Shown here: piece by piece, positions 1 to 64,000 of the stretch
How the letters are laid out: the number at the start of each line of letters is the position of its first letter
How positions within the stretch are numbered: the first letter of the stretch is position 1
Assembly: GCA_963761305.1 (NCBI GenBank)
Contig: CAVXGK010000002.1
Span: forward strand, 1,216,001-1,280,000
Direction of reading: 5' to 3'
DNA: 64,000 nt
DNA from: an uncultured Gemmatimonadaceae bacterium
Lineage (GTDB): Bacteria; Gemmatimonadota; Gemmatimonadetes; Gemmatimonadales; Gemmatimonadaceae
Made by a program: the position numbers and the translations under genes
Notes under the pieces: generated by a model
Database searches by the model: none
Seen by the model: the letters and a program-made list of their open reading frames with translations, nothing else
Told to the model about the DNA's origin: nothing

Positions 1-801
1 ACGAAGCCATTCGAGAATCGCCGAGATCCCATCGGCGTTGCTGGCCGTGTGTCGCGACTGAATCGCGCGGCCCGCGAACAGGTCATCGACCTTGCCGACT
101 CCGGAGCGCGGCACGCCTGCGGCGGCAAGCGCGTCGAGGAGCGTCTCGGATGGCGGTGCGATCGAGAAGTCACGTCGGTTTTTCGTTCGCGAGTACGTGC
201 CGGGCTTGCCGACGAAGGGCCGGGCGATGACCCGCGAGACGTCGTTCGGGGCCACGAGCATCTCTCGGGCCACTTCGCACGCTCGGTACAGCTCGGCCAA
301 GGGCACGACCTGCTCGTGCGCGGCGAGCTGAAACACCGAATCGGCCGACGTATAAAGAATTAACGCGCCGGTTCGTTCGTGCTCCGGTCCGAACTGGTCG
401 ATCACCGCCGTTCCACTCCCCACCACGTTGGCGATGACCGGCCGTCTCACTCGGCGTTCGAATTCCGCCACGAGCTCTTTCGGAAATCCGCGGGGATACG
501 TCGGAAACGCGCGCGCGAGATGCACGCCGGCGATCTCCCAATGCCCGGTCGTGCTGTCCTTCCCCGCCGAGTCGGGGACCATCCGACCCCACGCGCCGTC
601 GCCATGGCGCACGGCCGGCACTCCCGCCAGCGGCGCGATGTTGCCGAGCCCCGCCCGCTCGAGATTCGGCAGCGAAAATCCGTCGACAGCGCGCGAGAGA
701 TTTCCGAGCGTGTCGCTGCCGCGATCGCCGTAGTCGCCCGCGTCGGGGGCTTCCCCGATGCCGACGCCGTCGAGCACGATAATCGCGGCCCGGCGCGTCA
801 T
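1..801 (-). CDS. deoB: Phosphopentomutase (3' end runs off the window; not in the ORF track)
   Basis: Hand translation from ATG 801 gives MTRRAAIIVLDGVGIGEAPDA..DTLGN..SAGKDSTTGHWE..ILYTSADSVFQLAAHE..RVIARPF..NRRDFS, which are DeoB signature motifs. ATGA overlap with the alr stop. Confidence 0.93.
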   Translation of the reverse strand, partial: MTRRAAIIVLDGVGIGEAPDAGDYGDRGSDTLGNLSRAVDGFSLPNLERAGLGNIAPLAGVPAVRHGDGAWGRMVPDSAGKDSTTGHWEIAGVHLARAFPTYPRGFPKELVAEFERRVRRPVIANVVGSGTAVIDQFGPEHERTGALILYTSADSVFQLAAHEQVVPLAELYRACEVAREMLVAPNDVSRVIARPFVGKPGTYSRTKNRRDFSIAPPSETLLDALAAAGVPRSGVGKVDDLFAGRAIQSRHTASNADGISAILEWLR

Positions 802-1880
802 TCGGCTTTCGCTCCCACGTACGTGCGAGGCAAGCGCCCGCGCAGCCCGGTGAGGACCTCGTACGGACTGAGTCCGCCGAACGCCGCGAGGTCCACGACC
901 GTGATTTCTTCCGTGCCGTCCCTGCCGATCAGCGTCGCGACGTCGCCGACGGCGCAATCCGCGTTGGTGACGTCGAGCATCGTCATGTCCATCGTCACCA
1001 CGCCGACGACCGGCGCGCGGCGCCCCCCGACCAACGCCGCCGCGCGGTTGCCGAGCGCGCGGCGGTAGCCGTCGGCGTAGCCGATCCCGAGCGTCGCGAT
1101 CCGACGACGCCCGTCGGCTCTATAAGACGCGCCGTAGCTCACCGTCTCGCCGTCGTCGATCGTGCGGATTTCAACGACCCGTGCGCGCACCGCGGCCACC
1201 GGCTGCGCCGGCAGCTCGCTCTCATGCGCGAGGCCGACGCCGTAAAGGAAGACTCCCGGGCGCGCGAGGCTCCACGGCGACTTGCCGCGCCGATCGACTG
1301 CCGCGCTGTTTTCGGCGTGCAACATCGGCGGTCGCACGGGGAGCCCGGCGAGCGCGCGCTCGAACCGCTCCTCCTGGACCGCGCGGGATTCGTCGCTCGT
1401 GTCGGCCGAATGAAAGTGTGTGAAGGCACCTTCGGGCGGATACGCCGCGACAGCCTCGCGAATCGAATCGATCTCGTTCCATTGAACGCCGGCTCGGCTC
1501 ATGCCTGTGTCGATCGCCAACTGCCACGCGAGTCCGGTCGACCGCCAACGAAGAATCGCGTCGCTCGCGGCCAGGGTCGGCGTCAATCGCGCGCTCGCCG
1601 CCGCGGCGAGGTCGGTGAGCAAGAGCGGCGTGAACACGACGATCGGCCGCGTCACGCCGGCGGCGCGCAGCTCCTCGCCCTCGTCGATCGTGGCGACGCC
1701 GTACCCCCACGGGTCGAGCCGCTCCAACGCCCGCGCAACCGGCACGGCGCCGAGGCCGTAGGCGTCGGCCTTGACCATGGGCAGCAACGGAACGCCGGCG
1801 CGTGCAGCGTAGGCGGCTCCGTTTCGCAAGAGCGCGCCGAGGTCGACCTCGACCCAGGCGCGCGCGTTCAAGTCGTACAT
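798..1880 (-). CDS. alr: Alanine racemase
   Basis: PLP-lysine motif MVKADAYGLG, plus IDTGMSRAG, RPGVFLYG, SYGA, GYADG and TMDMTM. Confidence 0.96.
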   Translation of the reverse strand: MYDLNARAWVEVDLGALLRNGAAYAARAGVPLLPMVKADAYGLGAVPVARALERLDPWGYGVATIDEGEELRAAGVTRPIVVFTPLLLTDLAAAASARLTPTLAASDAILRWRSTGLAWQLAIDTGMSRAGVQWNEIDSIREAVAAYPPEGAFTHFHSADTSDESRAVQEERFERALAGLPVRPPMLHAENSAAVDRRGKSPWSLARPGVFLYGVGLAHESELPAQPVAAVRARVVEIRTIDDGETVSYGASYRADGRRRIATLGIGYADGYRRALGNRAAALVGGRRAPVVGVVTMDMTMLDVTNADCAVGDVATLIGRDGTEEITVVDLAAFGGLSPYEVLTGLRGRLPRTYVGAKAE

Positions 1881-1933
1881 TGACCGGTGATTCCGAAGTC
1901 CGGTAGTATACCGGACCCCTGGAGGCTATGCAA
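1880..1933. promoter_or_regulatory. Overlapping divergent sigma70-like promoters for mazG and alr around an inverted repeat
   Basis: Plus strand: TTGACC(1880-85)-N18-TAGTAT(1904-09). Minus strand: TTGCAT(1933-28)-N17-TATACT(1910-05). Inverted repeat GTCCGGTA-gta-TACCGGAC at 1898-1916. Confidence 0.55.
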
Positions 1934-2692
1934 GTGAAACCGTCGCTTGAAGATACGCTGTTGCTGATGCGCGATCTCCGCGCGCGCTGTGATTGGGACG
2001 CGGCGCAGACGCACGAGTCGCTGCGGCCATATCTGATCGAGGAGGCATACGAGGTCGACGACGCGATCCGCGGCGGCGACGACGCCAAGCTCCGGGAGGA
2101 GCTCGGCGACCTCCTTTTGCAGGTCTTGTTTCACTCCGTTCTGGCCGAAGAACGCGGCGCGTTCGACATGTACGACGTCGCCGATACGTTCATCACCAAG
2201 ATGAAGGCGCGGCACCCGCATCTGTACGGCGACGGCGTGAAGCAGCCGTGGGAACGTATGAAGGCGTCGCGCCGCGACAGCATCGTCGACGGCCTCCCCG
2301 CCGACCTCCCCGCCCTGCACCGCGCGTTTCGCCTGCAGGATCGCGCCGCCGGCGTCGGATTCGACTGGCCGGGCGTCGAAGGACCGTTGGAGAAGGTTGA
2401 TGAGGAAATTCGTGAGGTGCGCGACGAGCTCGCGTCCGCGGCCGATGACGGTCCCAGTCGCGAGCGGCTCGCTGGCGAGCTGGGCGATCTTCTGTTCGCC
2501 GTCGTGAACCTCTGTCGCAAGGCCGACGTCCACCCGGCGCTTGCCCTCGACGCGGCGAACGTCAAGTTCGCGCGTCGCTTCACCGCCGTCGAACGGATCG
2601 CCGCCTCGCGCGGGCTGGTGCTCGGCAAGGCGTCGCTCGGCGAGTTGGACGCGATCTGGAACGAGGTGAAGCGCGAGGAGCCCAGCGCCTAG
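1928..2692 (+). CDS. mazG: Nucleoside triphosphate pyrophosphohydrolase MazG
   Basis: CDWDAAQTHESLRPYLIEEAYE, EELGDLLLQV, GFDW, ELGDLLFAVVN and ANVKFARRF. GGAGG ribosome-binding site. Confidence 0.95.
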   Translation: MQVKPSLEDTLLLMRDLRARCDWDAAQTHESLRPYLIEEAYEVDDAIRGGDDAKLREELGDLLLQVLFHSVLAEERGAFDMYDVADTFITKMKARHPHLYGDGVKQPWERMKASRRDSIVDGLPADLPALHRAFRLQDRAAGVGFDWPGVEGPLEKVDEEIREVRDELASAADDGPSRERLAGELGDLLFAVVNLCRKADVHPALALDAANVKFARRFTAVERIAASRGLVLGKASLGELDAIWNEVKREEPSA

Positions 2693-2754
2693 GCCGCGTC
2701 CGCCGCGCCATTCGCCTTGACGTTTTGCACCGGGGCGCGGAGTGTTGTCAGCTG

Positions 2755-4422
2755 ATGCGCCTCTCACTTCCACCCGTGTGTCGAGGCGCGGCCGCCGCCG
2801 CGGCGTGCGCGCTCGCGGCGTGCGTGTCGTCGCCCATGGCCGCGCAGGAGCTGCGCGGCATCGTGCGTGACAGCGTGGCGCGACAGCCGATTCCGGCGGT
2901 CGTGCTCATTGTCGCCGACTCCGACGGCACGCCGATCGTTCGCAAGCTCACGGACGAGCGGGGCGCGTTCCGCATGCAGCTGCCCGCGGGCGCTCGACGG
3001 CTACAACTCTTGCGCATCGGATTCCGGCCGCGCGACGTCACACTTCCCGCGCCCGTGGACGGCGTGATCGCGCTCGACCTCTCGATGCGGATGATCCCCA
3101 CGCTGCTCGAGCCGGTCCGCGTGCTCGACTCGCCGAACTGTCCGCGCCGCGACGATCGCGCCGCCGCGTTCGCGCTGTGGGACCAGGCGCGCTCGGCGCT
3201 CCTCGCGGCCGTCGTCGCGCGCGAGACGGAGAAGGCGGTGATCAAGCGGCTGCACTTCGACCGGCAGTTGACGAGCGACGGATTCACGCCGCTCAGCCAG
3301 GTGGTCCAGGTCGACTCGAGCGCGGGCGCGCGGCCGTTCGTCGCGACGCACCAGGCGGCGGAGTTCATCGAACGCGGATTCGTCGACGACAGCGCCAACG
3401 TGGCCGTGTTCAACGGACCGGACGCGGACGTGATGCTCGACGACGCGTTTCCGCGCGGCTACTGCTTCCGGCTCGCCGATGCCGATCGCGATCGCCCGCA
3501 TCAGATCGGGCTCGCGTTCGAGGCGGCGTCGCACAAGCGCGGACGCGTCGACGTCGAAGGGGCCGTGTGGATCGACTCGACCAGCCGGTCGCTCGTCGAG
3601 ATCGTCTTTCGCTATGTCGGTATCGACCAGCGCTTCGACAAGTTCGAGCCGGGCGGCCGGGTGTCGTTTCAGACGATGGCCGACGGTGCGCCGATCATCG
3701 ATCGCTGGCTCATTCGCCCGATCGGTGTTCCGGAGACGTCGCGCAACGTCCACGTGTCGACGACTGACTTGCACGAAAGCGGCGGCGAGGTGGCCCGCGC
3801 GCGCTGGGAGGACGGTAAGACCTGGGTCGCGCCGCTCGGCACATTGACGGGCATCGTGACGCTGGACCGTCGTCCGGCGGGCGACCGAGTCGTCACGCTG
3901 GCCGGAACCGACTACGCGGCGGTAAGCGATTCGGCGGGACATTTCACGATCCCGGATCTCGTCCCCGGTCCTTACTCGGTCGCCGTCGCCGACACCCTGC
4001 TCGCGCCGCTCGAGATTGTGCTCAAGACGCAGGTGTCGTTCGTGGCCGCACGCGATTCGACGTTCTCCGTCGTGTTCGAGGCGCCGACGGCCGAGGACTA
4101 CGCCGCGCAAAGGTGCTCGCGAAAACCGCCGGAGCCGGGACACGCAATCATCGTCGGGCGGGCGCTGTTGCCGGACGGTTCACCGGTGGCCTCCGCCCAA
4201 GTGGAGGCGGGACTGCTGTCCGACGCCGGCGTCGTGCACCTCTCGAAGGAGAGAACCGACGCGCGCGGACTCTTTCACATCTGCAACGTTCCGGTCGGCG
4301 CCAAGCTACAAGTGCACATCGAGCACGATTCGCGAACGGGGTTGCTGTCCGCCACCGACATCCACGACGTGATCCACAACGTGGAAGCGTGGCGCCTCAC
4401 GCTCCACGCGGTCTCTCGATAG
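2755..4422 (+). CDS. Secreted protein with carboxypeptidase-regulatory-like (beta-sandwich) domains
   Basis: Signal-peptide-like N-terminus ending MAAQ. Repeated modules such as GIVRDS..TDERGAF..RIGFRP, SDSAGHFTIPDLVPGPY and TDARGLFHICNVP. Confidence 0.7.
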   Translation: MRLSLPPVCRGAAAAAACALAACVSSPMAAQELRGIVRDSVARQPIPAVVLIVADSDGTPIVRKLTDERGAFRMQLPAGARRLQLLRIGFRPRDVTLPAPVDGVIALDLSMRMIPTLLEPVRVLDSPNCPRRDDRAAAFALWDQARSALLAAVVARETEKAVIKRLHFDRQLTSDGFTPLSQVVQVDSSAGARPFVATHQAAEFIERGFVDDSANVAVFNGPDADVMLDDAFPRGYCFRLADADRDRPHQIGLAFEAASHKRGRVDVEGAVWIDSTSRSLVEIVFRYVGIDQRFDKFEPGGRVSFQTMADGAPIIDRWLIRPIGVPETSRNVHVSTTDLHESGGEVARARWEDGKTWVAPLGTLTGIVTLDRRPAGDRVVTLAGTDYAAVSDSAGHFTIPDLVPGPYSVAVADTLLAPLEIVLKTQVSFVAARDSTFSVVFEAPTAEDYAAQRCSRKPPEPGHAIIVGRALLPDGSPVASAQVEAGLLSDAGVVHLSKERTDARGLFHICNVPVGAKLQVHIEHDSRTGLLSATDIHDVIHNVEAWRLTLHAVSR

Positions 4423-4426
4423 TCGC

Positions 4427-4443
4427 CGCCGGATTCTCCGGCG
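4427..4443. terminator. Hairpin between convergent genes (possible terminator)
   Basis: CGCCGGA-ttc-TCCGGCG, with no U-tract. Confidence 0.3.
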
Positions 4444-4449
4444 AATCCG

Positions 4450-5763
4450 CTACGGTTTGAGCCGGTGCATCATCCGCGGGAACGCGATCACCTCGCGAAT
4501 GTGCTGGAGCCCGCAGATCCAGGCGACGGTTCGCTCGAGGCCGAGACCGAACCCCGAGTGTACGAACGTGCCGTAGCGGCGGAGGTCGAGATACCAGTCG
4601 TACGCGTCGACCGGCAGCCCTTCCTCGTGGATTCGGTGCAGGAGCTTCTCGAGATCGTCCTCGCGCTGCGATCCGCCGATGATCTCGCCGTATCCTTCCG
4701 GCGCGAGGCAGTCGTCGCAGAGCACCGTGCGCGGGTCGGCGGGATTCTCCTTCATGTAGAACGCCTTCGCCTGCTTGGGATAGTTCATCACGAACACGGG
4801 ACGGTCGTAGTCGGCGACGATCAGCGCCTCGTCTTCCGCGCCGAGGTCGTCGCCCCAGACGGTCGCGCTTCCCTTCCCCTGTACGATCTTCACGGCGTCG
4901 GCGTAGTCCACGCGATGGAACGGCGGCTTCACACGCTCCAGCGGTGCGGTGTCTCGCTCGAGCTCCTTCAATTCAGCGCCACGCCGCTCGAGGCACCGTT
5001 GCACGAGGAACGAGACGAAATCCTCCTGCAGCCGCATGTTGTCGGCTGAGTCGTTCCACGCGACCTCCGGCTCGATCATCCAGAATTCGGTGAGATGCCG
5101 GCGCGTCTTCGACTTCTCGGCGCGGAAGGTCGGACCGAACGTGTAGATCCGCCCGAACGCCGCGGCTGCTGCTTCGCCGTACAGCTGGCCGGTCTGCGCG
5201 AGGTATGCCGTCCCCTCGTCGAAGTACTTCGTCTCGAATAGCCCGCTCCGCTCGCCGATCGCCGCGGTGAGGATCGGCGTATCGACGCGGAGGAATCCGC
5301 GCTCGTAGAAAAAGTCGTGGATCGCCTGCTCGATCTCGTTGCGAATCGAAAAGATCGCGCGTACACGATTGCTGCGCAGCCAAAAGTGCCGGTGGTCGAG
5401 CAGGAAATCGATGCCGTGCTCTTTCGGCTGGATCGGATAGTCGAGCGGGCTCGGTCCGACGATTGTGAGGCCGGTCACTCCGAGCTCGTATCCGCCCGGC
5501 GCGCGCGGCTCGGCACGCACTTCGCCGGACACATGCACCGACGCTTCGAGTGTAAGTTCCTTGAAGCGCTCCCACACCTCCGGTGGCAATTGCGTCTTGA
5601 CGAAAACCGCTTGAACGATGCCGGTCCCGTCGCGCAGCACGGCGAACGCTACTTTCCCCGACGATCGAACATGCGTCACCCAACCGCGAACGGTGGCGGT
5701 CTGGCCGACGAACTGGTTGAGCTCAGCGATGCGCGGGGTAGGCGTCGACGCGGAATCGGCCAT
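4450..5763 (-). CDS. asnS: Asparagine--tRNA ligase
   Basis: OB-fold N-terminus, AYLAQTGQLY, FRAEKSKTRRHLTEFWMIEPE, EIIGGSQRE and GFGLGLER. Confidence 0.96.
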   Translation of the reverse strand: MADSASTPTPRIAELNQFVGQTATVRGWVTHVRSSGKVAFAVLRDGTGIVQAVFVKTQLPPEVWERFKELTLEASVHVSGEVRAEPRAPGGYELGVTGLTIVGPSPLDYPIQPKEHGIDFLLDHRHFWLRSNRVRAIFSIRNEIEQAIHDFFYERGFLRVDTPILTAAIGERSGLFETKYFDEGTAYLAQTGQLYGEAAAAAFGRIYTFGPTFRAEKSKTRRHLTEFWMIEPEVAWNDSADNMRLQEDFVSFLVQRCLERRGAELKELERDTAPLERVKPPFHRVDYADAVKIVQGKGSATVWGDDLGAEDEALIVADYDRPVFVMNYPKQAKAFYMKENPADPRTVLCDDCLAPEGYGEIIGGSQREDDLEKLLHRIHEEGLPVDAYDWYLDLRRYGTFVHSGFGLGLERTVAWICGLQHIREVIAFPRMMHRLKP

Positions 5764-5885
5764 GGTGGTTCGCGGGTGAGTCGAGGGGATCGAGTGGGCC
5801 GGACTGCACCTTCTGTGGCGAGAGGCTTAACGCTACACGTGCCTTTCGTTCGTGGGTACCCCTGGTACCCCTGGGCCCAGCACGA

Positions 5886-7388
5886 ATGAAGCTCCGCTCG
5901 CGGCTCGGACTCGGCCTGGGGCTCATCGCGATCATTCTGGTCGGTCCGCTCGTATACGCCATCCGCGAGATCGACCAGCTGAAGGACGACGCCGAGCTGC
6001 TTCGTAACCGCGACTTCGCGGCGTCTCAACTCATCGGCCGGCTGCGTGACGGACTCAACGACCTGGGTCGCGCCGAACTGGCCCTGCTCTTCGCCCGAAA
6101 AATCGCCGACAGTGAAGCGATGGACCGCGAACTGACGCGCGTCGCCTCACTGACCGACTCGTTGAATCGGTTTCAGTTGCCGGATTTCGCGCGAGGGATC
6201 GAGACGTCGGTCGACAGCATGGCCAAGGTCGCGCCGTCGGAATTCAACGCGGCGCTCAAGGGCGATACGCTGACCGCGGACACGCTGTCGGCGCGGCAAT
6301 TCGTTCCCGCCCTCACCCGCGCCGAGTCGCTGGTGAAGACGGCCGAGCACACGCTGTCGAATCGGACGTCGGGCGACGTGCAGCGGGAGGCCGGGCGCAT
6401 CCGAATCATCGCCTCGGGCTCCGTCATCGCGTTGGCATTGGCGCTCGCCGTCGCGGCCGTCGTCGCGTTCCTTCTCACGCGGTCGATTAGCGAACCGATT
6501 CTCGACCTGCGCGCGGGCATGCGCGCCGTCGCCGACGGCGATCTCACCTATCGGCTGGCCACCGCGCGCGGCAAATCGGACGAGTTCGGCCAACTGGCGT
6601 CGAGCTTCAGCGAGATGACGCGCCAGCTCTCCGAGCTCGACAAACTCAAGGCGGAGTTCGTTTCCGTGGCGTCGCACGAGCTCAAGACGCCGATCAATGT
6701 GATGGTCGGCTATCTACAGCTCCTCGACGAGGGACTCTACGGGCCGGTGGATCCCAAGCAGCGCGAGGTGCACCGCACGCTCATCACGCAGGCGAACGCG
6801 CTGGCGCGTCTGGTGACGCAGCTGCTCGACGTCAGCCGCTTCGAGGCGGGCGGCGGCCGGCTCGAGCCGCGCACCGTGAACCTCGACGAGATGCTCGCTG
6901 GGCTCGAGCGTGCGTTCCACGTGCTCGCCGTGCAGCGCGAGGTCGAATTCCACGTACGCCGCGACCCCGGGCTGCCGGACGAGGTGTACTGGGACGTCGA
7001 TCAAATCGACGAGGTCGTCGGCAACCTGCTGTCCAACGCCTTCAAGTTCACGCCGCATGGTGGAACCGTTTCTCTCGTGCTCGAGCCCGATCAAAAAAAG
7101 GGCCTCATCATGCGGGTGCGGGACACGGGAGCGGGAATTCCGCCGGAGCAACTCCCGAGAATCTTCGAAAAGTTTTACCAGGCGGACAACCAGCGGGCTG
7201 CCCGAGCGGGCGGGACCGGCTTGGGACTTGCCATCGCCAAGGAGATCGTCGAAGCCCATGGAGGCTCGATTTCGTGCGAGAGCACACTTGGAGTCGGCAC
7301 GACGTTCACGATCAGGCTGCCCCTTCGTGCCGCGCGGCGCTCGATCGCCCAGCGCGCAACGCCGGCCGTGGTGACCGCGGCGCTGTGA
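5886..7388 (+). CDS. Membrane sensor histidine kinase (2 TM, HAMP, HisKA, HATPase)
   Basis: H-box SHELKTP, N-box NLLSNAFKFT, G-boxes DTGAGI and GGTGLGL, HAMP DEFGQLASSF. Confidence 0.93.
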   Translation: MKLRSRLGLGLGLIAIILVGPLVYAIREIDQLKDDAELLRNRDFAASQLIGRLRDGLNDLGRAELALLFARKIADSEAMDRELTRVASLTDSLNRFQLPDFARGIETSVDSMAKVAPSEFNAALKGDTLTADTLSARQFVPALTRAESLVKTAEHTLSNRTSGDVQREAGRIRIIASGSVIALALALAVAAVVAFLLTRSISEPILDLRAGMRAVADGDLTYRLATARGKSDEFGQLASSFSEMTRQLSELDKLKAEFVSVASHELKTPINVMVGYLQLLDEGLYGPVDPKQREVHRTLITQANALARLVTQLLDVSRFEAGGGRLEPRTVNLDEMLAGLERAFHVLAVQREVEFHVRRDPGLPDEVYWDVDQIDEVVGNLLSNAFKFTPHGGTVSLVLEPDQKKGLIMRVRDTGAGIPPEQLPRIFEKFYQADNQRAARAGGTGLGLAIAKEIVEAHGGSISCESTLGVGTTFTIRLPLRAARRSIAQRATPAVVTAAL

Positions 7389-7993
7389 GTCATCTCACAA
7401 CGCGCCGGGCGTTGGTGGCGGTCGCGTGTGGTCTCGCGGTTGCGTGCGCGCCGATCAACAAAGTCATCGGCCCGACTCCGGCTCGCTCCTGGTCCGGCGT
7501 CCTGTCGCGCGCTCGAGGCCTGGCTGCGCGGGGCGAATTCGACCTCGCCGACAGCACCCTCGCCGACTTCGCCAAGCGATATCCCGCGAGCGAAGAGGCG
7601 TTGGAGACGTCATACTGGCGCGCGCTGTTCGCGCTCGATCCGTCCAATCGCGCGCAGTCGGTCACGGGCGCGATCGCGTCGCTCGATTCATACCTCGCCG
7701 ACACGCGGCCGCGCGAGCACGTGCTCGAAGCCACGACACTGCGCCGCGTCGCCGGGCAGCTCGACGCGCTCAACCGACTCGCGGCGAGCGCGATCGCTCA
7801 GGCAAAGGATGCGAACGCCGCGGCGGCGATCGCCCGCACGCTGTCGGACGCGCGCATCGAAACTCCGAAACCGGCGAGCGACAGCGCCTCGCAAGACGCC
7901 GAGATCCACCGGCTGAAGGACGAATTGGCGAAAGCGAACGCCGAGCTCGACCGAATTCGGCGCCGACTCACACCACCGCCGGCCGGTCGCTGA
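7385..7993 (+). CDS. Putative lipoprotein with TPR-like helices and a C-terminal coiled coil
   Basis: GTG start overlaps the kinase stop (GTGA). Lipobox-like LAVAC, FAKRYPAS, and coiled coil EIHRLKDELAKANAELDRIRRRL. Confidence 0.7.
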   Translation: MSHLTTRRALVAVACGLAVACAPINKVIGPTPARSWSGVLSRARGLAARGEFDLADSTLADFAKRYPASEEALETSYWRALFALDPSNRAQSVTGAIASLDSYLADTRPREHVLEATTLRRVAGQLDALNRLAASAIAQAKDANAAAAIARTLSDARIETPKPASDSASQDAEIHRLKDELAKANAELDRIRRRLTPPPAGR

Positions 7994-8000
7994 ACGGCGA

Positions 8001-10118
8001 CTAGCCGACTCGAAACAACTCCAGCGACCGCGCGTAGCGGTCGCCCAACACTCGTCGCATGCCGGCGTGCTCGGGCAGCTCGAGCGACGCGTCGTGCGAC
8101 AAGATCTCGGCGGCGGCCTCGCGTGCCCGCTCGCTGAGCGCCTCGTCGCGGAACGGGTCGGCGATGCGGAACGTGGGCACGCCGCTCTGTCGTTCACCGA
8201 ACAGGTCACCCATGCCGCGCAACCGCAGATCCTCGCGCGCGATCTCGAATCCGTCTTCCGTGTGCACGAACACCTGCAGCCGCTCGGCCACGTCAGGACT
8301 CACGTCGCCGAGGAGAATGCAGTACGACTCTTCCGCGCCGCGGCCGACTCGGCCGCGCAGCTGGTGCAGCTGCGAGAGCCCAAATCGTTCGGGGTGCTCG
8401 ACGAGCATCACCGTCGCGTTCGGAACGTCGATGCCGACCTCGATCACCGTCGTCGCGACGAGCAGGTCGATCGTGCCGTCGCGGAAGCGGCGCATGATGT
8501 CGTCGCGTTCGTCGCTCGGGACGCGCCCGTGCAGCAGCGCCACGCGACGGTTCGCGAACGCACCGGCGGCGAGCGCGTCGAACATCGTCGTCGCCGCCTT
8601 GAGGTCGGTCTTCTCCGACTCCTCGATGACCGGATAGACGATGTACGCCTGCCGCCCGAGCTCGAGCTGGCGGTCCACGAACTGAAGCACGCGATCGCGC
8701 GCCGATGCTTTTCGCAGTGCCGTCGTGATCGGGTGCCGTCCCGGCGGCGGTTCGTCGAGCATGCTCAGGTCGAGATCACCGTACATCGTGAGCGCCAGCG
8801 AACGCGGGATCGGCGTGGCCGACATGAGCAGCACGTCCGGCGCTTCGCCCTTGGCGCCGAGCGCCTTTCGCTGCTCGACGCCGAAGCGATGCTGTTCGTC
8901 GATCGCCGCGAACCCGAGATTCGAAAACGCCGTCGCTTCCTGCACCAGGGCATGAGTGCCGATCACGAGCACCGGCTCGTCGCTCGCCAGCCGCGCGGCG
9001 ACGGCCTTCCGCTGCTTTGCGGCGAGGCTCCCCGTGAGCAACAGCGGCTCGATGCCAAGCGGCGCGAGCAACCGGCCGATCGAGATCGCGTGCTGCTCCG
9101 CCAGCAGCTCCGTCGGCACCATGATGGCCGACTGTCGCCCGTTCTCGACCGCGAGCATCGCGGCGAAGAGCGCGACGATCGTCTTGCCGCTGCCGACGTC
9201 GCCTTGCAGCATCCGCTGCATGCGCCGGTCGCTGCACATGTCGGCGACGATCTCGCGAATCGCGCGCGTTTGCGCCCCGGTGAGCTGAAACGGCAGCGCT
9301 CCGCGCAGCGCGGTGGTCAACTTGCGCTTGTTGACGAACCGAATGCCGGACCGGTGCTGGCGCGCCAACTCCTTCGCCCGCTGGTGGAGGAGATGGACGA
9401 AGAACAGCTCCTCGAACGCGAGCCGCGATCGACCGCGCATCGCCTCGGCGAGCGACGTCGGGCGGTGCATCATGCGTAGCGCGTCGCCGATCGACGGCAC
9501 GTCCGCCGCCTTCACCACGCTTGGCGGCAGGTACTCGGTGACGAGCGGTAACAGCGCGTCGAGGTGCGCATCGATGATCGAGCGGATGACCTTGAACGAC
9601 AGGCCCTCCGTGGCTGGATACACGGAGAGCACGCGGCCCTTCGCCGTGCCCTGCTCGTCGTCGCCGAGGTTGACGTACTCGCGCGGCTGCAGCTGGCGGC
9701 CGTGGAAGAAGCGGACGTTGCCCGTCACCAGCAACACGTCGCCCTTGTCGATCGTGCGGTCGAGGAAGGGCTGGCCCGGCCATGAGACTTCTATCATGCC
9801 GGTGTCGTCGCGCAGTACGGCCTGGAAGATCCTCAACCCTTTGCGTGTCGGCAGCACGCCCTTCGAGATCACCGTGCCGACGACCGTCCCCTGCATTCCC
9901 GGCTCGAGGCTCTTGATCGCCGTGATCGTGCTGGCGTCCTCGTACCGATGCGGCACGTGGTAGAGGAGGTCGCCGGCCGTCGCGATGCCGAGCCGTCGCA
10001 GCGCCTCGGCGCGCGCGGGACCGACGCCCTTGAGATACATCACGGGTGTGTCGAGATACAGCCGATGCGCACCGCCGGACTTGGCGGATCGCCGCTCGCT
10101 CTCCGTGGGCGCGCTCAT
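8001..10118 (-). CDS. recG: ATP-dependent DNA helicase RecG
   Basis: LQGDVGSGKT, DEQHRFG, MSATPIPR, TTVIEVGIDVPNA and QLHQLRGRVGRG. Confidence 0.97.
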   Translation of the reverse strand: MSAPTESERRSAKSGGAHRLYLDTPVMYLKGVGPARAEALRRLGIATAGDLLYHVPHRYEDASTITAIKSLEPGMQGTVVGTVISKGVLPTRKGLRIFQAVLRDDTGMIEVSWPGQPFLDRTIDKGDVLLVTGNVRFFHGRQLQPREYVNLGDDEQGTAKGRVLSVYPATEGLSFKVIRSIIDAHLDALLPLVTEYLPPSVVKAADVPSIGDALRMMHRPTSLAEAMRGRSRLAFEELFFVHLLHQRAKELARQHRSGIRFVNKRKLTTALRGALPFQLTGAQTRAIREIVADMCSDRRMQRMLQGDVGSGKTIVALFAAMLAVENGRQSAIMVPTELLAEQHAISIGRLLAPLGIEPLLLTGSLAAKQRKAVAARLASDEPVLVIGTHALVQEATAFSNLGFAAIDEQHRFGVEQRKALGAKGEAPDVLLMSATPIPRSLALTMYGDLDLSMLDEPPPGRHPITTALRKASARDRVLQFVDRQLELGRQAYIVYPVIEESEKTDLKAATTMFDALAAGAFANRRVALLHGRVPSDERDDIMRRFRDGTIDLLVATTVIEVGIDVPNATVMLVEHPERFGLSQLHQLRGRVGRGAEESYCILLGDVSPDVAERLQVFVHTEDGFEIAREDLRLRGMGDLFGERQSGVPTFRIADPFRDEALSERAREAAAEILSHDASLELPEHAGMRRVLGDRYARSLELFRVG

Positions 10119-10119
10119 T

Positions 10120-10162
10120 CGATGCTCACGCGATGCTCACGCGATGCTCACGCGATGCTCAC
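10120..10162. repeat. 11-bp tandem repeat (CGATGCTCACG) x ~4 filling the ftsY-recG gap
   Basis: Read directly. On the minus strand it is GTGAGCATCGC x3 + GTGAGCATCGA. Confidence 0.95.
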
Positions 10163-11091
10163 TCGCCGCTCAGGAGCTCCCGGGAAAATGCCGCGGCGTC
10201 GAAAGGTTCGAGATCGCCGACAGCTTCGCCCACGCCGATGAACTTGACCGGCGCGTCGATGGCCTCGTGCACGGCGATCACGACGCCGCCGCGCGCGGTG
10301 CCGTCCAGCTTCGTCACGACGAGCCCGGACACCGGGACGGCGGCCGCGAAGATCTTCGCCTGCTGCACGGCGTTCTGGCCGATCGTGCCGTCGAGGACGA
10401 GCAGCGTTTCGTGCGGCGCGCCGGGCAGCCTCTTCGTGACGACGCGCGCGACCTTGCGCAGCTCCTCCATCAAGCTGTCGCTGGTGTGAAGTCGGCCCGC
10501 AGTATCGACGATGAGTACATCCGCGCCGCGTGCCACGGCCGAATCGATCGCGTCGAATGCCACGGCGGCCGGATCAGCGCCCGCCTTCGCGCCGACGAAC
10601 ATGGAGCCGGTGCGATCGGCCCACACACGCAGTTGATCGATCGCGCCGGCGCGAAACGTGTCGCCGGCGGCGAGCATCACCTTGCTCCCGCCGCGCCGCA
10701 ACCGATCGGCGAGCTTGCCGATGAACGTCGTCTTTCCCGCCCCGTTCACGCCGACCACGAGAATCACCGTCGGAGCGGACGGTGCAAACCGAAGCGCCGG
10801 ATCGCTGTTGCCGGCGCGCAACGCGCCCTCGACGCCGTGCGCCAAAATGTCGAGAAACTGGTCTTGGGTCTTCACGCCGCCGCGCTTGGCGCGCTGCTCG
10901 ACGTCTTCCACCAGCCGCAACGTCACCGGCACGCCGAAGTCGGACTCCAGCAGGAGCTGCTCGAGATTCTCCAGCGACGCCGTCGACACGCCGCCGCGGA
11001 TGAACACGCCCGCGTCCATCAGCGCGACGTCCTTGATGCGCTGCCAGAGCGAACGCTTGGGTACGTCTCCAGCCTTACGTAAGAGTCTCAT
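10159..11091 (-). CDS. ftsY: Signal recognition particle receptor FtsY (NG domain only)
   Basis: GVNGAGKTT, DTFRAGA, DTAGR, DGTIGQN and TKLDGTARGG. Start trimmed to ATG 11091. Confidence 0.96.
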   Translation of the reverse strand: MRLLRKAGDVPKRSLWQRIKDVALMDAGVFIRGGVSTASLENLEQLLLESDFGVPVTLRLVEDVEQRAKRGGVKTQDQFLDILAHGVEGALRAGNSDPALRFAPSAPTVILVVGVNGAGKTTFIGKLADRLRRGGSKVMLAAGDTFRAGAIDQLRVWADRTGSMFVGAKAGADPAAVAFDAIDSAVARGADVLIVDTAGRLHTSDSLMEELRKVARVVTKRLPGAPHETLLVLDGTIGQNAVQQAKIFAAAVPVSGLVVTKLDGTARGGVVIAVHEAIDAPVKFIGVGEAVGDLEPFDAAAFSRELLSGE

Positions 11092-11104
11092 GATCCAAGA
11101 GTGA

Positions 11105-12910
11105 TCAACGCATGCCGCGGCGGCGGCGAAGTACCCATTCGGCGCACAACACCAATATCGCCAACGCGTAGGCCCAGCCGGCCCCGCGAATGCGGGGCGC
11201 GGCATCAGCCGACAAAGTACCGCTCGTGCGGTCGTTCGCGGTCACGGTCGGCGCGCGCGGAATCCATTCGCGCGACGGATTCACCGGCAGCAGCGCCGAC
11301 CCGCCGCGCGTCGTGACGTCGTACACGCCGGCCTCGAGCGCCGGCGTCTCCACCACAGTCACACCGGGCGGATACCGGAGCGTCAGCGTATCGCCGCGCG
11401 TCGTGCCTCGGCGTTGCACGACGACCTTGACGAGAGAATCGCCGGCCGACCCGCGCCGCCAGCGCACGGGATCGCCCGCTCGCACGACGCGCTCGTCCGG
11501 CACTGCCGCACGGTGATCTGCCCGTTCGGCGGCGAGCCAATCGAACACGCTGCCCCAGAACGCCGTGAACGCGTCGCCGGCCACGCCGCCGCGGAATTTC
11601 CAACGCCACACGCCCGACGCGGCGATGACCGCGACGCGCCGAGGCTCCTCCATGCCGACGACGAGCGGCTTGCGCTCGTCTCCGCGTCCGCGCCGCGCCT
11701 CGACGCCGATCCACGTGCCCTTGGGAACGTCGGCCCCCACGCCCACGGGCGGCAGGCTGTCCCACACCACACCGGACAGCGCCGGCGCGAGCGGCGACAA
11801 CGGCGCCGCCGACGGATACCATTCGCCTTCGGTTCCGGTCGTCACCACCAGAGCCAGCGGGCCGACCGTGGCGGCGCGCGGCGGACCGAATATCGATGTG
11901 TCGCCGTGAATGATCGCCACCGGCGCGTCGTGCAACGCCTGCCGAACGTCCGCTTCCGACGCCGGCGCGAGCGACCCTTCCGAGCGCCATTCCCCGGGGG
12001 CGACGCGGAAGAATCCGCGCGTGGGAATCCCCAGCGATCCGCGCAGCACGGCCAGCGCGTAGCGCGCGTCGAAGTCCGGCGACGTGGACACGAACACCGC
12101 GCTGGCGGCGCGCGACAGGTCCACGGCCACGTTCAACGTGTCGTCACTGTGGTTGGAATCACCGGGCGACGTCACCACGGCTCGCAGCAGCGCCGACCCG
12201 CTCGCGCCGTCGAGCTTCGTCTTGACCGAAATCGTTCGTTCGGCGAACGGCGCCATCGAGTCCACGGGCGTGGTCGCGATCGGCCGATCGTTGAGGGCGA
12301 GCGACAGCGAACTCGGCCCCGCCCCGGCGCCCCCCGCGGCGACCGTGACCCGAACGTCGAGCGTGTCGCCGCTCACCACGGCGCGCGGCGCGTCGATCGA
12401 GACGACGCCGAGATCACGCTTCGGGGGATGCTTGATCACCACGAGCCGCGATCCCGCCGGAAGCGAGGTGAGCGCGTCCGGATCGTCCACCTCACCGTCG
12501 GTGATGACGAGCAGGGGGTGGCCCGCGCCGAGCGCGCGCTCGACCACCGGCCGCAATCGCGTCGTGGGATCCGACGGCGCCTTGCCCGTGTCGCCGCGCC
12601 GGATCGAATCGCCGAACACGAACGTGCTGTCGGCCCTGGCGCGCCGCAGTGTATCGCGGGCCGCACGCCACGTCGCCGAATCGTCGCGCACCATGCTCGA
12701 CGAAACGTCGAGCGCCGCCCATGCGGCCGCCGGCTCGGGAAAGCCGAGCGGTGCGTCGAGCAGCAAGGCGACGACGAGCGCGATAACCGCCGCCCGCAGA
12801 AGTGCCGCGGCCACGGTGAACGGGCCCCCCGCGGCGCGCAGATCGCGGACGCCGTACTGAACAAGCGCCACGACGACACCAGCGCCGATCGCGATCAGCC
12901 AGGCTGACAT
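11105..12910 (-). CDS. Membrane-anchored vWA-like protein with an Ig/CARDB-like domain
   Basis: N-terminal TM helices, MIDAS-like LDVSSSM and ITDG, and a C-terminal TM followed by EWVLRRRRG. Confidence 0.65.
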   Translation of the reverse strand: MSAWLIAIGAGVVVALVQYGVRDLRAAGGPFTVAAALLRAAVIALVVALLLDAPLGFPEPAAAWAALDVSSSMVRDDSATWRAARDTLRRARADSTFVFGDSIRRGDTGKAPSDPTTRLRPVVERALGAGHPLLVITDGEVDDPDALTSLPAGSRLVVIKHPPKRDLGVVSIDAPRAVVSGDTLDVRVTVAAGGAGAGPSSLSLALNDRPIATTPVDSMAPFAERTISVKTKLDGASGSALLRAVVTSPGDSNHSDDTLNVAVDLSRAASAVFVSTSPDFDARYALAVLRGSLGIPTRGFFRVAPGEWRSEGSLAPASEADVRQALHDAPVAIIHGDTSIFGPPRAATVGPLALVVTTGTEGEWYPSAAPLSPLAPALSGVVWDSLPPVGVGADVPKGTWIGVEARRGRGDERKPLVVGMEEPRRVAVIAASGVWRWKFRGGVAGDAFTAFWGSVFDWLAAERADHRAAVPDERVVRAGDPVRWRRGSAGDSLVKVVVQRRGTTRGDTLTLRYPPGVTVVETPALEAGVYDVTTRGGSALLPVNPSREWIPRAPTVTANDRTSGTLSADAAPRIRGAGWAYALAILVLCAEWVLRRRRGMR

Positions 12911-13030
12911 TCGGCGAAAGCTAACGGTCGACGTCCGCCGGCCGGTCCGAATCGACCGGGCGGAAAAACGAATCGCGCCGGCCGAAGCCAGCGCGACGAA
13001 GGGACAAATGTGTTCGGGTCAGCCGTCGGC

Positions 13031-14233
13031 TCAGTCCATTTGCCGGCGGATGAACGTCGGGATCTCCATGTCGGTGACGTCCTGCGGAGCCCTCTCGCTG
13101 AGCGAGGACCGGGCCGAGCGGGTGGCATCGGCGGAACGGTTGGCCGTGCCGGTCCCGCCCGAGCCGGCCACACGGGTGGGCCGCGTCTGGGGGAACTGAA
13201 TGACGGGAGAACCAGTGGTCTTGGTGTTGGTCTGAACGAGAGAATCCACGGCGCGAGCAGTGCCCATGTTGAGCGCGCGATCGAACCCGGTCGCGATGAC
13301 CGTGACACGGATCTCGCCCTGCATGGCCGGTTCGTGGACCGCGCCGAAAATGATTTCGGCGTCGTCCCCGACAGCGTCGTGGATGATCTCGTTGATCTGG
13401 TGCACTTCGCCGAGCGTGAGGTCTGCGCCGCCCGTGATGTTCACGAGAACGCCGGTGGCGCCGGAGACGCTCACGTTGTCGAGGAGCGGGGAGCTGATGG
13501 CCTGCTGCGCCGCCTCCATCGCGCGATTCTCACCGCGGCCGATGCCCGTGCCCATGAGGGCCGAGCCGCCCGCGTGCATGACCGTCCGCACGTCCGCAAA
13601 GTCGACGTTCACCAAGCCGGTGACGCTGATCAGCGAGGAGATGCCCTGGGTCGCGTGGAGCAGCACTTCGTCGGCTTTCTTGAGGGCGTCCTGGAACGGG
13701 ATGCCCTTTCCGACCACCGCCAGTAACCGTTCATTCGGCACGACGATCATCGTGTCGACGTTCTTGCGCATGTCGTTGATGCCCTGTTCGGCTTGCCGCA
13801 TTCGCTTGCGTCCCTCGAACAGGAACGGCTTGGTGACGATGCCGACGGTCAGCGAGCCGACTTCGCGGGCCAGCTCGGCGATGACCGGTGCGGCCCCGGT
13901 TCCGGTGCCGCCGCCCATGCCGCAGGTGATGAAGACCAGGTCAGCGCCGGTGAGCGCACGGGCCACCTCGTCGCGGTTTTCCTCGATTGCCTGGCGGCCG
14001 ATCTCCGGCCGCGCTCCGGCGCCAAGTCCCCGCGTGAGCTTTTTGCCGATTTGGACTTTGACGTCCGACTTGGACGACAGGAGCGCCTGCGCGTCCGTGT
14101 TCACCGAGATGAACTCGACGCCCTCGAGGTGCTCGTCGATCATCCGGTTGACGGCGTTGCCGCCGCCGCCGCCGACGCCGACGACCTTCATCCGGGCGTT
14201 CTGGGTCGCGCTCTCTTCGAACTCGAAGATCAT
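13031..14233 (-). CDS. ftsZ: Cell division protein FtsZ
   Basis: [25 protein letters not shown] and C-terminal peptide EIPTFIRRQ. Confidence 0.98.
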
Positions 14234-14528
14234 TGCGAACGGTCCGTACGTCGAATGGTGTGGACGAGAGGACTCAAGGAAGGAACGACAGAACCATCAA
14301 CACCAGGAGCGCAGCGGCGCGACTCATCCGGGCCCTCAAGCGCTCGCGGAATATAATGCTTTCTGCCGTTCCGACTACCCCTTTTGACGACAGCCGTGCG
14401 AATTCTTCACGAAGAATGGCATGCTGACTTTTCCACAACCGTGACGTCCGTGACACAAATTTGATGCTGCGCGTCGCCGAGCGACGGTCCACCTCGCTAA
14501 CCCATTTCTCGAATACTGATGCCAGTTC

Positions 14529-15782
14529 CTAGAAAAAATCCTGGAGCCAGAACTTGAGCTTGGCGGTGATCCCCTCCATGCCTTTCCCGATCGGCGTCCG
14601 GCGGGCGCTGGTCACGGCACCGAGCGCGATTCGGTTGGCGCCGTACTGGGCGAGCCCCACCACCGTCGCGAATCGCGGCCCGTCCACGGTTTCGACCAAC
14701 CCGCCCACGTTCTGCGTCGGCACCCCGACGCGCGCCCCGGTCCCGAATACCTCGCTCGCCAGCTCGGCGCTCCCCGGCATGGTCGCACCGCCCCCGGTGA
14801 GCACGACCCCGGCGCTCAACTGTCCGGCAAATCCCGCCGACGCGATTTCGCGCTGCACGAGGTCGAAGACCTCGTCCATTCGCTGGTGGATGATGTGCGC
14901 CAAGAGCTCCCGCGGGACATGGCGCTCGCCTTGGGCCGCCGTGCTCGGCAGTTGGATGACGTCCCCCGGATCCACCATCGGCTCGTACGCGCATCCGAAC
15001 CGTTCCTTCAGCCGCTCGGCGTCGGCCTGGGTCACGCCAAGTCCGTGCACGATGTCTCGCGTCACGTTTTTGCCGCCGAAACGGACGGTCCCCAAATGAC
15101 GGATCTTGCCCTCGTGAAAGATCGCGAGCTCGGTCGTGCTCGCGCCCATCGCGACGTGGGCGACGCCGAGCTCCTTTTCGTCCTCCGTGAGGACGGCGAG
15201 CGCCGCGGCCAAAGGTTCGAGCACGAGCTCCCGCAGCTTGTAGCCCGCCCGTTCGATGGACCGGCGCAGGTGGATCGGCGGCGAGTTGCCGATCGTCACC
15301 AGGTACATCTCGGTTTCGAGGCGCGTGCCGGTCATCCCGATCGGATCGCGGATGCCCGCGTTCCGGTCCACCGTGTACTCCTGCGGGATGGCGTGTAGCA
15401 GCTGACGGTCGGGTGGAATCGCCTGGGCACGCGCCACCTCGTTCACACGCTCCACGTCCGACGCCGTGATCTCGTCGTGGCTGATCGCCACGATGCCCTT
15501 GCTCGTCATGGCGTGGGCATGCTCGCCGGCGATGCCGCAGAAGAGGTCCTCGACGCTGAGCCCGGCCATCCGCTCGGCGTCCTCGACCGCCTTCTTGATC
15601 GAGGTCGTCGTCTCCTCGATGTCGGACACGACCCCTTGGTGCAGTCCGGTCGTCCGCGACTGGCCGACCCCCAGCACCTTGATCGACGGATGCTTGGGGA
15701 GATCGCCATCCACTTCGGCGATGATGGCCGTGGTTTTGGCCGACCCGATGTCGAGTCCCGCGACGAGGCGTTCTGGATTCAT
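14529..15782 (-). CDS. ftsA: Cell division protein FtsA
   Basis: LDIGSAK, PIGMTGTRLE, GVVLTGGG, FATVVGL and amphipathic C-terminus LKFWLQDFF. Confidence 0.96.
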   Translation of the reverse strand: MNPERLVAGLDIGSAKTTAIIAEVDGDLPKHPSIKVLGVGQSRTTGLHQGVVSDIEETTTSIKKAVEDAERMAGLSVEDLFCGIAGEHAHAMTSKGIVAISHDEITASDVERVNEVARAQAIPPDRQLLHAIPQEYTVDRNAGIRDPIGMTGTRLETEMYLVTIGNSPPIHLRRSIERAGYKLRELVLEPLAAALAVLTEDEKELGVAHVAMGASTTELAIFHEGKIRHLGTVRFGGKNVTRDIVHGLGVTQADAERLKERFGCAYEPMVDPGDVIQLPSTAAQGERHVPRELLAHIIHQRMDEVFDLVQREIASAGFAGQLSAGVVLTGGGATMPGSAELASEVFGTGARVGVPTQNVGGLVETVDGPRFATVVGLAQYGANRIALGAVTSARRTPIGKGMEGITAKLKFWLQDFF

Positions 15783-16486
15783 GGCAATCTTGCGATCACT
15801 TGGTCGCGGAAGCGGAGGTCGATCTCTAAGGCGCGAAGCTGCTTGCGGGCGAGGTCCTGCTCCACGGGTGCGACATCGGCAAGGCGTGGCAGCGACAAGT
15901 CGTCGTTGGCGCGAACCGTCTCGGTCTGAGGCGCGGATGCTCCCGGCAGCTTGAGATCGAAAGCGATCTCGCCATGACCGGGTCGGCGCGCCGCGCTCAC
16001 GCGCGCGTACAGCGCCGGCATGGCAGTTCGCATGGCGCCGAGCAGTTTGAGCAGCGGAACGTCGCGGTCCATCAGGACCGGCGCGTCGACGGTCACGCGC
16101 GTGGGATCGATCGAGAGCGCATTGCCGCGATCGTCGTACGCGCGAAATCCTCCGGGCGACGACACGAGCGCGACCGGCACTCGTTCGACGATCTCGACGA
16201 CGAGCGTGCCCGGCAACTTTCGACGGATGTTGGCGCGCGCCACCCCGGGATATCCCTCCACCTTCGAGACGAGCGGCGTGGTCGGATCCCAGACCGACGC
16301 CAGCGTATCGACGTTCAGGCGAGCGAGAATGTCACTCGGCGCGAGATACCGAGCGCCGACGATTTCCACGCGCCGCACGCGGAAGAACTCCATCCGGCGC
16401 AGAATCATCGGCCCCCAGAGCGGTGCCGAACCCAAGATGAGGAGGGCCGCCGCACCGCCGATCGCGAGCTTGATCCGAGTCGTCAT
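15779..16486 (-). CDS. ftsQ: Cell division protein FtsQ/DivIB
   Basis: TM segment, POTRA domain (VEIVG..RRKLPGTLVVEIVERVPVA) and IDLRFRDQV. ATG 16486 overlaps the murC stop. Confidence 0.85.
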   Translation of the reverse strand: MTTRIKLAIGGAAALLILGSAPLWGPMILRRMEFFRVRRVEIVGARYLAPSDILARLNVDTLASVWDPTTPLVSKVEGYPGVARANIRRKLPGTLVVEIVERVPVALVSSPGGFRAYDDRGNALSIDPTRVTVDAPVLMDRDVPLLKLLGAMRTAMPALYARVSAARRPGHGEIAFDLKLPGASAPQTETVRANDDLSLPRLADVAPVEQDLARKQLRALEIDLRFRDQVIARLP

Positions 16487-17901
16487 CGAGGGGCCTGGAC
16501 GTTCGAGTGCGAAAGCTCGTCGAGCAGCGCGGGCCCCACCTTCGTAACGTCGCCCGCGCCGACGGTCAGCACCACGTCGCCCGCGACGACTCCCGACGCC
16601 AGAGCGGCCGGAAGATCCTCGCGCGTTCCACGCCAGGCCAGCCGTGCCTTCCCGCCGGCAGCGTTCAATGCGTCGGCGATGAGGGTGGACGTCACGCCTT
16701 CGATCGGCCGCTCGCGCGCCGGATAGATCTCGGTGAGATAGACGGCGTCCGCCGCGGCGAGCGACGACCCGAACTCGCGCGCGAAGTCGCGCGTGCGGCT
16801 GAAGAGATGCGGCTGAAAGGCGATGACGATTCGTCGATTGGGATAGGCGCTTCGCGCCGCCGCGAGCGTGGCCGCGATCTCCGTCGGGTGGTGCGCGTAG
16901 TCGTCGATCACCAGCACGCCCGCGCGTTCGCCGAGCCGCTGGAAGCGACGCTCGGCGCCGACGAACGAGCTCAGTCCGCGCGCGAGATCGGCGAACTCGG
17001 CGCCGAGCCCAAGACCGCTGCCGATCGCGGCGAGCGCGTTGAGAACGTTGTGCTGGCCCGGGACGCTCAGCTGCACGCGGCCAAGCAGCTCGTCGTCGTA
17101 GACGACGTCGAAGCTCGACGTGCCGGCGTGCGATTCGATTCGGCGAGCCACCAGCCGCGCGTCGCCCGACGTGATGCCGTAGCGAATGACTTCGGTGGTG
17201 CTGGGCGTGGCGAGCGCGTTCGCGCCGGAATCGTCGGCGCACAACACGATCGTGCGGGCGCCGCGGGCGAACTGCGCGAACGCACGATGGATGTCGGCGA
17301 GGTCGGCGTAGATGTCGAGGTGGTCGGCCTCGATGTTCGTGACGACGGCGACCGTCGGCGACAGCGCGAGGAACGAGCGGTCGTACTCGTCGGCTTCGAC
17401 GACGTAGAGGCGGTCGCCGCCGGCGAGAAGATTCCCTTCCCACGTCGACACGCGCCCACCCACGAGCGCCGTCGGGTCGCGGCCTGCGGCGGCAAGCGCC
17501 ATCGCGGTCATCACGGTCGTCGTCGTCTTGCCGTGCGTGCCCGCGATACCCACGAGCTCGCGCCCCGCCCCCGACGTGACTTCACCCAGCGCTTCGGCGC
17601 GACGGATCACCGGGATGCCCAGCTCTCTCGCGCGCGCGAGCTCGGGGTGCGTCTTGGGCATCGCCGACGTCACGACGAGTGCTCGAGCGGTCTCCGCGTG
17701 GGCGGGATCATGCCGACCGACCGTGACGCCCAAGCGACGCAGGTCGCCGGCGCCTTCAGGATTCGCGTCGCAGCCCGTGACTTTCGCGCCGCGCCGGACG
17801 AACAGCTCTGCGAGCGCGCTCATACCGGCTCCGGCTATCCCGACAAAATGAATCGGACGCGCGTCGTTGGGATCGAGGAGTGGCATGTCGTGGATGCGCA
17901 A
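16483..17901 (-). CDS. murC: UDP-N-acetylmuramate--L-alanine ligase
   Basis: HFVGIAGAGMS, GTHGKTTT, EADEYD, DDYAHHPTE and FQPH. The start may be the ATG five codons downstream. Confidence 0.96.
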   Translation of the reverse strand: MRIHDMPLLDPNDARPIHFVGIAGAGMSALAELFVRRGAKVTGCDANPEGAGDLRRLGVTVGRHDPAHAETARALVVTSAMPKTHPELARARELGIPVIRRAEALGEVTSGAGRELVGIAGTHGKTTTTVMTAMALAAAGRDPTALVGGRVSTWEGNLLAGGDRLYVVEADEYDRSFLALSPTVAVVTNIEADHLDIYADLADIHRAFAQFARGARTIVLCADDSGANALATPSTTEVIRYGITSGDARLVARRIESHAGTSSFDVVYDDELLGRVQLSVPGQHNVLNALAAIGSGLGLGAEFADLARGLSSFVGAERRFQRLGERAGVLVIDDYAHHPTEIAATLAAARSAYPNRRIVIAFQPHLFSRTRDFAREFGSSLAAADAVYLTEIYPARERPIEGVTSTLIADALNAAGGKARLAWRGTREDLPAALASGVVAGDVVLTVGAGDVTKVGPALLDELSHSNVQAPR

Positions 17902-17923
17902 TATAGAAACCAGCTCAACAGCC

Positions 17924-19021
17924 TCAAAACGAGTCGAGAAGCGCGAGGATGCGTCGGGCGATTTCGGCGGCGGCGTCGGGCCTCGCTCGCGCGCGCGCGG
18001 CCTCGGCGAGAGCTTTCAGTTCGCGTGGGGTGTCGAGGATGCGCCGCACCGTGGCGTCGAGGCGCTGGGCGGTGAGCTGTTTCTGCGCGAGATGGATCGC
18101 CGCGCCGGCGCTTTCGAGCGTCACGGCGTTGACCGTCTGGTGGTCGGCGGCGGCGGTCGGAAGCGGAACCAGCACGGCGGGAATTCCCCACGCGAAGAGC
18201 TCGGCCGTCGTCATCGCGCCGGCCCTGGCGATCGCGAGATCGACCGCCGCGTAGGCGTCGCCGATCGGAGCGAGATAGTCGCGCACGCGAACGCGCGGCG
18301 ACTCCAGATGCTTGAATTCGTCGAACGACCCGCGGCCCGTTCCCCAGATGAGCGATACCGAATCCGGCAACCCGCGGTCGATCCACTGCGACACCGCGCG
18401 ATTGATCGCGAGCGAGCCCTGACTCCCGCCGTACACGAGAATCACGCTTCCGTCGACGGGAAGATCCCACGCGCGCCGGGCAGCGTTTCGATCGGGCCGC
18501 GGTGACGGCGGCGGCTCGATCGGCGCACCGGTGTCGACGAGCGAGCCTGCGTGGTGCGCCCGCAGCGCGCGGGCCGCCTCGGGAAAGCTCAGATACATTT
18601 CCCGCGACCAACGGCTGAAGGTGCGCGCGGTCAGTCCGGGATGGCTGTCGCCGGCTTGCTGCACGATCGGGATCCGGTGGGCGACGGCGTAGGCCATGGC
18701 GAATGCCGCCGCATATCCGCCCGTGCCGACGACGAGCTCCGGATGCTCGGCGCGTGCAAGCCGGCCGAGGTCGCGCCAGGCGCCGATTCCACCGACGAAC
18801 GTCTTGGCGTTCTTCCAGACGGCGCTGCGATAGAGGGGATGCGCGTCGAGCAAGGCGAACGGAAATTCGAGTCTTGGCAAGACCTCGCGTTCAATGCCGC
18901 GCTTCGCGCCGATGAAAAACGGCTCGACCGAAGGGCGCGCGCGCACGAGCGCGCGCGCGATCGCGACGCCCGGGTAGAGATGTCCGCCCGTTCCTCCGCC
19001 CGCGATGAAGATTCGCGCCAT
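17924..19021 (-). CDS. murG: Lipid II GlcNAc transferase MurG
   Basis: GGGTGGHLYP, GTGGY, GGSQGS, RAGAMT and HQTVNA. Confidence 0.96.
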   Translation of the reverse strand: MARIFIAGGGTGGHLYPGVAIARALVRARPSVEPFFIGAKRGIEREVLPRLEFPFALLDAHPLYRSAVWKNAKTFVGGIGAWRDLGRLARAEHPELVVGTGGYAAAFAMAYAVAHRIPIVQQAGDSHPGLTARTFSRWSREMYLSFPEAARALRAHHAGSLVDTGAPIEPPPSPRPDRNAARRAWDLPVDGSVILVYGGSQGSLAINRAVSQWIDRGLPDSVSLIWGTGRGSFDEFKHLESPRVRVRDYLAPIGDAYAAVDLAIARAGAMTTAELFAWGIPAVLVPLPTAAADHQTVNAVTLESAGAAIHLAQKQLTAQRLDATVRRILDTPRELKALAEAARARARPDAAAEIARRILALLDSF

Positions 19022-19043
19022 GGCCGAGGACGGTGGTGGACGA

Positions 19044-20318
19044 CTAGGCGGCGACGGCCAGCGGGTCGGTCGCCGCGCTCCCGATCACCCGCTCGCGAGT
19101 GCTGCCGATGTTCACCAGGATGCCGGTGAACAAGAGCGTCAGCACGAGGTTCGAGCGGCCGTACGACACGAACGGCAGCGTGAGCCCGGTCGTGGGCAGC
19201 AGGCCGATCACGACGCCGACGTGCAGGAAGGCCGTGAGCACCGTCGTGAAGGTGAGGCCGACAGCGACGAGTTGCAGAAATGGCGTGCGTGCCTGCCGCG
19301 CGATGCGGAAGCCGAGCAGTCCGTACAGTGCGAACGCGACGGTGACGCCCGCCAGGCCGACGAACCCCCACTCCTCACCGACGTTGCTCGCCACGAAGTC
19401 GCTGTACGGGAAGGGGACGAAGAACGCCTGCTGCATCCCCTCGCCGAAGCCGCGGCCGAACCATCCGCCCGAGCCGACCGCGATAAGCGACTGGGTGAGC
19501 TGGAAGCTCACCGCCTCGGGCGCGTTGCCCGGATGCAGAAACGCCGTGACGCGCGAGAGCGCGTACCGCCACTTCTCGATTCTGGCCACGAACACCGGCA
19601 GGCACATCGCGCCGAGCGCGATGAAGTGGCCTAAGCGCGCGCCGCCCACGTACAGGAGGAGCGCCATGAGGAGCGTGAGCAGCATCGCCACGGAGAGGTC
19701 GGGCTCGAGCGCGGCGAGCACGTCGAGGACGCCGATCACGACGACGAACGGAATCAGCCCTTTCGTGAGGCGGCGGAGCGCCTCGCCCTTCTTCACGATC
19801 AGCATCGACACCCACACCACGACGCCCAGTTTCGCGAACTCCGACGGCTGGAACGACGCGCCGAACAGGAATCGCCGCGAGCCGTGAATCATCGGCGCGA
19901 TGCGTCCGGGCAGGATGAGCACGGCGGCCATCGTCGCGATCGTGAACCACATGATCGGCCACGCCCACACGCGAAGCTTCTCCGCGTCGACCTTGGCCGT
20001 GATGAGGAATATCAGAATGCCGCCGGCCAGTCCTTCGACCTGCCGAATGAAGAAGAACATGCTCGATCCGTGGTCGGCCACGGCGACGAACGCGCTCGAG
20101 CTGTACAACACGGCCAGCCCGAACGCAGACAGAATCGCGCTCACGAGCACCAGGAGACGCGCCTCGGCCCCCATGCGCCAGCGATAACGCACGTCCGGGT
20201 GCACCTCGGGACGAGCATTGCGATTGTCCCGCGCATCGCGGGCGTCCCCCCGACGGCCATCGGGGCGAGTATCCGGCTTCGCCGCGGCCGGCCGCGGCTC
20301 GAACAGCAACTCGTTCAT
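19044..20318 (-). CDS. ftsW: SEDS peptidoglycan glycosyltransferase FtsW
   Basis: FQPSEFAK, EPD, GEEWGF and LPTTGLTLPFVSYG; position in the dcw cluster. Confidence 0.94.
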   Translation of the reverse strand: MNELLFEPRPAAAKPDTRPDGRRGDARDARDNRNARPEVHPDVRYRWRMGAEARLLVLVSAILSAFGLAVLYSSSAFVAVADHGSSMFFFIRQVEGLAGGILIFLITAKVDAEKLRVWAWPIMWFTIATMAAVLILPGRIAPMIHGSRRFLFGASFQPSEFAKLGVVVWVSMLIVKKGEALRRLTKGLIPFVVVIGVLDVLAALEPDLSVAMLLTLLMALLLYVGGARLGHFIALGAMCLPVFVARIEKWRYALSRVTAFLHPGNAPEAVSFQLTQSLIAVGSGGWFGRGFGEGMQQAFFVPFPYSDFVASNVGEEWGFVGLAGVTVAFALYGLLGFRIARQARTPFLQLVAVGLTFTTVLTAFLHVGVVIGLLPTTGLTLPFVSYGRSNLVLTLLFTGILVNIGSTRERVIGSAATDPLAVAA

Positions 20319-20335
20319 CGGTTGTCGGCGGTTTG

Positions 20336-21736
20336 CTACGCGGCAGTCACGAGCTGTTTGAAGACAGCGCCGCGGTGCTCGTAGTTGTCGAACATGTCGT
20401 AGCTCGAACAGGCGGGAGACAGCAGCACGGCGTCGCCGGGCTGCGCCAGATGGCGCGCGGTGGCGACGACGTCATCAAACGACGATCCGAGGCGGGTCAA
20501 CGGCACCACACCGTTCAGGTCGGCTTCGATGAGAGGCGCGGCTTCACCATACGCAATCACGGCGCGGCCGATCCGCCGCAACTCAGGGGCCAGCGCGGTA
20601 TAAGGCTCGCCTTTGTGCTTGCCGCCGAGCAGCAGCACGGTCGGCCGCGTCATTCCGCGAATGGCGACGAGGGTCGATGTCACATTTGTGGACTTTGAAT
20701 CATTAATCCACAATACCCCGCCCCGGTCAGCCACCGACTCGATCCGGTGCTCCAATGCGTGGAACGCACGCATCGTGTCCCGCAGTCGCACCAGTGCGTG
20801 CGGCGTGCGATGCTCCCGGTCGGCCAGCATCACCGCGAGCGCCGCCGCCAGCGCGTTGGCCACGTTGTGATCCCCCAGCAAGGGCAGTTCGCTGCGCGCG
20901 ATCAGCGGATGCCCCAGAACGACGAGCGTGTCGCTCTCGCGGTCGTAGAACGCCGCGGCGCTCGACTCTACCGAAAACCGACAGTGGAGCCCGCCGATGT
21001 TCCCCCCCCCCGTGAGACGCTCCGAATCCGGGTCGTCGGCGTTTGTGATCCAGCACGACTCGGGCTTGGCGTTCCTGAACATCAGCATCTTGTCGCCGTA
21101 GTACTCGCTCACGTTGGCGTATCGGTCCAGGTGATTCGCCGCGAGGTTCGTGAGCACGCCCACCGTCGGGTCGATCGATGGCGTGTCGTGTAGCTGGAAC
21201 GACGAAATCTCGAGCGCGACCCACGCCGGCGGCGTCCGCGACGCCGCCAACTCACACAGCGGCGTGCCGATGTTCCCCGCCGTCGACGCTCGGCGGCCGA
21301 GCGCCGAGAGTAGCTGGCCGGTGAGCGCCGTCGTCGTGGTCTTGCCGTTCGAGCCGGTGATGGCGATGTACGACAACCGCGGGAGGAACCGCAGTCCGAT
21401 CTCCACCTCGCTCACGATGTCCACGCCGGCCGATCGCGCGGCGACGAACGGGGGAGCATCGGGCGGAACCCCCGGGCTCGCGACGACGAGGGATGCGCGC
21501 GCAATACGGTCGAGGTCGTGGAGGCCGACGTCGGTGGCGACGCCTTCGCCGTGCAGCGCACGAGCGGTCGTGTCGACCGCGGGCGACGCCGCCGCGTCCG
21601 ACGCGTATACCGACGCGCCGGCGCGAGCGAGGAGTTGCGCGGCGCTGCGACCGCTCCGCGCCAACCCGACGACCGCGATTTCTCCACGGAGCCATCGGGC
21701 CGGAAGGGCCGCGTCGAGGACGCGTTCCATCGTCAC
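20336..21736 (-). CDS. murD: UDP-MurNAc-L-Ala--D-glutamate ligase
   Basis: ASPGV, TGSNGKTTT, GNIG, EISSFQL, NDSKSTN and LSPACSSYD. Start is GTG 21736 or ATG 21730. Confidence 0.96.
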   Translation of the reverse strand: MTMERVLDAALPARWLRGEIAVVGLARSGRSAAQLLARAGASVYASDAAASPAVDTTARALHGEGVATDVGLHDLDRIARASLVVASPGVPPDAPPFVAARSAGVDIVSEVEIGLRFLPRLSYIAITGSNGKTTTTALTGQLLSALGRRASTAGNIGTPLCELAASRTPPAWVALEISSFQLHDTPSIDPTVGVLTNLAANHLDRYANVSEYYGDKMLMFRNAKPESCWITNADDPDSERLTGGGNIGGLHCRFSVESSAAAFYDRESDTLVVLGHPLIARSELPLLGDHNVANALAAALAVMLADREHRTPHALVRLRDTMRAFHALEHRIESVADRGGVLWINDSKSTNVTSTLVAIRGMTRPTVLLLGGKHKGEPYTALAPELRRIGRAVIAYGEAAPLIEADLNGVVPLTRLGSSFDDVVATARHLAQPGDAVLLSPACSSYDMFDNYEHRGAVFKQLVTAA

Positions 21737-22881
21737 CGCAGCTTGATGGTGCTTAGGGCGAAGAAGGCGCACAGAATCCCGATGATCCAGAACCGGACGA
21801 CCACCTGACTTTCCGACCAACCCAGCTCCTCGAAATGGTGGTGCAATGGCGCTCGGCGAAAAACGCGGTGCGCCTTGGCGTACTCGAGATTGTATCGCTT
21901 CTTCCGGTACTTGAACGTGTAACGCTGCACGATCACGGACATCATCTCCGCCACGAACACCGCGCCCACGAACGCGAGGACGAACTCCGATTTGAGCAGA
22001 ATCGCCACCGCGCCGAGCCCGCCGCCCAGCGCCAGCGACCCGGTGTCGCCCATGAAGATTTTGGCCGGATGCGTGTTGTACCAGAGGAATCCAATGAGCG
22101 CGCCGACGATCGCGATGCAGAAGACGGCCAGCTCACCGGAGTCCTGGAGATACGGCATGAACAGAAACCGGCTGTAGTCCACGCGGCCGATGATGTACGC
22201 GAAGATCGCGAACGTCGCGAACGCGATCGCCGAAAGGCCGGAGGCCAGGCCGTCGAGCCCGTCGGTGATGTTCACCGCGTTGCTCGTCCCGGTGAGAATG
22301 AACGTCGTGAACAGCACGTACGCCCACCCGAAGCCGGGTAGGAAAAGCACGATGACGTTCTTGAAGAACGGAAGGCTGGTCGACGCGGCCGGCAGATTGG
22401 GCTGCAGCGGGTAGTGGAGCAGATACCAGCCGAGCGCCAGCCCCGCGGTCACCTGGCCGACGAGCTTGTACCTCTCGACCAATCCGTCCTTCCGTTCGCC
22501 GCGCCGTTTCTGTCGCAGCTTGAGGAGGTCGTCGACAAAACCGATCACGCCCATCCAGAGCGTGGTCGCGACGGCCACATAGAGGTATGGGTGCGCGAAG
22601 CTGAAGCGCCCCCACAACGCGATGGAAATCAGCGCGCTGTTGAGGATGATGAGCCCGCCCATCGTCGGCGTGGCGCCTTTCACCACGTGCGACTGCGGCG
22701 TTCCGTCGCGCACTCCCTGCGATATCGACTCCCGCTTGAGCGCGGCGAGAATGATCGGGCCGACCACGAACGAGAGCAGCAGCGCCGTCACGGCCGCACC
22801 GACCGCACGAAACGAGATGTACGTGAGGACGTTCAGGACCTTCAGGTGTTTGGCGAGCGGCAGGAGGAAAGCGTAGAGCAC
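21733..22881 (-). CDS. mraY: Phospho-N-acetylmuramoyl-pentapeptide transferase
   Basis: KGATPTMGG, GFVDD, NAVNITDGLDG, FMGDTGSL and APLHHHFE. Confidence 0.97.
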   Translation of the reverse strand: MLYAFLLPLAKHLKVLNVLTYISFRAVGAAVTALLLSFVVGPIILAALKRESISQGVRDGTPQSHVVKGATPTMGGLIILNSALISIALWGRFSFAHPYLYVAVATTLWMGVIGFVDDLLKLRQKRRGERKDGLVERYKLVGQVTAGLALGWYLLHYPLQPNLPAASTSLPFFKNVIVLFLPGFGWAYVLFTTFILTGTSNAVNITDGLDGLASGLSAIAFATFAIFAYIIGRVDYSRFLFMPYLQDSGELAVFCIAIVGALIGFLWYNTHPAKIFMGDTGSLALGGGLGAVAILLKSEFVLAFVGAVFVAEMMSVIVQRYTFKYRKKRYNLEYAKAHRVFRRAPLHHHFEELGWSESQVVVRFWIIGILCAFFALSTIKLR

Positions 22882-22882
22882 G

Positions 22883-24313
22883 TCAGCGATCGGCAGAGAG
22901 TGGCGGGGGTGGCGTCGTCGCGTTCCGCTGAGCGGCCCAGTCGGTGATCGGCTTTAGAAGTCTCTCGAGACGCATTCCGCGCGAACCTTTGAGGAGGATA
23001 ACGGCATCGGGTGAGACGCGCGACGACAAGCCGGCCCAGAGACCGTCGGTGTCCACCGCCGTCACGACCCGCGACTCCCGCGGCGCCAACCGCTCGAAGG
23101 CCGCGCCGAATTCGCCGAGCGCGCCGATGAGCTCCACGCCGGACTCGAGTACCTCACGCGCGATCTCGTCGTGCAGTCGCGGCGTGTGCGGACCGAGCTC
23201 GAGCATCGAGCCGAGAATCGCCACGCGCTGTTTGCCCTGCCCCGCGTGGCTCAGCAGCTCGAGCGCCGCGCGGGTCGATCCGGGATTCGCGTTGTACGCG
23301 TCGTTGATCAGCGTGAGCGCGCCGAGTCGTTCGACGTTCACGCGCATCGGCGGCACCGGCATGGCAGCGATGCCACGCGCGGCGTCAGCCACCGAGACGC
23401 CGGCCGCGCGCGCGGCGGCAATCGCCAGCATCGCGTTCCGTACGTTGTGCGATCCGCGCAACGGGACCACGACCTCCACGCCGTCCACGGTGACGCGTCC
23501 GCGCCCGTCCTGATCGACCGTCGCGTTCGTTCCCACGACATCCCCGCGATCCACACCCGCCGTCGTCACGTGTCGCGCGCGCGCGCGCGCCACCTCGGCC
23601 ACATTTTCCTGCGACGCCGGCACGATGGCGAGCTCCACGCCATCGGTCGACGCCATCTCTTCGCGCATCACGCCGTCGAGGTCTCCGAGCCCTTCGAGAT
23701 GCTCCTCGCCGATCGACGTCACCACCGTCACGTCCGGCTCGACGATCGCGCGCAACCGCGGCACCTCGCCGGGGGTGTTCGTCCCCATCTCGATGACGGC
23801 GATGTCCGCGGCGTCGGGAATGGCCAGCAACGTGAGCGGCACGCCGATGAGGTTGTTGAAGTTCGCGCTCGTCGCGTGGACTTCGAGCACGCTCCCGAGC
23901 GCGGCGCGAAGCAATTCCTTCGTGCTCGTCTTGCCGTTGGTGCCCACGACGCCGATCACCGGCTTGTTCCACGCACGGCGGCGATAGGTGCCGAGCGCTC
24001 CGAGCGCGACGAGCGTGTCGGAGACGAGGTACGCCGGAATCCCGAGACCCTTGGCCGCGCTCGGACGGGAGACGACCACGCCCGCCGCGCCCTTGCCCGC
24101 CGCCTCGCGCAGAAAGTCGTGCGCGTCGAACTTCTCGCCGACGAGCGCCACGAACAGATCGCCCGGTTCGATCGTGCGCGTGTCGGTCCACACGCGGCGG
24201 AATGTCGTCGCGGTCACTGGCAAGTTCGTCGTCGCGACGCCGGACAGCGCATCCATCACACGCTCCGCCGTCCAGAACGATTGGCCGACCTCGACGCGCG
24301 CCGTCGCCGTCAC
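22883..24313 (-). CDS. murF: UDP-MurNAc-tripeptide--D-Ala-D-Ala ligase
   Basis: DTR, GTNGKTSTK, NNLIGVP, NDAYNANP and KGSRG. Confidence 0.95.
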   Translation of the reverse strand: MTATARVEVGQSFWTAERVMDALSGVATTNLPVTATTFRRVWTDTRTIEPGDLFVALVGEKFDAHDFLREAAGKGAAGVVVSRPSAAKGLGIPAYLVSDTLVALGALGTYRRRAWNKPVIGVVGTNGKTSTKELLRAALGSVLEVHATSANFNNLIGVPLTLLAIPDAADIAVIEMGTNTPGEVPRLRAIVEPDVTVVTSIGEEHLEGLGDLDGVMREEMASTDGVELAIVPASQENVAEVARARARHVTTAGVDRGDVVGTNATVDQDGRGRVTVDGVEVVVPLRGSHNVRNAMLAIAAARAAGVSVADAARGIAAMPVPPMRVNVERLGALTLINDAYNANPGSTRAALELLSHAGQGKQRVAILGSMLELGPHTPRLHDEIAREVLESGVELIGALGEFGAAFERLAPRESRVVTAVDTDGLWAGLSSRVSPDAVILLKGSRGMRLERLLKPITDWAAQRNATTPPPPLSADR

Positions 24314-25806
24314 GCGTGGCCTCCGCCGGACGCGACGCCGCGCGCCGACAGCTCGTCCACGATCTCGCGCTCGTCGAAATGCGTTTTGGTCGTGCCGCGA
24401 ATCTGATACGTCTCGTGGCCTTTGCCGGCCAGCATCACCACGTCGTCCGGCGCGGCGATTTCCAGCGCGCGCGCGATGGCGGCGCGACGGTCTTCGATGC
24501 GCTCGTGATTCTTGTTGCTCATCCCGCGCTCGATGTCGTCGAGGATCGCCTCGGGATCCTCGCGCCGCGGGTTGTCGCTCGTGAGAATCACGAAATCCGC
24601 GTCGCGCTCGGCGATGCCGCCCATCTCGGGTCGCTTGCCCTTGTCGCGATCGCCGCCGCAGCCGAACACGACGATGAGCCTGCCGCGCGTGAACGGCCGC
24701 ACCGCGGCGATCGCTCGCTCGAGCGCGTACGGCTTGTGCGAGTAGTCGCGCAGCACGGTCGGGTGACCGCGGAGAATCTCCAGCCGGCCGGGCACCTGCG
24801 GAACCGTGTCGAGTCTCGACGCGATGCGCGGCACCGGCACGGACAGCGCGTGCGCCGCCGCCGCCGCGCCAAGTGCGTTGATCACATTAAAGTCGCCGAT
24901 GAGCGGCAGTCTGACCGGCGCACGTTCCTCGCCGATGACGAGCGTCCAGTCGCTTCCTTTGCCCGAGAAGCGAACGTCTTCGGCGTGCACTTCGGCCGAC
25001 GCGAGGCGCTCACTGAATCCGATCGTGGTGCGATCGAGCGGGAGCGCTTTCCACGACGCGTCGTCGCGGTTGACCACGACCGTCGAATTCGCCGTCAAAT
25101 GGTCCAGCAGTCGCGCCTTGGCGCGAAAGTAGGCTTCCATCGTGTGATGGTAGTCGAGATGCTCGCGCGTGAAGTTCGTGAACACCGCGACGGCGAACCG
25201 CAGACCTTCCACGCGCTGCTGTTCCAACGAGTGCGACGACACCTCCATCGCCACGCGACGCACGCCGCGGTCGCGCAGCGCGCGCAGCACGCGTTGAAGC
25301 TCGACCGGGCCGGGCGTTGTGAGTCCGCCGCCGTCGTGCGCGCCGAGCACTTCGCCCGCCTGTCCGATCAAAACGCCGAGCGTGCCGATCGACGCGGCGG
25401 TGTTGCCGTCGTCGAGCAGGTGGCGGAGCATGTTGACGGTCGTCGTCTTGCCGTTCGTGCCGGTGACGCCGACGAGTTGCATCTCGCGCGCGGGCCAGGC
25501 GAAAAACGCCGACGCGGCGACCGCTGCCGCTCGCCGGCCGTCGTTGACGACGAGCGCCGGTAGATCCGCTCGCGACCCATCCTCGACGATCGCCGCCGCT
25601 GCGCCAATCGACTGCGCGGCGGCCAGATACTCGTGGCCGTCGCGCTCGGTGCCGCGCACGGCGACGAACATCGAACCGGCCGTCGCGGACCGGCTGTCGT
25701 CGGTGATGTCGCTGACCGATTCGGGAAGCGCGCCGCGTCGGTCGACGAGTAGACCCGCGTCGTCGAGCGCTCGCGCGATCACCTCGATCTGGACCGGGTG
25801 GGGCAT
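24310..25806 (-). CDS. murE: UDP-MurNAc-dipeptide--diamino acid ligase
   Basis: DSR, TGTNGKTT, LTTP, EVSSH, GGDRD, SDNPR and GKGHE. Start trimmed to ATG 25806. Confidence 0.95.
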   Translation of the reverse strand: MPHPVQIEVIARALDDAGLLVDRRGALPESVSDITDDSRSATAGSMFVAVRGTERDGHEYLAAAQSIGAAAAIVEDGSRADLPALVVNDGRRAAAVAASAFFAWPAREMQLVGVTGTNGKTTTVNMLRHLLDDGNTAASIGTLGVLIGQAGEVLGAHDGGGLTTPGPVELQRVLRALRDRGVRRVAMEVSSHSLEQQRVEGLRFAVAVFTNFTREHLDYHHTMEAYFRAKARLLDHLTANSTVVVNRDDASWKALPLDRTTIGFSERLASAEVHAEDVRFSGKGSDWTLVIGEERAPVRLPLIGDFNVINALGAAAAAHALSVPVPRIASRLDTVPQVPGRLEILRGHPTVLRDYSHKPYALERAIAAVRPFTRGRLIVVFGCGGDRDKGKRPEMGGIAERDADFVILTSDNPRREDPEAILDDIERGMSNKNHERIEDRRAAIARALEIAAPDDVVMLAGKGHETYQIRGTTKTHFDEREIVDELSARGVASGGGHA

Positions 25807-25807
25807 C

Positions 25808-27835
25808 CTAGTGTTCGATGACCAGTCGGACGATCGATCCGGCGGGCGCCAGCTCGCCGGCCGTGGGACTCGTGCTCGACGGCGCGCCTCCGCCACTCGC
25901 AATTCGTGTGAGTCGCACACGAAAGCCGGCGTCGTGCAGCGAACGGACCGCGTCTCGCAGAACGAGACCACGTACGTCGGGCACCGGACGCACGACGCGC
26001 GGCGCCGGCGGCGGCGCGGCCATCGGCAGCGACGCGACAAACGTCTTCGGCGTGTCGTCGCGCACGATCGGTTGAGAATCGGCGGGCGGAACCTCGGGAG
26101 CGCTCGCGACCTCGGTCGGAGCCGGCGCGGGCGCTCCGGATTGCGTGACTTGCTCGCGTGCCGAATCGCGCTTGGTGGGAACGACGCTCGACGCGAGCTT
26201 GCCGCGGTCGAGCGCCGCGTCGCGCGCCGCGATGGCCGCCTGCAGAATCGCCTTCGTCACCGGCGCCGCGGTTTCCGCCGCGAAGATCGAGCTCTGTGGC
26301 GCGGTGAGCTTCACCACGATCACGTACTGCGGATCGTCGCCGGGAAAAAGCCCAACGAAGTTGGGGTTGTAGCGTCCCGCCACGTAGCGGCCTTTCACCG
26401 AACCGCGCGGCGTGCCCGTCTTGCCCGCCAACAGATAGTTGTCGAGCGCCGCCTGAAGTGCGGTGCCTTCGTCCACGACGTTGAGCAGGAGACCGCGAAC
26501 CTTTTCCGCGGTCGCGGGCGACACGACCCGTCGCACGACGCGCGGTGTGTGGTGATAGCGCACGGTGCCGTCGGGGCCGACGATCTCGTCCACCAGCGCC
26601 GGCTCCACGAGCTTTCCACCGTTCGCAAAGACTGCGTACGCCGAGGCGAGCTGCAGCGGCGTCACCGACACCTCGTACCCCATCGCCATCGACGCGGCCG
26701 ACTGCTTCGACCACGACTTGGGCGCGCGCAGGCTACCGCCGGACTCCGTCGGATACGGCACGCCGGTCGTCGTGCCGAACCCGAAGTCGCGCAGCGTCTC
26801 GAATTCTTCGCGCGCGCTCAGCCGCTGAGAGAACTTCACGATTCCGATGTTGCTCGACCACCGAATCACGTCGGCCAGCGGCGCGCGGCCGACGAGATGC
26901 TCGTCGTGGATCTGCCGACCGTCGATCTCGAACACGCCGTTGCCCGTGTCCACCGAATCGCTGTCGGCCACGCGGCCGCGATCGATTAGACCGGCCGCCA
27001 TGAACGGCTTCGCCGTCGAGCCGGGCTCGAACGGTTCGGTGAGGACGGTGGCGGCGGTTTGCTTGGGATCGAGGCGCCGGCTCGCCATCGCGCGAATCGC
27101 GCCTGTGTGCGGATCGAGCACGACGATGTCGCCGCCTTCCGCCCCCATGCGCGCCACCGCGTCGGCCAACGCGCGCTCGGCGATCTCCTGAAGATCGGCG
27201 TTGATCGTGAGGACGATGCTGTTCCCCTTCACCGGCGGCGTTCCCGGCTCCGTGGGCGACTCGCGACCTTGGCCGCGCGGATCGCGCACCATCGTCGCCG
27301 TGCCCGGCTCGCCGCGCAGGATCGAATCGAGCGACATCTCGAGCCCGTCGACCGGTTTGTTGTCCTGGTCGACGTGGCCGATAATCCCTTCCGTTCCGGC
27401 CGACACTGCGTCTTCGCGCGCCAGCGACGCGAACGAGTGCACGCCGCGCAGCAATATCGCCGGCGCCGCGTCGACCGCGAGGAATCGGTTGGGGATTGTC
27501 AGGTACTTGGACGACGTGTCGATCGCCCGCGCGATGACGCTGGCGTCGACGTGCAGCTTGGCGAGCGCCGCCTTGAGCTTGCGCGGCTCGTTGACTTCGC
27601 GCGGCGCGATCTCCAACCGCACCGTCTCGCGGCTTTGCGCGAGCACCCGATGCGTCTCGTCGAGGATGTCACCGCGCGGCGCCGGCACGACCTTCTCGGC
27701 CGTTTGCTGGCGCGCCGCGCGCGCGCGCCAGCTCGTGCCGTGCACGAGTTGGACGTCGGCGGCCTTGATGAGGATCGCGACGGCGAACACGGCAAGCACG
27801 GCGTGCGCCAACCCGATCCGTCTTGAGCGAATCAC
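25808..27835 (-). CDS. ftsI: Class B penicillin-binding protein (FtsI-like) with a C-terminal PASTA domain
   Basis: SxxK (STAK), SxN (SSN), KTG, and PASTA-like VPDVRGLVLRDA. Confidence 0.9.
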   Translation of the reverse strand: MIRSRRIGLAHAVLAVFAVAILIKAADVQLVHGTSWRARAARQQTAEKVVPAPRGDILDETHRVLAQSRETVRLEIAPREVNEPRKLKAALAKLHVDASVIARAIDTSSKYLTIPNRFLAVDAAPAILLRGVHSFASLAREDAVSAGTEGIIGHVDQDNKPVDGLEMSLDSILRGEPGTATMVRDPRGQGRESPTEPGTPPVKGNSIVLTINADLQEIAERALADAVARMGAEGGDIVVLDPHTGAIRAMASRRLDPKQTAATVLTEPFEPGSTAKPFMAAGLIDRGRVADSDSVDTGNGVFEIDGRQIHDEHLVGRAPLADVIRWSSNIGIVKFSQRLSAREEFETLRDFGFGTTTGVPYPTESGGSLRAPKSWSKQSAASMAMGYEVSVTPLQLASAYAVFANGGKLVEPALVDEIVGPDGTVRYHHTPRVVRRVVSPATAEKVRGLLLNVVDEGTALQAALDNYLLAGKTGTPRGSVKGRYVAGRYNPNFVGLFPGDDPQYVIVVKLTAPQSSIFAAETAAPVTKAILQAAIAARDAALDRGKLASSVVPTKRDSAREQVTQSGAPAPAPTEVASAPEVPPADSQPIVRDDTPKTFVASLPMAAPPPAPRVVRPVPDVRGLVLRDAVRSLHDAGFRVRLTRIASGGGAPSSTSPTAGELAPAGSIVRLVIEH

Positions 27836-28191
27836 GGGGGGGGCGTGCGTTGAGGCGAGGCTTGAGTCGTAGGACGCGCCAGCAAGACCTGCTGGTCCGG
27901 GGAGGGGATGTGCATGTTCAGCCGCTGCTCGGCGATCGGCTGCAGGTGCGCCCGGCTCGACGCTTCACGGATCACGCCCTCGAGCCGGATCCGTTCCGCC
28001 TCGAGAGCTTCACGCCGTTGGCGCAGGCGGCGGATCGTGGTCTCCGCCCCCACACCGAGCACCCTGCGTGCAATGACGCCCGTAGCCGCCAAGACGAAAC
28101 CAACGAGCACCAAAGCGATGAGCGCACGCGCGCCCGGACGACCGCGTCGTCTCGACCTGGACCGCGGAGCGCCGGCTACGCTTTTCGCCAT
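27832..28191 (-). CDS. ftsL: FtsL-like cell division protein
   Basis: Basic N-terminus, single TM, coiled coil and AEQRLNM. Lies between rsmH and ftsI. Confidence 0.75.
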   Translation of the reverse strand: MAKSVAGAPRSRSRRRGRPGARALIALVLVGFVLAATGVIARRVLGVGAETTIRRLRQRREALEAERIRLEGVIREASSRAHLQPIAEQRLNMHIPSPDQQVLLARPTTQASPQRTPPP

Positions 28192-29105
28192 GCGCGAAGA
28201 CGTGCGCTGCGGGCGCGCGGGTTGGTCGCCATCTCGGATTCTGAAGGAACGACCGGCCGCTTCGTGAGCGTGGTGCCGAGCGCGTGACCGCGGCACGTGC
28301 AGATGGGGTGCCCGGGTGGGCAGATGCACGCGGCGCTCCAATCACGAAATGCGGTCTTCACGATCCGGTCTTCTCCCGAGTGATACGCGATGACGACGAA
28401 CGTGCCGCGGGGCAACAGCTGGTCGCGCAGCAGCGGCAGTGCGCGTTCGAGAATCGAGAGCTCGTCGTTCACGGCGATCCGGATCGCCTGGAAGAGCCGA
28501 GCGAAGTCCGGCGCGCCGCTGCGGGGCCCGAGCACCGCACGGATCGCGCCGACGAGGTCGTCGCTCGTCGACATCGGCCGCGTCTCTCGGCGCCGAATGA
28601 TTTCGGCCGCCAGCCGTCTCGCGTGTCGCTCGTCGCCATACGAATGAAACGCATCGGCGAGCAAGTCGCGGTCGGACGTGTTGAGGAAATCGGCGGCAGT
28701 CATTGCGTCGGCGTCGTCGCCGCCCATGCGCATGTCGAGCGACGCGCCAGGGCGGAAGCTGAAGCCGCGCGCCTCGTCATCTACCTGGTGCGACGAGATC
28801 CCCAGGTCGAGAAGGACACCGTCGATTGGCTTCGATCGGATTGGTTCGAGCTCCGCCGCGTCCGCGAAATTCGACTGCACGGCAATGAACCGATCCGCCG
28901 TGGCGAAGTCCCGCAGGCGCTCACGCGCCGCGGCGATGGCGTCCGGGTCGCGATCGACGCCGATGACCTCGTGGATACCTCCTTCGAGGAGCGCGAGGCT
29001 ATGGCCTCCTCCGCCGAGGGTCCCATCGAGCACGCATTTGGCGCCGCGCAGGTACGACGTCACTTCGGTGACGAGGGCGGGTGCGTGGTACACGTCGAGT
29101 GGCAC
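28176..29105 (-). CDS. rsmH: 16S rRNA m4C1402 methyltransferase RsmH (MraW)
   Basis: DGTLGGGGHS, DLGISSHQ, LDMRM, FQAIRIAVN, YHSGEDR and NPRARSARLR. Confidence 0.96.
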   Translation of the reverse strand: MPLDVYHAPALVTEVTSYLRGAKCVLDGTLGGGGHSLALLEGGIHEVIGVDRDPDAIAAARERLRDFATADRFIAVQSNFADAAELEPIRSKPIDGVLLDLGISSHQVDDEARGFSFRPGASLDMRMGGDDADAMTAADFLNTSDRDLLADAFHSYGDERHARRLAAEIIRRRETRPMSTSDDLVGAIRAVLGPRSGAPDFARLFQAIRIAVNDELSILERALPLLRDQLLPRGTFVVIAYHSGEDRIVKTAFRDWSAACICPPGHPICTCRGHALGTTLTKRPVVPSESEMATNPRARSARLRAWRKA

Positions 29106-29115
29106 CGAGCGGTAA

Positions 29116-29322
29116 TCGGAATGAGGTGAACGGCGATCCGATGCGACGCTTCGCCGACCTCAAAGGTATCGAATGGCGAGCGCTCAGCTCGCCCTGCCTT
29201 GGAAGCGAAAGGGGTGACCACCAGACCGAGACGGCAGGTCATCCCCCCGAACCACTGGCCGCCTTCCCGACGATGAGCCCCCGGCGCGAGGGGTTGAGTC
29301 GCCGGCCGGGGGACTTCTCCGA
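29116..29322 (-). ncRNA. Candidate structured RNA or leader upstream of rsmH (family unknown)
   Basis: Hand folding gives a closing helix and four stem-loops. It has none of the SRP, RNase P or tmRNA signature motifs I know. Confidence 0.3.
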
Positions 29323-29359
29323 CGGACGATGCCAGCTAGTCGACCGACCACAGGATTCT

Positions 29360-29739
29360 CGCCGCCGAACGACTAAACGTCATCGCCGGACGACTAAACG
29401 GCATCGCCGAAACGACGAACCGCATCGCCGAAACGACGAACCGCAGTCGCCGACTGACGAAGCCGCATTGCCGACTGACGAAGCAGCATCGCCGACCGAC
29501 GAATCCTCATCGTCGGAGCGATGAACCGCATCGCCGAACGACTACACGTCATCGCCGAAACGACGAATCGCATCGTCGAACCGATGAACCGAATCGCCAA
29601 AACGAGGAACCTTAGTCGCCGAACGACGAAGCCGGATTGCCGACTTACGAAGCCGCAACGCCGACGGACGAATCCTCATTGTCGGAACGATGAACCGCAT
29701 CGCCGACCGACGAATCCTCGTCGCCGAAGGACAAAACAA
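29360..29739. repeat. Degenerate 21-bp tandem array, 18 units, consensus ~CATCGCCGAAACGACGAACCG, with a 169-bp higher-order period
   Basis: Parsed unit by unit: 16 units of 21 bp and two of 22 bp (29444 and 29613), which lie exactly 8 units apart. Confidence 0.92.
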
Positions 29740-29783
29740 GAAAACGGCCCGCCCCGTCGCTCCGATAGCGACGGGCGGGCCGT
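29733..29783 (-). terminator. Rho-independent terminator of the TPR gene
   Basis: Stem ACGGCCCGCC(C)CGTCGCT / AGCGACGGGCGGGCCGT, followed on the minus strand by TTTTCTTGTTTT. Confidence 0.8.
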
Positions 29784-29797
29784 GGTTGGATCGATCG

Positions 29798-31573
29798 CTA
29801 TTTGCAGGCGAGCGCTTTCTTGAACTGTGGGACGTAGCCGCTGTAGGTCTGGATGCCCTGCATGATCTGACCGGCGGCGTTCTTGTCGACCGAGGCGCCG
29901 GCCGGCATCGCGATCTGTGCGGTCGTGAAGTTGTCTTCCGCGACCTTCACCTCTTCGCACGCCTGCGCCTTTTCGTCCTTCGTCGCCTTCGGCTTGGTCT
30001 GAATCTTCTGCGCGTTGGTCAGCGCGTCGGCCGCGATGCTGAACGAGGACACCGCGATGAAGAACTTGCTCTGCGGCGACGGCGCGACGCCGTCGACCGT
30101 CTGGGCCGCCTTGAGCGACGCCTCCCAATCCGCGCGCTCCTTTGAGTTCTGAGCCTTTTGGAACGCCGGGATCGCGTTCGCGAGGAGCACCTGACCGAGC
30201 GAGTCCTTGCTGGCTCCGCCGGCGATCGCCTTCTGGGCGATGGCCATCGCGGTGTCGGGCTGGTTCATGTTGTTGGCGGCCGTCATCGCGAACAGCGCGG
30301 CGGTCGTGTTCTTCGGATCGACGTCCATCGCGCGACGCGAGGCGGCAAGCGCTTCCTGCGACTGACCCGCCCTCAAATAGATCTGCGCGAGAAGGAGGTG
30401 CAGGCTGATTTCCTTGGGGAATTTCTGCGCGCCCTTGGCGGCGAGCTCCTGGACCTTGGCCGAGTTGCTGTCGCGCTGCGCGGCGCCGATCTGACGGTTG
30501 ATGTAGGCCATCGTGACGGCAGCCGTGTCGGCCTTCGCCCACTCCTCACCGGCCTCGATCGCGCGCTTCCACATCGTGCGGTCGCCCGCATCGGCCGCGC
30601 GCAGGAGCACGAGCCACTTCGTGTGCAGGATCTCGGGGTCACCCGGGCTCTGCACCAACAGCGTGTCGATGATCGGCAGCGCAACAGCGGGCGCGCCCGA
30701 GTTCGCCAGCTCGTCGATGATCGACTTCGCGATTTGCTGGTTCGACGGATCCGCCTTGTAGACCTTGAGGCTGTACTCGATCGACTTGTCCTTGTCGCCC
30801 TTCGCCTTGTACGCGTCGGTGGCGTACGTGAGCGCGATCATGCTGTTCGGATCGAGCTTGAGGATCGCCTCGGACACGGCGATGATCGAATCCGGCGGCG
30901 CCTTTTGCTGGCCGTAGACGGTGAGCAGGCACATCCGGCCGAGCGTCGTATTGGGATACGCCAGGATCGAGGCCTGTGCCTCTTTGATCGCCTGGTCGTA
31001 CTTGGCGGCGACGTAGTTGTTCTTGCATGCCTTGTAGCCCGGCGCGCCCTTGAGCGCTTCGGTCACCGAGTGCTCGAGCTGTTTCGCCGCGTCGCCGACA
31101 TCTTTGCCGTCGATGGGGGGCAGGGGCTGTGACAGCGTCTGCTGTCCCGACTTCGTGAGGATGCGGGCCTCGAGGCGGACGGCGTTGGCAGCGCCACTCT
31201 TGTTGATCTTCCCTTCGATCACGTATTCGCCGCGGAGCTGCTTCGAGAGCTCCATCAAGTCCGAGGCGTTGAGGGCCGAGTCGGCCTTGTACCCCGACGC
31301 CTCGAGCGTGGCGTTGATTGCCTGTTTCGTGACGACGTAGAGCTCTTGGGCCGAGTGCTCGCTCTGGAATCGCGAGCGAATCTCGTCGGACGCCGTCACC
31401 CCGAGCAAGCGATCATTGCTGGAGAGGACAGGAATGAGGATGTACGGCGTGTCCTGTTTCGGCACGCCGCCGCGTTGGGCGGGTGGAGCGGTGCGCGACT
31501 GCGCCGACATCGGCGCGGCGGCGAGAAGCGCCAACAGGCTCACGGCGGATGCCGCATGGCGTCGCAATGACAT
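29798..31573 (-). CDS. Secreted TPR-repeat protein
   Basis: GGAGGGAAGGA ribosome-binding site before ATG 31573. Signal peptide ending PMSAQ and multiple TPR-like turns (LKLDPN, YKADPS, MDVDPK). Confidence 0.8.
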   Translation of the reverse strand: MSLRRHAASAVSLLALLAAAPMSAQSRTAPPAQRGGVPKQDTPYILIPVLSSNDRLLGVTASDEIRSRFQSEHSAQELYVVTKQAINATLEASGYKADSALNASDLMELSKQLRGEYVIEGKINKSGAANAVRLEARILTKSGQQTLSQPLPPIDGKDVGDAAKQLEHSVTEALKGAPGYKACKNNYVAAKYDQAIKEAQASILAYPNTTLGRMCLLTVYGQQKAPPDSIIAVSEAILKLDPNSMIALTYATDAYKAKGDKDKSIEYSLKVYKADPSNQQIAKSIIDELANSGAPAVALPIIDTLLVQSPGDPEILHTKWLVLLRAADAGDRTMWKRAIEAGEEWAKADTAAVTMAYINRQIGAAQRDSNSAKVQELAAKGAQKFPKEISLHLLLAQIYLRAGQSQEALAASRRAMDVDPKNTTAALFAMTAANNMNQPDTAMAIAQKAIAGGASKDSLGQVLLANAIPAFQKAQNSKERADWEASLKAAQTVDGVAPSPQSKFFIAVSSFSIAADALTNAQKIQTKPKATKDEKAQACEEVKVAEDNFTTAQIAMPAGASVDKNAAGQIMQGIQTYSGYVPQFKKALACK

Positions 31574-31681
31574 CACAGTTCCTTCCCTCCCAAACGTTGA
31601 TCCAAGATACCCTTTGTCGCTCATCCCGGTTCGCCCCGCAAGCGCTCGTTTCTGTGTCCGATCCCGCATCCCGTTCGCGAA

Positions 31682-31755
31682 TGGGCGAAGAGGGACTCGA
31701 ACCCCCGACCCCCTGCGTGTAAGGCAGGTGCTCTAACCAACTGAGCTATTCGCCC
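31682..31755 (-). tRNA. tRNA-Val (anticodon TAC); CCA not encoded
   Basis: GGGCGAATAGCTCAGTTGGTTAGAGCA-CCTGC-CT-TAC-AC-GCAGG-GGGTC-GGGGGTTCGAGTCCCTCTTCGCCCA forms a canonical cloverleaf. Confidence 0.97.
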
Positions 31756-31789
31756 GCCACTCAGGCTTTCCGACCAATCAAGTTCAGAG

Positions 31790-31960
31790 TCACTTGAGAA
31801 TGGCGATCGGAATGAGCACGCAATAGCCGACGGCGAGGAGAATGGGGGCGATCGTTTCACCCCCGCGCGCGAGGTCGGCAAAGCCCGCCACGAGCACCAA
31901 TCCCGCGATTCCCCACCACATCCAGCGTCGTGTACGCGATTCCGTTCCGGTCTCCACCAT
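31790..31960 (-). CDS. Small 2-TM membrane protein (56 aa)
   Basis: MVETGTESRTRRWMWWGIAGLVLVAGF..IAPILLAVGYCVLIPIAILK, directly behind a near-consensus promoter. Confidence 0.65.
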   Translation of the reverse strand: MVETGTESRTRRWMWWGIAGLVLVAGFADLARGGETIAPILLAVGYCVLIPIAILK

Positions 31961-31969
31961 AGGGCGTGT

Positions 31970-31998
31970 AGTGTAGGCCGCGCCAATAAGGGTGTCAA
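31970..31998 (-). promoter_or_regulatory. Sigma70-type promoter
   Basis: TTGACA(31998-93)-N17-TACACT(31975-70). Confidence 0.75.
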
Positions 31999-32050
31999 GC
32001 AAAGTGCTGACGCGAAGTTACGTGACGATGACCACACCATTACGGCGCGG

Positions 32051-33025
32051 TTAAGATGGGGGCGCCGACGACGCTTCGCTCCCAGAATCCGGCGGCTCGT
32101 CCCCACGGAGCAGGGCCTCCAGTGCGCTCCGTTGGGCCGCGATTTCGGCCGCGCGGTCGGCGGCGATCAGCGCGGCCATGCGACGACGGTCGCGCTGCAC
32201 GCGCGCCAGGTACAACGGGAGAATGATCAACAGCAGCAACAGTCCGCCCAGCGTGACGTCGCCGATCAATGCTAGGCCGCCGTAGCGCCGGCGCGTCTGT
32301 CGCTGCCACCGCTGCTCGAACTCCGCCATCGTGATGCCGTACGTCGAGCGCACGGCGCGCTCCATCGTGCCCTGCGTCCGCCACGCCTCGAAGAACCTCG
32401 ACAATCCGTGCGCCGTGTCGAGCGATGCCAATTGATCCACCGCGCCGTACGCGAGCGCGTAGGCGGTCTGCGCGGTCGTCGCTCCCTCGGTGAACTCGCT
32501 GTCGAGCTGATCGAAGGTCGGTGCTCCCTTGATCGCCAGCGCTACGTTCGCCGCGAGCGCGTCGTCACGACCCGTCTCGCGCGCCGCGAAGGTCGCATAG
32601 CCCTCGTCGAACCAGCGCGGCGGGAGGTCGTCGAGGTATTCGTGCAGCGCGAGGTGGGCCAGCTCGTGGCGAAGGACGGCGCGCGGATCGCCGGCGTCCG
32701 CTCCCGCCGAGCGTCCCTGCATCACGATCCGGCGCGAATCGGGAAAGGCCACGGCTGCGCCCCACTCCGGAGCGCGCGGGCCCACCCACTCGCGAAACCG
32801 GCGCTTGTCGGGCGCGATCGCCAACAACACGCGCTGCGTCGGCCGCGGCAATCCTGGAAACGTGTCGTTCGCGATGGAGAGCGACACGAGCGACTGCGCG
32901 AGCGTCTGCTCGCTCGGATAGAACACCGCGGTGAATCGGCCCCGGTCCAGACGGAGCGGCGCGTCCTGCGACGTCGCGCGCGACGGCCAGCCGATTCCAC
33001 AGAGCGCGATCGCCGCCACGGCCAT
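32051..33025 (-). CDS. Membrane-anchored zinc metallopeptidase (MA-like/gluzincin)
   Basis: Signal peptide, HELAH (HExxH), PRWFDEGYA and a C-terminal TM. Start uncertain. Confidence 0.8.
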   Translation of the reverse strand: MAVAAIALCGIGWPSRATSQDAPLRLDRGRFTAVFYPSEQTLAQSLVSLSIANDTFPGLPRPTQRVLLAIAPDKRRFREWVGPRAPEWGAAVAFPDSRRIVMQGRSAGADAGDPRAVLRHELAHLALHEYLDDLPPRWFDEGYATFAARETGRDDALAANVALAIKGAPTFDQLDSEFTEGATTAQTAYALAYGAVDQLASLDTAHGLSRFFEAWRTQGTMERAVRSTYGITMAEFEQRWQRQTRRRYGGLALIGDVTLGGLLLLLIILPLYLARVQRDRRRMAALIAADRAAEIAAQRSALEALLRGDEPPDSGSEASSAPPS

Positions 33026-33039
33026 CGCGCGGCGAAGGT

Positions 33040-33915
33040 TCAGGGCACGCCGCCCGCGGCCACCGTTTCGATGGCCTCCGCGCACCGCTTGCCCCACGGA
33101 TTGAACTTGTTCGCGGAGAATCCGGCCTGCCACGTCGACGTCGCCTCGTGACGCTGCGAGTTGAACCAATACGCGCGGCCGAGCTCGAAGTACGCTTCGA
33201 TCAGGTTCGGCCCCAACGCGACGCTCTTCTGGAAAAACGTCTGCGCGTCCTCGAACATCTCCCGCTCGAGGTAGACCAGTCCGAGATAGAAGTGCGCGTA
33301 CAGCGTCGCCTTCTTGTCGTTGTCGAGCCTGATCGCCCGCGACAGATGCTCGATCGCCTCTCCAAAGATACGCTTCTTCAAGCAGATGTAGCCGAGGTTC
33401 ACGCGGGCCAGCGCGTTCATCGGCTCGCGCACGAGCACGCGCTGAAAGCTGACCAACGCGTCGTCGTAGCGGTCCTGCAGCATGAGCGACCAGCCGAGCA
33501 GCGACTCCGCCTGCGCATCACCCGGCGACAGTTCGAGCGCCTTCTTCAGGAACGTGTCGGCTTCGGCGTATTCGCCCGCCGAGATCCTGTGCCACCCCTT
33601 CTCGATGTACGTCGACGCGCCGAGATGGTCGCTGTGCACGGCGCTGTGCACGGCGTCGTGCACGGCGGGCTTGGCGCCGTCGAGATGCGGCGCAACGCCG
33701 CCGCTGTTGGCGCGAACGCCCTTCCACTTCTCGACGAGCGCGAGGACCTCCTCGCGCAGCACACCGAGCTGCTTGTACTCGGCGTCCACTGTCTTGAACA
33801 GCACGCCGATGTCGGCCTTGAGCGCGTCGAGCTTGGCGCCCGCGTCCGGTTCGTCGAGTCGCGCGTCGAGCAGCGCGCGCCGCGCGCGCAACCCGTCCAA
33901 CGATGCCTCCGCCAC
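33040..33915 (-). CDS. Coiled-coil plus TPR protein
   Basis: N-terminal heptads followed by several TPRs (ALELSP, LVREP, AIRLD, VALGP). GGAG 8 nt before the GTG start. Confidence 0.85.
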   Translation of the reverse strand: MAEASLDGLRARRALLDARLDEPDAGAKLDALKADIGVLFKTVDAEYKQLGVLREEVLALVEKWKGVRANSGGVAPHLDGAKPAVHDAVHSAVHSDHLGASTYIEKGWHRISAGEYAEADTFLKKALELSPGDAQAESLLGWSLMLQDRYDDALVSFQRVLVREPMNALARVNLGYICLKKRIFGEAIEHLSRAIRLDNDKKATLYAHFYLGLVYLEREMFEDAQTFFQKSVALGPNLIEAYFELGRAYWFNSQRHEATSTWQAGFSANKFNPWGKRCAEAIETVAAGGVP

Positions 33916-33918
33916 CGA

Positions 33919-34418
33919 CTACGCTCCCCCCCCCCGTCCTGGTCCCAGCTCTGCGCGCCGTGCTCGACGACGATGCGGTCCGCGTTCCACATGACGCGGT
34001 CCACGTCGAGCACGACGACGAGCTGGTCGCGCACTTTCGTCACGGCGCGGAGCACGTCCGTCGCCACGCCCTTGAACAGCGCGGGCGGCGGCGACATCGA
34101 CTCCGCGGGGACGACGGCGACTTCGAGCACCGCGTCGACGATCGCGCCGACGCGCCCGCTGCTCGTGTTGAGGACCAGCGTGCGCGTCTCTGGCGTGATC
34201 GTCGTTTCGGCCAGCTCGATGCGGCGGCGCAGGTCGATCACCGGAATCACTTCGCCGCGATGCTCGGTCACGCCCTCGACCCACTTTGGCACGTCGGGAA
34301 CGCTGTTGGGCGGCGAGTAGCGCAGCACGCGGTCGACCGACAGCACGTCGGCGGCGAACAAATCCACGCCGAGCTGAAAGACGACCAGTTTGACGCCGGC
34401 GACTTTGTCGTTCTTCAT
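33919..34418 (-). CDS. cheW: CheW protein (natural end probably TAG 33919; as sequenced it reads through a G10 tract to 33546)
   Basis: LVVFQLG..VPDVPKWVEGV..RGEVIPVIDLRRR..GAIVDAV..LVVVLDVD. Confidence 0.88.
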
Positions 34419-34885
34419 GGTTTCTCTCCTGTCGGCGTGGCCAGCACGCCGTCGAGCAACGCGTCCACGTCGACCACCCCGATCAGCTCCGAGCCGCGCC
34501 GCACGAGTCCGACCAGCGCGCCGTCCGCGCCGTCGCTCCCGGGCACGCCGCGCAGCTCCGATTCAGCGATCGAGAGCGCGTCGTAGACGTCGTCGACGGC
34601 AAGACCGATGCGGTGTGCGCCGCCGCGCCGGGTGAACACCAGCGTCGCGCCCGGATTCACGCGCGCGTCCGCGGTTCCGCTCCGCGCTCCGAGCAGCGCG
34701 AGCGGGTCGTAGACCGAAAGCAGGTCGCCGCGCAGCGTCGTGACGCCGCGCACGTGTTCCGGAGCATCGGGCATTCGCTGGAGCTCGGGCGATTCGATCA
34801 CCTCATCGACCGCGGCAAGCGAGACCGCGAACCGCTCGCCGCCAACCCGGAAGACGAGAACCCGCGCTACGCCGTCACGGAACAC
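34415..34885 (-). CDS. cheW: CheW-like protein
   Basis: LVFRVGGERFA..VDEVI..PDAPEHVRGV..LRG..GLAVDDV. Confidence 0.88.
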   Translation of the reverse strand: MFRDGVARVLVFRVGGERFAVSLAAVDEVIESPELQRMPDAPEHVRGVTTLRGDLLSVYDPLALLGARSGTADARVNPGATLVFTRRGGAHRIGLAVDDVYDALSIAESELRGVPGSDGADGALVGLVRRGSELIGVVDVDALLDGVLATPTGEKP

Positions 34886-35945
34886 GGTGCACCTCCGTCG
34901 CCATCATTTGCCCGATGAGTCGGCCGATGTCGGGCAGCGGCGCGACGCAGTCGGCGCCGGCCGCCTGGAGCGCGGCGCTCGGCATGCCGAAGATCGTCGC
35001 CGTCTCGCGATCCTGAATCACCGCGCGTCCGCCGACGGCGCGAATCGCGCGCGTTCCGTCGGCGCCGTCGCGACCCATGCCGGTGAGCACCACCGCGAGC
35101 GTCGACGATCCGAACACGCGCGCCGCCGACTGAAAGAGCATGTCCGCGGCCGGCCGCACGCCCCAGACGGGCGGAAGCTCGTCGAGCGTAATCACCGGTC
35201 CGTCGCCATCGTCGCGCACCGTCATGTGGCGGCCGCCCGGCGCGACGTACACGCGTCCATGCACGACCGGTTCGTCCTGTTCGGCTTCCGCGATGCGAAC
35301 GGCGCTCATCGAGTCGAGCCGCTGCGCGAAACTCTTGGTGAATCCGCGCGGCATGTGCTGCACGACGAGCACCGCGGCGGGGAGCGAACGATGCAGGTGC
35401 GGCACGATCGCGGCCAGCGCGCGCGGTCCGCCGGTGGACGCCGCGATGACGACCGCGCTCGACGCCGCCGCGCCGACGAGCGTCGGCCGCTCGACGACGA
35501 TCGGCGTGCGCCGCTGCAGCTGGCGGAGTCCGGCCGGATTCGCCGCGATGGCGGCGCGCAACGCCTCGAGCAATCGCGGCGAGATCGTCGCGAGGTCGAG
35601 ACTGATCTTTCCCGACGGCTTGAGGACGAAGTCGACGGCGCCCAGCTCCAACGCGCGCAGTGTGGCCGCCTGGCCGCCGCTCGTCGTGCCGGCGCTCAAC
35701 ATCACGACCGGGCGCGGCGACTCGCTCATGATGTAGCCGAGCGCGGTCAGCCCGTCGAGCTCCGGCATGTCCACGTCGAGCGTGACGACGTCGGGATTGA
35801 GGGCGTGCACGAGGCCCAGCGCTTCGTACCCGTTGCGCGCGACGCCGGCAACCTCGAACTCGCCCGAGGCCTCGAGGATTTGCGAGATCAGCCGCCGCAT
35901 GAAGGCGCTGTCGTCGACGACGAGGACGCGGCGTTTAGAGGACAC
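34875..35945 (-). CDS. cheB: Chemotaxis methylesterase CheB (REC plus esterase)
   Basis: VVDDSAFMR, LDVDMP, ASTGGP, QHMP, RPAAD, LTGMGRDG and FGMP. Confidence 0.96.
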   Translation of the reverse strand: MSSKRRVLVVDDSAFMRRLISQILEASGEFEVAGVARNGYEALGLVHALNPDVVTLDVDMPELDGLTALGYIMSESPRPVVMLSAGTTSGGQAATLRALELGAVDFVLKPSGKISLDLATISPRLLEALRAAIAANPAGLRQLQRRTPIVVERPTLVGAAASSAVVIAASTGGPRALAAIVPHLHRSLPAAVLVVQHMPRGFTKSFAQRLDSMSAVRIAEAEQDEPVVHGRVYVAPGGRHMTVRDDGDGPVITLDELPPVWGVRPAADMLFQSAARVFGSSTLAVVLTGMGRDGADGTRAIRAVGGRAVIQDRETATIFGMPSAALQAAGADCVAPLPDIGRLIGQMMATEVHRVP

Positions 35946-36432
35946 GCGACCCCTTTCGCACGGAGCGAACCTCGACGCGACCGTCCGTCAGGTAGAAATA
36001 GACGCTGCGGCCGTAGTCGCTCCCCGTATCTTCGCCGACGAGCTCGATGCGGGATTTCGCGAGCGCCGAGCGCACCGCGGCGACGTTGCGCTCGCCGATG
36101 TTGATGCCGCCCACCGTGGCGAAGTTGCTGCCGAACATGCTCGCGCCGCCGGCGATCTTGGCGCGGATACGATTCGGAACGGCGCCGAGCTTTTTCATCT
36201 GCTCCAGCACGAGCGGGACCGCCGTCGCCGGGAACTTGGCCGGATTCGAGCGGTCGCGCGACATCGACTCGCTCGGCAAGAGCACGTGCGCGAGTCCGCC
36301 GACGCGCGCCACCGAGTCGTACAGCACGATCGCCACGCAGGAGCCGAGGCCGACGGTCGTGATCAGACCGTCCGACGCCACCGCATAGTCGGCGACCTTG
36401 ACCCGGACTTCCGCGAAGGAATCGGCGATCAT
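35935..36432 (-). CDS. cheD: Chemoreceptor glutamine deamidase CheD
   Basis: GLGSCVA, HVLLP, AKIAGGASMF, IGERN and DTGSDYGR. ATG 36432 overlaps the cheR stop. Confidence 0.93.
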   Translation of the reverse strand: MIADSFAEVRVKVADYAVASDGLITTVGLGSCVAIVLYDSVARVGGLAHVLLPSESMSRDRSNPAKFPATAVPLVLEQMKKLGAVPNRIRAKIAGGASMFGSNFATVGGINIGERNVAAVRSALAKSRIELVGEDTGSDYGRSVYFYLTDGRVEVRSVRKGSRVL

Positions 36433-37250
36433 CGGCGGCGGAACACCCGTTCGCGCGCGTCCACCGCGGCGAACTTCGCGCGCGACGGGCCCAGCACGGT
36501 TTCGACCTTGCCGAGCACCAGGAAGCCGCCCGGCGCCAGCGCGTCGTGGAACGCGTCGAAGAGACGAATCTGCGTGTCGCGATCGAAGTAGATGAGCACG
36601 TTGCGGCACGCGATCAGGTGCAGCGGTCCGCGCGGCGCCGGAGCGGCCAGCAGATCACGATTCTCGAATCGCACCATCGTTCGCACGGTCGGCGACACGG
36701 TCAACGGCGGCGTCGCCGAGAAGTAGCGCGCCCGCAGGTCGTCCGGCGTGTCGGCGAAGTCGGACTCGGAGAACTGGCCGTGCCGCGCGGCGATCAGCGA
36801 TCGGCGGTCGATGTCGGTCCCGAGCACGTCGACGCGGCTCAAGCGCGACAACTCGCGCCGCTGTTCGGCGTGGCGATGAAAGAGGATCGCGAGCGAGTAG
36901 GGCTCGTGGCCGGAGGAACAGCCGGCGCTCCAGACGCGAATCGTCGAGAGCGGCGCCGACCACAGCGTCGGCACGACGTGCGTCGCCATCGCCCGATAGA
37001 CGTCCCAGTTCCGGAAGAGCTTCGTGACGTTGATCGTGAGAACATCGAGCAGGCGCTCGTACTCCGACGCGTCGCTGTCGAGCACGCGCGAGTACTCGCC
37101 GTAGGTGTTCACGCCGCGCGCGCGCATGCGCACGGCGATGCGCCGCTGCAGGCACTTCTCCTTGTAGCTCGCGCAGCCGAAGCCGCGCTCGACGGAGATC
37201 TTGCGTGTCAGCGCGAGAAAATCGCCGGCCCCCGAGGCTCGGTCGACCAT
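36429..37250 (-). CDS. cheR: Chemotaxis methyltransferase CheR
   Basis: TINVTKLFR, WSAGCSSGHEPYSLA, GTDID and CRNVLIYF. TGATG overlap with the upstream gene. Confidence 0.95.
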   Translation of the reverse strand: MVDRASGAGDFLALTRKISVERGFGCASYKEKCLQRRIAVRMRARGVNTYGEYSRVLDSDASEYERLLDVLTINVTKLFRNWDVYRAMATHVVPTLWSAPLSTIRVWSAGCSSGHEPYSLAILFHRHAEQRRELSRLSRVDVLGTDIDRRSLIAARHGQFSESDFADTPDDLRARYFSATPPLTVSPTVRTMVRFENRDLLAAPAPRGPLHLIACRNVLIYFDRDTQIRLFDAFHDALAPGGFLVLGKVETVLGPSRAKFAAVDARERVFRRR

Positions 37251-38869
37251 CAGTAGGCCTGCCGAACGGACTCGAGGTTCGATCGAACGATGGCGTTGTC
37301 GGGGTCGAGCTCGAGCGCCCGCTCCCAACATCGCAACGCTTCGTCCCGTTCCTGCCGCCGCAGGCGGATGTTCCCGAGCTTGAGATACGTGTCCGGACCG
37401 ATCTCCGGATTGGCGCGCGTGGCCCGCGCGTAGGCTTCGAGCGCTTCGTCGTACCGCGCGGCGCGGTACCGGAGGTCGCCGATGTTCTTGTGCAGATGCG
37501 CGACGCCGGCGTCCTCGTGGAGCCCGCGCTCGGCCGTCGCGAGCGCGGCGTCGTACTCGCCCAATCGCTCCTGGACCGCGGCGAGGTTGTTGTGCAGCGT
37601 GGCGGCGTGTGGATACGCCGTTACGCCGTCAGTGAGGATCGACGCGGCGCGCGGCGCATCACCGACGAGCGCCGCGGCGAGGGCCGCGAAGTGGAACCAG
37701 GCGGCCGTGGGCGGCTTCCGCCCGAAGAGCCCGCGCGCGCCGGCGAGCGCGGCGTCGGCGGCCGAGAGGTCGCCGGTGAGAAGACACACGACGCCGAGCG
37801 ACGTTTGAATGCGCGCGTCCTTGCCGCCGCCGCGCGCGATGGCGTCGTTCAGCGCGGCGCGCGCTTCGTCGTAGCGGTGCTGCTGCTCGAGCACGAACGC
37901 GAGGTTGTGGAACACCGCCGGCTTCGCGTCCAGGCGCGTGACGCATTCCTTGAACGCGGCCGTCGCTTCGTCCCACTTCGCCTGGCGGGCGAGCACGAGC
38001 CCGACGTAGTAGCGCGCCGCCGCGTCGCCGTCGCGCAGCTCGATCACGCGGCGGAACTCGCGCAGCGACTCGTCGAACATCCCCGTCTTGAAGAACGCGA
38101 TCCCGAGGTTGCGATGCTCCTCGGCGCGTCCGTGCGCCGCGACGGCCGGAGCGGGCGCCGTCTTGCCGATGCGATGGATGAAGCTCGCGTTCACCAGCCC
38201 GAGCAGCGCCTTGCCGACCTCGAATTCCACGAGCCCCGACGCGTCGATGATCCCCTGCACGTCGCGCATGCCGTCGACCAGCTCGAGGACGCTCGTCTGT
38301 TCCTCGGTCAACTCGGCGTCGCTCGTCAGGACGCGGTTGCGATTGATCTCGAATACGAGATCGAAGCTTGGGATTTTTTTTTCGACGAGGCTCCACTCGT
38401 CGACCCGGCGCGCCCCCTCGAGCAGCAGCGACTCGGGGGTGATCGACACGATGTAGTCCTGTCCTTCGGGCACGACGTCGGCCTCGAAGTTGAACGTCCC
38501 TTGGTGCCAGGTGAACAGGAAGTAGACGGCCTCGCGAATCTGCACGTCCACCGCCACGCGCAACTGGTCGGGCGAGACGATGCCCTGCTCCACGAGGATC
38601 CGCCCGAGCGGCGTGTCGAGGCGCTTGGCCTGCGCGTCGAGCGCGGCGTCGAGCTGCGCCTGCGTGACGCCCCCGCTCTTCACGAGACGGTCGCCGAGCC
38701 GGTCGCGGCGATTCACGACCGACGCGTAGCAGATCCGCCCCTTGTCGAAGTAGATATAGCCGAAGCTGGCCCGGTGCGTGATGCTCAGGCAGCCGGTCTT
38801 CTTGCCCATCGCGAGGAGTTGGAGAACGTCGGGGAGGCTCGCCTCCTTGAGGTTGCCGCGGATCGCCAT
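37250..38869 (-). CDS. DUF4388 (PATAN-like) domain with an MshEN-like insert and C-terminal TPRs
   Basis: GNLKEASLPDVLQLL..KTGCL..GRI..W..GTFNF..LLLEGARRVDEW, RLGxxL motifs and multiple TPRs. Confidence 0.85.
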   Translation of the reverse strand: MAIRGNLKEASLPDVLQLLAMGKKTGCLSITHRASFGYIYFDKGRICYASVVNRRDRLGDRLVKSGGVTQAQLDAALDAQAKRLDTPLGRILVEQGIVSPDQLRVAVDVQIREAVYFLFTWHQGTFNFEADVVPEGQDYIVSITPESLLLEGARRVDEWSLVEKKIPSFDLVFEINRNRVLTSDAELTEEQTSVLELVDGMRDVQGIIDASGLVEFEVGKALLGLVNASFIHRIGKTAPAPAVAAHGRAEEHRNLGIAFFKTGMFDESLREFRRVIELRDGDAAARYYVGLVLARQAKWDEATAAFKECVTRLDAKPAVFHNLAFVLEQQHRYDEARAALNDAIARGGGKDARIQTSLGVVCLLTGDLSAADAALAGARGLFGRKPPTAAWFHFAALAAALVGDAPRAASILTDGVTAYPHAATLHNNLAAVQERLGEYDAALATAERGLHEDAGVAHLHKNIGDLRYRAARYDEALEAYARATRANPEIGPDTYLKLGNIRLRRQERDEALRCWERALELDPDNAIVRSNLESVRQAY

Positions 38870-38903
38870 CAGCCCCTCCGCGACGCGCGCGATCGGATGT
38901 GGC

Positions 38904-40826
38904 TCATGGCGCGTCCTCGATGAGACGCGCGGCGGCGTCGGGCCACTGCCAGATGACCTTCTCGCCGTCGAGGAAGAACGGATCGGTCGCCGCCTTGAGC
39001 GCCGCGGCGCGCGCCGGCTCGGTCTCGTCCGGCTCGAGCGCCGCGCGAACGAAGCCGATGGTCACCGGCACCGCCGCCACTTCGGCCGAGGCGACGATCC
39101 GGTTGGCGACGCCGATGATCTCGCGGACGCTCGCGACCGCGCGCTCGGCGAGGTAGCCGAGAATCTCGGCGTTCGGCTCGACGCCGAGGTCGCGCAGGTA
39201 GCGCGCGAAGAGACGCTCGCGTAGCGAGCGGTCGGGTGCCTGCATCGGCACGACCAAGCCGCCCTCGAACCGCGAGCGGAGGCGATCCTCGAGGCCGGAG
39301 AGCTCGCGCGGCGGGCGGTCGCTCGCCAGGACGAGCTGCTTGCCGTCGGCGTACAACGAATTGAAGACGTGAAAGAGCTCTTCCTGCGTGCGCTCCTTGC
39401 CGGCGACGAATTGCACGTCGTCGAGCAGCAGCGCCGACGCGTCGCGATAGCGGGCGCGCCAGCGGTCCACCGTGCCTTCCTGCAGCGCGGCGATCAACTC
39501 GTCGATGAAGAGCTGCGCCGGCACGCAGGCGACCGATCCGCGCCCGGCCGTCGCCGGCACGAGTCCGTGCCCGATCGCGTTCAACAAGTGCGTCTTGCCG
39601 ACGCCGCTCGGCCCGTGAATGAACAGCGGGTTGTAGCGCGTGCCCGGCGCCGACACGACGGCGTCGGCGGCGCGCACCGCCATCTGATTGCTGCCGCCGA
39701 CCTCGAATCCGGAGCGCGTGAACGCCGACGACGGTCCCGCCGGCGGCGACGCGACGCGCAGCGCGCGCTCGAGCACCTGCTCCGCTTCGTCGACGCGATC
39801 GGGATCGCGGAACGCGGGATGGATCGCCATCGACGCGTCGGCGCGCGACGTCTGCCGTTCCAGATCGCGCAGCCGGTTCACGCGCCCTTCGAACTCGCGC
39901 AGGAACGACTCGACGCCGTTCGCCGGCGCGTTCTCCCTCATGGCGCGCTCGAGGCTCGTCGTGCGATAGCCTTCGGCGCCCCAGTACGCGATCGCGTCGG
40001 AGATCCGTTGTCGCCACTGCTCGACGTGCTGCGCCACCGCCGACGCGATGTCGGTGAGGAAGCTCGCGAACTCGCCGCTGGGTCGCGGCGGCGTCACGCG
40101 GCGCCGCTTCTCGGCCAGGTCGCCGAGGACGCTCATCACGTTGTCGGGCGACACCTGCTCGCCGCCGAGCGCCTGGAACGCAATCAGGCGGGTGAGCGCC
40201 CCCTGCAGCTCGCGGACGTTGTCGAACTCGAGCGCGCCGACTTCGTCGATCACGCCGGCGCGGAACCGCATGCCGCGCTCCTCGCACTTGGCTTTGAGGA
40301 TCGCCATGCGCGTTTCATAATCGGGCGCGCCGATGTCGACGATCAGGCCGCCGGCGAGACGCGAGACGAGGCGCTCGTCGACGTCGGCGATGTCGGCGGC
40401 CGGGCGGTCGCTCGTCATCACGATCTGGCGGCCGTCGCCTTGCAGCGCGTTGAAGATCCGCAGCAGCTCGCTCTGCGTTTCCTTCCGCGCCGTGAGGAAT
40501 TGAATGTCATCGATCAGCAGCAGGCCGACGCCGAGGTAGCGCGCCTTGAACGCCTCGGCCGCGCCCTCGGCGATGGCCGCATGCATCTCGCCGACGAACT
40601 CGTCGAGCGTGACGGCGGCGACGGACAGCGGCTGCCGCCGCTGTGCGACGTGATTGCCGATCGCGCTCATCAGGTGCGTCTTGCCGAGCCCCGACCCGCT
40701 GTACATGAAGAGCGGGTTGTACGCCGTGCCCGGCGCCTCGGCCACCGCGTGCGCCGCGGCGACGGCGAGGCGGTTGGCCGAGCCGACGATGAAGTTGTCG
40801 AAGCGGAGCTTCGGATCGAGCTGCAT
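38904..40826 (-). CDS. DnaA/Hda-family protein with two tandem DnaA domain-III AAA+ modules and no domain I or IV
   Basis: Module 1: FDNFIVG, YNPLF..GLGKTHL, IDDIQF, TSDR, RLVSR, NVRELQG. Module 2: YNPLFIHGPSGVGKTHL, LDDVQF, TQEELFHVFN, ASDR, RLRSRF, SVREIIG. Confidence 0.9.
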   Translation of the reverse strand: MQLDPKLRFDNFIVGSANRLAVAAAHAVAEAPGTAYNPLFMYSGSGLGKTHLMSAIGNHVAQRRQPLSVAAVTLDEFVGEMHAAIAEGAAEAFKARYLGVGLLLIDDIQFLTARKETQSELLRIFNALQGDGRQIVMTSDRPAADIADVDERLVSRLAGGLIVDIGAPDYETRMAILKAKCEERGMRFRAGVIDEVGALEFDNVRELQGALTRLIAFQALGGEQVSPDNVMSVLGDLAEKRRRVTPPRPSGEFASFLTDIASAVAQHVEQWRQRISDAIAYWGAEGYRTTSLERAMRENAPANGVESFLREFEGRVNRLRDLERQTSRADASMAIHPAFRDPDRVDEAEQVLERALRVASPPAGPSSAFTRSGFEVGGSNQMAVRAADAVVSAPGTRYNPLFIHGPSGVGKTHLLNAIGHGLVPATAGRGSVACVPAQLFIDELIAALQEGTVDRWRARYRDASALLLDDVQFVAGKERTQEELFHVFNSLYADGKQLVLASDRPPRELSGLEDRLRSRFEGGLVVPMQAPDRSLRERLFARYLRDLGVEPNAEILGYLAERAVASVREIIGVANRIVASAEVAAVPVTIGFVRAALEPDETEPARAAALKAATDPFFLDGEKVIWQWPDAAARLIEDAP

Positions 40827-40839
40827 GATCGACCCGCCG

Positions 40840-41469
40840 CTATCCGGCGCGCGCCGTCACGCGCGGCACCGACGATGGCGTGCCGGCGCTCAGGCGTCTG
40901 AGCACGAGCTCGGAGATCGCGCGCAGCGTCTCGAAGACGCCCGGGCCGTGCAACGCATCGGCCGAAAACTCCGGCACGTCGCGGAAGTTGAGCGCCTCGG
41001 ACAGCGTGGCCGGATCGAGGATCAACTCGCTCGGCAGGTCCTGCTTGTTGTACTGGATGACCAGCGGCACGGCGCGCGCGTCGACGCCCTGGTCGCCGAG
41101 ATTCGCGTGGAGGTCCTGGAAGCTCTCGACGTTTTCATCGAGCTGGCGGCCCTGGCTGTCGGCGACGAAGACGACACCGTCGGCGCCCTGGAGCACGAGC
41201 CTGCGCGTCGTCTGGTAGTAGACCTGGCCGGGGACGGTGTAGAGCTGGAACCGGGTGGTGAAGCCGGAAATGGTGCCGAGATCAAGCGGGAGAAAATCGA
41301 AGAAGAGCGTGCGGTCGGTCTGCGTCGCCAACGACACCATCCGGCCGCGGCGGTCGGCGGGCACCTGGCTGTAGATGTAGTGCAAGTTCGTCGTCTTTCC
41401 GGACCGGCCCGGTCCGTAGTAGACGATCTTGCACGTGATCTCTCTGGTGGCGTAGTTGACGAGGGACAC
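40840..41469 (-). CDS. mglA: Ras-like GTPase MglA
   Basis: [38 protein letters not shown] and NKQD. Confidence 0.95.
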
Positions 41470-41589
41470 AGGACTGAGTGTTGAGTTTGGCGTCGAAGCG
41501 TGCTTGACAGTGGACTAATTAGTTTTTATTGAGAATCGGATACTCTAGCGTCAGGCGTCAGCGTCAGGCGGTGGGTGAAGGTGCGGCGG

Positions 41590-42081
41590 TCATCGTCCCT
41601 CCCAGCGGTCGGACTGGCGAAAGAGCGCGGACAGATTCCGGTTGAGGTCGTCCTCGAAGTTGCCGGCCAGCGCGACCGCGGCCGGCGGCTCCGCGGTGCG
41701 GGCCGCCTCGGCCAGCTCGCGCTCGAGTTCCGTGAAGTAGATGCGGATCAAACCGAGCGACGTCTGGTCGTCGAACACCGTGAAACAGATGTACGCGCCG
41801 CGCGACGTCTGGAGCGGCGCCAGATACATCTGCTTCTCCGGGCCCGCGTAGTGCAGCCCGGCGAACGCGCGGCCGTCGACCTGGCGGCCAAGTTCTCCCG
41901 CCGTCGCGTGCACCGCGGACGCCAGCGCGCACGCCGTCATCACGTCCACTTCGCGCGTGAACCCGGCCTGCGCCAAGACCTGCCCCGTCGGATGGAGCAG
42001 CAGCGCGAGACGCGCGCGCGCGTCGTCGACGAACCGCCGCAGCGGCGCTTCGACCCACGGCTCGACCGCGGCGATCTTCAT
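41590..42081 (-). CDS. mglB: MglB-like roadblock/LC7 protein (probable GAP)
   Basis: Roadblock pattern LLLHPTGQVLA and FDDQTSLGLIR; adjacent to mglA. Confidence 0.8.
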   Translation of the reverse strand: MKIAAVEPWVEAPLRRFVDDARARLALLLHPTGQVLAQAGFTREVDVMTACALASAVHATAGELGRQVDGRAFAGLHYAGPEKQMYLAPLQTSRGAYICFTVFDDQTSLGLIRIYFTELERELAEAARTAEPPAAVALAGNFEDDLNRNLSALFRQSDRWEGR

Positions 42082-42428
42082 GCGAGCATCTCCAGCGCCT
42101 TGAACAGCTCCACCCGAATCAGCCCGACGTTCGCCGCGGGGTCGGCAACGGTCACGATCACCAGGTCGTTCCCTCCGCCCGCCACGCAAATGCAACCGCG
42201 CTCCGCGTCGAGCTGCAGGAACGTCACCGCTCCGAGCCGCGCCGCCTGCGCCGACAACCGCGCCTTGCGATACACGGACGCGGCGAGCGCCGCGACACGC
42301 TCGCCGTCCTGGCCAAAACGGAGACTGGAATCGATGACGAGCCCGTCACTCTCGGAGACGATCAAGCTCGCCCGCACGCCACGCTGGCGAGTCAGCACAT
42401 CGAGCACGGGCCGCATGGACGTGCTCAC
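42078..42428 (-). CDS. Roadblock/LC7 domain protein
   Basis: GVRASLIVSESDGLVID..AALAA..ANVGLIR. GTG start overlaps the upstream stop. Confidence 0.85.
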   Translation of the reverse strand: MSTSMRPVLDVLTRQRGVRASLIVSESDGLVIDSSLRFGQDGERVAALAASVYRKARLSAQAARLGAVTFLQLDAERGCICVAGGGNDLVIVTVADPAANVGLIRVELFKALEMLA

Positions 42429-43288
42429 GGCGCGCCCGCGCCGTCGATTCGCCCGTCGCGAAGCCACGCCGAGGCCCGCGCGGCGCACCGGTCGAGCAGG
42501 CGCCGCAGGAGCCCGAGCGGCGTGACCTTCGACGCCGCGACGACGAGGAGACCGCCGTCGTCGCTCCGCGTCATCGCCACGACGCTCCCACGCGTCTCGA
42601 ACGTGATCGACTGCCACTCGCCGACGTCCAGATACTTCGTCGATCGCTGCACTTCGTCGGAGATTCCGCTCAACTGTGCGCCGACGTCCTGCGACAAATC
42701 GGCGCCGTTGGCGTCGACGTACACGCCGCCCAGCACCAAGCCGCTGGCGTCGAGCAGGAGCGCCGTCTGCCCCTCCTCGGTCAGCAGGCTCGCGAAGAGA
42801 CGCCGCGGATCGTTCGACGACGCGGGTGGCGCGAACGCGCTCGTTTGCGGAGAAGGCACCGCCTCATCGGGCACAGCCACGTGGGTGCCAGACGCCCGCC
42901 GCACCGTGCGCAGCGCGCCCGCGACCGAGGCCCCCCCGCCGCCGCTCGCCGCGGCGCCGGTCAAATACCGCTCGGCGTCGTCGACGCGACCTTCCTGAAA
43001 GCTGAGATATCCGAGTCCCTTCATCGCCCCCGCGTGATCGGGAACGATTCGAAGCACGGCGTTCCATTCGTCGCGGGCGCGCGCGAGGTCGCCGCGATCG
43101 ACCGCGACGCGCGCGAGTAAGTCGTGCGCGTCCGCGTTGTGCGGGTGCCGCTCGAGCCCGCGCAGCGCGACTTTGCTCGCGAGCTCGAACTGTCGCTGCC
43201 GGCGCAGCGCGTCGCCAAGCTGAAGGAACACCAGGCTCCCCGGCTCGCGCGCGAGCTCTTCGCTCCAGCGGCGGATGTCGTCAACCAT
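42425..43288 (-). CDS. TPR plus roadblock/LC7 fusion protein
   Basis: N-terminal TPRs (PGSLVFLQLGD, GLERHP, LRIVPD) and C-terminal ALLLDASGLVL..TPLGLLR. Confidence 0.8.
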   Translation of the reverse strand: MVDDIRRWSEELAREPGSLVFLQLGDALRRQRQFELASKVALRGLERHPHNADAHDLLARVAVDRGDLARARDEWNAVLRIVPDHAGAMKGLGYLSFQEGRVDDAERYLTGAAASGGGGASVAGALRTVRRASGTHVAVPDEAVPSPQTSAFAPPASSNDPRRLFASLLTEEGQTALLLDASGLVLGGVYVDANGADLSQDVGAQLSGISDEVQRSTKYLDVGEWQSITFETRGSVVAMTRSDDGGLLVVAASKVTPLGLLRRLLDRCAARASAWLRDGRIDGAGAP

Positions 43289-44225
43289 TGGCGTGCACCT
43301 CGAGCACCCGCTCGAGTCGCGCGAGCGCGTCGAGCGCGTCGCGCGCTTCGAGGGCGACGGTGCCGGCCGGCTCACGGCGCAGCAGCTGCTCGACCGCGTG
43401 GCGGGCGGCGCTCACGTGTGCGGCGACGCCAGTCGGCGGCGAACCAGTGGGCGACCACGCTCGCGCCCGCGCGACGGCGGATGGTTCGACGTTCTTTCGA
43501 ATCGTGACGACGCCGGTCGTGGCCAGCCCATACGCGATCTTGGCCGTCTCGAACTCGTCGCGGGTCAGCAGCGCGGCGATCGCGCGCAGGTCGCGCTCGC
43601 CGTCGATCATCGTCAGGACCTGCCACTCGTGCGGGAGCAGGTCGAGCGTCGTGCCGCCGTCGTGCTCTTCGCCCATCGGTGCAAGCTCGGGCACGACGTT
43701 CAGGCTCGGCACCACGTCGGCGATGCGCGACCATTCGTCGATGCGCCGCGCGCCTTCCATGAGCAGGGATTCGGTCGAGACGGCGATGCGCGGGTCGCGC
43801 GGCATCTCCTCACGCGCGCGTTCTTCGAACGAGAAAAACCCCTCGCGCCACGACATCAGCTCGAATACCACGCTCTCGATCTGCAACCGCAAGTGCCGCT
43901 CGAGCTCGCGCTGGGTGATCGCCCCGAGGCGAACGAGCGAATCGACGATGGTCCGCGCACCCGCGACCCCATTGCCCTCGGTCGACGCGTGCGCGCGATC
44001 GAGATCGGCTTGCGTGATCCGCCCCGCCTCCAGCAATACGAGCTCCGTCGGCACGCTCTTGCTGCGGATCGACGCGTGCACGACGCGGCCGCCGTCGAAG
44101 TGGACGACGCCCTCGTCCTCGCGCAGCTTCGACGATACGCACAGGAGTCCCGTCTTCCGGCTCAGGTCGAGCAGCTGGAAGACGTCGTGGATGCCGAGCT
44201 CGCGAAGCGGACCTTCGATCGCCAT
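43281..44225 (-). CDS. DUF4388 domain protein
   Basis: GPLRELGIHDVFQLL..KTGLL..GRVVHA..WREGFFSF..LLMEGARRIDEW. Paralogous to the N-terminal half of 37250-38869. Confidence 0.85.
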   Translation of the reverse strand: MAIEGPLRELGIHDVFQLLDLSRKTGLLCVSSKLREDEGVVHFDGGRVVHASIRSKSVPTELVLLEAGRITQADLDRAHASTEGNGVAGARTIVDSLVRLGAITQRELERHLRLQIESVVFELMSWREGFFSFEERAREEMPRDPRIAVSTESLLMEGARRIDEWSRIADVVPSLNVVPELAPMGEEHDGGTTLDLLPHEWQVLTMIDGERDLRAIAALLTRDEFETAKIAYGLATTGVVTIRKNVEPSAVARARAWSPTGSPPTGVAAHVSAARHAVEQLLRREPAGTVALEARDALDALARLERVLEVHANG

Positions 44226-44227
44226 GG

Positions 44228-46987
44228 TCAGCCCGTTCGCAGCGTGAGAATGTGCTGCAGCTCGGAGGCGCTGCGCAGATCGCGACGCGCGCGCCGAGCG
44301 AACGACGATGCGGGATCGAGCGCGATCACGCGGCGCCAGCGTTCGGCCGCCTCGCGGAAGCGGTGCTGTTCCGCCAGCAACGCGCCCTCGAAGTACAGCG
44401 CGCCGACGTTCCCCGGATCGAACCGCAGCACCCGCGCGAACGCATGGCTCGCGTCGCGCCGGCGATCGAGCTCGATCAGCGTCTCACCGAGCGCGATGAG
44501 CGCGTCGAAGTTGTACGGATCGCGCTCCAGCATTTCGATCAGCAGCGGCATGGCGTCGCTCGGGCGACTCAGCCGGCGTCGAAGCGCCGCGAGCGCGAGC
44601 GTCGCTTCGGCGTAGGTCGGCACCGCGTCGAGCGCCGCGACCAACTCGTGCTCGGCTTCGCGATCGCGGCCTTGCGACTGCAACAGATCCGCGAGCCGGA
44701 AGCGCACGACGGCGAAATCCTCGTCCACCTCGAGCGCGAGCCGGTACATCTCGATCGCGCGGTCGATGTCGCCGATCGACTGCGCGATGTCGCCCGTACG
44801 CAGCAACACGTCGGCCCGCCGCGGCGAGATCCGCCGCGCACGGTTGAGCAGCTCGAGCGCCGCCACCGGATCGCCGGAATCCGCGCACGCCTCCGACGCG
44901 AGCATCAGCGCGTCGACGTCGTTCGCGTCCCGCGCCACCAACAGCTGCGCGATCGGACGCGCCTCGGCCCCGCGCCCCAGTCGCAGGAGCGCCATCGCCT
45001 CGCCGGCAAGCGCCTGCGGACGATCCGGAACGATCGCCAGCGCAGCGCGAAAGCGCTCCAGCGCTTCGCCGAACAAGCCCTGTTTCGCGAAGATCTCGCC
45101 GAGGATCGTCATCCCCATGGCGCGGTCCTCGCCGCGCGCCAGCGCGCGCGCGACCTCGGCCGACGCCCGGTCGAAGTAGCCCTTCGACAAGTAGTCCGCC
45201 GCCATCGCGAACGGCGACCGGTCGCTCGCGCGCCGCGCACGCGGCCGCTCGGACTCTTCTTCGCTCGATGGTTTCGCATCCGGCGCCGCTGTGGTGGCCG
45301 GCGCCGACTCGGCCGGCGCGGCGGGCGCCAGCTCCGTGAACAGCGTGTCGAGAGAGCCGGGATCGAAATCGAAGTCCTCGACGACCGCGTCCTCGTGCGC
45401 GCCGCCGAGGTCGGGCGGCACCGTGAGGTCGGGGTCTTCGTACTCGACGTCCATCGCCAACTCGAACTTCTGCGCCACGTAGTACGGTTCCAGCTCGAGC
45501 GCGCGCTTGGTTTCGCGCAGCGCGCCCTCGAAGTCGCCGAGATTCGAGAGCGTGAAGCTCATGTTGTAGTGCGCTTCGGCGAAGTCGGGTCGCGCCTGGA
45601 TCGCGCGCGCGAAGGCGCCGCGGGCGTCGTCGTACCTGTGGAGCTCGGCGAGCACGAGGCCGACGCCGTTCCATGCTACCGGATGCTCGGCCGCCGAGCG
45701 CAACACGCGGCGATACGACTCGAGCGCGTGCTGGAATCGCTTGGCGCGGCTCATGAGCAGCGCCAGGTTGAGACGCGCCTTGACGAATTCGGGCCGATGC
45801 TCGAGCGCCGCGTTGAACGCGGCGAGCGAGTCCTCCGATTTTCCGCTGTGGTAGAGCGCCACGCCGAGGTTGTTCCGTGCGATCGCGTACGACGGCTCGG
45901 CGTCCAGCGCGCGCCGATAGCTCGACTCGGCGTCGGCGAAGCGTCCTTCCTGGTGCATCGCCACGCCGCGCTCGTTCCACAGCTTGGGGCTGTGCGGCTG
46001 GCGGCGCAGCAGATCGTCGTACAGCCCGATCGCCTCGCCGGGTTGGCGCAACAGCAGATGCACTTCGGCCATCGCCTGTAACACGAGGTCGCGGTCTTCG
46101 CCCCGGTCGAGCGCGACGCCGTACTCGCGCATCGCTTCGGCGTAGTAGCCCTTGCTGCGGAACGCGAGGCCCAGGTTGTAGTGCGCGAGCTGTCCGTCGA
46201 CCGACACCTGCAGCTCTCGCTTCGGCTGGCCGTTCGCCGCGTCGCGGCCCCGCTGTTGCTCGAGCGACAGATTCGCGTGCGCGCGCGACAGCGACGGATT
46301 CAGCTTGATGGCGCGGCGCGTGGCCGCCTGCGCGTCCTCGTGGCGTCCGATGTCGCCGAGGACGAAGCCCATCAGGTACAGGGCGTCGTGGTTCTCCGGA
46401 TTCAACGCGATCGCGCGCTCGAGTGCGCGCAACGCGTCGTCGTTCAGGCCGCGGTGATAGAGGATCTCGCCGAGCGTGAAGTGCAGCAGCGAGCTGTCCG
46501 GATCGCGGGCCAGCGCGCGTTCGATGCATTCCTGCGCGCGCTCCATGTCGCCCGAGTGCTTCTCGGCGAGCGCGAGCTGCAGCAGGGCCGCGACGTCGTT
46601 CGGCGCGTACTCGAGGAGGGCGCGGAACTCGTTCGCTGCGTCGTCCTGCTTGCCGAGCAGCGAGAACGTGCGGCCCAACTCCCAGCGCGCTTCGCGGTCG
46701 TCGGGCCGGGCCCGGAGACGCTCGCGCAGCTCGGGCACCCGTGTGTCGTAGTAGCCGGTGTTGAAGTACGCGATCTCGAGGTTGCGCTGCGCGACCTGCA
46801 TCGTGTGGTCGAGCTCGAGCGCCTTCATGAAGGCGGCGACCGCCTCCTGATACAGCCCCTTGTTGTAGTAGAGAACGCCGAGGTTGTTGTGCGCGCCGGC
46901 GTCCGACGGATCGATCCGCCGGGCGAAGGAGCGAAGGACCTCGCGGTCCCGCTCCGACGTCAGTGGGGCCGGCGGGATCATGATCAC
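44228..46987 (-). CDS. Large cytoplasmic multi-TPR scaffold (919 aa)
   Basis: Many TPRs (AHNNLG, AHYNLG, LWNERG, ARNNLG, AWNGVG) split by an acidic/Pro-rich linker. No signal peptide. Confidence 0.88.
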   Translation of the reverse strand: MIMIPPAPLTSERDREVLRSFARRIDPSDAGAHNNLGVLYYNKGLYQEAVAAFMKALELDHTMQVAQRNLEIAYFNTGYYDTRVPELRERLRARPDDREARWELGRTFSLLGKQDDAANEFRALLEYAPNDVAALLQLALAEKHSGDMERAQECIERALARDPDSSLLHFTLGEILYHRGLNDDALRALERAIALNPENHDALYLMGFVLGDIGRHEDAQAATRRAIKLNPSLSRAHANLSLEQQRGRDAANGQPKRELQVSVDGQLAHYNLGLAFRSKGYYAEAMREYGVALDRGEDRDLVLQAMAEVHLLLRQPGEAIGLYDDLLRRQPHSPKLWNERGVAMHQEGRFADAESSYRRALDAEPSYAIARNNLGVALYHSGKSEDSLAAFNAALEHRPEFVKARLNLALLMSRAKRFQHALESYRRVLRSAAEHPVAWNGVGLVLAELHRYDDARGAFARAIQARPDFAEAHYNMSFTLSNLGDFEGALRETKRALELEPYYVAQKFELAMDVEYEDPDLTVPPDLGGAHEDAVVEDFDFDPGSLDTLFTELAPAAPAESAPATTAAPDAKPSSEEESERPRARRASDRSPFAMAADYLSKGYFDRASAEVARALARGEDRAMGMTILGEIFAKQGLFGEALERFRAALAIVPDRPQALAGEAMALLRLGRGAEARPIAQLLVARDANDVDALMLASEACADSGDPVAALELLNRARRISPRRADVLLRTGDIAQSIGDIDRAIEMYRLALEVDEDFAVVRFRLADLLQSQGRDREAEHELVAALDAVPTYAEATLALAALRRRLSRPSDAMPLLIEMLERDPYNFDALIALGETLIELDRRRDASHAFARVLRFDPGNVGALYFEGALLAEQHRFREAAERWRRVIALDPASSFARRARRDLRSASELQHILTLRTG

Positions 46988-47601
46988 GCGACGTGGATCG
47001 CCTTGAGGATGGCGCCGAGCGACGCCGTGTCGGGAAGCAGCAGGAAGAAGCCGCGCAGCTTCTCGTCGGACTGGTTCAGCACGAAGTCGCTCTCGACGCA
47101 GAAGACGAAGTCACGGTCCCCGCCGAACTGGAGGTACGCCGTCGTGAGCACGGCGTCGGACATGTCGATCGCCAGCGCCGGCGGCGACGGAATGAGCATC
47201 ATGCCCATGAAGTCGCTCAGCGCGTTCATGTAGGCGGAGCTGAGGATGTTGCCCGCTTCCTTGATCGCCGACTGCTGCATGTCGGAGAAGTCGTCGCTGG
47301 GCTCGCGGCGGTGCAGCAGCAGCTCGGCGAGCCGCATCGCGGTGCGCCGCGGGAACACGAGCAGCGTGCGGCCCGTGAGATCGCCGAGCATGTGCATCAG
47401 CACCGCGGCCACCGGCTCGTCCGGCGTCGTGATGTGCGGCGGCACCTCTTCCAGGCGCGCGACGCTGATTTTCGGCACGCTGATCATGATCGTCTCGCCG
47501 ATCATCTGCGACAGCGCCGTCGCCGCGTGGCCGGCGCCGATGTTGGCCACCTCGCGGAGCGCGTCGAGCTGCAGCGCTTTCAACGAAAGAAGATCTTCCA
47601 T
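46984..47601 (-). CDS. cheC: CheY-P phosphatase CheC
   Basis: Two D/S-xxx-E-xx-N motifs (DALREVANIG, SAIKEAGNIL) and FFLLLPD. Confidence 0.93.
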   Translation of the reverse strand: MEDLLSLKALQLDALREVANIGAGHAATALSQMIGETIMISVPKISVARLEEVPPHITTPDEPVAAVLMHMLGDLTGRTLLVFPRRTAMRLAELLLHRREPSDDFSDMQQSAIKEAGNILSSAYMNALSDFMGMMLIPSPPALAIDMSDAVLTTAYLQFGGDRDFVFCVESDFVLNQSDEKLRGFFLLLPDTASLGAILKAIHVA

Positions 47602-47610
47602 ATCAATCCT

Positions 47611-49623
47611 TTAAAGGAGGCTGCTGACGTCGACGATGAGCGAAGGCCGGCCGTCGCCGAGGAGCGTGGCGCCCCCGAAGAACGGCGGTCCGTCTCGCAC
47701 CGCGTCGTACTGCTTCACGACGATCTCTTCCTGTCCGGTGAGCTCGTCGATGACGAGCCCCGCCCGGCGATCGCCGAGGTCGATCACCACCACGTGCTCG
47801 AGGTCGATCTCCGTCGGCGGGTCGTACGCCGGCAGCCCGACCAACGACCGCAGCCGAAGCAGCGGCAGCACTTCGTCGCGCGCGAGCAGGACTTCCTTGC
47901 CCTTCACCGTGCGCAGCACGTCGGGCGTCAGCTCGACGGTCTCGCTCACGTGGGCCTGCGGGATCGCGTACGTCTCGCCGCCGACCCGCGCCAGCAGCGC
48001 GCGCATGATGGCCAGCGTCAACGGAAGCCGGATCACCACCGTCGTTCCCTGCCCCGGCACCGAGCGGATGTCCATCGCGCCGCCGAGCGAGCGCACCTTC
48101 GTGTAGACCGCGTCCACGCCGACGCCGCGCCCCGACAATCCCGTCACCTGCTCCGCCGTCGAGAACCCCGGCCGCGCGAGCAGCCGGAGCAGCTCGTCTT
48201 CGGTGAGCTCGGTCTTCGTCGGTTCGACCAGCCCGTCGCGCTTGGCGCGCTCGAGGACGCGCTCGCGGTCGATGCCCTTGCCGTCGTCACTGACCTTGAT
48301 CACGACCGCCGAACGGTCGCGCACCGCGCTCAAGACGAGACGGCCCACGGCCGGCTTGCCGAGAGCGGCGCGAACGTCGGGACGCTCGATGCCGTGGTCC
48401 ACCGCGTTGCGCAGCAGATGGACCAGCGAGTCTGCGATCTCGTCGAGCATCGACCGATCGAGCTCGATGTCCTTGCCTTCGACGACGAAGTCGACCGGCT
48501 TGCCCAGCCCGCGCGACGCGTCGCGCACGACGCGCGGAAACCGGTCGAACACCTGCGACACCGGAATCATGCGGCTCGCCGTGATCTCGTCGCGCAGATC
48601 GGTGATGAGGCGCGACGACTGCATCACCGCCTCTTCCAGCGCGAGATCGCCGAGCTGGCCGGCGAGCTGCGTCAGACGGCCGCGCGCGATCACCAGCTCG
48701 CCGATGAGATTCATCAGCGCGTCGAGGCGCCGCACGTCGATGCGCATCGAGCGCACGCGGCCGCTCTCCGACCGCGTCTCGCTGGCCGGCGTCACGGCCA
48801 CGCCGTGCGCCGGCGTGAGCGTCATCGCCGACAACGCCGCCATGTCGTGCGCCGGCGTCATGGTGATCGCCGGCATGCTCCACGACGGCGTCAGCGCCGG
48901 CCACGCGCCGGAGCGACGCGGTTCGCCGACCTGCACCTCGAGCACGTCGCCCATTCCCCGCACCACGCTCTCGATCTCGGTGGACGAGCACGACGCGGCA
49001 AGGCGGACGGTGAACTCGGTGTCGAAATTTTCGGCCTGGAGCTCGATGAGCGGCGGCGTCGTCGACACGACCTCACCGATCGAGCGCAGCGCCTGCACGA
49101 TGAGGAACGCGCGCACGCCGCGCAGCGGCGTCTCCGGCTTGAGCCAGATGCGCACCGCTTCGCCGGTGCCGGACGGCGACACCAGGGAGTCGTCGGTCGC
49201 GGCGGGAATCGCCACGGTCTCGCGCCGCGCGGCGGGAGTGGTCGTCAGCGCGCGCAGCGCGGTGATGAGGTCCGGTGCGACGACGTCGCCTTCATGCCCC
49301 GCGACCGCCGCCTCGACCGCGTGCTCGAGCACGTCGGCGGAGCGGAACAGCGTGTCCATGATCGTCGCTTCGATCGACAGCTCGCCGCGGCGCACGCAGT
49401 CGAGCACTGTCTCGAGCTCGTGCGCGAGATCGGCGACGACGGTATAGCCCATCGTCGCCGCCATTCCCTTGATCGTGTGGACCGAACGGAAAATCGCGCC
49501 GACCGCCGATGCGGCGTCGGGGCCGGTCGCATCGCGCTCCAGCTGGAGCAGCGATTGGTTGACGGCGGCGACGTGCTCTCGGCTCTCGGTGAGAAAGAGC
49601 TGGGCGTACTCGCGATTATCCAC
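47611..49623 (-). CDS. cheA: Chemotaxis histidine kinase CheA (P1-P5)
   Basis: FRSVHTIKGMA, LDALMNLIGELVI, HLLRNAVDHGIE, DDGKG, GFST, SGRGVG and LPLTLAI. Confidence 0.97.
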   Translation of the reverse strand: MDNREYAQLFLTESREHVAAVNQSLLQLERDATGPDAASAVGAIFRSVHTIKGMAATMGYTVVADLAHELETVLDCVRRGELSIEATIMDTLFRSADVLEHAVEAAVAGHEGDVVAPDLITALRALTTTPAARRETVAIPAATDDSLVSPSGTGEAVRIWLKPETPLRGVRAFLIVQALRSIGEVVSTTPPLIELQAENFDTEFTVRLAASCSSTEIESVVRGMGDVLEVQVGEPRRSGAWPALTPSWSMPAITMTPAHDMAALSAMTLTPAHGVAVTPASETRSESGRVRSMRIDVRRLDALMNLIGELVIARGRLTQLAGQLGDLALEEAVMQSSRLITDLRDEITASRMIPVSQVFDRFPRVVRDASRGLGKPVDFVVEGKDIELDRSMLDEIADSLVHLLRNAVDHGIERPDVRAALGKPAVGRLVLSAVRDRSAVVIKVSDDGKGIDRERVLERAKRDGLVEPTKTELTEDELLRLLARPGFSTAEQVTGLSGRGVGVDAVYTKVRSLGGAMDIRSVPGQGTTVVIRLPLTLAIMRALLARVGGETYAIPQAHVSETVELTPDVLRTVKGKEVLLARDEVLPLLRLRSLVGLPAYDPPTEIDLEHVVVIDLGDRRAGLVIDELTGQEEIVVKQYDAVRDGPPFFGGATLLGDGRPSLIVDVSSLL

Positions 49624-49650
49624 GGCGCTTGGGTCGCACGCGGACCGTGC

Positions 49651-50013
49651 TCACCCGAGCACGCGCTGCACCGCCTCGAGGACGCGACTGGGTTGGAACG
49701 GCTTGACGACGAAGTCCTTCGCGCCGGCTTGAATCGCTTCGACGACGAGCGCCTGCTGCCCCATGGCGCTGCACATGAGGATTTTCGCGCCCGGGTCGAA
49801 CTTGCAGATCTCGCGCACGGCATCGATGCCGCCCATGTCGGGCATCACGATGTCCATGGTCACGAGATCCGGCCGCAGCTCCCGGTACTTCTCTACCGCT
49901 TGAACGCCCGTCTCGGCCTCGCCGACGATCTCGAACCCGGCTTGGGTGAGAATGTCGCCTACCATCGTGCGCATGAAGATGGCGTCGTCGCAGACCAGTA
50001 CTGTGTGACTCAC
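49651..50013 (-). CDS. cheY: Chemotaxis response regulator CheY
   Basis: VCDDAIFMR, TMDIVMP, CSAMGQQ and KPF, resembling Bacillus/Thermotoga CheY. GGAGG ribosome-binding site. Confidence 0.94.
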   Translation of the reverse strand: MSHTVLVCDDAIFMRTMVGDILTQAGFEIVGEAETGVQAVEKYRELRPDLVTMDIVMPDMGGIDAVREICKFDPGAKILMCSAMGQQALVVEAIQAGAKDFVVKPFQPSRVLEAVQRVLG

Positions 50014-50033
50014 GGGAACATGCCTCCAAAGAC

Positions 50034-50477
50034 CTAGGACAGCAGGACTTGCCGGATGAGAGCGGCGAGATCCAACACGACCACCGGTGCACCGTCGAGC
50101 ATCGCCACACCACGCACGAGATCCCCAGCCGCTTCCGTGGCGCCCGAGCCATCGATCTCGAGCTGCCGCACGTCGGCGACCTCGTCTACCACCACCCCGG
50201 CCAAGCGGTCGCGGTGGCGGACGAGAAGAATGGATCCCTCCGCGGCGGGCTCGGCTGACGGATCGAGCCGGACCCCCAGGTCTAGTATCGTCACGATCGT
50301 GCCGCGGACGTTGAGCAGACCGCGCACGAACGCGGGAGCTCCTGGGAGTCGGGTGATCGCTCCCATTGGGATGAGCTCTCTGACGTCTTCTCCGTCGGCC
50401 GCAAAGACCGTTTTCCCCGCGCGGAACATCAGCGCGGAGGTCAACGTGCCATCAGGGGTCGACGCGATAGAAGTCAA
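50034..50477 (-). CDS. cheW: CheW protein (start uncertain: TTG 50477 or TTG 50444)
   Basis: VRELI..TRLPGAPAFVRGLLNVRGTIVTILDL..GVVVDEV. Confidence 0.9.
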   Translation of the reverse strand: MTSIASTPDGTLTSALMFRAGKTVFAADGEDVRELIPMGAITRLPGAPAFVRGLLNVRGTIVTILDLGVRLDPSAEPAAEGSILLVRHRDRLAGVVVDEVADVRQLEIDGSGATEAAGDLVRGVAMLDGAPVVVLDLAALIRQVLLS

Positions 50478-51435
50478 AGCGCTCGAGCGGATCTGGGTCT
50501 GCGGTTAGCAGGCTGGAGCCGGCGGCGGCCCCAAGTGCCCTGCGAAGATCCTCCGGCAACGGCGCACGCAGATCGACCAGCTCGCCGGACACCGGATGCC
50601 GGAAGATCAGCCACGCCGCGTGCAGGAAATGCCGTCGCGGCGGGAGTCCCATCAGCTTGCGCCCCCCGCCGCCGCCATAAGTGTCGTCACCAACGACCGG
50701 ATGCCCGATCGAGGCGGCATGCACTCGGATCTGGTGCGTGCGCCCGGAGTGCAGGTGCGCCCGCAGAAGATCGACGGAGTCAAAGCGCGCGAGCCGAGTG
50801 AGATCTGTCCTCGCCGGCCGTCCTGTGTTGACGACCGCCATGCGCTTTCGGTCTCGCGGATCGCGGGCGATCGGCCGGTCGATCGAAACCCGATCTTCGG
50901 CGAGGTGTCCCCAGGTCAGGGCTGCATAACGCCGAGTGATCTGTCGAGCCTGCAGGGCGGAGCCCAAGACTTTGTGCGCCCGATCACTTTTCGCGACCAG
51001 GAGCAGCCCGGACGTCTCCTTGTCGAGCCGGTGGACGATCCCCTCGCGGGACGTGTCAGCCCCAGCGGAAAGCGATGTCCCCCTTCCCTTTAGCGCGTTG
51101 ACGAGCGTCCCGGACCAGTTCCCGGGGGCCGGATGGACGACCATGCCGGCTGGCTTGTCGACCACCAGCACGTCGTCGTCCTCGAACGCTACCGCCAGCG
51201 GGATGGACTCGCCGATGACGGGGTGAGCCTCGGGGGCCGGAGTCTCGACGTCGATTCGCTCGCCCGCGTCGGGGCGGTAGCTGGCGCGCTCGCGCCGGCC
51301 GGCGACGAGTACGCGGCCGTTGGCGATCAGCGTCGCAGCCTGATTCCGGGAAATCTCGAGTTGTTGGGCGACGAGGAGATCGAGGCGCGGAGCGTCGTCG
51401 GGGGCGTCGAAGGTGCGACGACCGGACTCGGTCAC
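50452..51435 (-). CDS. rluD: RluA-family pseudouridine synthase with an S4 domain (RluD-like)
   Basis: RLD S4 domain, VDKPAGMVVHP, HRLDKETSG and GRTHQIRVH. Confidence 0.92.
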   Translation of the reverse strand: MTESGRRTFDAPDDAPRLDLLVAQQLEISRNQAATLIANGRVLVAGRRERASYRPDAGERIDVETPAPEAHPVIGESIPLAVAFEDDDVLVVDKPAGMVVHPAPGNWSGTLVNALKGRGTSLSAGADTSREGIVHRLDKETSGLLLVAKSDRAHKVLGSALQARQITRRYAALTWGHLAEDRVSIDRPIARDPRDRKRMAVVNTGRPARTDLTRLARFDSVDLLRAHLHSGRTHQIRVHAASIGHPVVGDDTYGGGGGRKLMGLPPRRHFLHAAWLIFRHPVSGELVDLRAPLPEDLRRALGAAAGSSLLTADPDPLERFDFYRVDP

Positions 51436-51980
51436 CGCGCTCCGGTCGATGCTTCGTCGCGCATGGCCGCTTCGCCGGCGGCGAGCGCCAGCTGCTTGCG
51501 GTCCTCACGCCACAACACGAACGCGAGCGTGATTGCGCCGATCGTCACGGCAGAGTCGGCGACGTTGAACGTCCAGAAGCGGACAGTGCCCACGCCGACG
51601 TCGATGAAGTCGACGACGCCGCTCGTTCCCCGGAAGCGATCGATGAGATTGCCCGCGGCGCCGCCCCAGGCGAGACCGAGCGCCACGACGCGCACCCAGT
51701 CACCGCTCTTGGTCGTGCGATAGAGCCACCACAGCACGATCAGCGCGACGACAGCGAACGCGCCGAACACGTAGCGCGACTTGTCGCCGACCGACATGCT
51801 GAACGCCGCACCGGGATTGTAGGCCAGTGTGAAGCGCACGACGTCGCCGACGATGCGGCGCGGAACGCCACGCGTCAGTTGGCGAACGGCCAGCGCTTTC
51901 GTGATGATGTCGAGCACGACGACCGAAACAGCCGCCGTCCAGAACACGCGGCCGTTTTTCGGTCCCGAGGCGTTCGTCAT
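51432..51980 (-). CDS. lspA: Lipoprotein signal peptidase II (copy B)
   Basis: DIITK, NPGAAFS, GNLIDR, VVDFID and FNVAD. Confidence 0.93.
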   Translation of the reverse strand: MTNASGPKNGRVFWTAAVSVVVLDIITKALAVRQLTRGVPRRIVGDVVRFTLAYNPGAAFSMSVGDKSRYVFGAFAVVALIVLWWLYRTTKSGDWVRVVALGLAWGGAAGNLIDRFRGTSGVVDFIDVGVGTVRFWTFNVADSAVTIGAITLAFVLWREDRKQLALAAGEAAMRDEASTGAR

Positions 51981-51996
51981 GTCGGGCGTTTCGCGC

Positions 51997-52548
51997 TTAT
52001 GAGAGCTCGCGCGTGTCGGCGGAAACAGCGACCGGTGCCGGCACCGTCGCGGCCTGCGCCTCCGCGTCCTCACCCCACAGCACCCAGGCCAGCAAGAAGG
52101 CACCGACGCTCACGGCCATGTCGGCCACGTTGAACGTCGGCCACCGCGAATCGCCAAAACCGATGTCGATGAAATCGACGACGCCGTATCGCGAGGTGAT
52201 GCGGTCGGCGAGATTGCCCAGCGCGCCGCCGCACACCATCGCCAGCGCGATCGACCGCAGCACGTCGCCGCGTCGCGTGGACGTGTACAGGAAGCCCAGG
52301 ATCACCAGCGCCACGATCGTGAGCGCCATGAAGATCCAGCGCGACTGCGAACCCAGATGAAGGCCGAACGCCGCGCCCGGGTTGCGCACCAGCGTGAACC
52401 GCATCCAGTCGCCGAAGACTTCGTGCGGCAACCCCTGCGGCAGCAGCCGGTGCGCCGCGAGGTACTTCGTGCCGAAGTCCACCGCGGCGATCAGACAGAG
52501 CACGGGCCAGAAGAGGCCCGCGTTGCCTCGTTCGCTACTTCTTTGCAT
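51997..52548 (-). CDS. lspA: Lipoprotein signal peptidase II (copy A)
   Basis: DFGTK, NPGAAFG, GNLADR, VVDFID and WPTFNVAD. Confidence 0.93.
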   Translation of the reverse strand: MQRSSERGNAGLFWPVLCLIAAVDFGTKYLAAHRLLPQGLPHEVFGDWMRFTLVRNPGAAFGLHLGSQSRWIFMALTIVALVILGFLYTSTRRGDVLRSIALAMVCGGALGNLADRITSRYGVVDFIDIGFGDSRWPTFNVADMAVSVGAFLLAWVLWGEDAEAQAATVPAPVAVSADTRELS

Positions 52549-52951
52549 CTTCCTCGCGCTGCTTGCAGTTGATGCAGTAACGGGCATGCGGGAGTGCGTC
52601 GAGACGATCGTACGCAATCTCGTTGCCGCACTGGTGGCACTTCCCGAAGTTGTCCGGATCGCGATACAGCCGCCGCAGCGCCTCGTCGATGTGCCACAGG
52701 AACCGGCCTTCCTGGCTGGCGAACAGAAACGCCTTTTCGCGCTCCATGGCGTCGGTGCCCTGGTCGGCCATGTGGAACGAGTAGCTGCTCAGATCGCCGT
52801 CGGCGGACTGTGGCGTCGCGCCGAACGCCTCGTCGGCGCGGCCCAGTTCCTTCAGGACGCGCTTCCGCTCGTCGAGCAGACGCTTCTCAAAATGCTGAAG
52901 CATCTTCTTGCTCAGTCCCTTGACCTTTTTCGCGCTGTTCGCGGTTGGCAT
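52535..52951 (-). CDS. TraR/DksA family C4 zinc-finger protein
   Basis: Coiled-coil tip HMADQGTD, zinc finger CHQC..CINC, and RLDALP. Confidence 0.9.
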   Translation of the reverse strand: MPTANSAKKVKGLSKKMLQHFEKRLLDERKRVLKELGRADEAFGATPQSADGDLSSYSFHMADQGTDAMEREKAFLFASQEGRFLWHIDEALRRLYRDPDNFGKCHQCGNEIAYDRLDALPHARYCINCKQREEDAKK

Positions 52952-52953
52952 TG

Positions 52954-55900
52954 CTACGGTATCCTGGTAATGGCCACGAAGGCCGTCATTCCGTCGAGGT
53001 CGACCGGCGTCATACCATCGCGCGCGCCATCGTGCAGCACGAGCTCGGTCGCCAAAGTCTCGTCCATGATCCATGCGCGATGCGCACCCACGACGGCGTG
53101 CACGTCGCCTTCCTGCCCCCGCCCGATGGTCAGCGTGATTCGGTCGCTGACCGCGAATGAAGCCTCCTTTCGCATGCGCTGTACCCGGCTAACCAGCTCT
53201 CGGGCGTATCCCTCGAGCTCCAGCGCCGGTGTCACCATCGGATCGATCGCGGCAAAGAAACCCGCGTCCTCCTGAACCACGAGGTCGCCGGACGCCCGCC
53301 GAATGATCGTCACATCGTCAAGCTCCAGTTCGTGCGATTGCCCCTCAACGCTAATGACCAGCGAACCGCCGTGCTCGAAGCGGCGCAACTCGTCGCCGGA
53401 AAGTGACGCGACCGCGCGCGCCGCGAGCGGCGTGTGCTGGCCGAATTTTTTCCCCAATGCCCTGAAGTTCGGTTTCGCCTCGAGCGTCACGAGCTCGTCC
53501 GACGAAGTCGCGAAATCTACTCGTTTGACGTTGAGCTCCGCCGCCAGCAGCGGGACCAGCGGGACGAGCCCGGACTCGGTCACACCCGGCGCGACGCAGA
53601 CGAGCCGCGCCAGCGGGCGCCGCACCTTGATCTCGGCTTCCTCTCGCGCCCCACGGCCGAGCCTGGCGAGCCGGCGGATCGCCGCCATCGGCGCGTCGAA
53701 ATCGGACGTGACCGGACCGCGCGGCGCGACGAACGGCGCGAGATGCACCGACTCGCCCGTCAGCTCGCGATGGATCCAGTCGCTCACGAACGGCGCGATC
53801 GGCGCCAACAGCCGGCAGACGGAGACGAGCACCTCGTGCAGGGTCGCGAACGCCGCCCGGTTGTCGTCGGCCTCGACGTCGTAGAACCGATTGCGGCTCA
53901 GCCGCACGTACCAGTTGGCGACGTCGTCGTCCACGAACTCGATGATCGCGCGCGACGCGGCGGTCGCGTCGTACGCGTTGAACGCGGCGTCGACCGTCTG
54001 CTCGAGCCGCGCGAGCCGGCTGATCATCCATTGATCGAGCGCCGGACGCGCCTCGATCGGTGGATCGGCCTCCGACGGGCTCCAGCCGAAGTTGGCGTAC
54101 TGCGCGAAGATTCCGCTGTACACGTTCTTGAGCGTGCGCATGAAGCGCCCCGCCTGCTCGGCGAGGATCTTCTCGTCGAACTTGCGCTCCACCCACACCG
54201 CGCTCGACGCGACGAAGAAGAGCCGCGTGGCGTCGGCGCCGTGTTTGCTCATCACCATCCACGGATCGACGACGTTGCCGACGCTCTTCGACATCTTCTT
54301 CCCGTCCGCGTCGAGCACCTGATCGTTCACCACGACCGCGCGATACGGCGACGCGATCGACGCGACGCTGTTCGCTCCGCCCGTCGGCCCCACGTTGTTC
54401 GGCAACGCGTCACCAAGTCCCGTGGCGATGGCGAGCAGCGAGTAGAACCAGCCGCGCGTCTGATCGACGCCCTCGGCGATGAAGTCGGCGGGAAACTGGC
54501 CGGCGATCTTGTCGCGATTCTCGAACGGATAGTGCCACTGCGCGAACGACATCGACCCCGAGTCGAACCAGGTGTCGATCACCTCGGAGGCGCGACGCAT
54601 CGTGCCGCCGCAGCCCGCCTGCGAGCACCGCCAGGTGTACCGATCGACGTTCGGCTTGTGGGGATCGAACTCGGACGTCAGGCGCTCGCCGGAACGCGCG
54701 CTCAAGTCGGCGTACGACCCGATGCACTCGACGTGCGCCGATTCGTTGTCGCAGATCCAGACCGGGAGCGGCGTGCCCCAGTAGCGGTCGCGCGAGATCG
54801 TCCAGTCGATGTTCCCGACCAGCCACTCGCCGAAGCGACCTTCGCCGATGGTCGGCGGATGCCAGTCGACGCGCGCGTTGCGCGCCAGCATATCGTCGCG
54901 GAACGCCGTCGTGCGGACGAACCACGACGTGCGCGCGTAGTAGATGAGCGGCGTGCCGCAGCGCCAGCAATGCGGGTACTGGTGCGTGATGCGCCCCGCC
55001 TTCCATAGAACGCCGCGCCGCTTGAGCTCTTCGGTGATGATCGGATCGGCGTCCTTCACGAACAGTCCGCCGACGAGCGGCACCGACGCAGGGAACTCGC
55101 CGCGCCCGTCGACCGGCTGGATGAACGCCAGCTTGTGCCGCTTGCCCGCCGCGTAGTCGTCGGCGCCGAACGCCGGCGACATGTGGACGACGCCGCTGCC
55201 GTCCGACGCGGAAACGAAGTCTTCGCCGACGATGAGCTCGTGCTCGCCCTCGGGCGGGAACTCGACCCAATCGAGCGGGCGCGTGTATCGGCGGCCGACG
55301 AGCTCGGCGCCCTTGATGTGGCGCACCAACTCCCAGCGGTTCTCGTAGTCCTCGCCCAGCACGGCCCGCACGCGCGACTCGGCAAGGATGAGCGTTCTTT
55401 GATCCTTGCCTTCCTCGCGGCGCACCAGCTCGACGTAGTCGAGATCCGGATGCACCGCGAGCGCGGTGTTGGAGACGAGCGTCCACGGCGTCGTCGTCCA
55501 CACGAGGATGCGCCGGCCGACCGGCGGGTGCAGCGACGCGTCGCGCCCACTCGGTTCCTCGACGAGATCGAGCGCCACGTAGATGCTCGGATCTTCGTCC
55601 TCTTGGTAGCCGAGCGACAGCTCGTGGCTCGACAGCGCGGTGCCGCATCGCGGACAATACGGGAGGATCTTGTGCCCGCGGTACAGCAGATTCTTGTCGA
55701 ACAGCGTCTTGAGCGCCCACCACACGCTCTCGACGTAGTCGTTGTGATACGTGACGTACGGATGGGCGTAGTCGAGCCAGTAGCCCATGCGCGCGCTCAG
55801 CTTTTCCCAGTCGGAGCGATACTTGAACACGCTCTCGCGGCAGAGCCGGTTGAACTCCGCGACGCCGAGCGATTCGATCTGCTGCTTGCCACTGATGCCG

Positions 55901-56220
55901 AGCTGCTTTTCGACCTCGATCTCGACCGGAAGTCCGTGCGTGTCCCACCCGGCTTTGCGCGCAACGCGGTAGCCCTTCATCGCGCGATAGCGGCAGAACA
56001 GATCCTTGATCGTGCGCGAGAACACGTGGTGGATGCCGGGCCGGCCGTTCGCCGTCGGCGGGCCTTCAAAGAACACGAATGACGGCGCGCCGGCCTTCGC
56101 CTCCAGCGTGCGCGCGAAGAGATCCTCGTCAGCCCAGCGCGCGAGCAACTCGCGCTCGACGTCGTCGGCCGCGCGATCCGGCGGCAGCGGCTCGAATCGC
56201 GTCATGCTCGGCGCCGTCAC
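52954..56220 (-). CDS. ileS: Isoleucine--tRNA ligase, type 2 (IleRS2)
   Basis: [51 protein letters not shown] and the IleRS2-type C-terminus (QRMRK). Confidence 0.96.
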
Positions 56221-57086
56221 ATGCGCTCCAGCACGCCGCGCACGACGGTCGTCAGCGCCGGCTCGGCGCCGTTCGCGACGGCGATGATCTTCTCGACCGT
56301 CGCCGCCTCGAGCGCGTCGGGGTCACACATGTCGGTGAGGATCGAGAGTCCCAGCACCCGCATGCCCGCGTGGACGGCGACGATCGTCTCCGGCACGGTC
56401 GACATGCCGACGACGTCGGCGCCGATCGCGCGCAGGAATCGATACTCGGCGCGCGTCTCGAGGTTCGGTCCCGAGACCGCGACGTAGACGCCTTCGCGCA
56501 GCGAGATGCCGGCGTCCGCCGCCACGTGGCGCGCCAGCGCGCCGAGCGCCGCGTCATACGGTGCCGACAAATCCGGAAAGCGCGGACCCAGCCGGTCGTC
56601 GTTCGGGCCGATGAGAGGACTGTCGCCGAGCAAGTTCACATGATCCGTGATCAACATCAGGTCGCCGGCGCTCCATTGCGGATTCAAGCCGCCACACGCG
56701 TTCGACACGAACAACGTCTTCACGCCAAGCGCTCGCAGCACGCGAACGGGAAAGGTGACCTGTTGTAGCGAATACCCTTCATATCGATGAAAGCGCCCTT
56801 GCATGGCCACGACGGTTCTGGCACCTAGCGTGCCGCAGAGCAGCCGGCCCGCGTGCGATTCCACGGTCGATGCCGGAAACCCCGGGATGTCCTCATAAGG
56901 TATGACCACCGGGTTCTCGATCTCCGACGCCAGCCGGCCGAGCCCCGTACCGAGGATGATCGCCGCGTCCGGGTGCCCGGGGAAGCGCGCGCGCACGACG
57001 TGCGCCGCGCGCTCCGCTGTTTCGAGCACGTGAGAACCCGGCGCCGAGCCGGGCGCCGGGGGTGCTACCGGAGCCACGAGCGTCAT
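56217..57086 (-). CDS. punA: Purine nucleoside phosphorylase (trimeric PNP/XapA type)
   Basis: [33 protein letters not shown] and VGMSTVPE. Confidence 0.92.
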
Positions 57087-57619
57087 TCTTTGAGAATCGA
57101 GGCGGCGGCGCGGACGGGAGAAATCGGCACGCCGTCGCGGCGCTGACCGTCGAGGTTCACCTGCTCGGCGGCGGTAATCTCGGCGAGATGCCGTTCGACG
57201 AGCGTGCGAAGCTGCGCGAGGTACGCGCGCCGCGAGTGCTCGAGTCCCGCCACGCCGTCCTGCATCCGACGGATCTCTCCGCGCGCTTCTTCGACGATGC
57301 GAGCCGCCTCGGCCCGCGCTTCGCGCAGAATGAGCTCCGACTCCTTGTCGGCCTGTTCGCGGATGTCGCCGCGAAGTTGCTGGGCCGACACCAGCGCCTC
57401 GTTGATGGCCTTGTCTCGCTCGCGGAACGCGCGAAGCTGCTCGTGGAAGCCGCGAGCTTTCGCCTCGAGCTCCTGATTGAGGCGCGACAATCGCTCCAGC
57501 TCCTCGGCTACCTGGTCGCGGAACTGATTCACGCGCTCGGGATCGTAGCCGCGAATCGCTTTGCCGAATTCGTAACGACGAACGTCGAGCGGCGTGAGGT
57601 GGAAGGTCTCGTCCATCAT
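57083..57619 (-). CDS. divIVA: DivIVA domain protein
   Basis: [23 protein letters not shown] followed by a long coiled coil. Confidence 0.9.
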
Positions 57620-58299
57620 GCGGGTCTCGCTCCGAAGAGAATCGTTCCCAAGCGGACGTGCGTCGCGCCCTCTTCGACAGCTACTTCGAAGTCGTTCGAC
57701 ATGCCCATCGACAAGACATTCGCGTCGTGGCCGGCCGCCCGAAGCTGATCGCGCGCACTTCTCGCCCCGGAGAAGACGCGGCGAAGGGTCGATTCGTCAG
57801 CATCGAGCGGCGCCATGGTCATGACGCCGCGCACCCGGATTCCTTTCAGTGTCGACAGGTGCTCGGCTTCGGTCGTAAGCCCGGCGAGTGCAAACCCGCC
57901 CTTGGTTTCTTCGCCCACCACGTTCACCTGCACCAACGCGTCGACCGGCCGGGGCTGCTCGCGGCCGAGCTCGTTCACCGCGTCGGCGAGACGCGCGCTA
58001 TCGAGGGCGTGCAAGAGTTCGAAGCGCGGCAGGTATTTCACCTTGTTGCGCTGAAGGTGTCCAATCAGGTGCCACCGAACCGGCACTGAAATGAGATCCA
58101 TCTTCGGAAGGGCTTCCTGCACTCGGTTCTCGCCGACGTCAGCGAGCCCCGCATCCCAAGCCGACTGTACGGCATCGGGTCCGTGCGTCTTGGTTACTGC
58201 GACGATCGTAACCTGCTGACCGTGACCACCGCGTCGCGTTGCCGCCTCGATTCGGTCTCGGACTTCGCGCAGCCGGTCCGGGAGATCTGGAAACGGCAT
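57616..58299 (-). CDS. yggS: PLP homeostasis protein YggS/PROSC
   Basis: [29 protein letters not shown] and RLGT. Confidence 0.95.
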
Positions 58300-58310
58300 A
58301 ACGCACCAAG

Positions 58311-60278
58311 CTACCGTAGGTTACAGAGCGAATCAAGTGAAGCGCTCGGCGGCGCACCGGCCCCTTCGAGATAGCGCGAGGGACATGACAGCAGCCGCAG
58401 GAAGTAGTCGTGGATGGAGTCCGGCTCGTCTTTCGACGTCCGTCCGTGCTGCCACGCGTCGATCGAGCGCGCCACTTTCTCGAGCGCAGCCGTGTCGAGC
58501 GAGAGCTCCATGCGTGCGGCTGAGTCGGCCGGCGACGGCCCGCCGGGCTCGGCGATGGCCACCATCCCGACGACGAGCCAGCGACCGGCCAACGAGCGGC
58601 GCTCCGCGGGTTCGAGCGTGTTGGCCGCCGCGACCGGACGGTTCAGCCGGCGAGCGTCGTCGGCCACGCGCTCGGCGGCCGCAGCCGGTTCGGACGCGAT
58701 GGCCCCGTTGCCGAGCCCGTGGCGCCGACGAAGCTCGTCGAGATACCACGGGGCGCCGAGCAGCGGCAGCGTCACGACCGTCACGTCGCGGCGCTCGCCA
58801 TCGACCTGCTGGGCGAACCACAGCGGATAGGTGTCGTTGTCGCCTTCGACGAAAAGCACGGCATCGCGCGGAAGCGGGTCGAGAAGCTGGCGCGCCGTTT
58901 CCCGGGCGAGGCTCGCGTTGGGCTCCGATCGGCGGTTGACGACATTCCAGTTGAGCAGGATCGGCAGCGCCGCGATCGCGACGCCGAGCCATGCGCGACC
59001 GGTGCGTTGCGCGAGCGCCACCGCGCCCATGCCGGCCCAGATGCCCCACGCCCAGAAGCCGAGCGTGAAGAAGTAGTCGCGATCCCGCGCTTCGTGCGCG
59101 GCGTCGTCGGGAACGAACGACCAGCCGAACGAGCGGCCGGCGCGGAGATTCAGATACGCGATCACGCCGATCGAACCGCAGGTGAAAAGCAGCAGCACCG
59201 CGGTCCACGTGCGACGATCGCGCCGCCGGTGCCACACCGCGCCGGCAACTGCGAGGCCGCCGAACAGGCTCGTCGCCAACACGCGCCACGCATTGGGCAC
59301 GACGTCGGGGTCGAGCGTAAGCGCCCATTGCCAGTCGGCGTACTCGAACCAGTTCGCGAGCTGCAGCCAGATCGGCGCGCGGCGAGGCCACAGTCCGGCG
59401 ACGTCGTACTGCCGGCGCGCGACGACGTACGCGAGCTGGCTCAGCGTCCGTGGGTTCGCCTGGTTGATGGCCGGATCGAATCGCGCCCGGATGATCAGAA
59501 ACGCCGTCGCCGAGAGGGCGACGCCGACGATCGCCAAGGCGCCGACGACGAGCCGCGTTCTCGCGACGCCTGCCGCGTTTTCGCGCGGCGTAACGCGACC
59601 GACGGCCCCGAGCAGCACCAGCAAGAAACCCGCACCGATGACCCACGCCGACATTCGCCCCACGCCGGCCGTCACGACGCTCACACCCGACAGCACGAGC
59701 GCCGTTCGCCGGTCGAACTCGCCGCTGGGTCGCGCCGACGCGAGCCATACCGCCACCGGAGCCGCGACGAGCGCGCTGAGGTGCAGTGGCACCGCGAGAG
59801 CGATGAGGTAAGCGGTGAGGATCGTGTATCGTCGTTCCCCAGTACGCCCGGCGCGATCCGCCGCGACGATGAGTGCAACGGACAGCAGCAGCGACGCGGC
59901 GTAGACCTCGGTTTCGGTCGCGTTCTGCCACACGGTGGACGTCGCGCCGGCGGCGACCCCCGCGGCGAGGCCCATGATCGGTTCGCCCGTCGCGCGCGAA
60001 ATCCAGAGCGCGCTGAGTCCGACCGCCGCCGCGGTACACGCGCCCGAAAAGAGGTTCGTCGCCGTGGCGAACGGGAGGAACCCCAGCACGTGCGCCCACG
60101 CGCTGAGCAGCGCGATGAACAGCGGTGTGCCGGGCGGGTGTGGAATGCCGAGCGTCTTCGCGGCGGCGATGAATTCGCCCGCATCCCAGAACGTGACGCT
60201 CGGCGCGAGCGTCGCGACGTAGACGACGGCGAGCGAACCGGCGGCGAGGAGCGCCGCGCGAGGCGCCGTGAGCGTCAC
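58311..60278 (-). CDS. DUF2723 / TMEM260-like GT-C membrane protein
   Basis: TLAPSVTFWDAGEF, HPPG, TEVY, GDNDTYPLW and multiple TM segments. Confidence 0.85.
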   Translation of the reverse strand: MTLTAPRAALLAAGSLAVVYVATLAPSVTFWDAGEFIAAAKTLGIPHPPGTPLFIALLSAWAHVLGFLPFATATNLFSGACTAAAVGLSALWISRATGEPIMGLAAGVAAGATSTVWQNATETEVYAASLLLSVALIVAADRAGRTGERRYTILTAYLIALAVPLHLSALVAAPVAVWLASARPSGEFDRRTALVLSGVSVVTAGVGRMSAWVIGAGFLLVLLGAVGRVTPRENAAGVARTRLVVGALAIVGVALSATAFLIIRARFDPAINQANPRTLSQLAYVVARRQYDVAGLWPRRAPIWLQLANWFEYADWQWALTLDPDVVPNAWRVLATSLFGGLAVAGAVWHRRRDRRTWTAVLLLFTCGSIGVIAYLNLRAGRSFGWSFVPDDAAHEARDRDYFFTLGFWAWGIWAGMGAVALAQRTGRAWLGVAIAALPILLNWNVVNRRSEPNASLARETARQLLDPLPRDAVLFVEGDNDTYPLWFAQQVDGERRDVTVVTLPLLGAPWYLDELRRRHGLGNGAIASEPAAAAERVADDARRLNRPVAAANTLEPAERRSLAGRWLVVGMVAIAEPGGPSPADSAARMELSLDTAALEKVARSIDAWQHGRTSKDEPDSIHDYFLRLLSCPSRYLEGAGAPPSASLDSLCNLR

Positions 60279-60297
60279 GTCATGCCGTCACGCGCCG

Positions 60298-61104
60298 TCA
60301 TGATGGGACGGCGACTCCAGCTTCGAGTGCGACGTCGCGCAACGCGCGGCCCGCCACCAAATCGCGCACCTGCGCCGGTGTGAATTCGCGCCAGAGCCGT
60401 CCGCCGGACGCCACGGCGATCGCGGCCGTTTGCTCGGAGACGACGAACACCAACGCGTCGGTCTCCTCGGTGAGACCGAGTGCCGCGCGGTGGCGCGTGC
60501 CCAACGAGCGATCGATCATCGACGCCTGCGACAGCGGGAGGATGCACGCCGCCCCGACGATCGTGTCGCCGCGAATGATCACCGCACCGTCGTGCAACGG
60601 AGAGTGCGGCGTGAAGATCGTCGCCAGCAGGTCGGCCGACACCTTGGCCTGCATCTCAGATCCCGAATGCACGTATTCGTCGAGCGACACCTCGCGCTCG
60701 ATGGCGATGATCGCGCCGACGCCCTTTCGGCTCAGCCGTTCGACGGCCTCCGACACGCGGTCGCCGACCTCCGCTTCTTTCATCCGGCCGAAGACCCGCG
60801 AGAACAAGCGCGTCCGCCCGAGCTGGGCGAGCGCGGCGCGAATCTCCGGCGCGAACACCACGAGCAACGCGATGACGCCGTATCCCGAGACGACCGTCAA
60901 CAAATAGATGATCACCGTGAGCTGCAGCATGTAAGCGACGCCGTAGCTCACGACGAGCAGCAGCAGCCCGACGAGCACCTGCAACGCGCGCGTGCGGTGC
61001 ACGAGCAGCAGCACGCGATAAATCACGAACGCGACGATGACGATCTGCAGAAAGTCGCGCCAACCGGGGTGGAGCAAGCGAAACTGCTCGAACAGGCTCA
61101 CCAT
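60298..61104 (-). CDS. cdaA: Diadenylate cyclase CdaA/DacA (3 TM plus DAC domain)
   Basis: Three N-terminal TMs, PLHDGA, GTRHRAA and VVSE. Confidence 0.93.
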   Translation of the reverse strand: MVSLFEQFRLLHPGWRDFLQIVIVAFVIYRVLLLVHRTRALQVLVGLLLLVVSYGVAYMLQLTVIIYLLTVVSGYGVIALLVVFAPEIRAALAQLGRTRLFSRVFGRMKEAEVGDRVSEAVERLSRKGVGAIIAIEREVSLDEYVHSGSEMQAKVSADLLATIFTPHSPLHDGAVIIRGDTIVGAACILPLSQASMIDRSLGTRHRAALGLTEETDALVFVVSEQTAAIAVASGGRLWREFTPAQVRDLVAGRALRDVALEAGVAVPS

Positions 61105-62024
61105 GCGGCGTTCCCCGCTGCGCCGCGCATGATTGCCCACGCGACGTCCAACGCGTCGCGCGACGGCTTCACGTCGTGCACGCGAAAGAGACGCGCGCCG
61201 CGCTCCAGCGCCGCCACGTTGGCCCCGACAGTGCCGCCGACTCGCTCCGCCGGAACAGCGACACCGGTGATGTCGCCGATGAATCGCTTTCGCGACGCTC
61301 CCACGAGCACCGGATAGCCCAACTCCACCAGGCGCGGCAGCTCCGACAACGCCGCGATCGACACCGCGCTTCGTTTGGAGAATCCGATGCCGGGATCGAG
61401 CACGATCCGGTCGGCCGCGACGCCGACGTGCAGCGCGATGCCGGCGGCCGCGCGCAGTTCCGCGATGACTTCACCCACGGGGTCGTCGCCGTACGTGGCG
61501 TGGGCGTACGTCGCCATGCTGGCAACGTCGCCACGCGCGTGCGTCAGGACAACCCCCGCGCCCGACGACGCGCATACCCGCGCCATCGCGTCGTCGAGCC
61601 GGAACGCCGACACGTCGTTCACGATCGACGCCCCGGCCTCGAGCGACGCATAGGCAACCGCGGCCTTGGTCGTGTCCACCGAGATGGGAATGGCCGGGTG
61701 GTCGCGCCGCACCGCCGCTATGACCGGCACCACGCGGCGCTGCTCCTCGTCCGCGTCGACCGCCTGAGCCCCCTGCGGCCGCGTCGATTCGCCGCCGACA
61801 TCGATGACGTCGGCGCCCTCGGCCACCAAGCGATCGACGTGACGCCGCGCGTCGTCTACCGTGACGAGACGCCCGCCGTCGCTGAAACTGTCGGGCGTGA
61901 CGTTCACGATGCCGACAATACGCGGACGGTCGAGCGTGAGCGCGCCGGTCGCGTGTCGCCACGCCGCGGCGGCCGCCCCGCTGTCAGCGCTCTGGTTGCC
62001 CAAGGTTGCCCGCGGCTCGTTCAT
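61098..62024 (-). CDS. folP: Dihydropteroate synthase
   Basis: NVTPDSFSDGG, DVGGESTRP, SVDT, NDVSA, DPGIGF, SRK and RVHDV. Confidence 0.96.
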   Translation of the reverse strand: MNEPRATLGNQSADSGAAAAAWRHATGALTLDRPRIVGIVNVTPDSFSDGGRLVTVDDARRHVDRLVAEGADVIDVGGESTRPQGAQAVDADEEQRRVVPVIAAVRRDHPAIPISVDTTKAAVAYASLEAGASIVNDVSAFRLDDAMARVCASSGAGVVLTHARGDVASMATYAHATYGDDPVGEVIAELRAAAGIALHVGVAADRIVLDPGIGFSKRSAVSIAALSELPRLVELGYPVLVGASRKRFIGDITGVAVPAERVGGTVGANVAALERGARLFRVHDVKPSRDALDVAWAIMRGAAGNAAW

Positions 62025-62041
62025 CGTTCTTGGCCAAAGTG

Positions 62042-62072
62042 AAAACGGGAGTCTCTGGTGAGACTCCCGTTT
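62042..62072 (-). terminator. Hairpin or terminator after ftsH
   Basis: Perfect 13-bp stem AAACGGGAGTCTC-tggt-GAGACTCCCGTTT, with a short U4 tail on the minus strand. Confidence 0.7.
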
Positions 62073-62093
62073 GTCGTGTCCGATCCGATCGCC

Positions 62094-64000
<1,907 letters not shown>

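Follow-up and report, generated by a model that had tools for sequence, protein, structure and literature searches.

In an uncultured soil bacterium of the Gemmatimonadaceae, the junction from ftsY to recG holds an 11-nt tandem repeat that can be read as four very short ORFs, each overlapping the next. The locus raises the question of whether the repeat passes ribosomes from ftsY to recG, and whether the number of units serves to set RecG output. An initial annotation of the window (the whole 64,000-nt stretch of DNA analysed, from contig CAVXGK010000002.1) had offered two options, a ribosome relay whose copy number could tune RecG and a neutral duplication of the junction.

Geometry of the ftsY-recG junction

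On the minus strand, ftsY ends GAG-TGA at 10159 and is followed by four 15-nt ORFs and then by recG, all of these being joined by five consecutive 4-nt stop/start overlaps (-4 spacing). The features, in the order of transcription, are:

10159..11091, minus strand: ftsY (SRP receptor), 310 aa, its TGA shared with the start of the first mini-ORF (NCBIfam TIGR00064)
10120..10162, minus strand: 11-nt tandem repeat, 3.9 copies with 100% matches (TRF, period 11), the number varying among relatives
10148..10162, minus strand: mini-ORF 1, GTG start, VSIA* (read MSIA)
10137..10151, minus strand: mini-ORF 2, GTG start, MSIA, in the same frame as recG and closed by an in-frame TGA
10126..10140, minus strand: mini-ORF 3, GTG start, MSIA
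10115..10129, minus strand: mini-ORF 4, GTG start, MSIE, its TGA overlapping the recG ATG (10118)
8001..10118, minus strand: recG helicase, 705 aa, with a weak SD (NCBIfam NF008168)

The annotated geometry, three MSIA frames and one MSIE frame with five 4-nt overlaps, was found to be exact by sequence, ORFs and NCBIfam assignments. The latter were clear for both ftsY (317 bits against a cutoff of 260.7) and recG (863 bits against 718), and the recG start at 10118 is the sole ATG, GTG or TTG in the recG frame from the last in-frame stop to the conserved LDTP block. Pairing of the anti-SD before recG was calculated at -4.2 kcal/mol; the median was -5.2 for starts in direct overlaps and -3.5 for internal codons taken as controls, as scored with a generic anti-SD whose last base differs from the 16S end of the source genome; this agrees with the earlier statement that recG has no strong SD. 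A second role for RTGAG, as an SD serving the unit that follows, was not supported, its pairing being no better than that of control codons. Note that a unit length of 2 mod 3 follows from the definition of such a chain and carries no evidential weight. Perfect period-11 runs as long as the ftsY-recG array occur only twice in the 5.2-Mb source genome (66% GC), both times as gene-junction relays. The 601-aa gene upstream of ftsY (window 11105-12910, minus strand) had no NCBIfam match; its Atlas clusters are Gemmatimonadota-specific, one being auto-named glutamine-amidotransferase-like.

Copy number and recurrence at the junction

Five soil metagenome runs (four plus one) were searched as contigs, and those contigs that carry the array or shorter alleles come from two studies. 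Contigs of 41 nt identical to the ftsY-recG array were present in runs X2 and X3, and one X3 contig links 30 nt of the array to ftsY. A contig from X6 crosses the junction minus 11 nt, with 13 other differences, and corresponds to 3 units. In X1 and X2, contigs have loose ends that match window positions 10173-10186 and 10100-10112 and skip 33 nt, from which we infer 1-unit alleles; sample X2 would then hold both a 1-unit form and a form of at least 4 units. The copy-number variation that the initial annotation had proposed to look for among strains is thus present in soil contigs as 3 and 4 units and probably as 1. That the repeat was made by the assembly, as had also been considered, is next to impossible given array-identical contigs in independent samples, one of them joined to ftsY, and the 1- and 3-unit alleles in others. 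The five closest congeners (L002-L006; RecG 88-92% identical) have a plain GTGA overlap of ftsY and recG with no repeat. Based on the soil alleles and on this direct overlap in the congeners, the array is a recent micro-VNTR within an ancestrally overlapping junction.

To place the array among relatives, 110 ftsY-recG loci were reduced to 85 distinct junctions, leaving out 11 duplicates, 3 loci without ftsY and 11 without the anchor motif. Ten of these last 11 were scored separately and gave 9 direct overlaps and 1 TAG; in one anchor-less locus (L007, G022) recG is apparently frameshifted, which may be an assembly error. The 68 distinct junctions at which ftsY ends RTGA comprise 46 direct overlaps, 17 complete relays, 2 relays that nearly land, at 0 or 2 nt from where recG starts, 2 chains that break and 1 junction that is out of phase. 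In 14/85 junctions ftsY ends TAA or TAG without a -4 overlap, so that in the family as a whole recG does not depend on strict coupling.

A tree was built from 83 rows (2 direct-overlap rows omitted). Its 18 relay rows require 13 changes, at least 11 of them forced by well-supported branches, and on this tree ftsY-recG relays arose independently at least 11 times. Set against a single uncoupling insertion this gives p=0.006, a rough value that assumes insertions of 1 mod 3 and 2 mod 3 to arise equally often and that overstates the significance because the genomes are related. The inserts that do not keep the chain are those of L026, L121 and L106. The relay steps measure 8 nt (three), 11 nt (23), 14 nt (two), 20 nt (two), 59 nt and 113 nt, and the 19 ftsY-recG relays encode unrelated peptides, which rules out a conserved stalling or leader peptide. 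In its tail, ftsY has the word TGAGC recurring at an 11-nt interval, which is a plausible slippage template, and it is exactly this tail that is repeated in L018. Hairpin-driven expansion was examined as an alternative origin and rejected: the ftsY-recG array can form a fold with itself, yet its unit is only at the 13th percentile of background units, 13% of which are as stable, and the 15 units that were scored (2 of them from the source genome, 13 from loci elsewhere) range widely, between 2% and 96%. Two junctions carry inserts that look palindromic and REP-like by eye, one of 113 nt that keeps the relay phase (L011) and one that breaks the chain and places AGG before the recG ATG (L026).

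Relays at other junctions

Using our own gene caller, we found 4282 genes in the source genome, 1297 of which end RTGA. Among these, 662 overlap the next gene directly, 64 are relayed through 1 mini-ORF, 8 through 2, 2 through 4 and 1 through 8. The longest, with eight 11-nt units, leads from the gene of an ECF sigma factor into that of a Ser/Thr kinase (G000:C2:729692-729783, plus strand; L031), and its unit is the same as, or 1 nt off, the ftsY-recG unit; in congeners this junction has a 12-nt in-frame spacer, which would be a local precursor one base longer, or one 11-nt step. A 4x14-nt relay joins an NYN-domain gene to a methylpurine glycosylase gene (MPG; G000:C2:2441419, minus strand; L032), and four of five congeners are also relayed there, by 14+14, 14+14, 23+5 and 23 nt. 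Apparent frameshifts were seen in the NYN gene of L431 (G024) and the kinase gene of L427 (G019), and may be assembly errors.

The phase of short inserts was then compared by stop codon. Close gene pairs with an RTGA downstream start were, after an RTGA stop, in relay phase in 49 cases and out of phase in 8; after a TAA/TAG stop the counts were 32 and 35. Genes ending CTGA or TTGA lean toward relay phase too (38 versus 14), and this lean may come from CTG/TTG starts or from a neutral frameshift-tail effect. The genome-wide phase bias is partly neutral, NTG-A being the commonest off-frame stop in GC-rich frames, and because CTGA/TTGA stops share the bias, the test is only suggestive of selection for coupling.

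Relays were also sought across the family. Of 201 genomes, 63 had four RTGA words spaced at period 11, 33 at period 10, 78 at period 14 and 36 at period 8, many of the period-14 matches being 7-mer arrays. Scoring was based on 30 loci listed per period, with the period-14 set split into true 14 (19) and 7-mers (11). Among the loci listed, complete gene-to-gene relays numbered 11/30 for period 11, 5/19 for true 14, 3/30 for period 8, 1/30 for period 10 and 1/11 for 7-mers; pooled, periods 8, 11 and 14 gave 19/79 and periods 7 and 10 gave 2/41. Period 11 is thus not the unique relay period. In another genus, 32 junctions of 7 gene pairs comprised 13 direct overlaps, 13 relays, 2 broken chains and 4 non-TGA stops, with 7/13 relays being preselected loci and the unselected ones giving 6 landing versus 2 broken; L336 and L354 have the inserts that do not keep the chain. 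The ftsE-ftsX junction was relayed in 5/5 genomes of this genus by four architectures (3x11, 2x11, 26+11+8, 23 and 3x11 nt). In a single genome (G126), housekeeping junctions hold five 3x11-nt relays, all diverged, and one 4x14-nt relay (L246, L309, L311, L312, L313, L366), lying upstream of ruvX, ftsX, a pyrB-like gene, anmK and an M20 peptidase gene; at four of these, congeners are mostly direct.

Two arguments from such arrays were discarded. Diverged spacers with an intact RTGA are circular as proof of selection, the search having demanded RTGA, and some such arrays being located in promoter-like regions; that three units stop all frames reflects only the search minimum of three. An all-prokaryote scan gave at least 121 period-11 arrays, of which 80 were examined and 4 flagged. 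Only 3/80 were credible gene-to-gene relays (in an actinobacterium, a Methylorubrum and a gammaproteobacterium, with gene identities by eye), so that RTGA words in a periodic array do not, in most cases, make a relay.

Tandem repeats of other kinds were observed as well. Perfect period-8 arrays number 32 in the source genome and are built from six related units, with none inside called genes and 15 between convergent genes; 7- and 13-mer tandem families are present too. A degenerate 21-nt array of about 18 copies, with a higher-order 169-nt period, lies at window 29363-29737, upstream of rsmH/mraW and the dcw cluster and adjoining a strong inverted repeat; further 21-nt families are scattered over the genome. 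Diverged period-11 RTGA arrays of 3-9 units were found at six loci in long intergenic regions without an upstream gene (G000:C1:1123640-1123676 and G000:C2:2828987-2829023, minus strand; also L303, L318, L319 and L321). We take these to resemble putative OmpR/PhoB-type direct-repeat boxes.

Readings of the array and known systems

The geometry, the empty site in kin, the copy-number variation, the repeated origins, the non-conserved peptides and the deficit of out-of-phase inserts are established, and the array is probably a functioning but non-adaptive ribosome relay that persists because each 11-nt copy rebuilds the overlap. Slipped-strand duplication of junction DNA would yield units of any length. 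Duplications across RTGA of 0 mod 3 would extend the frame and those of 2 mod 3 would create a relay, both being tolerated, while those of 1 mod 3 would uncouple the genes and be purged by selection; the counts fit removal of this last class. Each mini-ORF would be translated by termination-reinitiation, with ribosomes leaving ftsY passed along to recG, the peptides would be by-products of four throw-away mini-ORFs, and added units would probably cost some RecG output, incidentally rather than by design. Termination-reinitiation is established at NTGA-type overlaps (PMC6728339, in part) and re-initiation at an AUGA overlap has been demonstrated after one uORF (PMC11260477, in part); ribosomes likely re-initiate serially along the chain. 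The two options of the initial annotation thus combine as neutral origin and selective filter. The relay is kept, its geometry being exact and the comparative data favouring coupling held by selection; local duplication is kept as the origin, whereas purely neutral persistence is disfavored by the out-of-phase deficit and by chains retained after sequence change.

A broader version, in which tetrapeptide-ORF chains form a general unannotated operon layer in Gemmatimonadota and other GC-rich bacteria, with highly efficient serial re-initiation and with chain length attenuating the dosage of the downstream gene in a digital, heritable and reversible way at numerous housekeeping junctions, we consider unlikely. 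It is quite unlikely that the array is an inert spacer whose mini-ORFs are barely translated, the chain being a geometric by-product of overlap duplication and recG being initiated either de novo, at its weak SD, or by ribosomes that slide or unfold RNA across the 40-nt gap. Coupling at about +40 nt is still present, 3- to 10-fold weaker (PMC12548453, in part), the GUGA of the preceding unit pairs weakly with the anti-SD (-4.2), and SD share and coupling vary by gene pair, one E. coli overlap being initiated de novo (PMC6728339, in part). A spacer, however, leaves the deficit of out-of-phase inserts unexplained, and chains still reach the start after both sequence and architecture have changed, as at ftsE-ftsX and NYN-MPG.

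Copy number as an adaptive tuning knob, in which each hand-over loses a fraction of ribosomes and the number of units is selected to vary so that RecG can be adjusted against FtsY in reversible steps, is decidedly unlikely. Alleles of 1, 3 and 4 units do exist, with 1- and at least 4-unit forms in one sample, the G126 relays fall at housekeeping junctions, and for Mtb fpg a modest correlation links mRNA level to the length of an upstream VNTR (PMC2734929, in part). The proposed tuning of RecG is nevertheless not supported: the five closest congeners lack the repeat, the same layout is found at many unrelated junctions that share no functional theme, neither the peptides nor the unit sequences are conserved, and short tandem repeats of various periods are dispersed so abundantly in the family that supply alone explains the variation.

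A mobile micro-element, a tiny MIRU-like unit copied among junctions by recombination or conversion, is an idea about origin that is compatible with a relay and that we regard as very unlikely. The same or a 1-nt-different unit occurs in the ECF-sigma/kinase array and in relays of G161 and G106, and GCATC-N-C follows 3/1297 RTGA stops versus about 0.7 expected; the source genome has two arrays and one similar single unit of this type. Against this, the ECF locus has its local 12-nt precursor in congeners, two tandem units occur in only 2/301 family genomes, other arrays copy their own flanks, and there appear to be no inverted ends. Eleven-bp direct repeats are a motif class of OmpR/PhoB-type regulators, and the diverged intergenic arrays would suit a DNA-level operator, but this is extremely unlikely for ftsY-recG units that are identical, variable in number, missing in kin and placed precisely at the stop and start codons, with no sigma-70-like promoter found in window 7900-14600.

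Whether coupling works by re-initiation of the same ribosome or by RNA unfolding is still debated (PMC12548453, in part). Computed from the 3- to 10-fold loss at about +40 nt in that review, four extra steps would outdo a plain 40-nt spacer only if each were more than about 0.56-0.76 efficient, and the natural series of 0, 1, 3, 4 and 8 identical hand-overs would give the per-step efficiency directly. By implication, GC-rich operons would contain many constrained coupling bridges that annotation misses and that pass for short 'intergenic' spacers; taken alone, the ftsY-recG array is a curiosity.

The mycobacterial MIRU, or MIRU-VNTR, reportedly goes back to Supply et al. 1997. MIRUs insert at start codons, where the MIRU ORF couples at -4 and expression is probably spared (PMC12548453, in part), and they are units of 40-100 bp at about 41 loci with tetranucleotide direct repeats and copy polymorphism (PMC3184786 and PMC2734929, in part). 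The array resembles them as an intra-operon unit whose ORF overlaps its neighbours at -4, in having empty sites (L002-L006) as well as filled ones with tetranucleotide direct repeat ends (here GTGA/ATGA), in its copy-number polymorphism (1, inferred, 3 and at least 4 units) and in the proposed sparing of downstream expression. It differs in its unit of 11 bp, or four codons, in the 2-3 loci with this unit compared to one sequence family at some 40-50 loci, in its apparent lack of inverted ends, in units that are mostly made locally and differ between loci, and in its Gemmatimonadota host. MIRUs have imperfect inverted repeats, terminal and internal, that are GC-rich; the array can fold on itself, as stably as 13% of background units do, but 11 nt are too short for TIRs. 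The array works like a MIRU but fails the MIRU definition. Compared to termination-reinitiation at plain NTGA overlaps (PMC6728339 and PMC12548453, in part), the same -4 signal is present at all five junctions but with five serial hand-overs via four-codon ORFs. In the uPPE2-PPE2 relay, a short out-of-frame ORF likewise brings ribosomes to an SD-less gene through AUGA, but that ORF is a lone leader uORF, equipped with its own SD and controlled by a riboswitch, rather than an intergenic repeat (PMC11260477, in part). In the openly readable literature we found no serial micro-repeat relays beyond MIRUs and no test of them. MIRU-type coupling was known already; what is added here is the minimal unit, its alleles in independent samples, and the family-wide phase controls.

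Follow-up and report, generated by a model that had tools for sequence, protein, structure and literature searches.

Gemmatimonadota are common soil bacteria whose cell biology is little known. Within the window (the whole 64,000-nt stretch of contig CAVXGK010000002.1 that was analyzed, from the uncultured Gemmatimonadaceae genome G000), 19 genes, all on the minus strand, form the only Che system of this genome, with the genes from TPR919 to PAT2, here called the inner block, lying between cheC and cheR. Pfam and open reading frame coordinates place all 19 genes in the order and direction given by a first-pass annotation, made from the sequence alone, and the Pfam calls agree with its gene identities except for mglB, which has no Pfam hit. 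In gene order, these calls are CheW, Response_reg, CheA (Hpt, P2, dimer, HATPase, CheW), CheC, TPR, DUF4388, TPR+Robl_LC7, Robl_LC7, an Arf-type GTPase, two Bac_DnaA, DUF4388+TPR, CheR, CheD, CheB, CheW, CheW, TPR and Peptidase_MA_2. The genes and the parts of DnaA2 are as follows.

50034..50477, minus: cheW (1); PF01584, E 3e-28; start uncertain, overlaps rluA
49651..50013, minus: cheY, stand-alone receiver; Pfam Response_reg; D54 and K104 in 61/61 homologs
47611..49623, minus: cheA, Hpt-P2-dimer-HATPase-CheW; Pfam; sole cheA match in the genome
46984..47601, minus: cheC phosphatase; Pfam; both ExxN motifs retained
44228..46987, minus: TPR919, large TPR scaffold; Pfam; like SgmX in layout only
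43281..44225, minus: PAT1, DUF4388/PATAN with a degenerate MshEN-like insert; Pfam and alignment
42425..43288, minus: TPR-roadblock fusion; Pfam TPR+Robl_LC7
42078..42428, minus: stand-alone roadblock; PF03259
41590..42081, minus: MglB-like, with C-terminal helix; 29% identity to the second MglB of G000, E 8e-13; no Pfam hit
40840..41469, minus: MglA paralog; G1, R53/T54, Q82 and NKxD intact (90 homologs); 49% to the second MglA
38904..40826, minus: DnaA2, two domain-III AAA+ modules, helical linker and predicted C-terminal docking tail; no domain I or IV
40119..40820, minus: DnaA2 module 1, residues 3-236; ATPase motifs retained; ssDNA-binding Ile replaced by His
40032..40073, minus: DnaA2 motif A, residues 252-265, acidic amphipathic helix; retained in mini-genes
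39753..40025, minus: DnaA2 helical repeat unit, residues 268-358; common to multi-repeat proteins
39033..39734, minus: DnaA2 module 2, residues 365-598; missing in three families
38907..38978, minus: DnaA2 tail motif, residues 617-640; predicted ligand of the PAT2 TPR groove
37250..38869, minus: PAT2, DUF4388/PATAN with MshEN insert (38540-38701) and TPR; Pfam, NCBIfam
36429..37250, minus: cheR; Pfam
35935..36432, minus: cheD; Pfam
34875..35945, minus: cheB, REC and methylesterase; Pfam
34415..34885, minus: cheW (2); Pfam
33546..34418, minus: cheW (3); Pfam; frame extends beyond a poly-G tract at ~33926-33935
33040..33915, minus: TPR291; Pfam
32051..33025, minus: HExxH peptidase (Peptidase_MA_2); Pfam; start inferred

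Stop/start overlaps make up 9 of the 18 internal junctions, and the 120-nt gap between mglB and mglA is the widest intergenic space within the cluster. The overlaps described at both ends of the inner block are present, with cheC and TPR919 sharing 4 nt (GTGA) and PAT2 and cheR sharing 1 nt (TGATG). The position given as between divIVA and dcw holds loosely, since PNP, ileS, a DksA/TraR-like gene (labeled by reading of the sequence, without a family call), two lspA and rluA intervene upstream. Downstream of the cluster lie a promoter-like site (31998), tRNA-Val and a TPR gene; a promoter scan gave two sites, one immediately after the cluster, and the frequency of hits in a terminator scan was not above chance. 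The last cheW reads as 290 aa here by way of the poly-G run, whereas 55 of the 60 related loci encode 157-206 aa, and its overlong frame is probably a homopolymer error or slippage. The HExxH peptidase gene, absent in several lineages, is possibly a passenger.

Conservation and piecewise loss across Gemmatimonadales

The cluster is conserved across most Gemmatimonadales: a PAT2 match, and with it the cluster in some form, was found in 101 of the 105 genomes sampled. Wherever both cheC and DnaA2 could be placed (89 genomes), they lie no more than 10 kb apart in 82, and in the remaining seven they are on different contigs; in six families the inner block interrupts the run of che genes, and each of its ends overlaps the che gene beside it. 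The synteny with che genes on which the annotation had staked its proposal thus extends to relatives. Its claim of a single module held in this respect and failed as to indivisibility: the che genes, the roadblock and MglA genes, and the ATPase domains have each disappeared independently, with PAT2 and the DnaA2 tail remaining. In five genomes the inner block is present and cheC has no match, two (G072 and G074) have che genes with only a DnaA2-derived mini-gene and PAT2, and in G116 DnaA2 and PAT2 alone remain; at five loci cheY alone, with D54 intact, is kept beside the inner block, the other che genes having been lost. Of all the genes, PAT2 alone is found in each retrieved version of the cluster whose sequence extends over its position. 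Our searches of openly accessible articles returned no description of the cluster, matching the annotation's statement that it knew of none.

The Che arm and the polarity module

The annotation had likened the chemosensory part to the Frz system of Myxococcus. The Che arm is instead Dif/F1-like (P2-bearing CheA, CheC, CheD, receptors of 44H length), and Frz was rejected as the nearest Che system, given that CheA here has P2 and no receiver domain, while FrzE is a CheA-receiver hybrid without P2 (PMC3945109). With the Dif pathway and class F1 the cluster shares the order CheW-CheY-CheA(-CheC), the build of CheA and the 44H receptors (PMC3945109), and with Dif a non-flagellar use; CheC and CheD, which together define class F1 (PMC10746217), are both present. 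It differs from them in having no receptor in the operon, in having CheR, CheB, CheD and three CheW, and in the 8-9 non-che genes between cheC and cheR and the trailing TPR and peptidase genes. The flagellar motor control typical of class F1 finds no counterpart in G000 (no FliG or flagellin match), and most cluster hosts show no flagellar rotor gene; likewise, the two Dif traits of a receptor gene in the operon and a missing CheD are not seen. M. xanthus has no CheD (PMC3945109), so the cluster is not Dif itself. The best NCBIfam models, CheA_Halo for CheA, CheY_Halo for CheY and CheC_Thtogales for CheC, all scored below cut-off. The CheC of Dif is DifG.

No chemoreceptor gene is found within the cluster, and two receptors are encoded elsewhere in the genome. 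In both, the distance from the HAMP motif to the tip, a length measure rather than a class HMM, is 172 aa, the corresponding distance for 36H receptors being 144, and one of them has its best alignment, almost without gaps, to 2CH7, a receptor of class 44H; by these sequence measures the cognate receptors are of the 44H class. A divergently oriented GGDEF/HD gene lies ~180 nt from one receptor gene. The presence of receptors follows that of the Che arm, with 3-6 MCPs in five of five che-bearing genomes that have no FliG and none in four of five che-less genomes.

Judged by residue conservation among homologs, both the phosphorelay and the Ras-like switch that the annotation had proposed are intact. 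At each of the named MglA positions (G1 P-loop, R53/T54, T78-Q82 and NKxD, numbered as in M. xanthus), 88-90 of 90 homologs agree, and a roadblock gene of the MglB kind is coupled to mglA. A second mglBA pair of G000 follows dnaX-recR. The polarity module of M. xanthus (MglA, MglB, MglC and SgmX, driven by Frz) likewise combines a group-1-type MglA having intact motifs with MglB, extra roadblocks and a large TPR protein, although its genes are scattered, whereas the cluster is one locus, its mglBA is a paralog of the second pair, its Che arm is not Frz-like, and two PATAN proteins and a DnaA-type ATPase are added. TPR919 and SgmX (MXAN_5766), through which MglA-GTP acts on PilB, are alike only in their TPR-gap-TPR layout (PMC7519303). 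Group 1 MglA has been listed in Gemmatimonadetes, some mglA lie near PATAN genes, and in Myxococcus the connection between chemosensory output and MglA is still indirect (PMC4316618). The cluster joins in one operon two halves that Myxococcus keeps apart, and candidate links between them can therefore be tested pair by pair. The actinobacterial conservon also encodes a kinase, a roadblock protein and a small GTPase together (CvnA, CvnB and CvnD, with CvnC; PMC4316618), but the cluster has a Che kinase in place of CvnA, a group 1-type MglA, and added MshEN, TPR and AAA+ parts.

PAT2, DnaA2 and their predicted contact

The c-di-GMP element of the annotation was confirmed, at the sequence level, as a c-di-GMP-type MshEN insert in PAT2, which exceeds the cut-off of NCBIfam NF053729 (53.4 bits vs 38), resembles MshE 5HTL (E 3e-4) and PilF 6F8L (E 1e-6), and has both RLGxxLxxxG...LxxxLxxQ motifs. 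Its R57 is conserved in 87 of 87 sequences, Q80 in 85 and a second R in 76 (Pro in this genome), making PAT2 a likely c-di-GMP sensor; the MshEN-like insert of PAT1 fails for the first RLG...Q motif (68/97 rows kept). In cyanobacterial PatA-type regulators (PATAN-REC), PATAN/DUF4388 output domains are also tied to a chemosensory system, and PATAN domains of Synechocystis bind PilB1 and PilC (bioRxiv 10.1101/2021.06.11.447907). Unlike these regulators, the PATAN proteins of the cluster are not receiver-fused and carry a near-canonical MshEN insert, plus, in PAT2, a TPR region predicted to hold the DnaA2 tail.

Pfam detects Bac_DnaA twice in DnaA2 (182 and 176 bits), and the protein has neither domain I nor domain IV, as judged from alignment to the genome's own DnaA and from Pfam, where no such hit occurs. 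Among 90 homologs, Walker A, Walker B, the arginine finger and sensor II are conserved in 89, 90, 87 and 89 for module 1, and in 87, 87-88, 90 and 84 for module 2. The equivalent of I190, a DnaA residue required for ssDNA binding (PMC10721633), is His in module 1 (80/90) and is kept as Ile in module 2 (80/90). The DnaA2 model superposes on B. subtilis domain III with an rmsd of 1.7 A (TM 0.94). DnaA2 thus shares the domain III fold and catalytic residues with DnaA and Hda, and differs in its two modules, new linker, new tail and missing domains I and IV. It passes the cut-off of TIGR00362 (519.7 vs 343.9 bits) only by summing both modules, and it stays below that of the Hda model TIGR03420 (176.9 < 194.8 bits). 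Hda carries a clamp-binding motif at its N-terminus; none of this type was seen by eye at the N-terminus of DnaA2. Each module forms its own clade (support 100/96 and 100/99), on branches that greatly exceed those of true DnaA in length. As the genome encodes a separate, full 473-aa DnaA, DnaA2 was rejected as the cell's initiator.

Natural deletions reduce DnaA2 from 640 aa to ~400 aa and finally to mini-genes of 60-90 aa. The lid of module 2 is missing at three loci (L084, L086, L093), all of module 2 at three others (L087, L088, L155), and both modules in six genomes (G036, G047, G052, G072, G074, G114), where the mini-genes, directly 5' of PAT2, retain two short motifs only, motif A and the tail. 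Of 120 PAT2-like starts, 118 have the tail motif upstream at a distance of no more than 300 nt, both misses being unlinked paralogs. Complex modeling of the L088 DnaA2-PAT2 pair, a relative's, with alignments of our own making, scored 0.86, vs 0.00 for the best of three controls, among which were no other TPR proteins of the cluster; the runs shared at least 81% of contacts, with a partner pLDDT of at least 82, and among benchmark pairs 116 of 157 solved ones and 2 of 215 mismatched ones attain the mark used. The modeled interface places the DnaA2 tail (residues 614-640 in the protein of the window) in the PAT2 TPR groove, of which two Asn are kept in at least 93%. The interface is not more conserved than other parts of the TPR region (0.60 against 0.58, a value equaled or exceeded in 4866 of 20000 random draws), and TPR grooves accept many peptides. 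DnaA2 is predicted to dock on this groove by its C-terminal tail, with the natural deletions in support. Five genomes from two genera have neither the ATPase modules nor MshEN, probably through one event because the 54-residue deletion is identical; co-loss as a rule was reduced to a hint, as G114 has no modules and keeps MshEN. The cluster points to reuse of the DnaA ATPase domain outside origin binding, and it offers a defined predicted docking peptide of ~25 residues together with natural deletion alleles.

Possible outputs

Flagellar chemotaxis was rejected as the output: FliG and flagellin gave no match in G000 (93% complete), and 65 of the 88 order-level genomes with cheC and DnaA2 have no FliG match. 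PilM is missing in only two of these 88, and in G000 pilMNO and a secretin gene form one run; this genome also has several T2SSE-family ATPases and 9 GGDEF matches. On balance we favor a PAT2-centered polar scaffold through which Che, MglA and c-di-GMP inputs would reach type IV pili. By the wiring of F1 systems, orphan 44H-length receptors would act through CheW and CheA on CheY phosphorylation, with reset by CheC and adaptation by CheR, CheB and CheD, all parts and catalytic residues being present. MglA, whose motifs are in place, would cycle between GTP and GDP under MglB and two further roadblocks, with TPR919 as its likely effector by analogy with SgmX. PAT2 would bind c-di-GMP through its MshEN insert and, as predicted from the model and the natural deletions, the DnaA2 tail; the AAA+ modules, likely active ATPases by their residues, may oligomerize or switch the scaffold as an optional amplifier rather than an origin-binding initiator. 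The precedents of PATAN and MglA suggest that the output would be the placement or activity of PilB/PilC at one pole. Against this stand the absence of a pil gene from the cluster, the dissociation of the Che and inner arms described above, and the second mglBA of G000, which could serve pili alone. PilM occurs in 146 of 151 genomes of the phylum, cluster-less families included, and, being nearly universal, its co-occurrence does not discriminate; the ssDNA-binding Ile kept in module 2 also counts against this reading.

The same scaffold might instead control exopolysaccharide, attachment or a motile-sessile switch via c-di-GMP with pili as the input, much as Dif regulates exopolysaccharide according to the activity of pili (PMC3945109). 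The order and build shared with Dif, the conserved MshEN and the GGDEF/HD gene beside a receptor gene speak for this, but the cluster holds CheD and no polysaccharide genes, and the precedents of MglA, roadblock and PATAN proteins favor pilus placement, so we consider it unlikely. Less likely still is the cell-cycle coupling raised by the annotation, in which DnaA2 tethered by PAT2 would co-polymerize with true DnaA or inactivate it in the manner of Hda, making replication initiation depend on polarity and on the chemosensory state. The retained catalytic residues of both modules, the I190 equivalent of module 2, the match to domain III and the vicinity of divIVA and dcw fit this idea; it has little support because domains I and IV are missing and both modules are deleted in some lineages (module 2 in three families, both in six genomes). 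The score below the Hda cut-off, the lack of a visible clamp motif and the long branches also argue against it, as does the His of module 1, always the longer kept. That the F1 Che system and the MglA/PATAN/DnaA2 block are functionally separate neighbors, sharing a locus by history, would explain why each arm is lost without the other, and yet we hold it to be very improbable in view of the overlapping junctions inside the che genes in six families, the lone cheY with intact D54 beside the inner block, and the PAT2 and mini-gene that stay with che genes once the rest of the block is gone.

A bolder and equally doubtful form of cell-cycle coupling would have the duplicated initiator ATPase, peptide-tethered to a polar c-di-GMP sensor, form mixed filaments with true DnaA, such that Che and the Ras-like switch gate replication; repeat-plus-DnaA proteins would then be a second, wider signaling use of DnaA. 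The DnaA2 linker is a repeat common to giant proteins, partly labeled Thermoplasmata, five of which also bear a DnaA ATPase domain. As to a possible common descent with DnaA2, these domains group in a clade by themselves (100/99), and the branch parting both DnaA2 modules from all others has support of 85/73 in one tree and 99/84 in another. A PATAN-like N-terminal domain in the repeat-DnaA proteins was unsupported (hhalign probability 0.4%, E 0.16). Scanning metagenomes with P0161 yielded a single match, a zinc-ribbon one of 1.3 kb, and a plasmid search only single-module matches among 40 listed of 56 records. Databases label DnaA2 relatives DnaA or 'DnaA/Hda family', a label that would mislead origin and marker-gene analyses. 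Named matches to the linker among the best 120 of 551 are all from Gemmatimonadales, and an Atlas search returned mostly Gemmatimonadota clusters.

Organization and conservation of the cluster

The cluster comprises 19 minus-strand genes, running from cheW (window position 50477) to a HExxH peptidase gene (32051) in the order given by the first-pass annotation, and both junctions at which the inner block (the non-che genes between cheC and cheR) was said to overlap its che neighbors do so; in total 9/18 junctions overlap, and the widest gap is 120 nt. The window spans positions 1216001-1280000 of contig C2, and its closest relatives are titled Gemmatimonadaceae. No second match to the cluster's cheA, cheC, cheD or cheR occurs in this genome, and the two chemoreceptor genes both lie away from the cluster. 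Since a full dnaA and a second mglB-mglA pair, presumably the Myxococcus-type ortholog judging from its gene context, are also present elsewhere, the cluster GTPase and ATPase are both paralogs.

Locus L126, 6804-11451 (contig C1 of this genome): second mglB-mglA pair, immediately preceded by dnaX, a small ORF and recR
Window 33926-33935: poly-G tract at the end of the third cheW
Window 31682-31998, just past the cluster: promoter-like site TTGACA-17-TACACT and tRNA-Val
Window 51432-52617: lspA (signal peptidase II) as a tandem pair of genes, upstream of rluA
Contig C2 of this genome, 2989503-2990562: T2SSE-family ATPase match in two frames, possibly a frameshift

The third cheW ORF is 290 aa in the window, 157-206 aa in most relatives and ~450 aa, reading through TPR291 (a TPR gene of the cluster), in L005, L006 and L022, length differences at the poly-G tract that probably reflect homopolymer error or slippage.

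Of 100 loci surveyed around the ATPase gene, 20 of which were hand-picked for diversity, those showing the same cluster order span six families (f1-f5 and f8). In 151 phylum genomes, cheC matched in 99 and the N-terminus of PAT2, a DUF4388/PATAN protein with an MshEN insert and TPRs, in 106; f6 and f9-f12 gave no match to either, and f7 had no cheC match and PAT2 in 1/16 genomes. Where both cheC and the ATPase gene could be placed, they share a contig in 82/89 genomes, always within 10 kb. Closely related genomes do not count as independent samples in these figures. The inner block is thus syntenic with the che genes in relatives, as the proposal of a single module required, but the arms are lost separately. 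Five genomes carry the inner block without a cheC match, and the downstream che genes are missing from another seven loci, of which five keep cheY alone upstream with its phospho-Asp intact. Loci of genus g9 lack the roadblocks and cheR, genomes G072 and G074 retain che genes, PAT2 and a mini-gene (described below), and G116 retains the ATPase and PAT2. The common core of the cluster is PAT2 with the ATPase tail.

The tandem ATPase and its tail

The ATPase, DnaA2, consists of two DnaA domain-III modules, with domains I and IV absent. Its AlphaFold model (pLDDT 88.5) best matches B. subtilis domain III and has a pTM of 0.50, so the relative arrangement of the modules is unsure. Among 90 full-length homologs (5/95 were left out as short or frameshifted), Walker A/B, arginine finger and sensor II are kept in both modules; the equivalent of I190, a position reported as required for ssDNA binding (PMC10721633), is occupied by His in module 1 and by Ile in module 2 (80/90 each). 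In a tree of 80 rows each module forms one clade on long branches; therefore the doubling is older than the sampled families, and the short forms found in f1 and f8 probably arose by subsequent loss.

Decisive here is a series of natural deletions. The module 2 lid is lost in L084, L086 and L093, and module 2 is gone in L087, L088 and L155 (proteins of 392 to about 420 aa), while six genomes seemingly without the gene carry a mini-gene directly before PAT2, an ORF of 60-90 aa holding motif A and the tail. Run against 3901 segments, HMMs of the two motifs recover the mini-gene ORFs (E 2e-7 to 9e-3 for motif A; E 5e-9 to 0.43 for the tail, whose weakest hit is in L105), and across this whole genome each HMM matches DnaA2 only. 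Five mini-gene genomes share the same 54-residue MshEN deletion, probably a single event; G114 is a counter-example to paired loss of the ATPase modules and MshEN.

The tail motif lies upstream of 118/120 PAT2-like starts. When the short natural form of L088 was modeled with full PAT2, the tail sat in the PAT2 TPR groove (contact agreement of 81% or more, partner pLDDT 82 or higher), scoring 0.86 vs 0.00 for the best control, the controls being proteins other than the cluster's remaining TPRs. The mark for this score is reached by 116/157 solved vs 2/215 mismatched pairs, but solved structures include many peptide-in-TPR complexes, so likeness may account for part of the score. The predicted interface columns show no higher conservation than the remaining PAT2 TPR columns. 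We consider it probable that the tail docks on PAT2.

PAT2-like paralogs of a third type (952-972 aa; L160, 2716-5574, and L161, 6858-9776) combine DUF4388 and an MshEN-type insert with a carboxypeptidase-regulatory-like domain, and have no upstream tail gene. Genus g29 (L113, L114) has diverged MglA (38-42%) and PAT1, a second DUF4388/PATAN protein (25-27%), and a shortened TPR919, with DnaA2 and PAT2 still at 40-43%.

The Che arm, its partners and possible outputs

The catalytic residues of the Che arm are kept (CheA His in 55/56, CheY Asp in 61/61). The HAMP motif-to-tip distance is 172 residues in both receptors of this genome, 28 more than in 36H receptors, and the one receptor searched best matched 2CH7. 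FliG and flagellin have no match in this genome; 88 genomes at order level carry both cheC and the ATPase, and of these 65 lack a FliG match and 2 lack PilM. In a small sample, receptors track the Che arm, being present in 5/5 genomes with it vs 1/5 without. At L125, 2375-10119 (contig C1), one receptor gene follows a periplasmic-binding-protein ORF and is transcribed divergently from the gene for a 1567-aa TPR-HD-GGDEF-AAA protein. CheC, CheD and 44H receptors are given as marks of class F1 (PMC10746217), and both CheC and CheD are encoded in the cluster. The earlier comparison with Frz did not hold up: FrzE lacks P2 and has a receiver (PMC3945109), the reverse of the cluster CheA, whereas the CheW-CheY-CheA(P2) order and 44H receptors described for M. 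xanthus Dif in the same source are those of this Che arm.

The MglA switch motifs are all kept (90 homologs), and the MshEN insert is near-canonical in PAT2 and degenerate in PAT1. Elsewhere, SgmX is reported to mediate MglA-GTP action on PilB (PMC7519303), and PATAN domains of Synechocystis to bind PilB1 and PilC (bioRxiv 10.1101/2021.06.11.447907). We consider it somewhat better than an even chance that a polar scaffold centred on PAT2 combines CheY-P, MglA-GTP and c-di-GMP signals to act on the pilus motor, the tail-docked DnaA-type ATPase serving as an optional switch; the pilus would be its output. Control of EPS or attachment, to which the Dif-like order of the Che arm would point, is unlikely. 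Coupling to replication, to be set beside both the conserved nucleotide-site motifs of the ATPase and its want of domains I and IV, seems less likely still, and it is improbable that the Che system and inner block are separate units, with arms that are lost separately and a gene order recurring in six families.

In its proposed working the PAT2-centred scaffold resembles Dif/F1, MglA-SgmX and PatA combined, but the cluster does not qualify as Frz or Dif, nor its ATPase as DnaA or Hda, on their defining features. The openly readable main texts searched gave no description of the cluster, and the first-pass annotation likewise knew of no characterization. Group 1 MglA has been reported in Gemmatimonadetes, and some mglA genes near PATAN genes (PMC4316618); 'DnaA' is absent from the main text of that paper, and the parts examined do not tie a che cluster to these genes.

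Linker repeats beyond the cluster

A profile of the DnaA2 helical linker matched 467 representatives, and 26 among the best 150 of these carry at least 3 copies of the unit. Among the 25/26 looked up, 3 clusters are labelled Thermoplasmata/Thermoplasmatota, 1 other archaea, 2 Ca. Wallbacteria and 1 Methylacidiphilaceae, and the others carry no organism label.

P0124, P0127, P0161, P0176, P0259: repeat-DnaA proteins, 1084-1420 aa, no organism label

In these five, 5-8 helical repeats precede one well-conserved DnaA domain III; domain IV is absent, and in 4/5 a zinc ribbon comes next. Their repeat-then-DnaA order is that of the linker and module 2 in DnaA2; the tree did not join them to DnaA2. 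Related repeat proteins are labelled Thermoplasmata, and the five are possibly an undescribed archaeal DnaA-domain family. In P0266 (626 aa), motif A, the linker and a tail-like end are fused behind an N-terminal region that contains Cys and is unrelated, with the AAA+ modules absent.

Follow-up and report, generated by a model that had tools for sequence, protein, structure and literature searches.

The gene at positions 38904..40826 on the minus strand of the window, the whole 64,000-nucleotide stretch analysed, encodes a 640-amino-acid protein with two DnaA domain III modules in tandem, as seen in its open reading frame, Pfam matches and structure model. Judged by its sequence, the protein is a real and conserved variant of the initiator clade of AAA+ proteins and, by their defining features, is neither DnaA nor Hda. 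The best-supported role is likely that of an ATP-switched adaptor on a PATAN–TPR protein that itself likely binds c-di-GMP. In its full form, to which a probability of roughly 55% is assigned, this reading holds that a DnaA paralogue with two ATPase modules would dock through an acidic helix and a C-terminal motif on a DUF4388–MshEN–TPR protein, and would act as a self-contained ATP switch in c-di-GMP-gated pilus or polarity signalling.

The reading frame starts with ATG and runs from 40826 to 38904. Two Bac_DnaA stretches were matched by Pfam (E 6e-106), and neither Bac_DnaA_C nor DnaA_N gave a match in the protein (nine Pfam families at E<=0.001), which bears out the proposal of the initial annotation that two domain III modules are present with no domain I or IV. 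Domain I is absent, module 1 beginning at residue 3 and the homologues at the same place. Modules 1 (amino acids 1-237, 40116..40826, minus strand) and 2 (amino acids 364-600, 39027..39737, minus strand) are 41% identical to each other over 206 residues and 39% and 42% identical to the DnaA of the same genome. Walker B, SDR, RLxSR and VRE are found in both modules, as are the Walker A strings reported earlier, SGSGLGKT in module 1 and GPSGVGKT in module 2. The Ser singled out in the first of these is present but occupies a variable position (Ser in 63, Gly in 31 and Ala in 17 of 111 homologues), and module 2, which had been called canonical, does carry GPSGVGKT, yet across the family the better-kept ATP site is that of module 1. 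The protein had also been taken to end at WPD; that string is present, but ten more residues follow and the chain ends in ...RLIEDAP. The C-terminal motif (amino acids 613-640, 38907..38990, minus strand), with E622, K623, W628, P629, R634 and E637, is the most constant part of the family.

An AlphaFold2 model built from an alignment of the 111 homologues had a mean pLDDT of 90.6 and a pTM of 0.54, a value at which the relative placement of the two modules is not fixed. Both modules and the linker domain were modelled confidently, and the hinge at residues 242-263 and the tail after residue 600 were not. The top structural matches of the model were DnaA domain III structures (TM 0.93 to 8bv3_A, rmsd 1.8 Å, 44% identity). 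The linker, described earlier as helical, does contain a helical domain (amino acids 250-362, 39741..40079, minus strand) but opens with a flexible hinge (242-263, pLDDT<50), the folded domain following after it. This domain is a bundle of no named family: its structural matches were generic helical bundles (best Z 6.1, rmsd 3.7, 109 residues aligned), Pfam and PDB sequence searches with it returned no match of note, and an ESM Atlas search with the linker alone gave no usable match, whereas the whole protein matched clusters commonest in Gemmatimonadota. A diverged domain IV was considered as its origin and ruled out (probability of a linker–domain IV match 0.3%). No domain IV helix-turn-helix was found elsewhere in the protein either, the model ending in a short low-confidence tail, and the single Bac_DnaA_C match in the genome is the true dnaA. 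Near the start of the linker lies an acidic amphipathic helix (amino acids 251-270, 40017..40076, minus strand), which has low confidence in the monomer model and is retained in ATPase-less mini forms of the gene.

The conclusion that the protein is not an initiator, already drawn in the initial annotation, is upheld by the missing domains I and IV and by a complete canonical DnaA of 461 amino acids, with domain IV, encoded directly upstream of dnaN at a distance of about 1.9 Mb along the contig that also carries the window (L001:1420-2805, G000:C2). The tandem protein nevertheless scores higher than the real DnaA against TIGR00362 (519.7 versus 504.4 bits), so that annotation pipelines mislabel it, often as a "chromosomal replication initiator". 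The residues that bind the DnaA-trio are N187, I190, I193, R202, E228 and K222 (PMC10721633). With residues counted in 111 double-form homologues and B. subtilis numbering throughout, module 1 has N187 replaced by Glu, Gln, Asp or Gly and I190 mostly by His (79 of 111), and F230 and H231 are replaced by Leu and Arg (104 each). Its ATP site, by comparison, is conserved: K157 (111), the Walker B Asp pair (111), sensor I (108), sensor II (109) and its own arginine finger (106) are retained, and these catalytic residues ruled out the idea that module 1 is dead.

Module 2 has the reverse character. Its donor face is conserved (R264 finger 108, R260 108, E228 109, R202 105, F230 100 and N234 87 of 111), and its own ATP site is decayed in many relatives (K157 99, sensor I 72, sensor II 84); of the trio residues, N187 is Asp or Glu and the others are largely retained. 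Forms from family f7 have lost Walker A and Walker B of module 2 while keeping the finger box, with a donor-face score of 11-12 of 12. Hda acts on the nucleotide site of DnaA through its arginine finger and Box VI residues (PMC5397184), and module 2 therefore looks like a finger donor of the Hda type. From the sequences, the simplest acceptor for this finger would be module 1; as module 1 is without the residues for single-stranded DNA, the two together would serve as an ATPase switch rather than open origins.

This pairing was examined by comparing one locus per genus across 31 genera, using residue sets that were chosen by the analysts. The module 1 site score was positively correlated with the module 2 donor score (rho 0.57; mean 10.7 versus 6.5), a correlation that rests on six low-scoring genera, mostly of f2, which as kin are non-independent, and to which general decay may contribute because the module 1 donor score tracks the module 1 site score equally (rho 0.57). 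The module 2 site score and the module 1 donor score showed no correlation (rho -0.05). Where module 1 is eroded, the donor face of module 2 is eroded as well, whereas DnaA is nearly invariant at the same sites (11.9 of 12).

That last comparison bears on a replication role. Under this alternative the protein would be a tethered regulator whose module 2 donates its finger to ATP-DnaA, as Hda does, or caps DnaA filaments, with the c-di-GMP/polarity partner setting where and when. Module 2 does have the face for it, a finger with the Box VI Phe and Asn (100 and 87 of 111), which we map to F230 and N234 by inference from PMC5397184, and no separate Hda was found in the genome (93% complete), which holds only three Bac_DnaA matches. 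The N-terminal clamp-binding motif of Hda is QLSLF/QLSLPL (PMC5397184). A pentamer of this kind occurs in only 1 of the 111 homologues, a chance-like match inside a module and not at the N-terminus; the N-terminal QLDP, also tried as a clamp motif, is not conserved and was ruled out. Domain II of canonical DnaA begins with QMD(L/F/M/I)F in 21 of 21 Gemmatimonadales, compared with 0 of 9 genomes of other orders (L195-L215). Judged by QLSLF, this pentamer resembles sliding-clamp-binding motifs, and with it on DnaA an Hda would need no clamp motif of its own. Gemmatimonas species, moreover, divide by both fission and budding (PMC7844134).

Against this, the pentamer is kept in lineages whose tandem-type gene has lost the modules, and it is absent from the nine other-order DnaAs, most of whose genomes have modules. 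Loss or decay affects module 2 more often than any other part, module-1-only forms exist, its donor face erodes together with module 1 while DnaA stays nearly invariant, and no replication gene was found by Pfam in the operon. A regulator of replication is on balance rather unlikely. The earlier suggestion that the protein caps or inactivates DnaA thus keeps the Hda-like face and the missing Hda in its favour, but is weakened by the repeated loss of the modules while the gene stayed and by a donor face that follows the ATP site of module 1 rather than the invariant DnaA. More speculative still, and improbable in our view, is that RIDA has been rewired in the Gemmatimonadales: the clamp motif would have moved to DnaA and the finger donor would be the tandem paralogue, tethered to a c-di-GMP receptor within the MglA/Che polarity operon, and initiation in budding cells would thereby be licensed directly by c-di-GMP and the identity of the pole.

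All genes of the surrounding operon lie on the minus strand, in the order cheW-like, cheY, cheA, cheC, TPR, DUF4388, TPR-Roadblock, Roadblock, MglB-like, mglA and the tandem-DnaA gene, followed by DUF4388–MshEN–TPR, cheR, cheD, cheB, cheW, cheW and TPR. The first four occupy 46984..50477 and include the only cheA of the genome, the cheW-like gene (50034-50477) being named from its likeness to the other two cheW. They are followed by a 919-amino-acid TPR protein (44228..46987, Pfam), another DUF4388 protein, whose MshEN-like stretch is degenerate (43281..44225; 18.6 bits, below the cut-off), the TPR-Roadblock, Roadblock and MglB-like genes (41590..43375; profile matches with approximate starts) and a small GTPase gene of the mglA type (40840..41469), which we take to be mglA from its motifs and neighbourhood. 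The genes cheR, cheD, cheB, two cheW and a 291-amino-acid TPR protein (33040..37331, Pfam) close the series. The second cheW frame (33546-34418) is 290 amino acids long and shares about 370 nt with the TPR gene that follows, its CheW domain ending near residue 143. A scan for promoters and terminators gave nothing informative inside the operon. Upstream of rluD, at 51432-52617, lie two tandem lspA-like genes, seen likewise in L119, L257 and L258. The mglA of the operon is the second of two paralogues in the genome, is separate from another mglB-mglA pair, canonical in appearance, that adjoins recR/dnaX-like genes (L255:6807-7970), and is present in most Gemmatimonadales.

As had been reported, mglA lies directly upstream of the tandem gene, ending 13 nt before it, and among 80 close loci it precedes the tandem gene in all 76 that reach that far. 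The initial annotation had raised an ATPase repurposed for the MglA module, and the gene does sit inside an MglA/Che operon. That the protein is a direct effector of the adjacent GTPase, or regulates it directly, is nevertheless very doubtful. In 12 loci of f7 and in L157 the order is rluD, tandem-DnaA gene, partner and peptidase gene, with no mglA or che gene between (L157 has an extra TPR gene between partner and peptidase gene); mglA likewise does not adjoin the gene in L161 or in the g10 and g160 loci, and elsewhere it persists beside mini forms that have no ATPase module. Six of the 80 close loci are without cheA, cheC, cheR, cheD, cheB and cheW. In f7 (L136, L138, L160-L168) a peptidase-MA gene comes after the pair, often with a response regulator, and the whole Che/MglA block is absent. 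The DUF4388–TPR gene, by comparison, follows in 80 of 80 close loci, and the constant neighbour is this downstream DUF4388(PATAN)–MshEN–TPR gene, not mglA.

The partner gene (37250..38869, minus strand) encodes 539 amino acids that, from Pfam and profile matches, comprise a DUF4388/PATAN domain (PF14332, 134 bits) with an MshEN insert, followed by TPR repeats. The MshEN motif consists of two 24-residue motifs, 53 residues in all (PMC5013675), and the tandem motif of the partner (amino acids 57-110, 38540..38701, minus strand) scores 53.4 bits against NF053729, for which the cut-off is 38. Its second repeat fits the relaxed pattern given in PMC5013675, and the first departs from it at one position, with Gly for a hydrophobic residue. 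Directly upstream of the partner, 205 of 205 loci have a gene that encodes the linker, the C-terminal motif or both. These comprise 203 loci of the main survey plus L158 and L167, remain from 209 partner loci after four were dropped at contig edges, and are not all distinct genomes, because named records and locus handles may overlap; the 209 already exclude duplicate loci from a single genome, a broken copy and two loci that are unpublished. Stop and start of the two genes overlap by one base in 133 of the 203, compared with a 34-nt gap in the window. No fusion of the two was found among 264 candidates of 1121-3200 amino acids, which is weak evidence, and in an analysis of covariation between the C-terminal motif and the partner (208 pairs, Neff 130) the top pairs were scattered.

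The tandem gene is conserved across the class Gemmatimonadetes. The 80 close loci come from genome contigs, 76 titled Gemmatimonadota and four only "bacterium". A search of 301 genomes of the phylum gave strong full-length matches in families f1-f4 and part of f7, and single-module forms in f5 and f8. Unpublished genomes (G155, G180, G055, G095, G313, G460 and G442) entered some raw tallies, but the counts used in the argument do not depend on them. Searches with the partner found none in the genomes examined of f6 (10), f9 (3), f10 (7) and f11 (3), and only weak TPR matches in two of three f12 genomes; second weak DnaA-like matches occur in some of the f6 and f9-f12 genomes where no partner was found. 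In a quick tree of 98 rows, built from 35 of the 111 homologues and 28 DnaAs, a single branch set each of the three groups apart from the rest, namely module 1, module 2 and DnaA (35, 35 and 28 rows; SH-aLRT 99, 99 and 97); lacking an outgroup from other phyla, the tree is silent on origin and order. It fits an old, vertically inherited paralogue, and its module-wise split, with the full-length form in 155 loci, ruled out an assembly artefact or a recent duplication.

Those 155 loci, out of 203, hold the double form with both modules. Module 1 with linker and tail occurs in six of the 203, and also in L158 and the edge-cut L225; the linker and tail only are left in five (g137, g160), and 24 hold mini forms, the remainder being frameshifted, cut at an edge or without the middle of the linker. 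Single-module forms are found at L119, L120, L155, L156, L157 (module 1 and tail), L158, L175 and L226 and are frequently without the finger or sensor II. Module-1-only forms thus exist, and no intact module-2-only form was seen among the loci examined. The mini proteins, of 60-80 amino acids, consist only of the acidic helix and the C-terminal W-P motif, with one Phe, one Trp and two Glu invariant in 14 aligned sequences. A mini profile matched 1073 public proteins of 33-121 amino acids, of which the best 120 are 60-84 amino acids long; fragments may occur among the rest. In the genomes the mini genes (L235:2802-2981, L260:6732-6923, L117:10278-10484 and others) are annotated as hypothetical proteins or missed, and the gene, at first thought absent from g5, g10, g18 and g21, is present there in mini form. 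Between the mini gene and the partner of L117 lies a short tandem repeat (10485-10592) of 15-nt units that reads MRDAS several times. Both ATPase modules have been lost repeatedly while the gene persisted, and, the modules being dispensable and the helix and tail retained, the conserved core of the family is two short peptides. That both have low confidence in the model fits, we infer, the usual look of partner-binding segments.

In one clade, loss of the modules goes with a change in the partner. Partners without MshEN were found at 23 loci (g5, g10, g21, g145), all 23 behind mini forms, and no ATPase-bearing form stands beside an MshEN-less partner among the loci surveyed. The missing stretch is exactly 53 residues (55-107) in the nine partners measured and lies at the same place in the others; the last TPR region is also missing in 22 of the 23, one being cut. 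In a five-marker tree of 36 loci, in which g145 was not placed, nine MshEN-less rows form one clade (SH-aLRT 100), and the co-loss therefore counts as one event. L117 holds an independent mini form, its partner keeping MshEN and having an internal TPR deletion, and the partners of the five linker-only forms keep MshEN, degenerate in g160. In genera g9 and g151 (L101, L102, L142-L144, L232) the partner has a degenerate second MshEN repeat although both ATPase modules are present, and several g9 forms are without the lid of module 2. A link between the ATPase modules and c-di-GMP sensing is suggested by this pattern, not statistically established.

Decay and loss of this kind would also suit a structural scaffold, in which the DnaA folds oligomerise head to tail and cluster the partner, with nucleotide bound and its hydrolysis carrying no signal. 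Catalytic motifs decay in several lineages, the modules can vanish, mean pairwise identity is 0.55 and 0.47 in the modules compared with 0.70 in DnaA domain III, and module 1 keeps its own finger. The scaffold remains a poor bet, however, with the full catalytic set of module 1 and the finger of module 2 each kept in >95% of the 111 double forms, which is more than binding alone should need. In the adaptor reading, the acidic helix and C-terminal motif would be the docking elements, the module 2 finger would complete the ATP site of module 1, whether in the same chain or in another copy, the partner would bind c-di-GMP, and the ATP state of the module pair would alter the clustering or availability of the partner.

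The output of such a switch would be the type IV pilus motor, on which the PATAN domain of the partner, with MglA and the Che pathway where present, would act. PATAN is the same as DUF4388; it binds PilB1/PilC in Synechocystis and co-occurs with GspE_N domains and mglAB (10.1101/2021.06.11.447907), and in Myxococcus MglA acts on PilB through a TPR protein (PMC7519303). Binding of PilB/PilC by PATAN is known only from cyanobacterial members. The genome holds three PilT-family genes, a pilB-pilT-pilC cluster, two MCPs, nine GGDEF matches, one cheA and a second mglBA pair; its only two MshEN matches are PilB and the partner, and FliG gave no match. Some relatives are flagellated (PMC7844134), so the output need not be pili. 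In f7, two to four PilT-family genes were found in 12 of 12 genomes with the pair and none or one in 26 of 26 without it, a pattern that may reflect genome reduction and that fails outside f7, where f6 and f9-f12 genomes in which no pair was found often have two or three PilT-family genes and, in f8, a single genome that does have the pair yielded none.

The tandem protein was compared with the systems it most resembles. With DnaA domain III (B. subtilis 8BV3/8BTG, T. maritima 2Z4R, A. aeolicus 2HCB/3R8F) the copy in the window shares the fold and all AAA+ motifs, and it differs in having two modules in one chain with no domain I, II or IV, N187 and I190 replaced in module 1, an extra helical domain and the C-terminal motif, and in being encoded away from dnaN and dispensable. 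Like Hda of E. coli RIDA (5X06), it is a DnaA-type AAA+ protein without a DNA-binding domain, with a finger-donor face in module 2 whose own ATP site decays; unlike Hda, it is tandem, has no clamp-binding pentamer, probably contains its own acceptor module and scores 176.9 against TIGR03420, below the cut-off of 194.8, and its single-module relatives often have no finger. In joining a c-di-GMP motif pair and PATAN/DUF4388 to an ATPase and type IV pili, the system resembles MshE of V. cholerae, PilB and the PATAN regulator PixE of Synechocystis. It differs from them in that a separate TPR protein carries MshEN, as an insert within its PATAN domain, and in that the ATPase coupled to it belongs to the initiator clade and not to the secretion ATPases. 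A piliated cell with MglA, Roadblock proteins, TPR scaffolds and a Che pathway is shared with the MglA/MglB-SgmX-Frz system of Myxococcus xanthus, from which the present system differs in its single operon, its DnaA-derived protein and a predicted c-di-GMP input, the Myxococcus polarity module being described as c-di-GMP-independent (PMC7519303). Group 1 MglA has been recorded for Gemmatimonadetes, and DnaA and DUF4388 go unmentioned in the portion of that source drawn upon (PMC4316618). Among the papers listed in literature searches, none described this protein or the operon.

DnaA-type AAA+ modules are known from DNA transactions, as in DnaA, Hda, DnaC/DnaI and IstB. Here such a module appears to have moved into second-messenger and polarity signalling in an abundant class of soil bacteria, and its labelling as a DnaA initiator is a trap for annotation. 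The natural deletion series, with two, one or no ATPase modules down to a 60-amino-acid core, names the likely binding peptides, and with it the mechanism would be cheaply testable in cultured Gemmatimonas.
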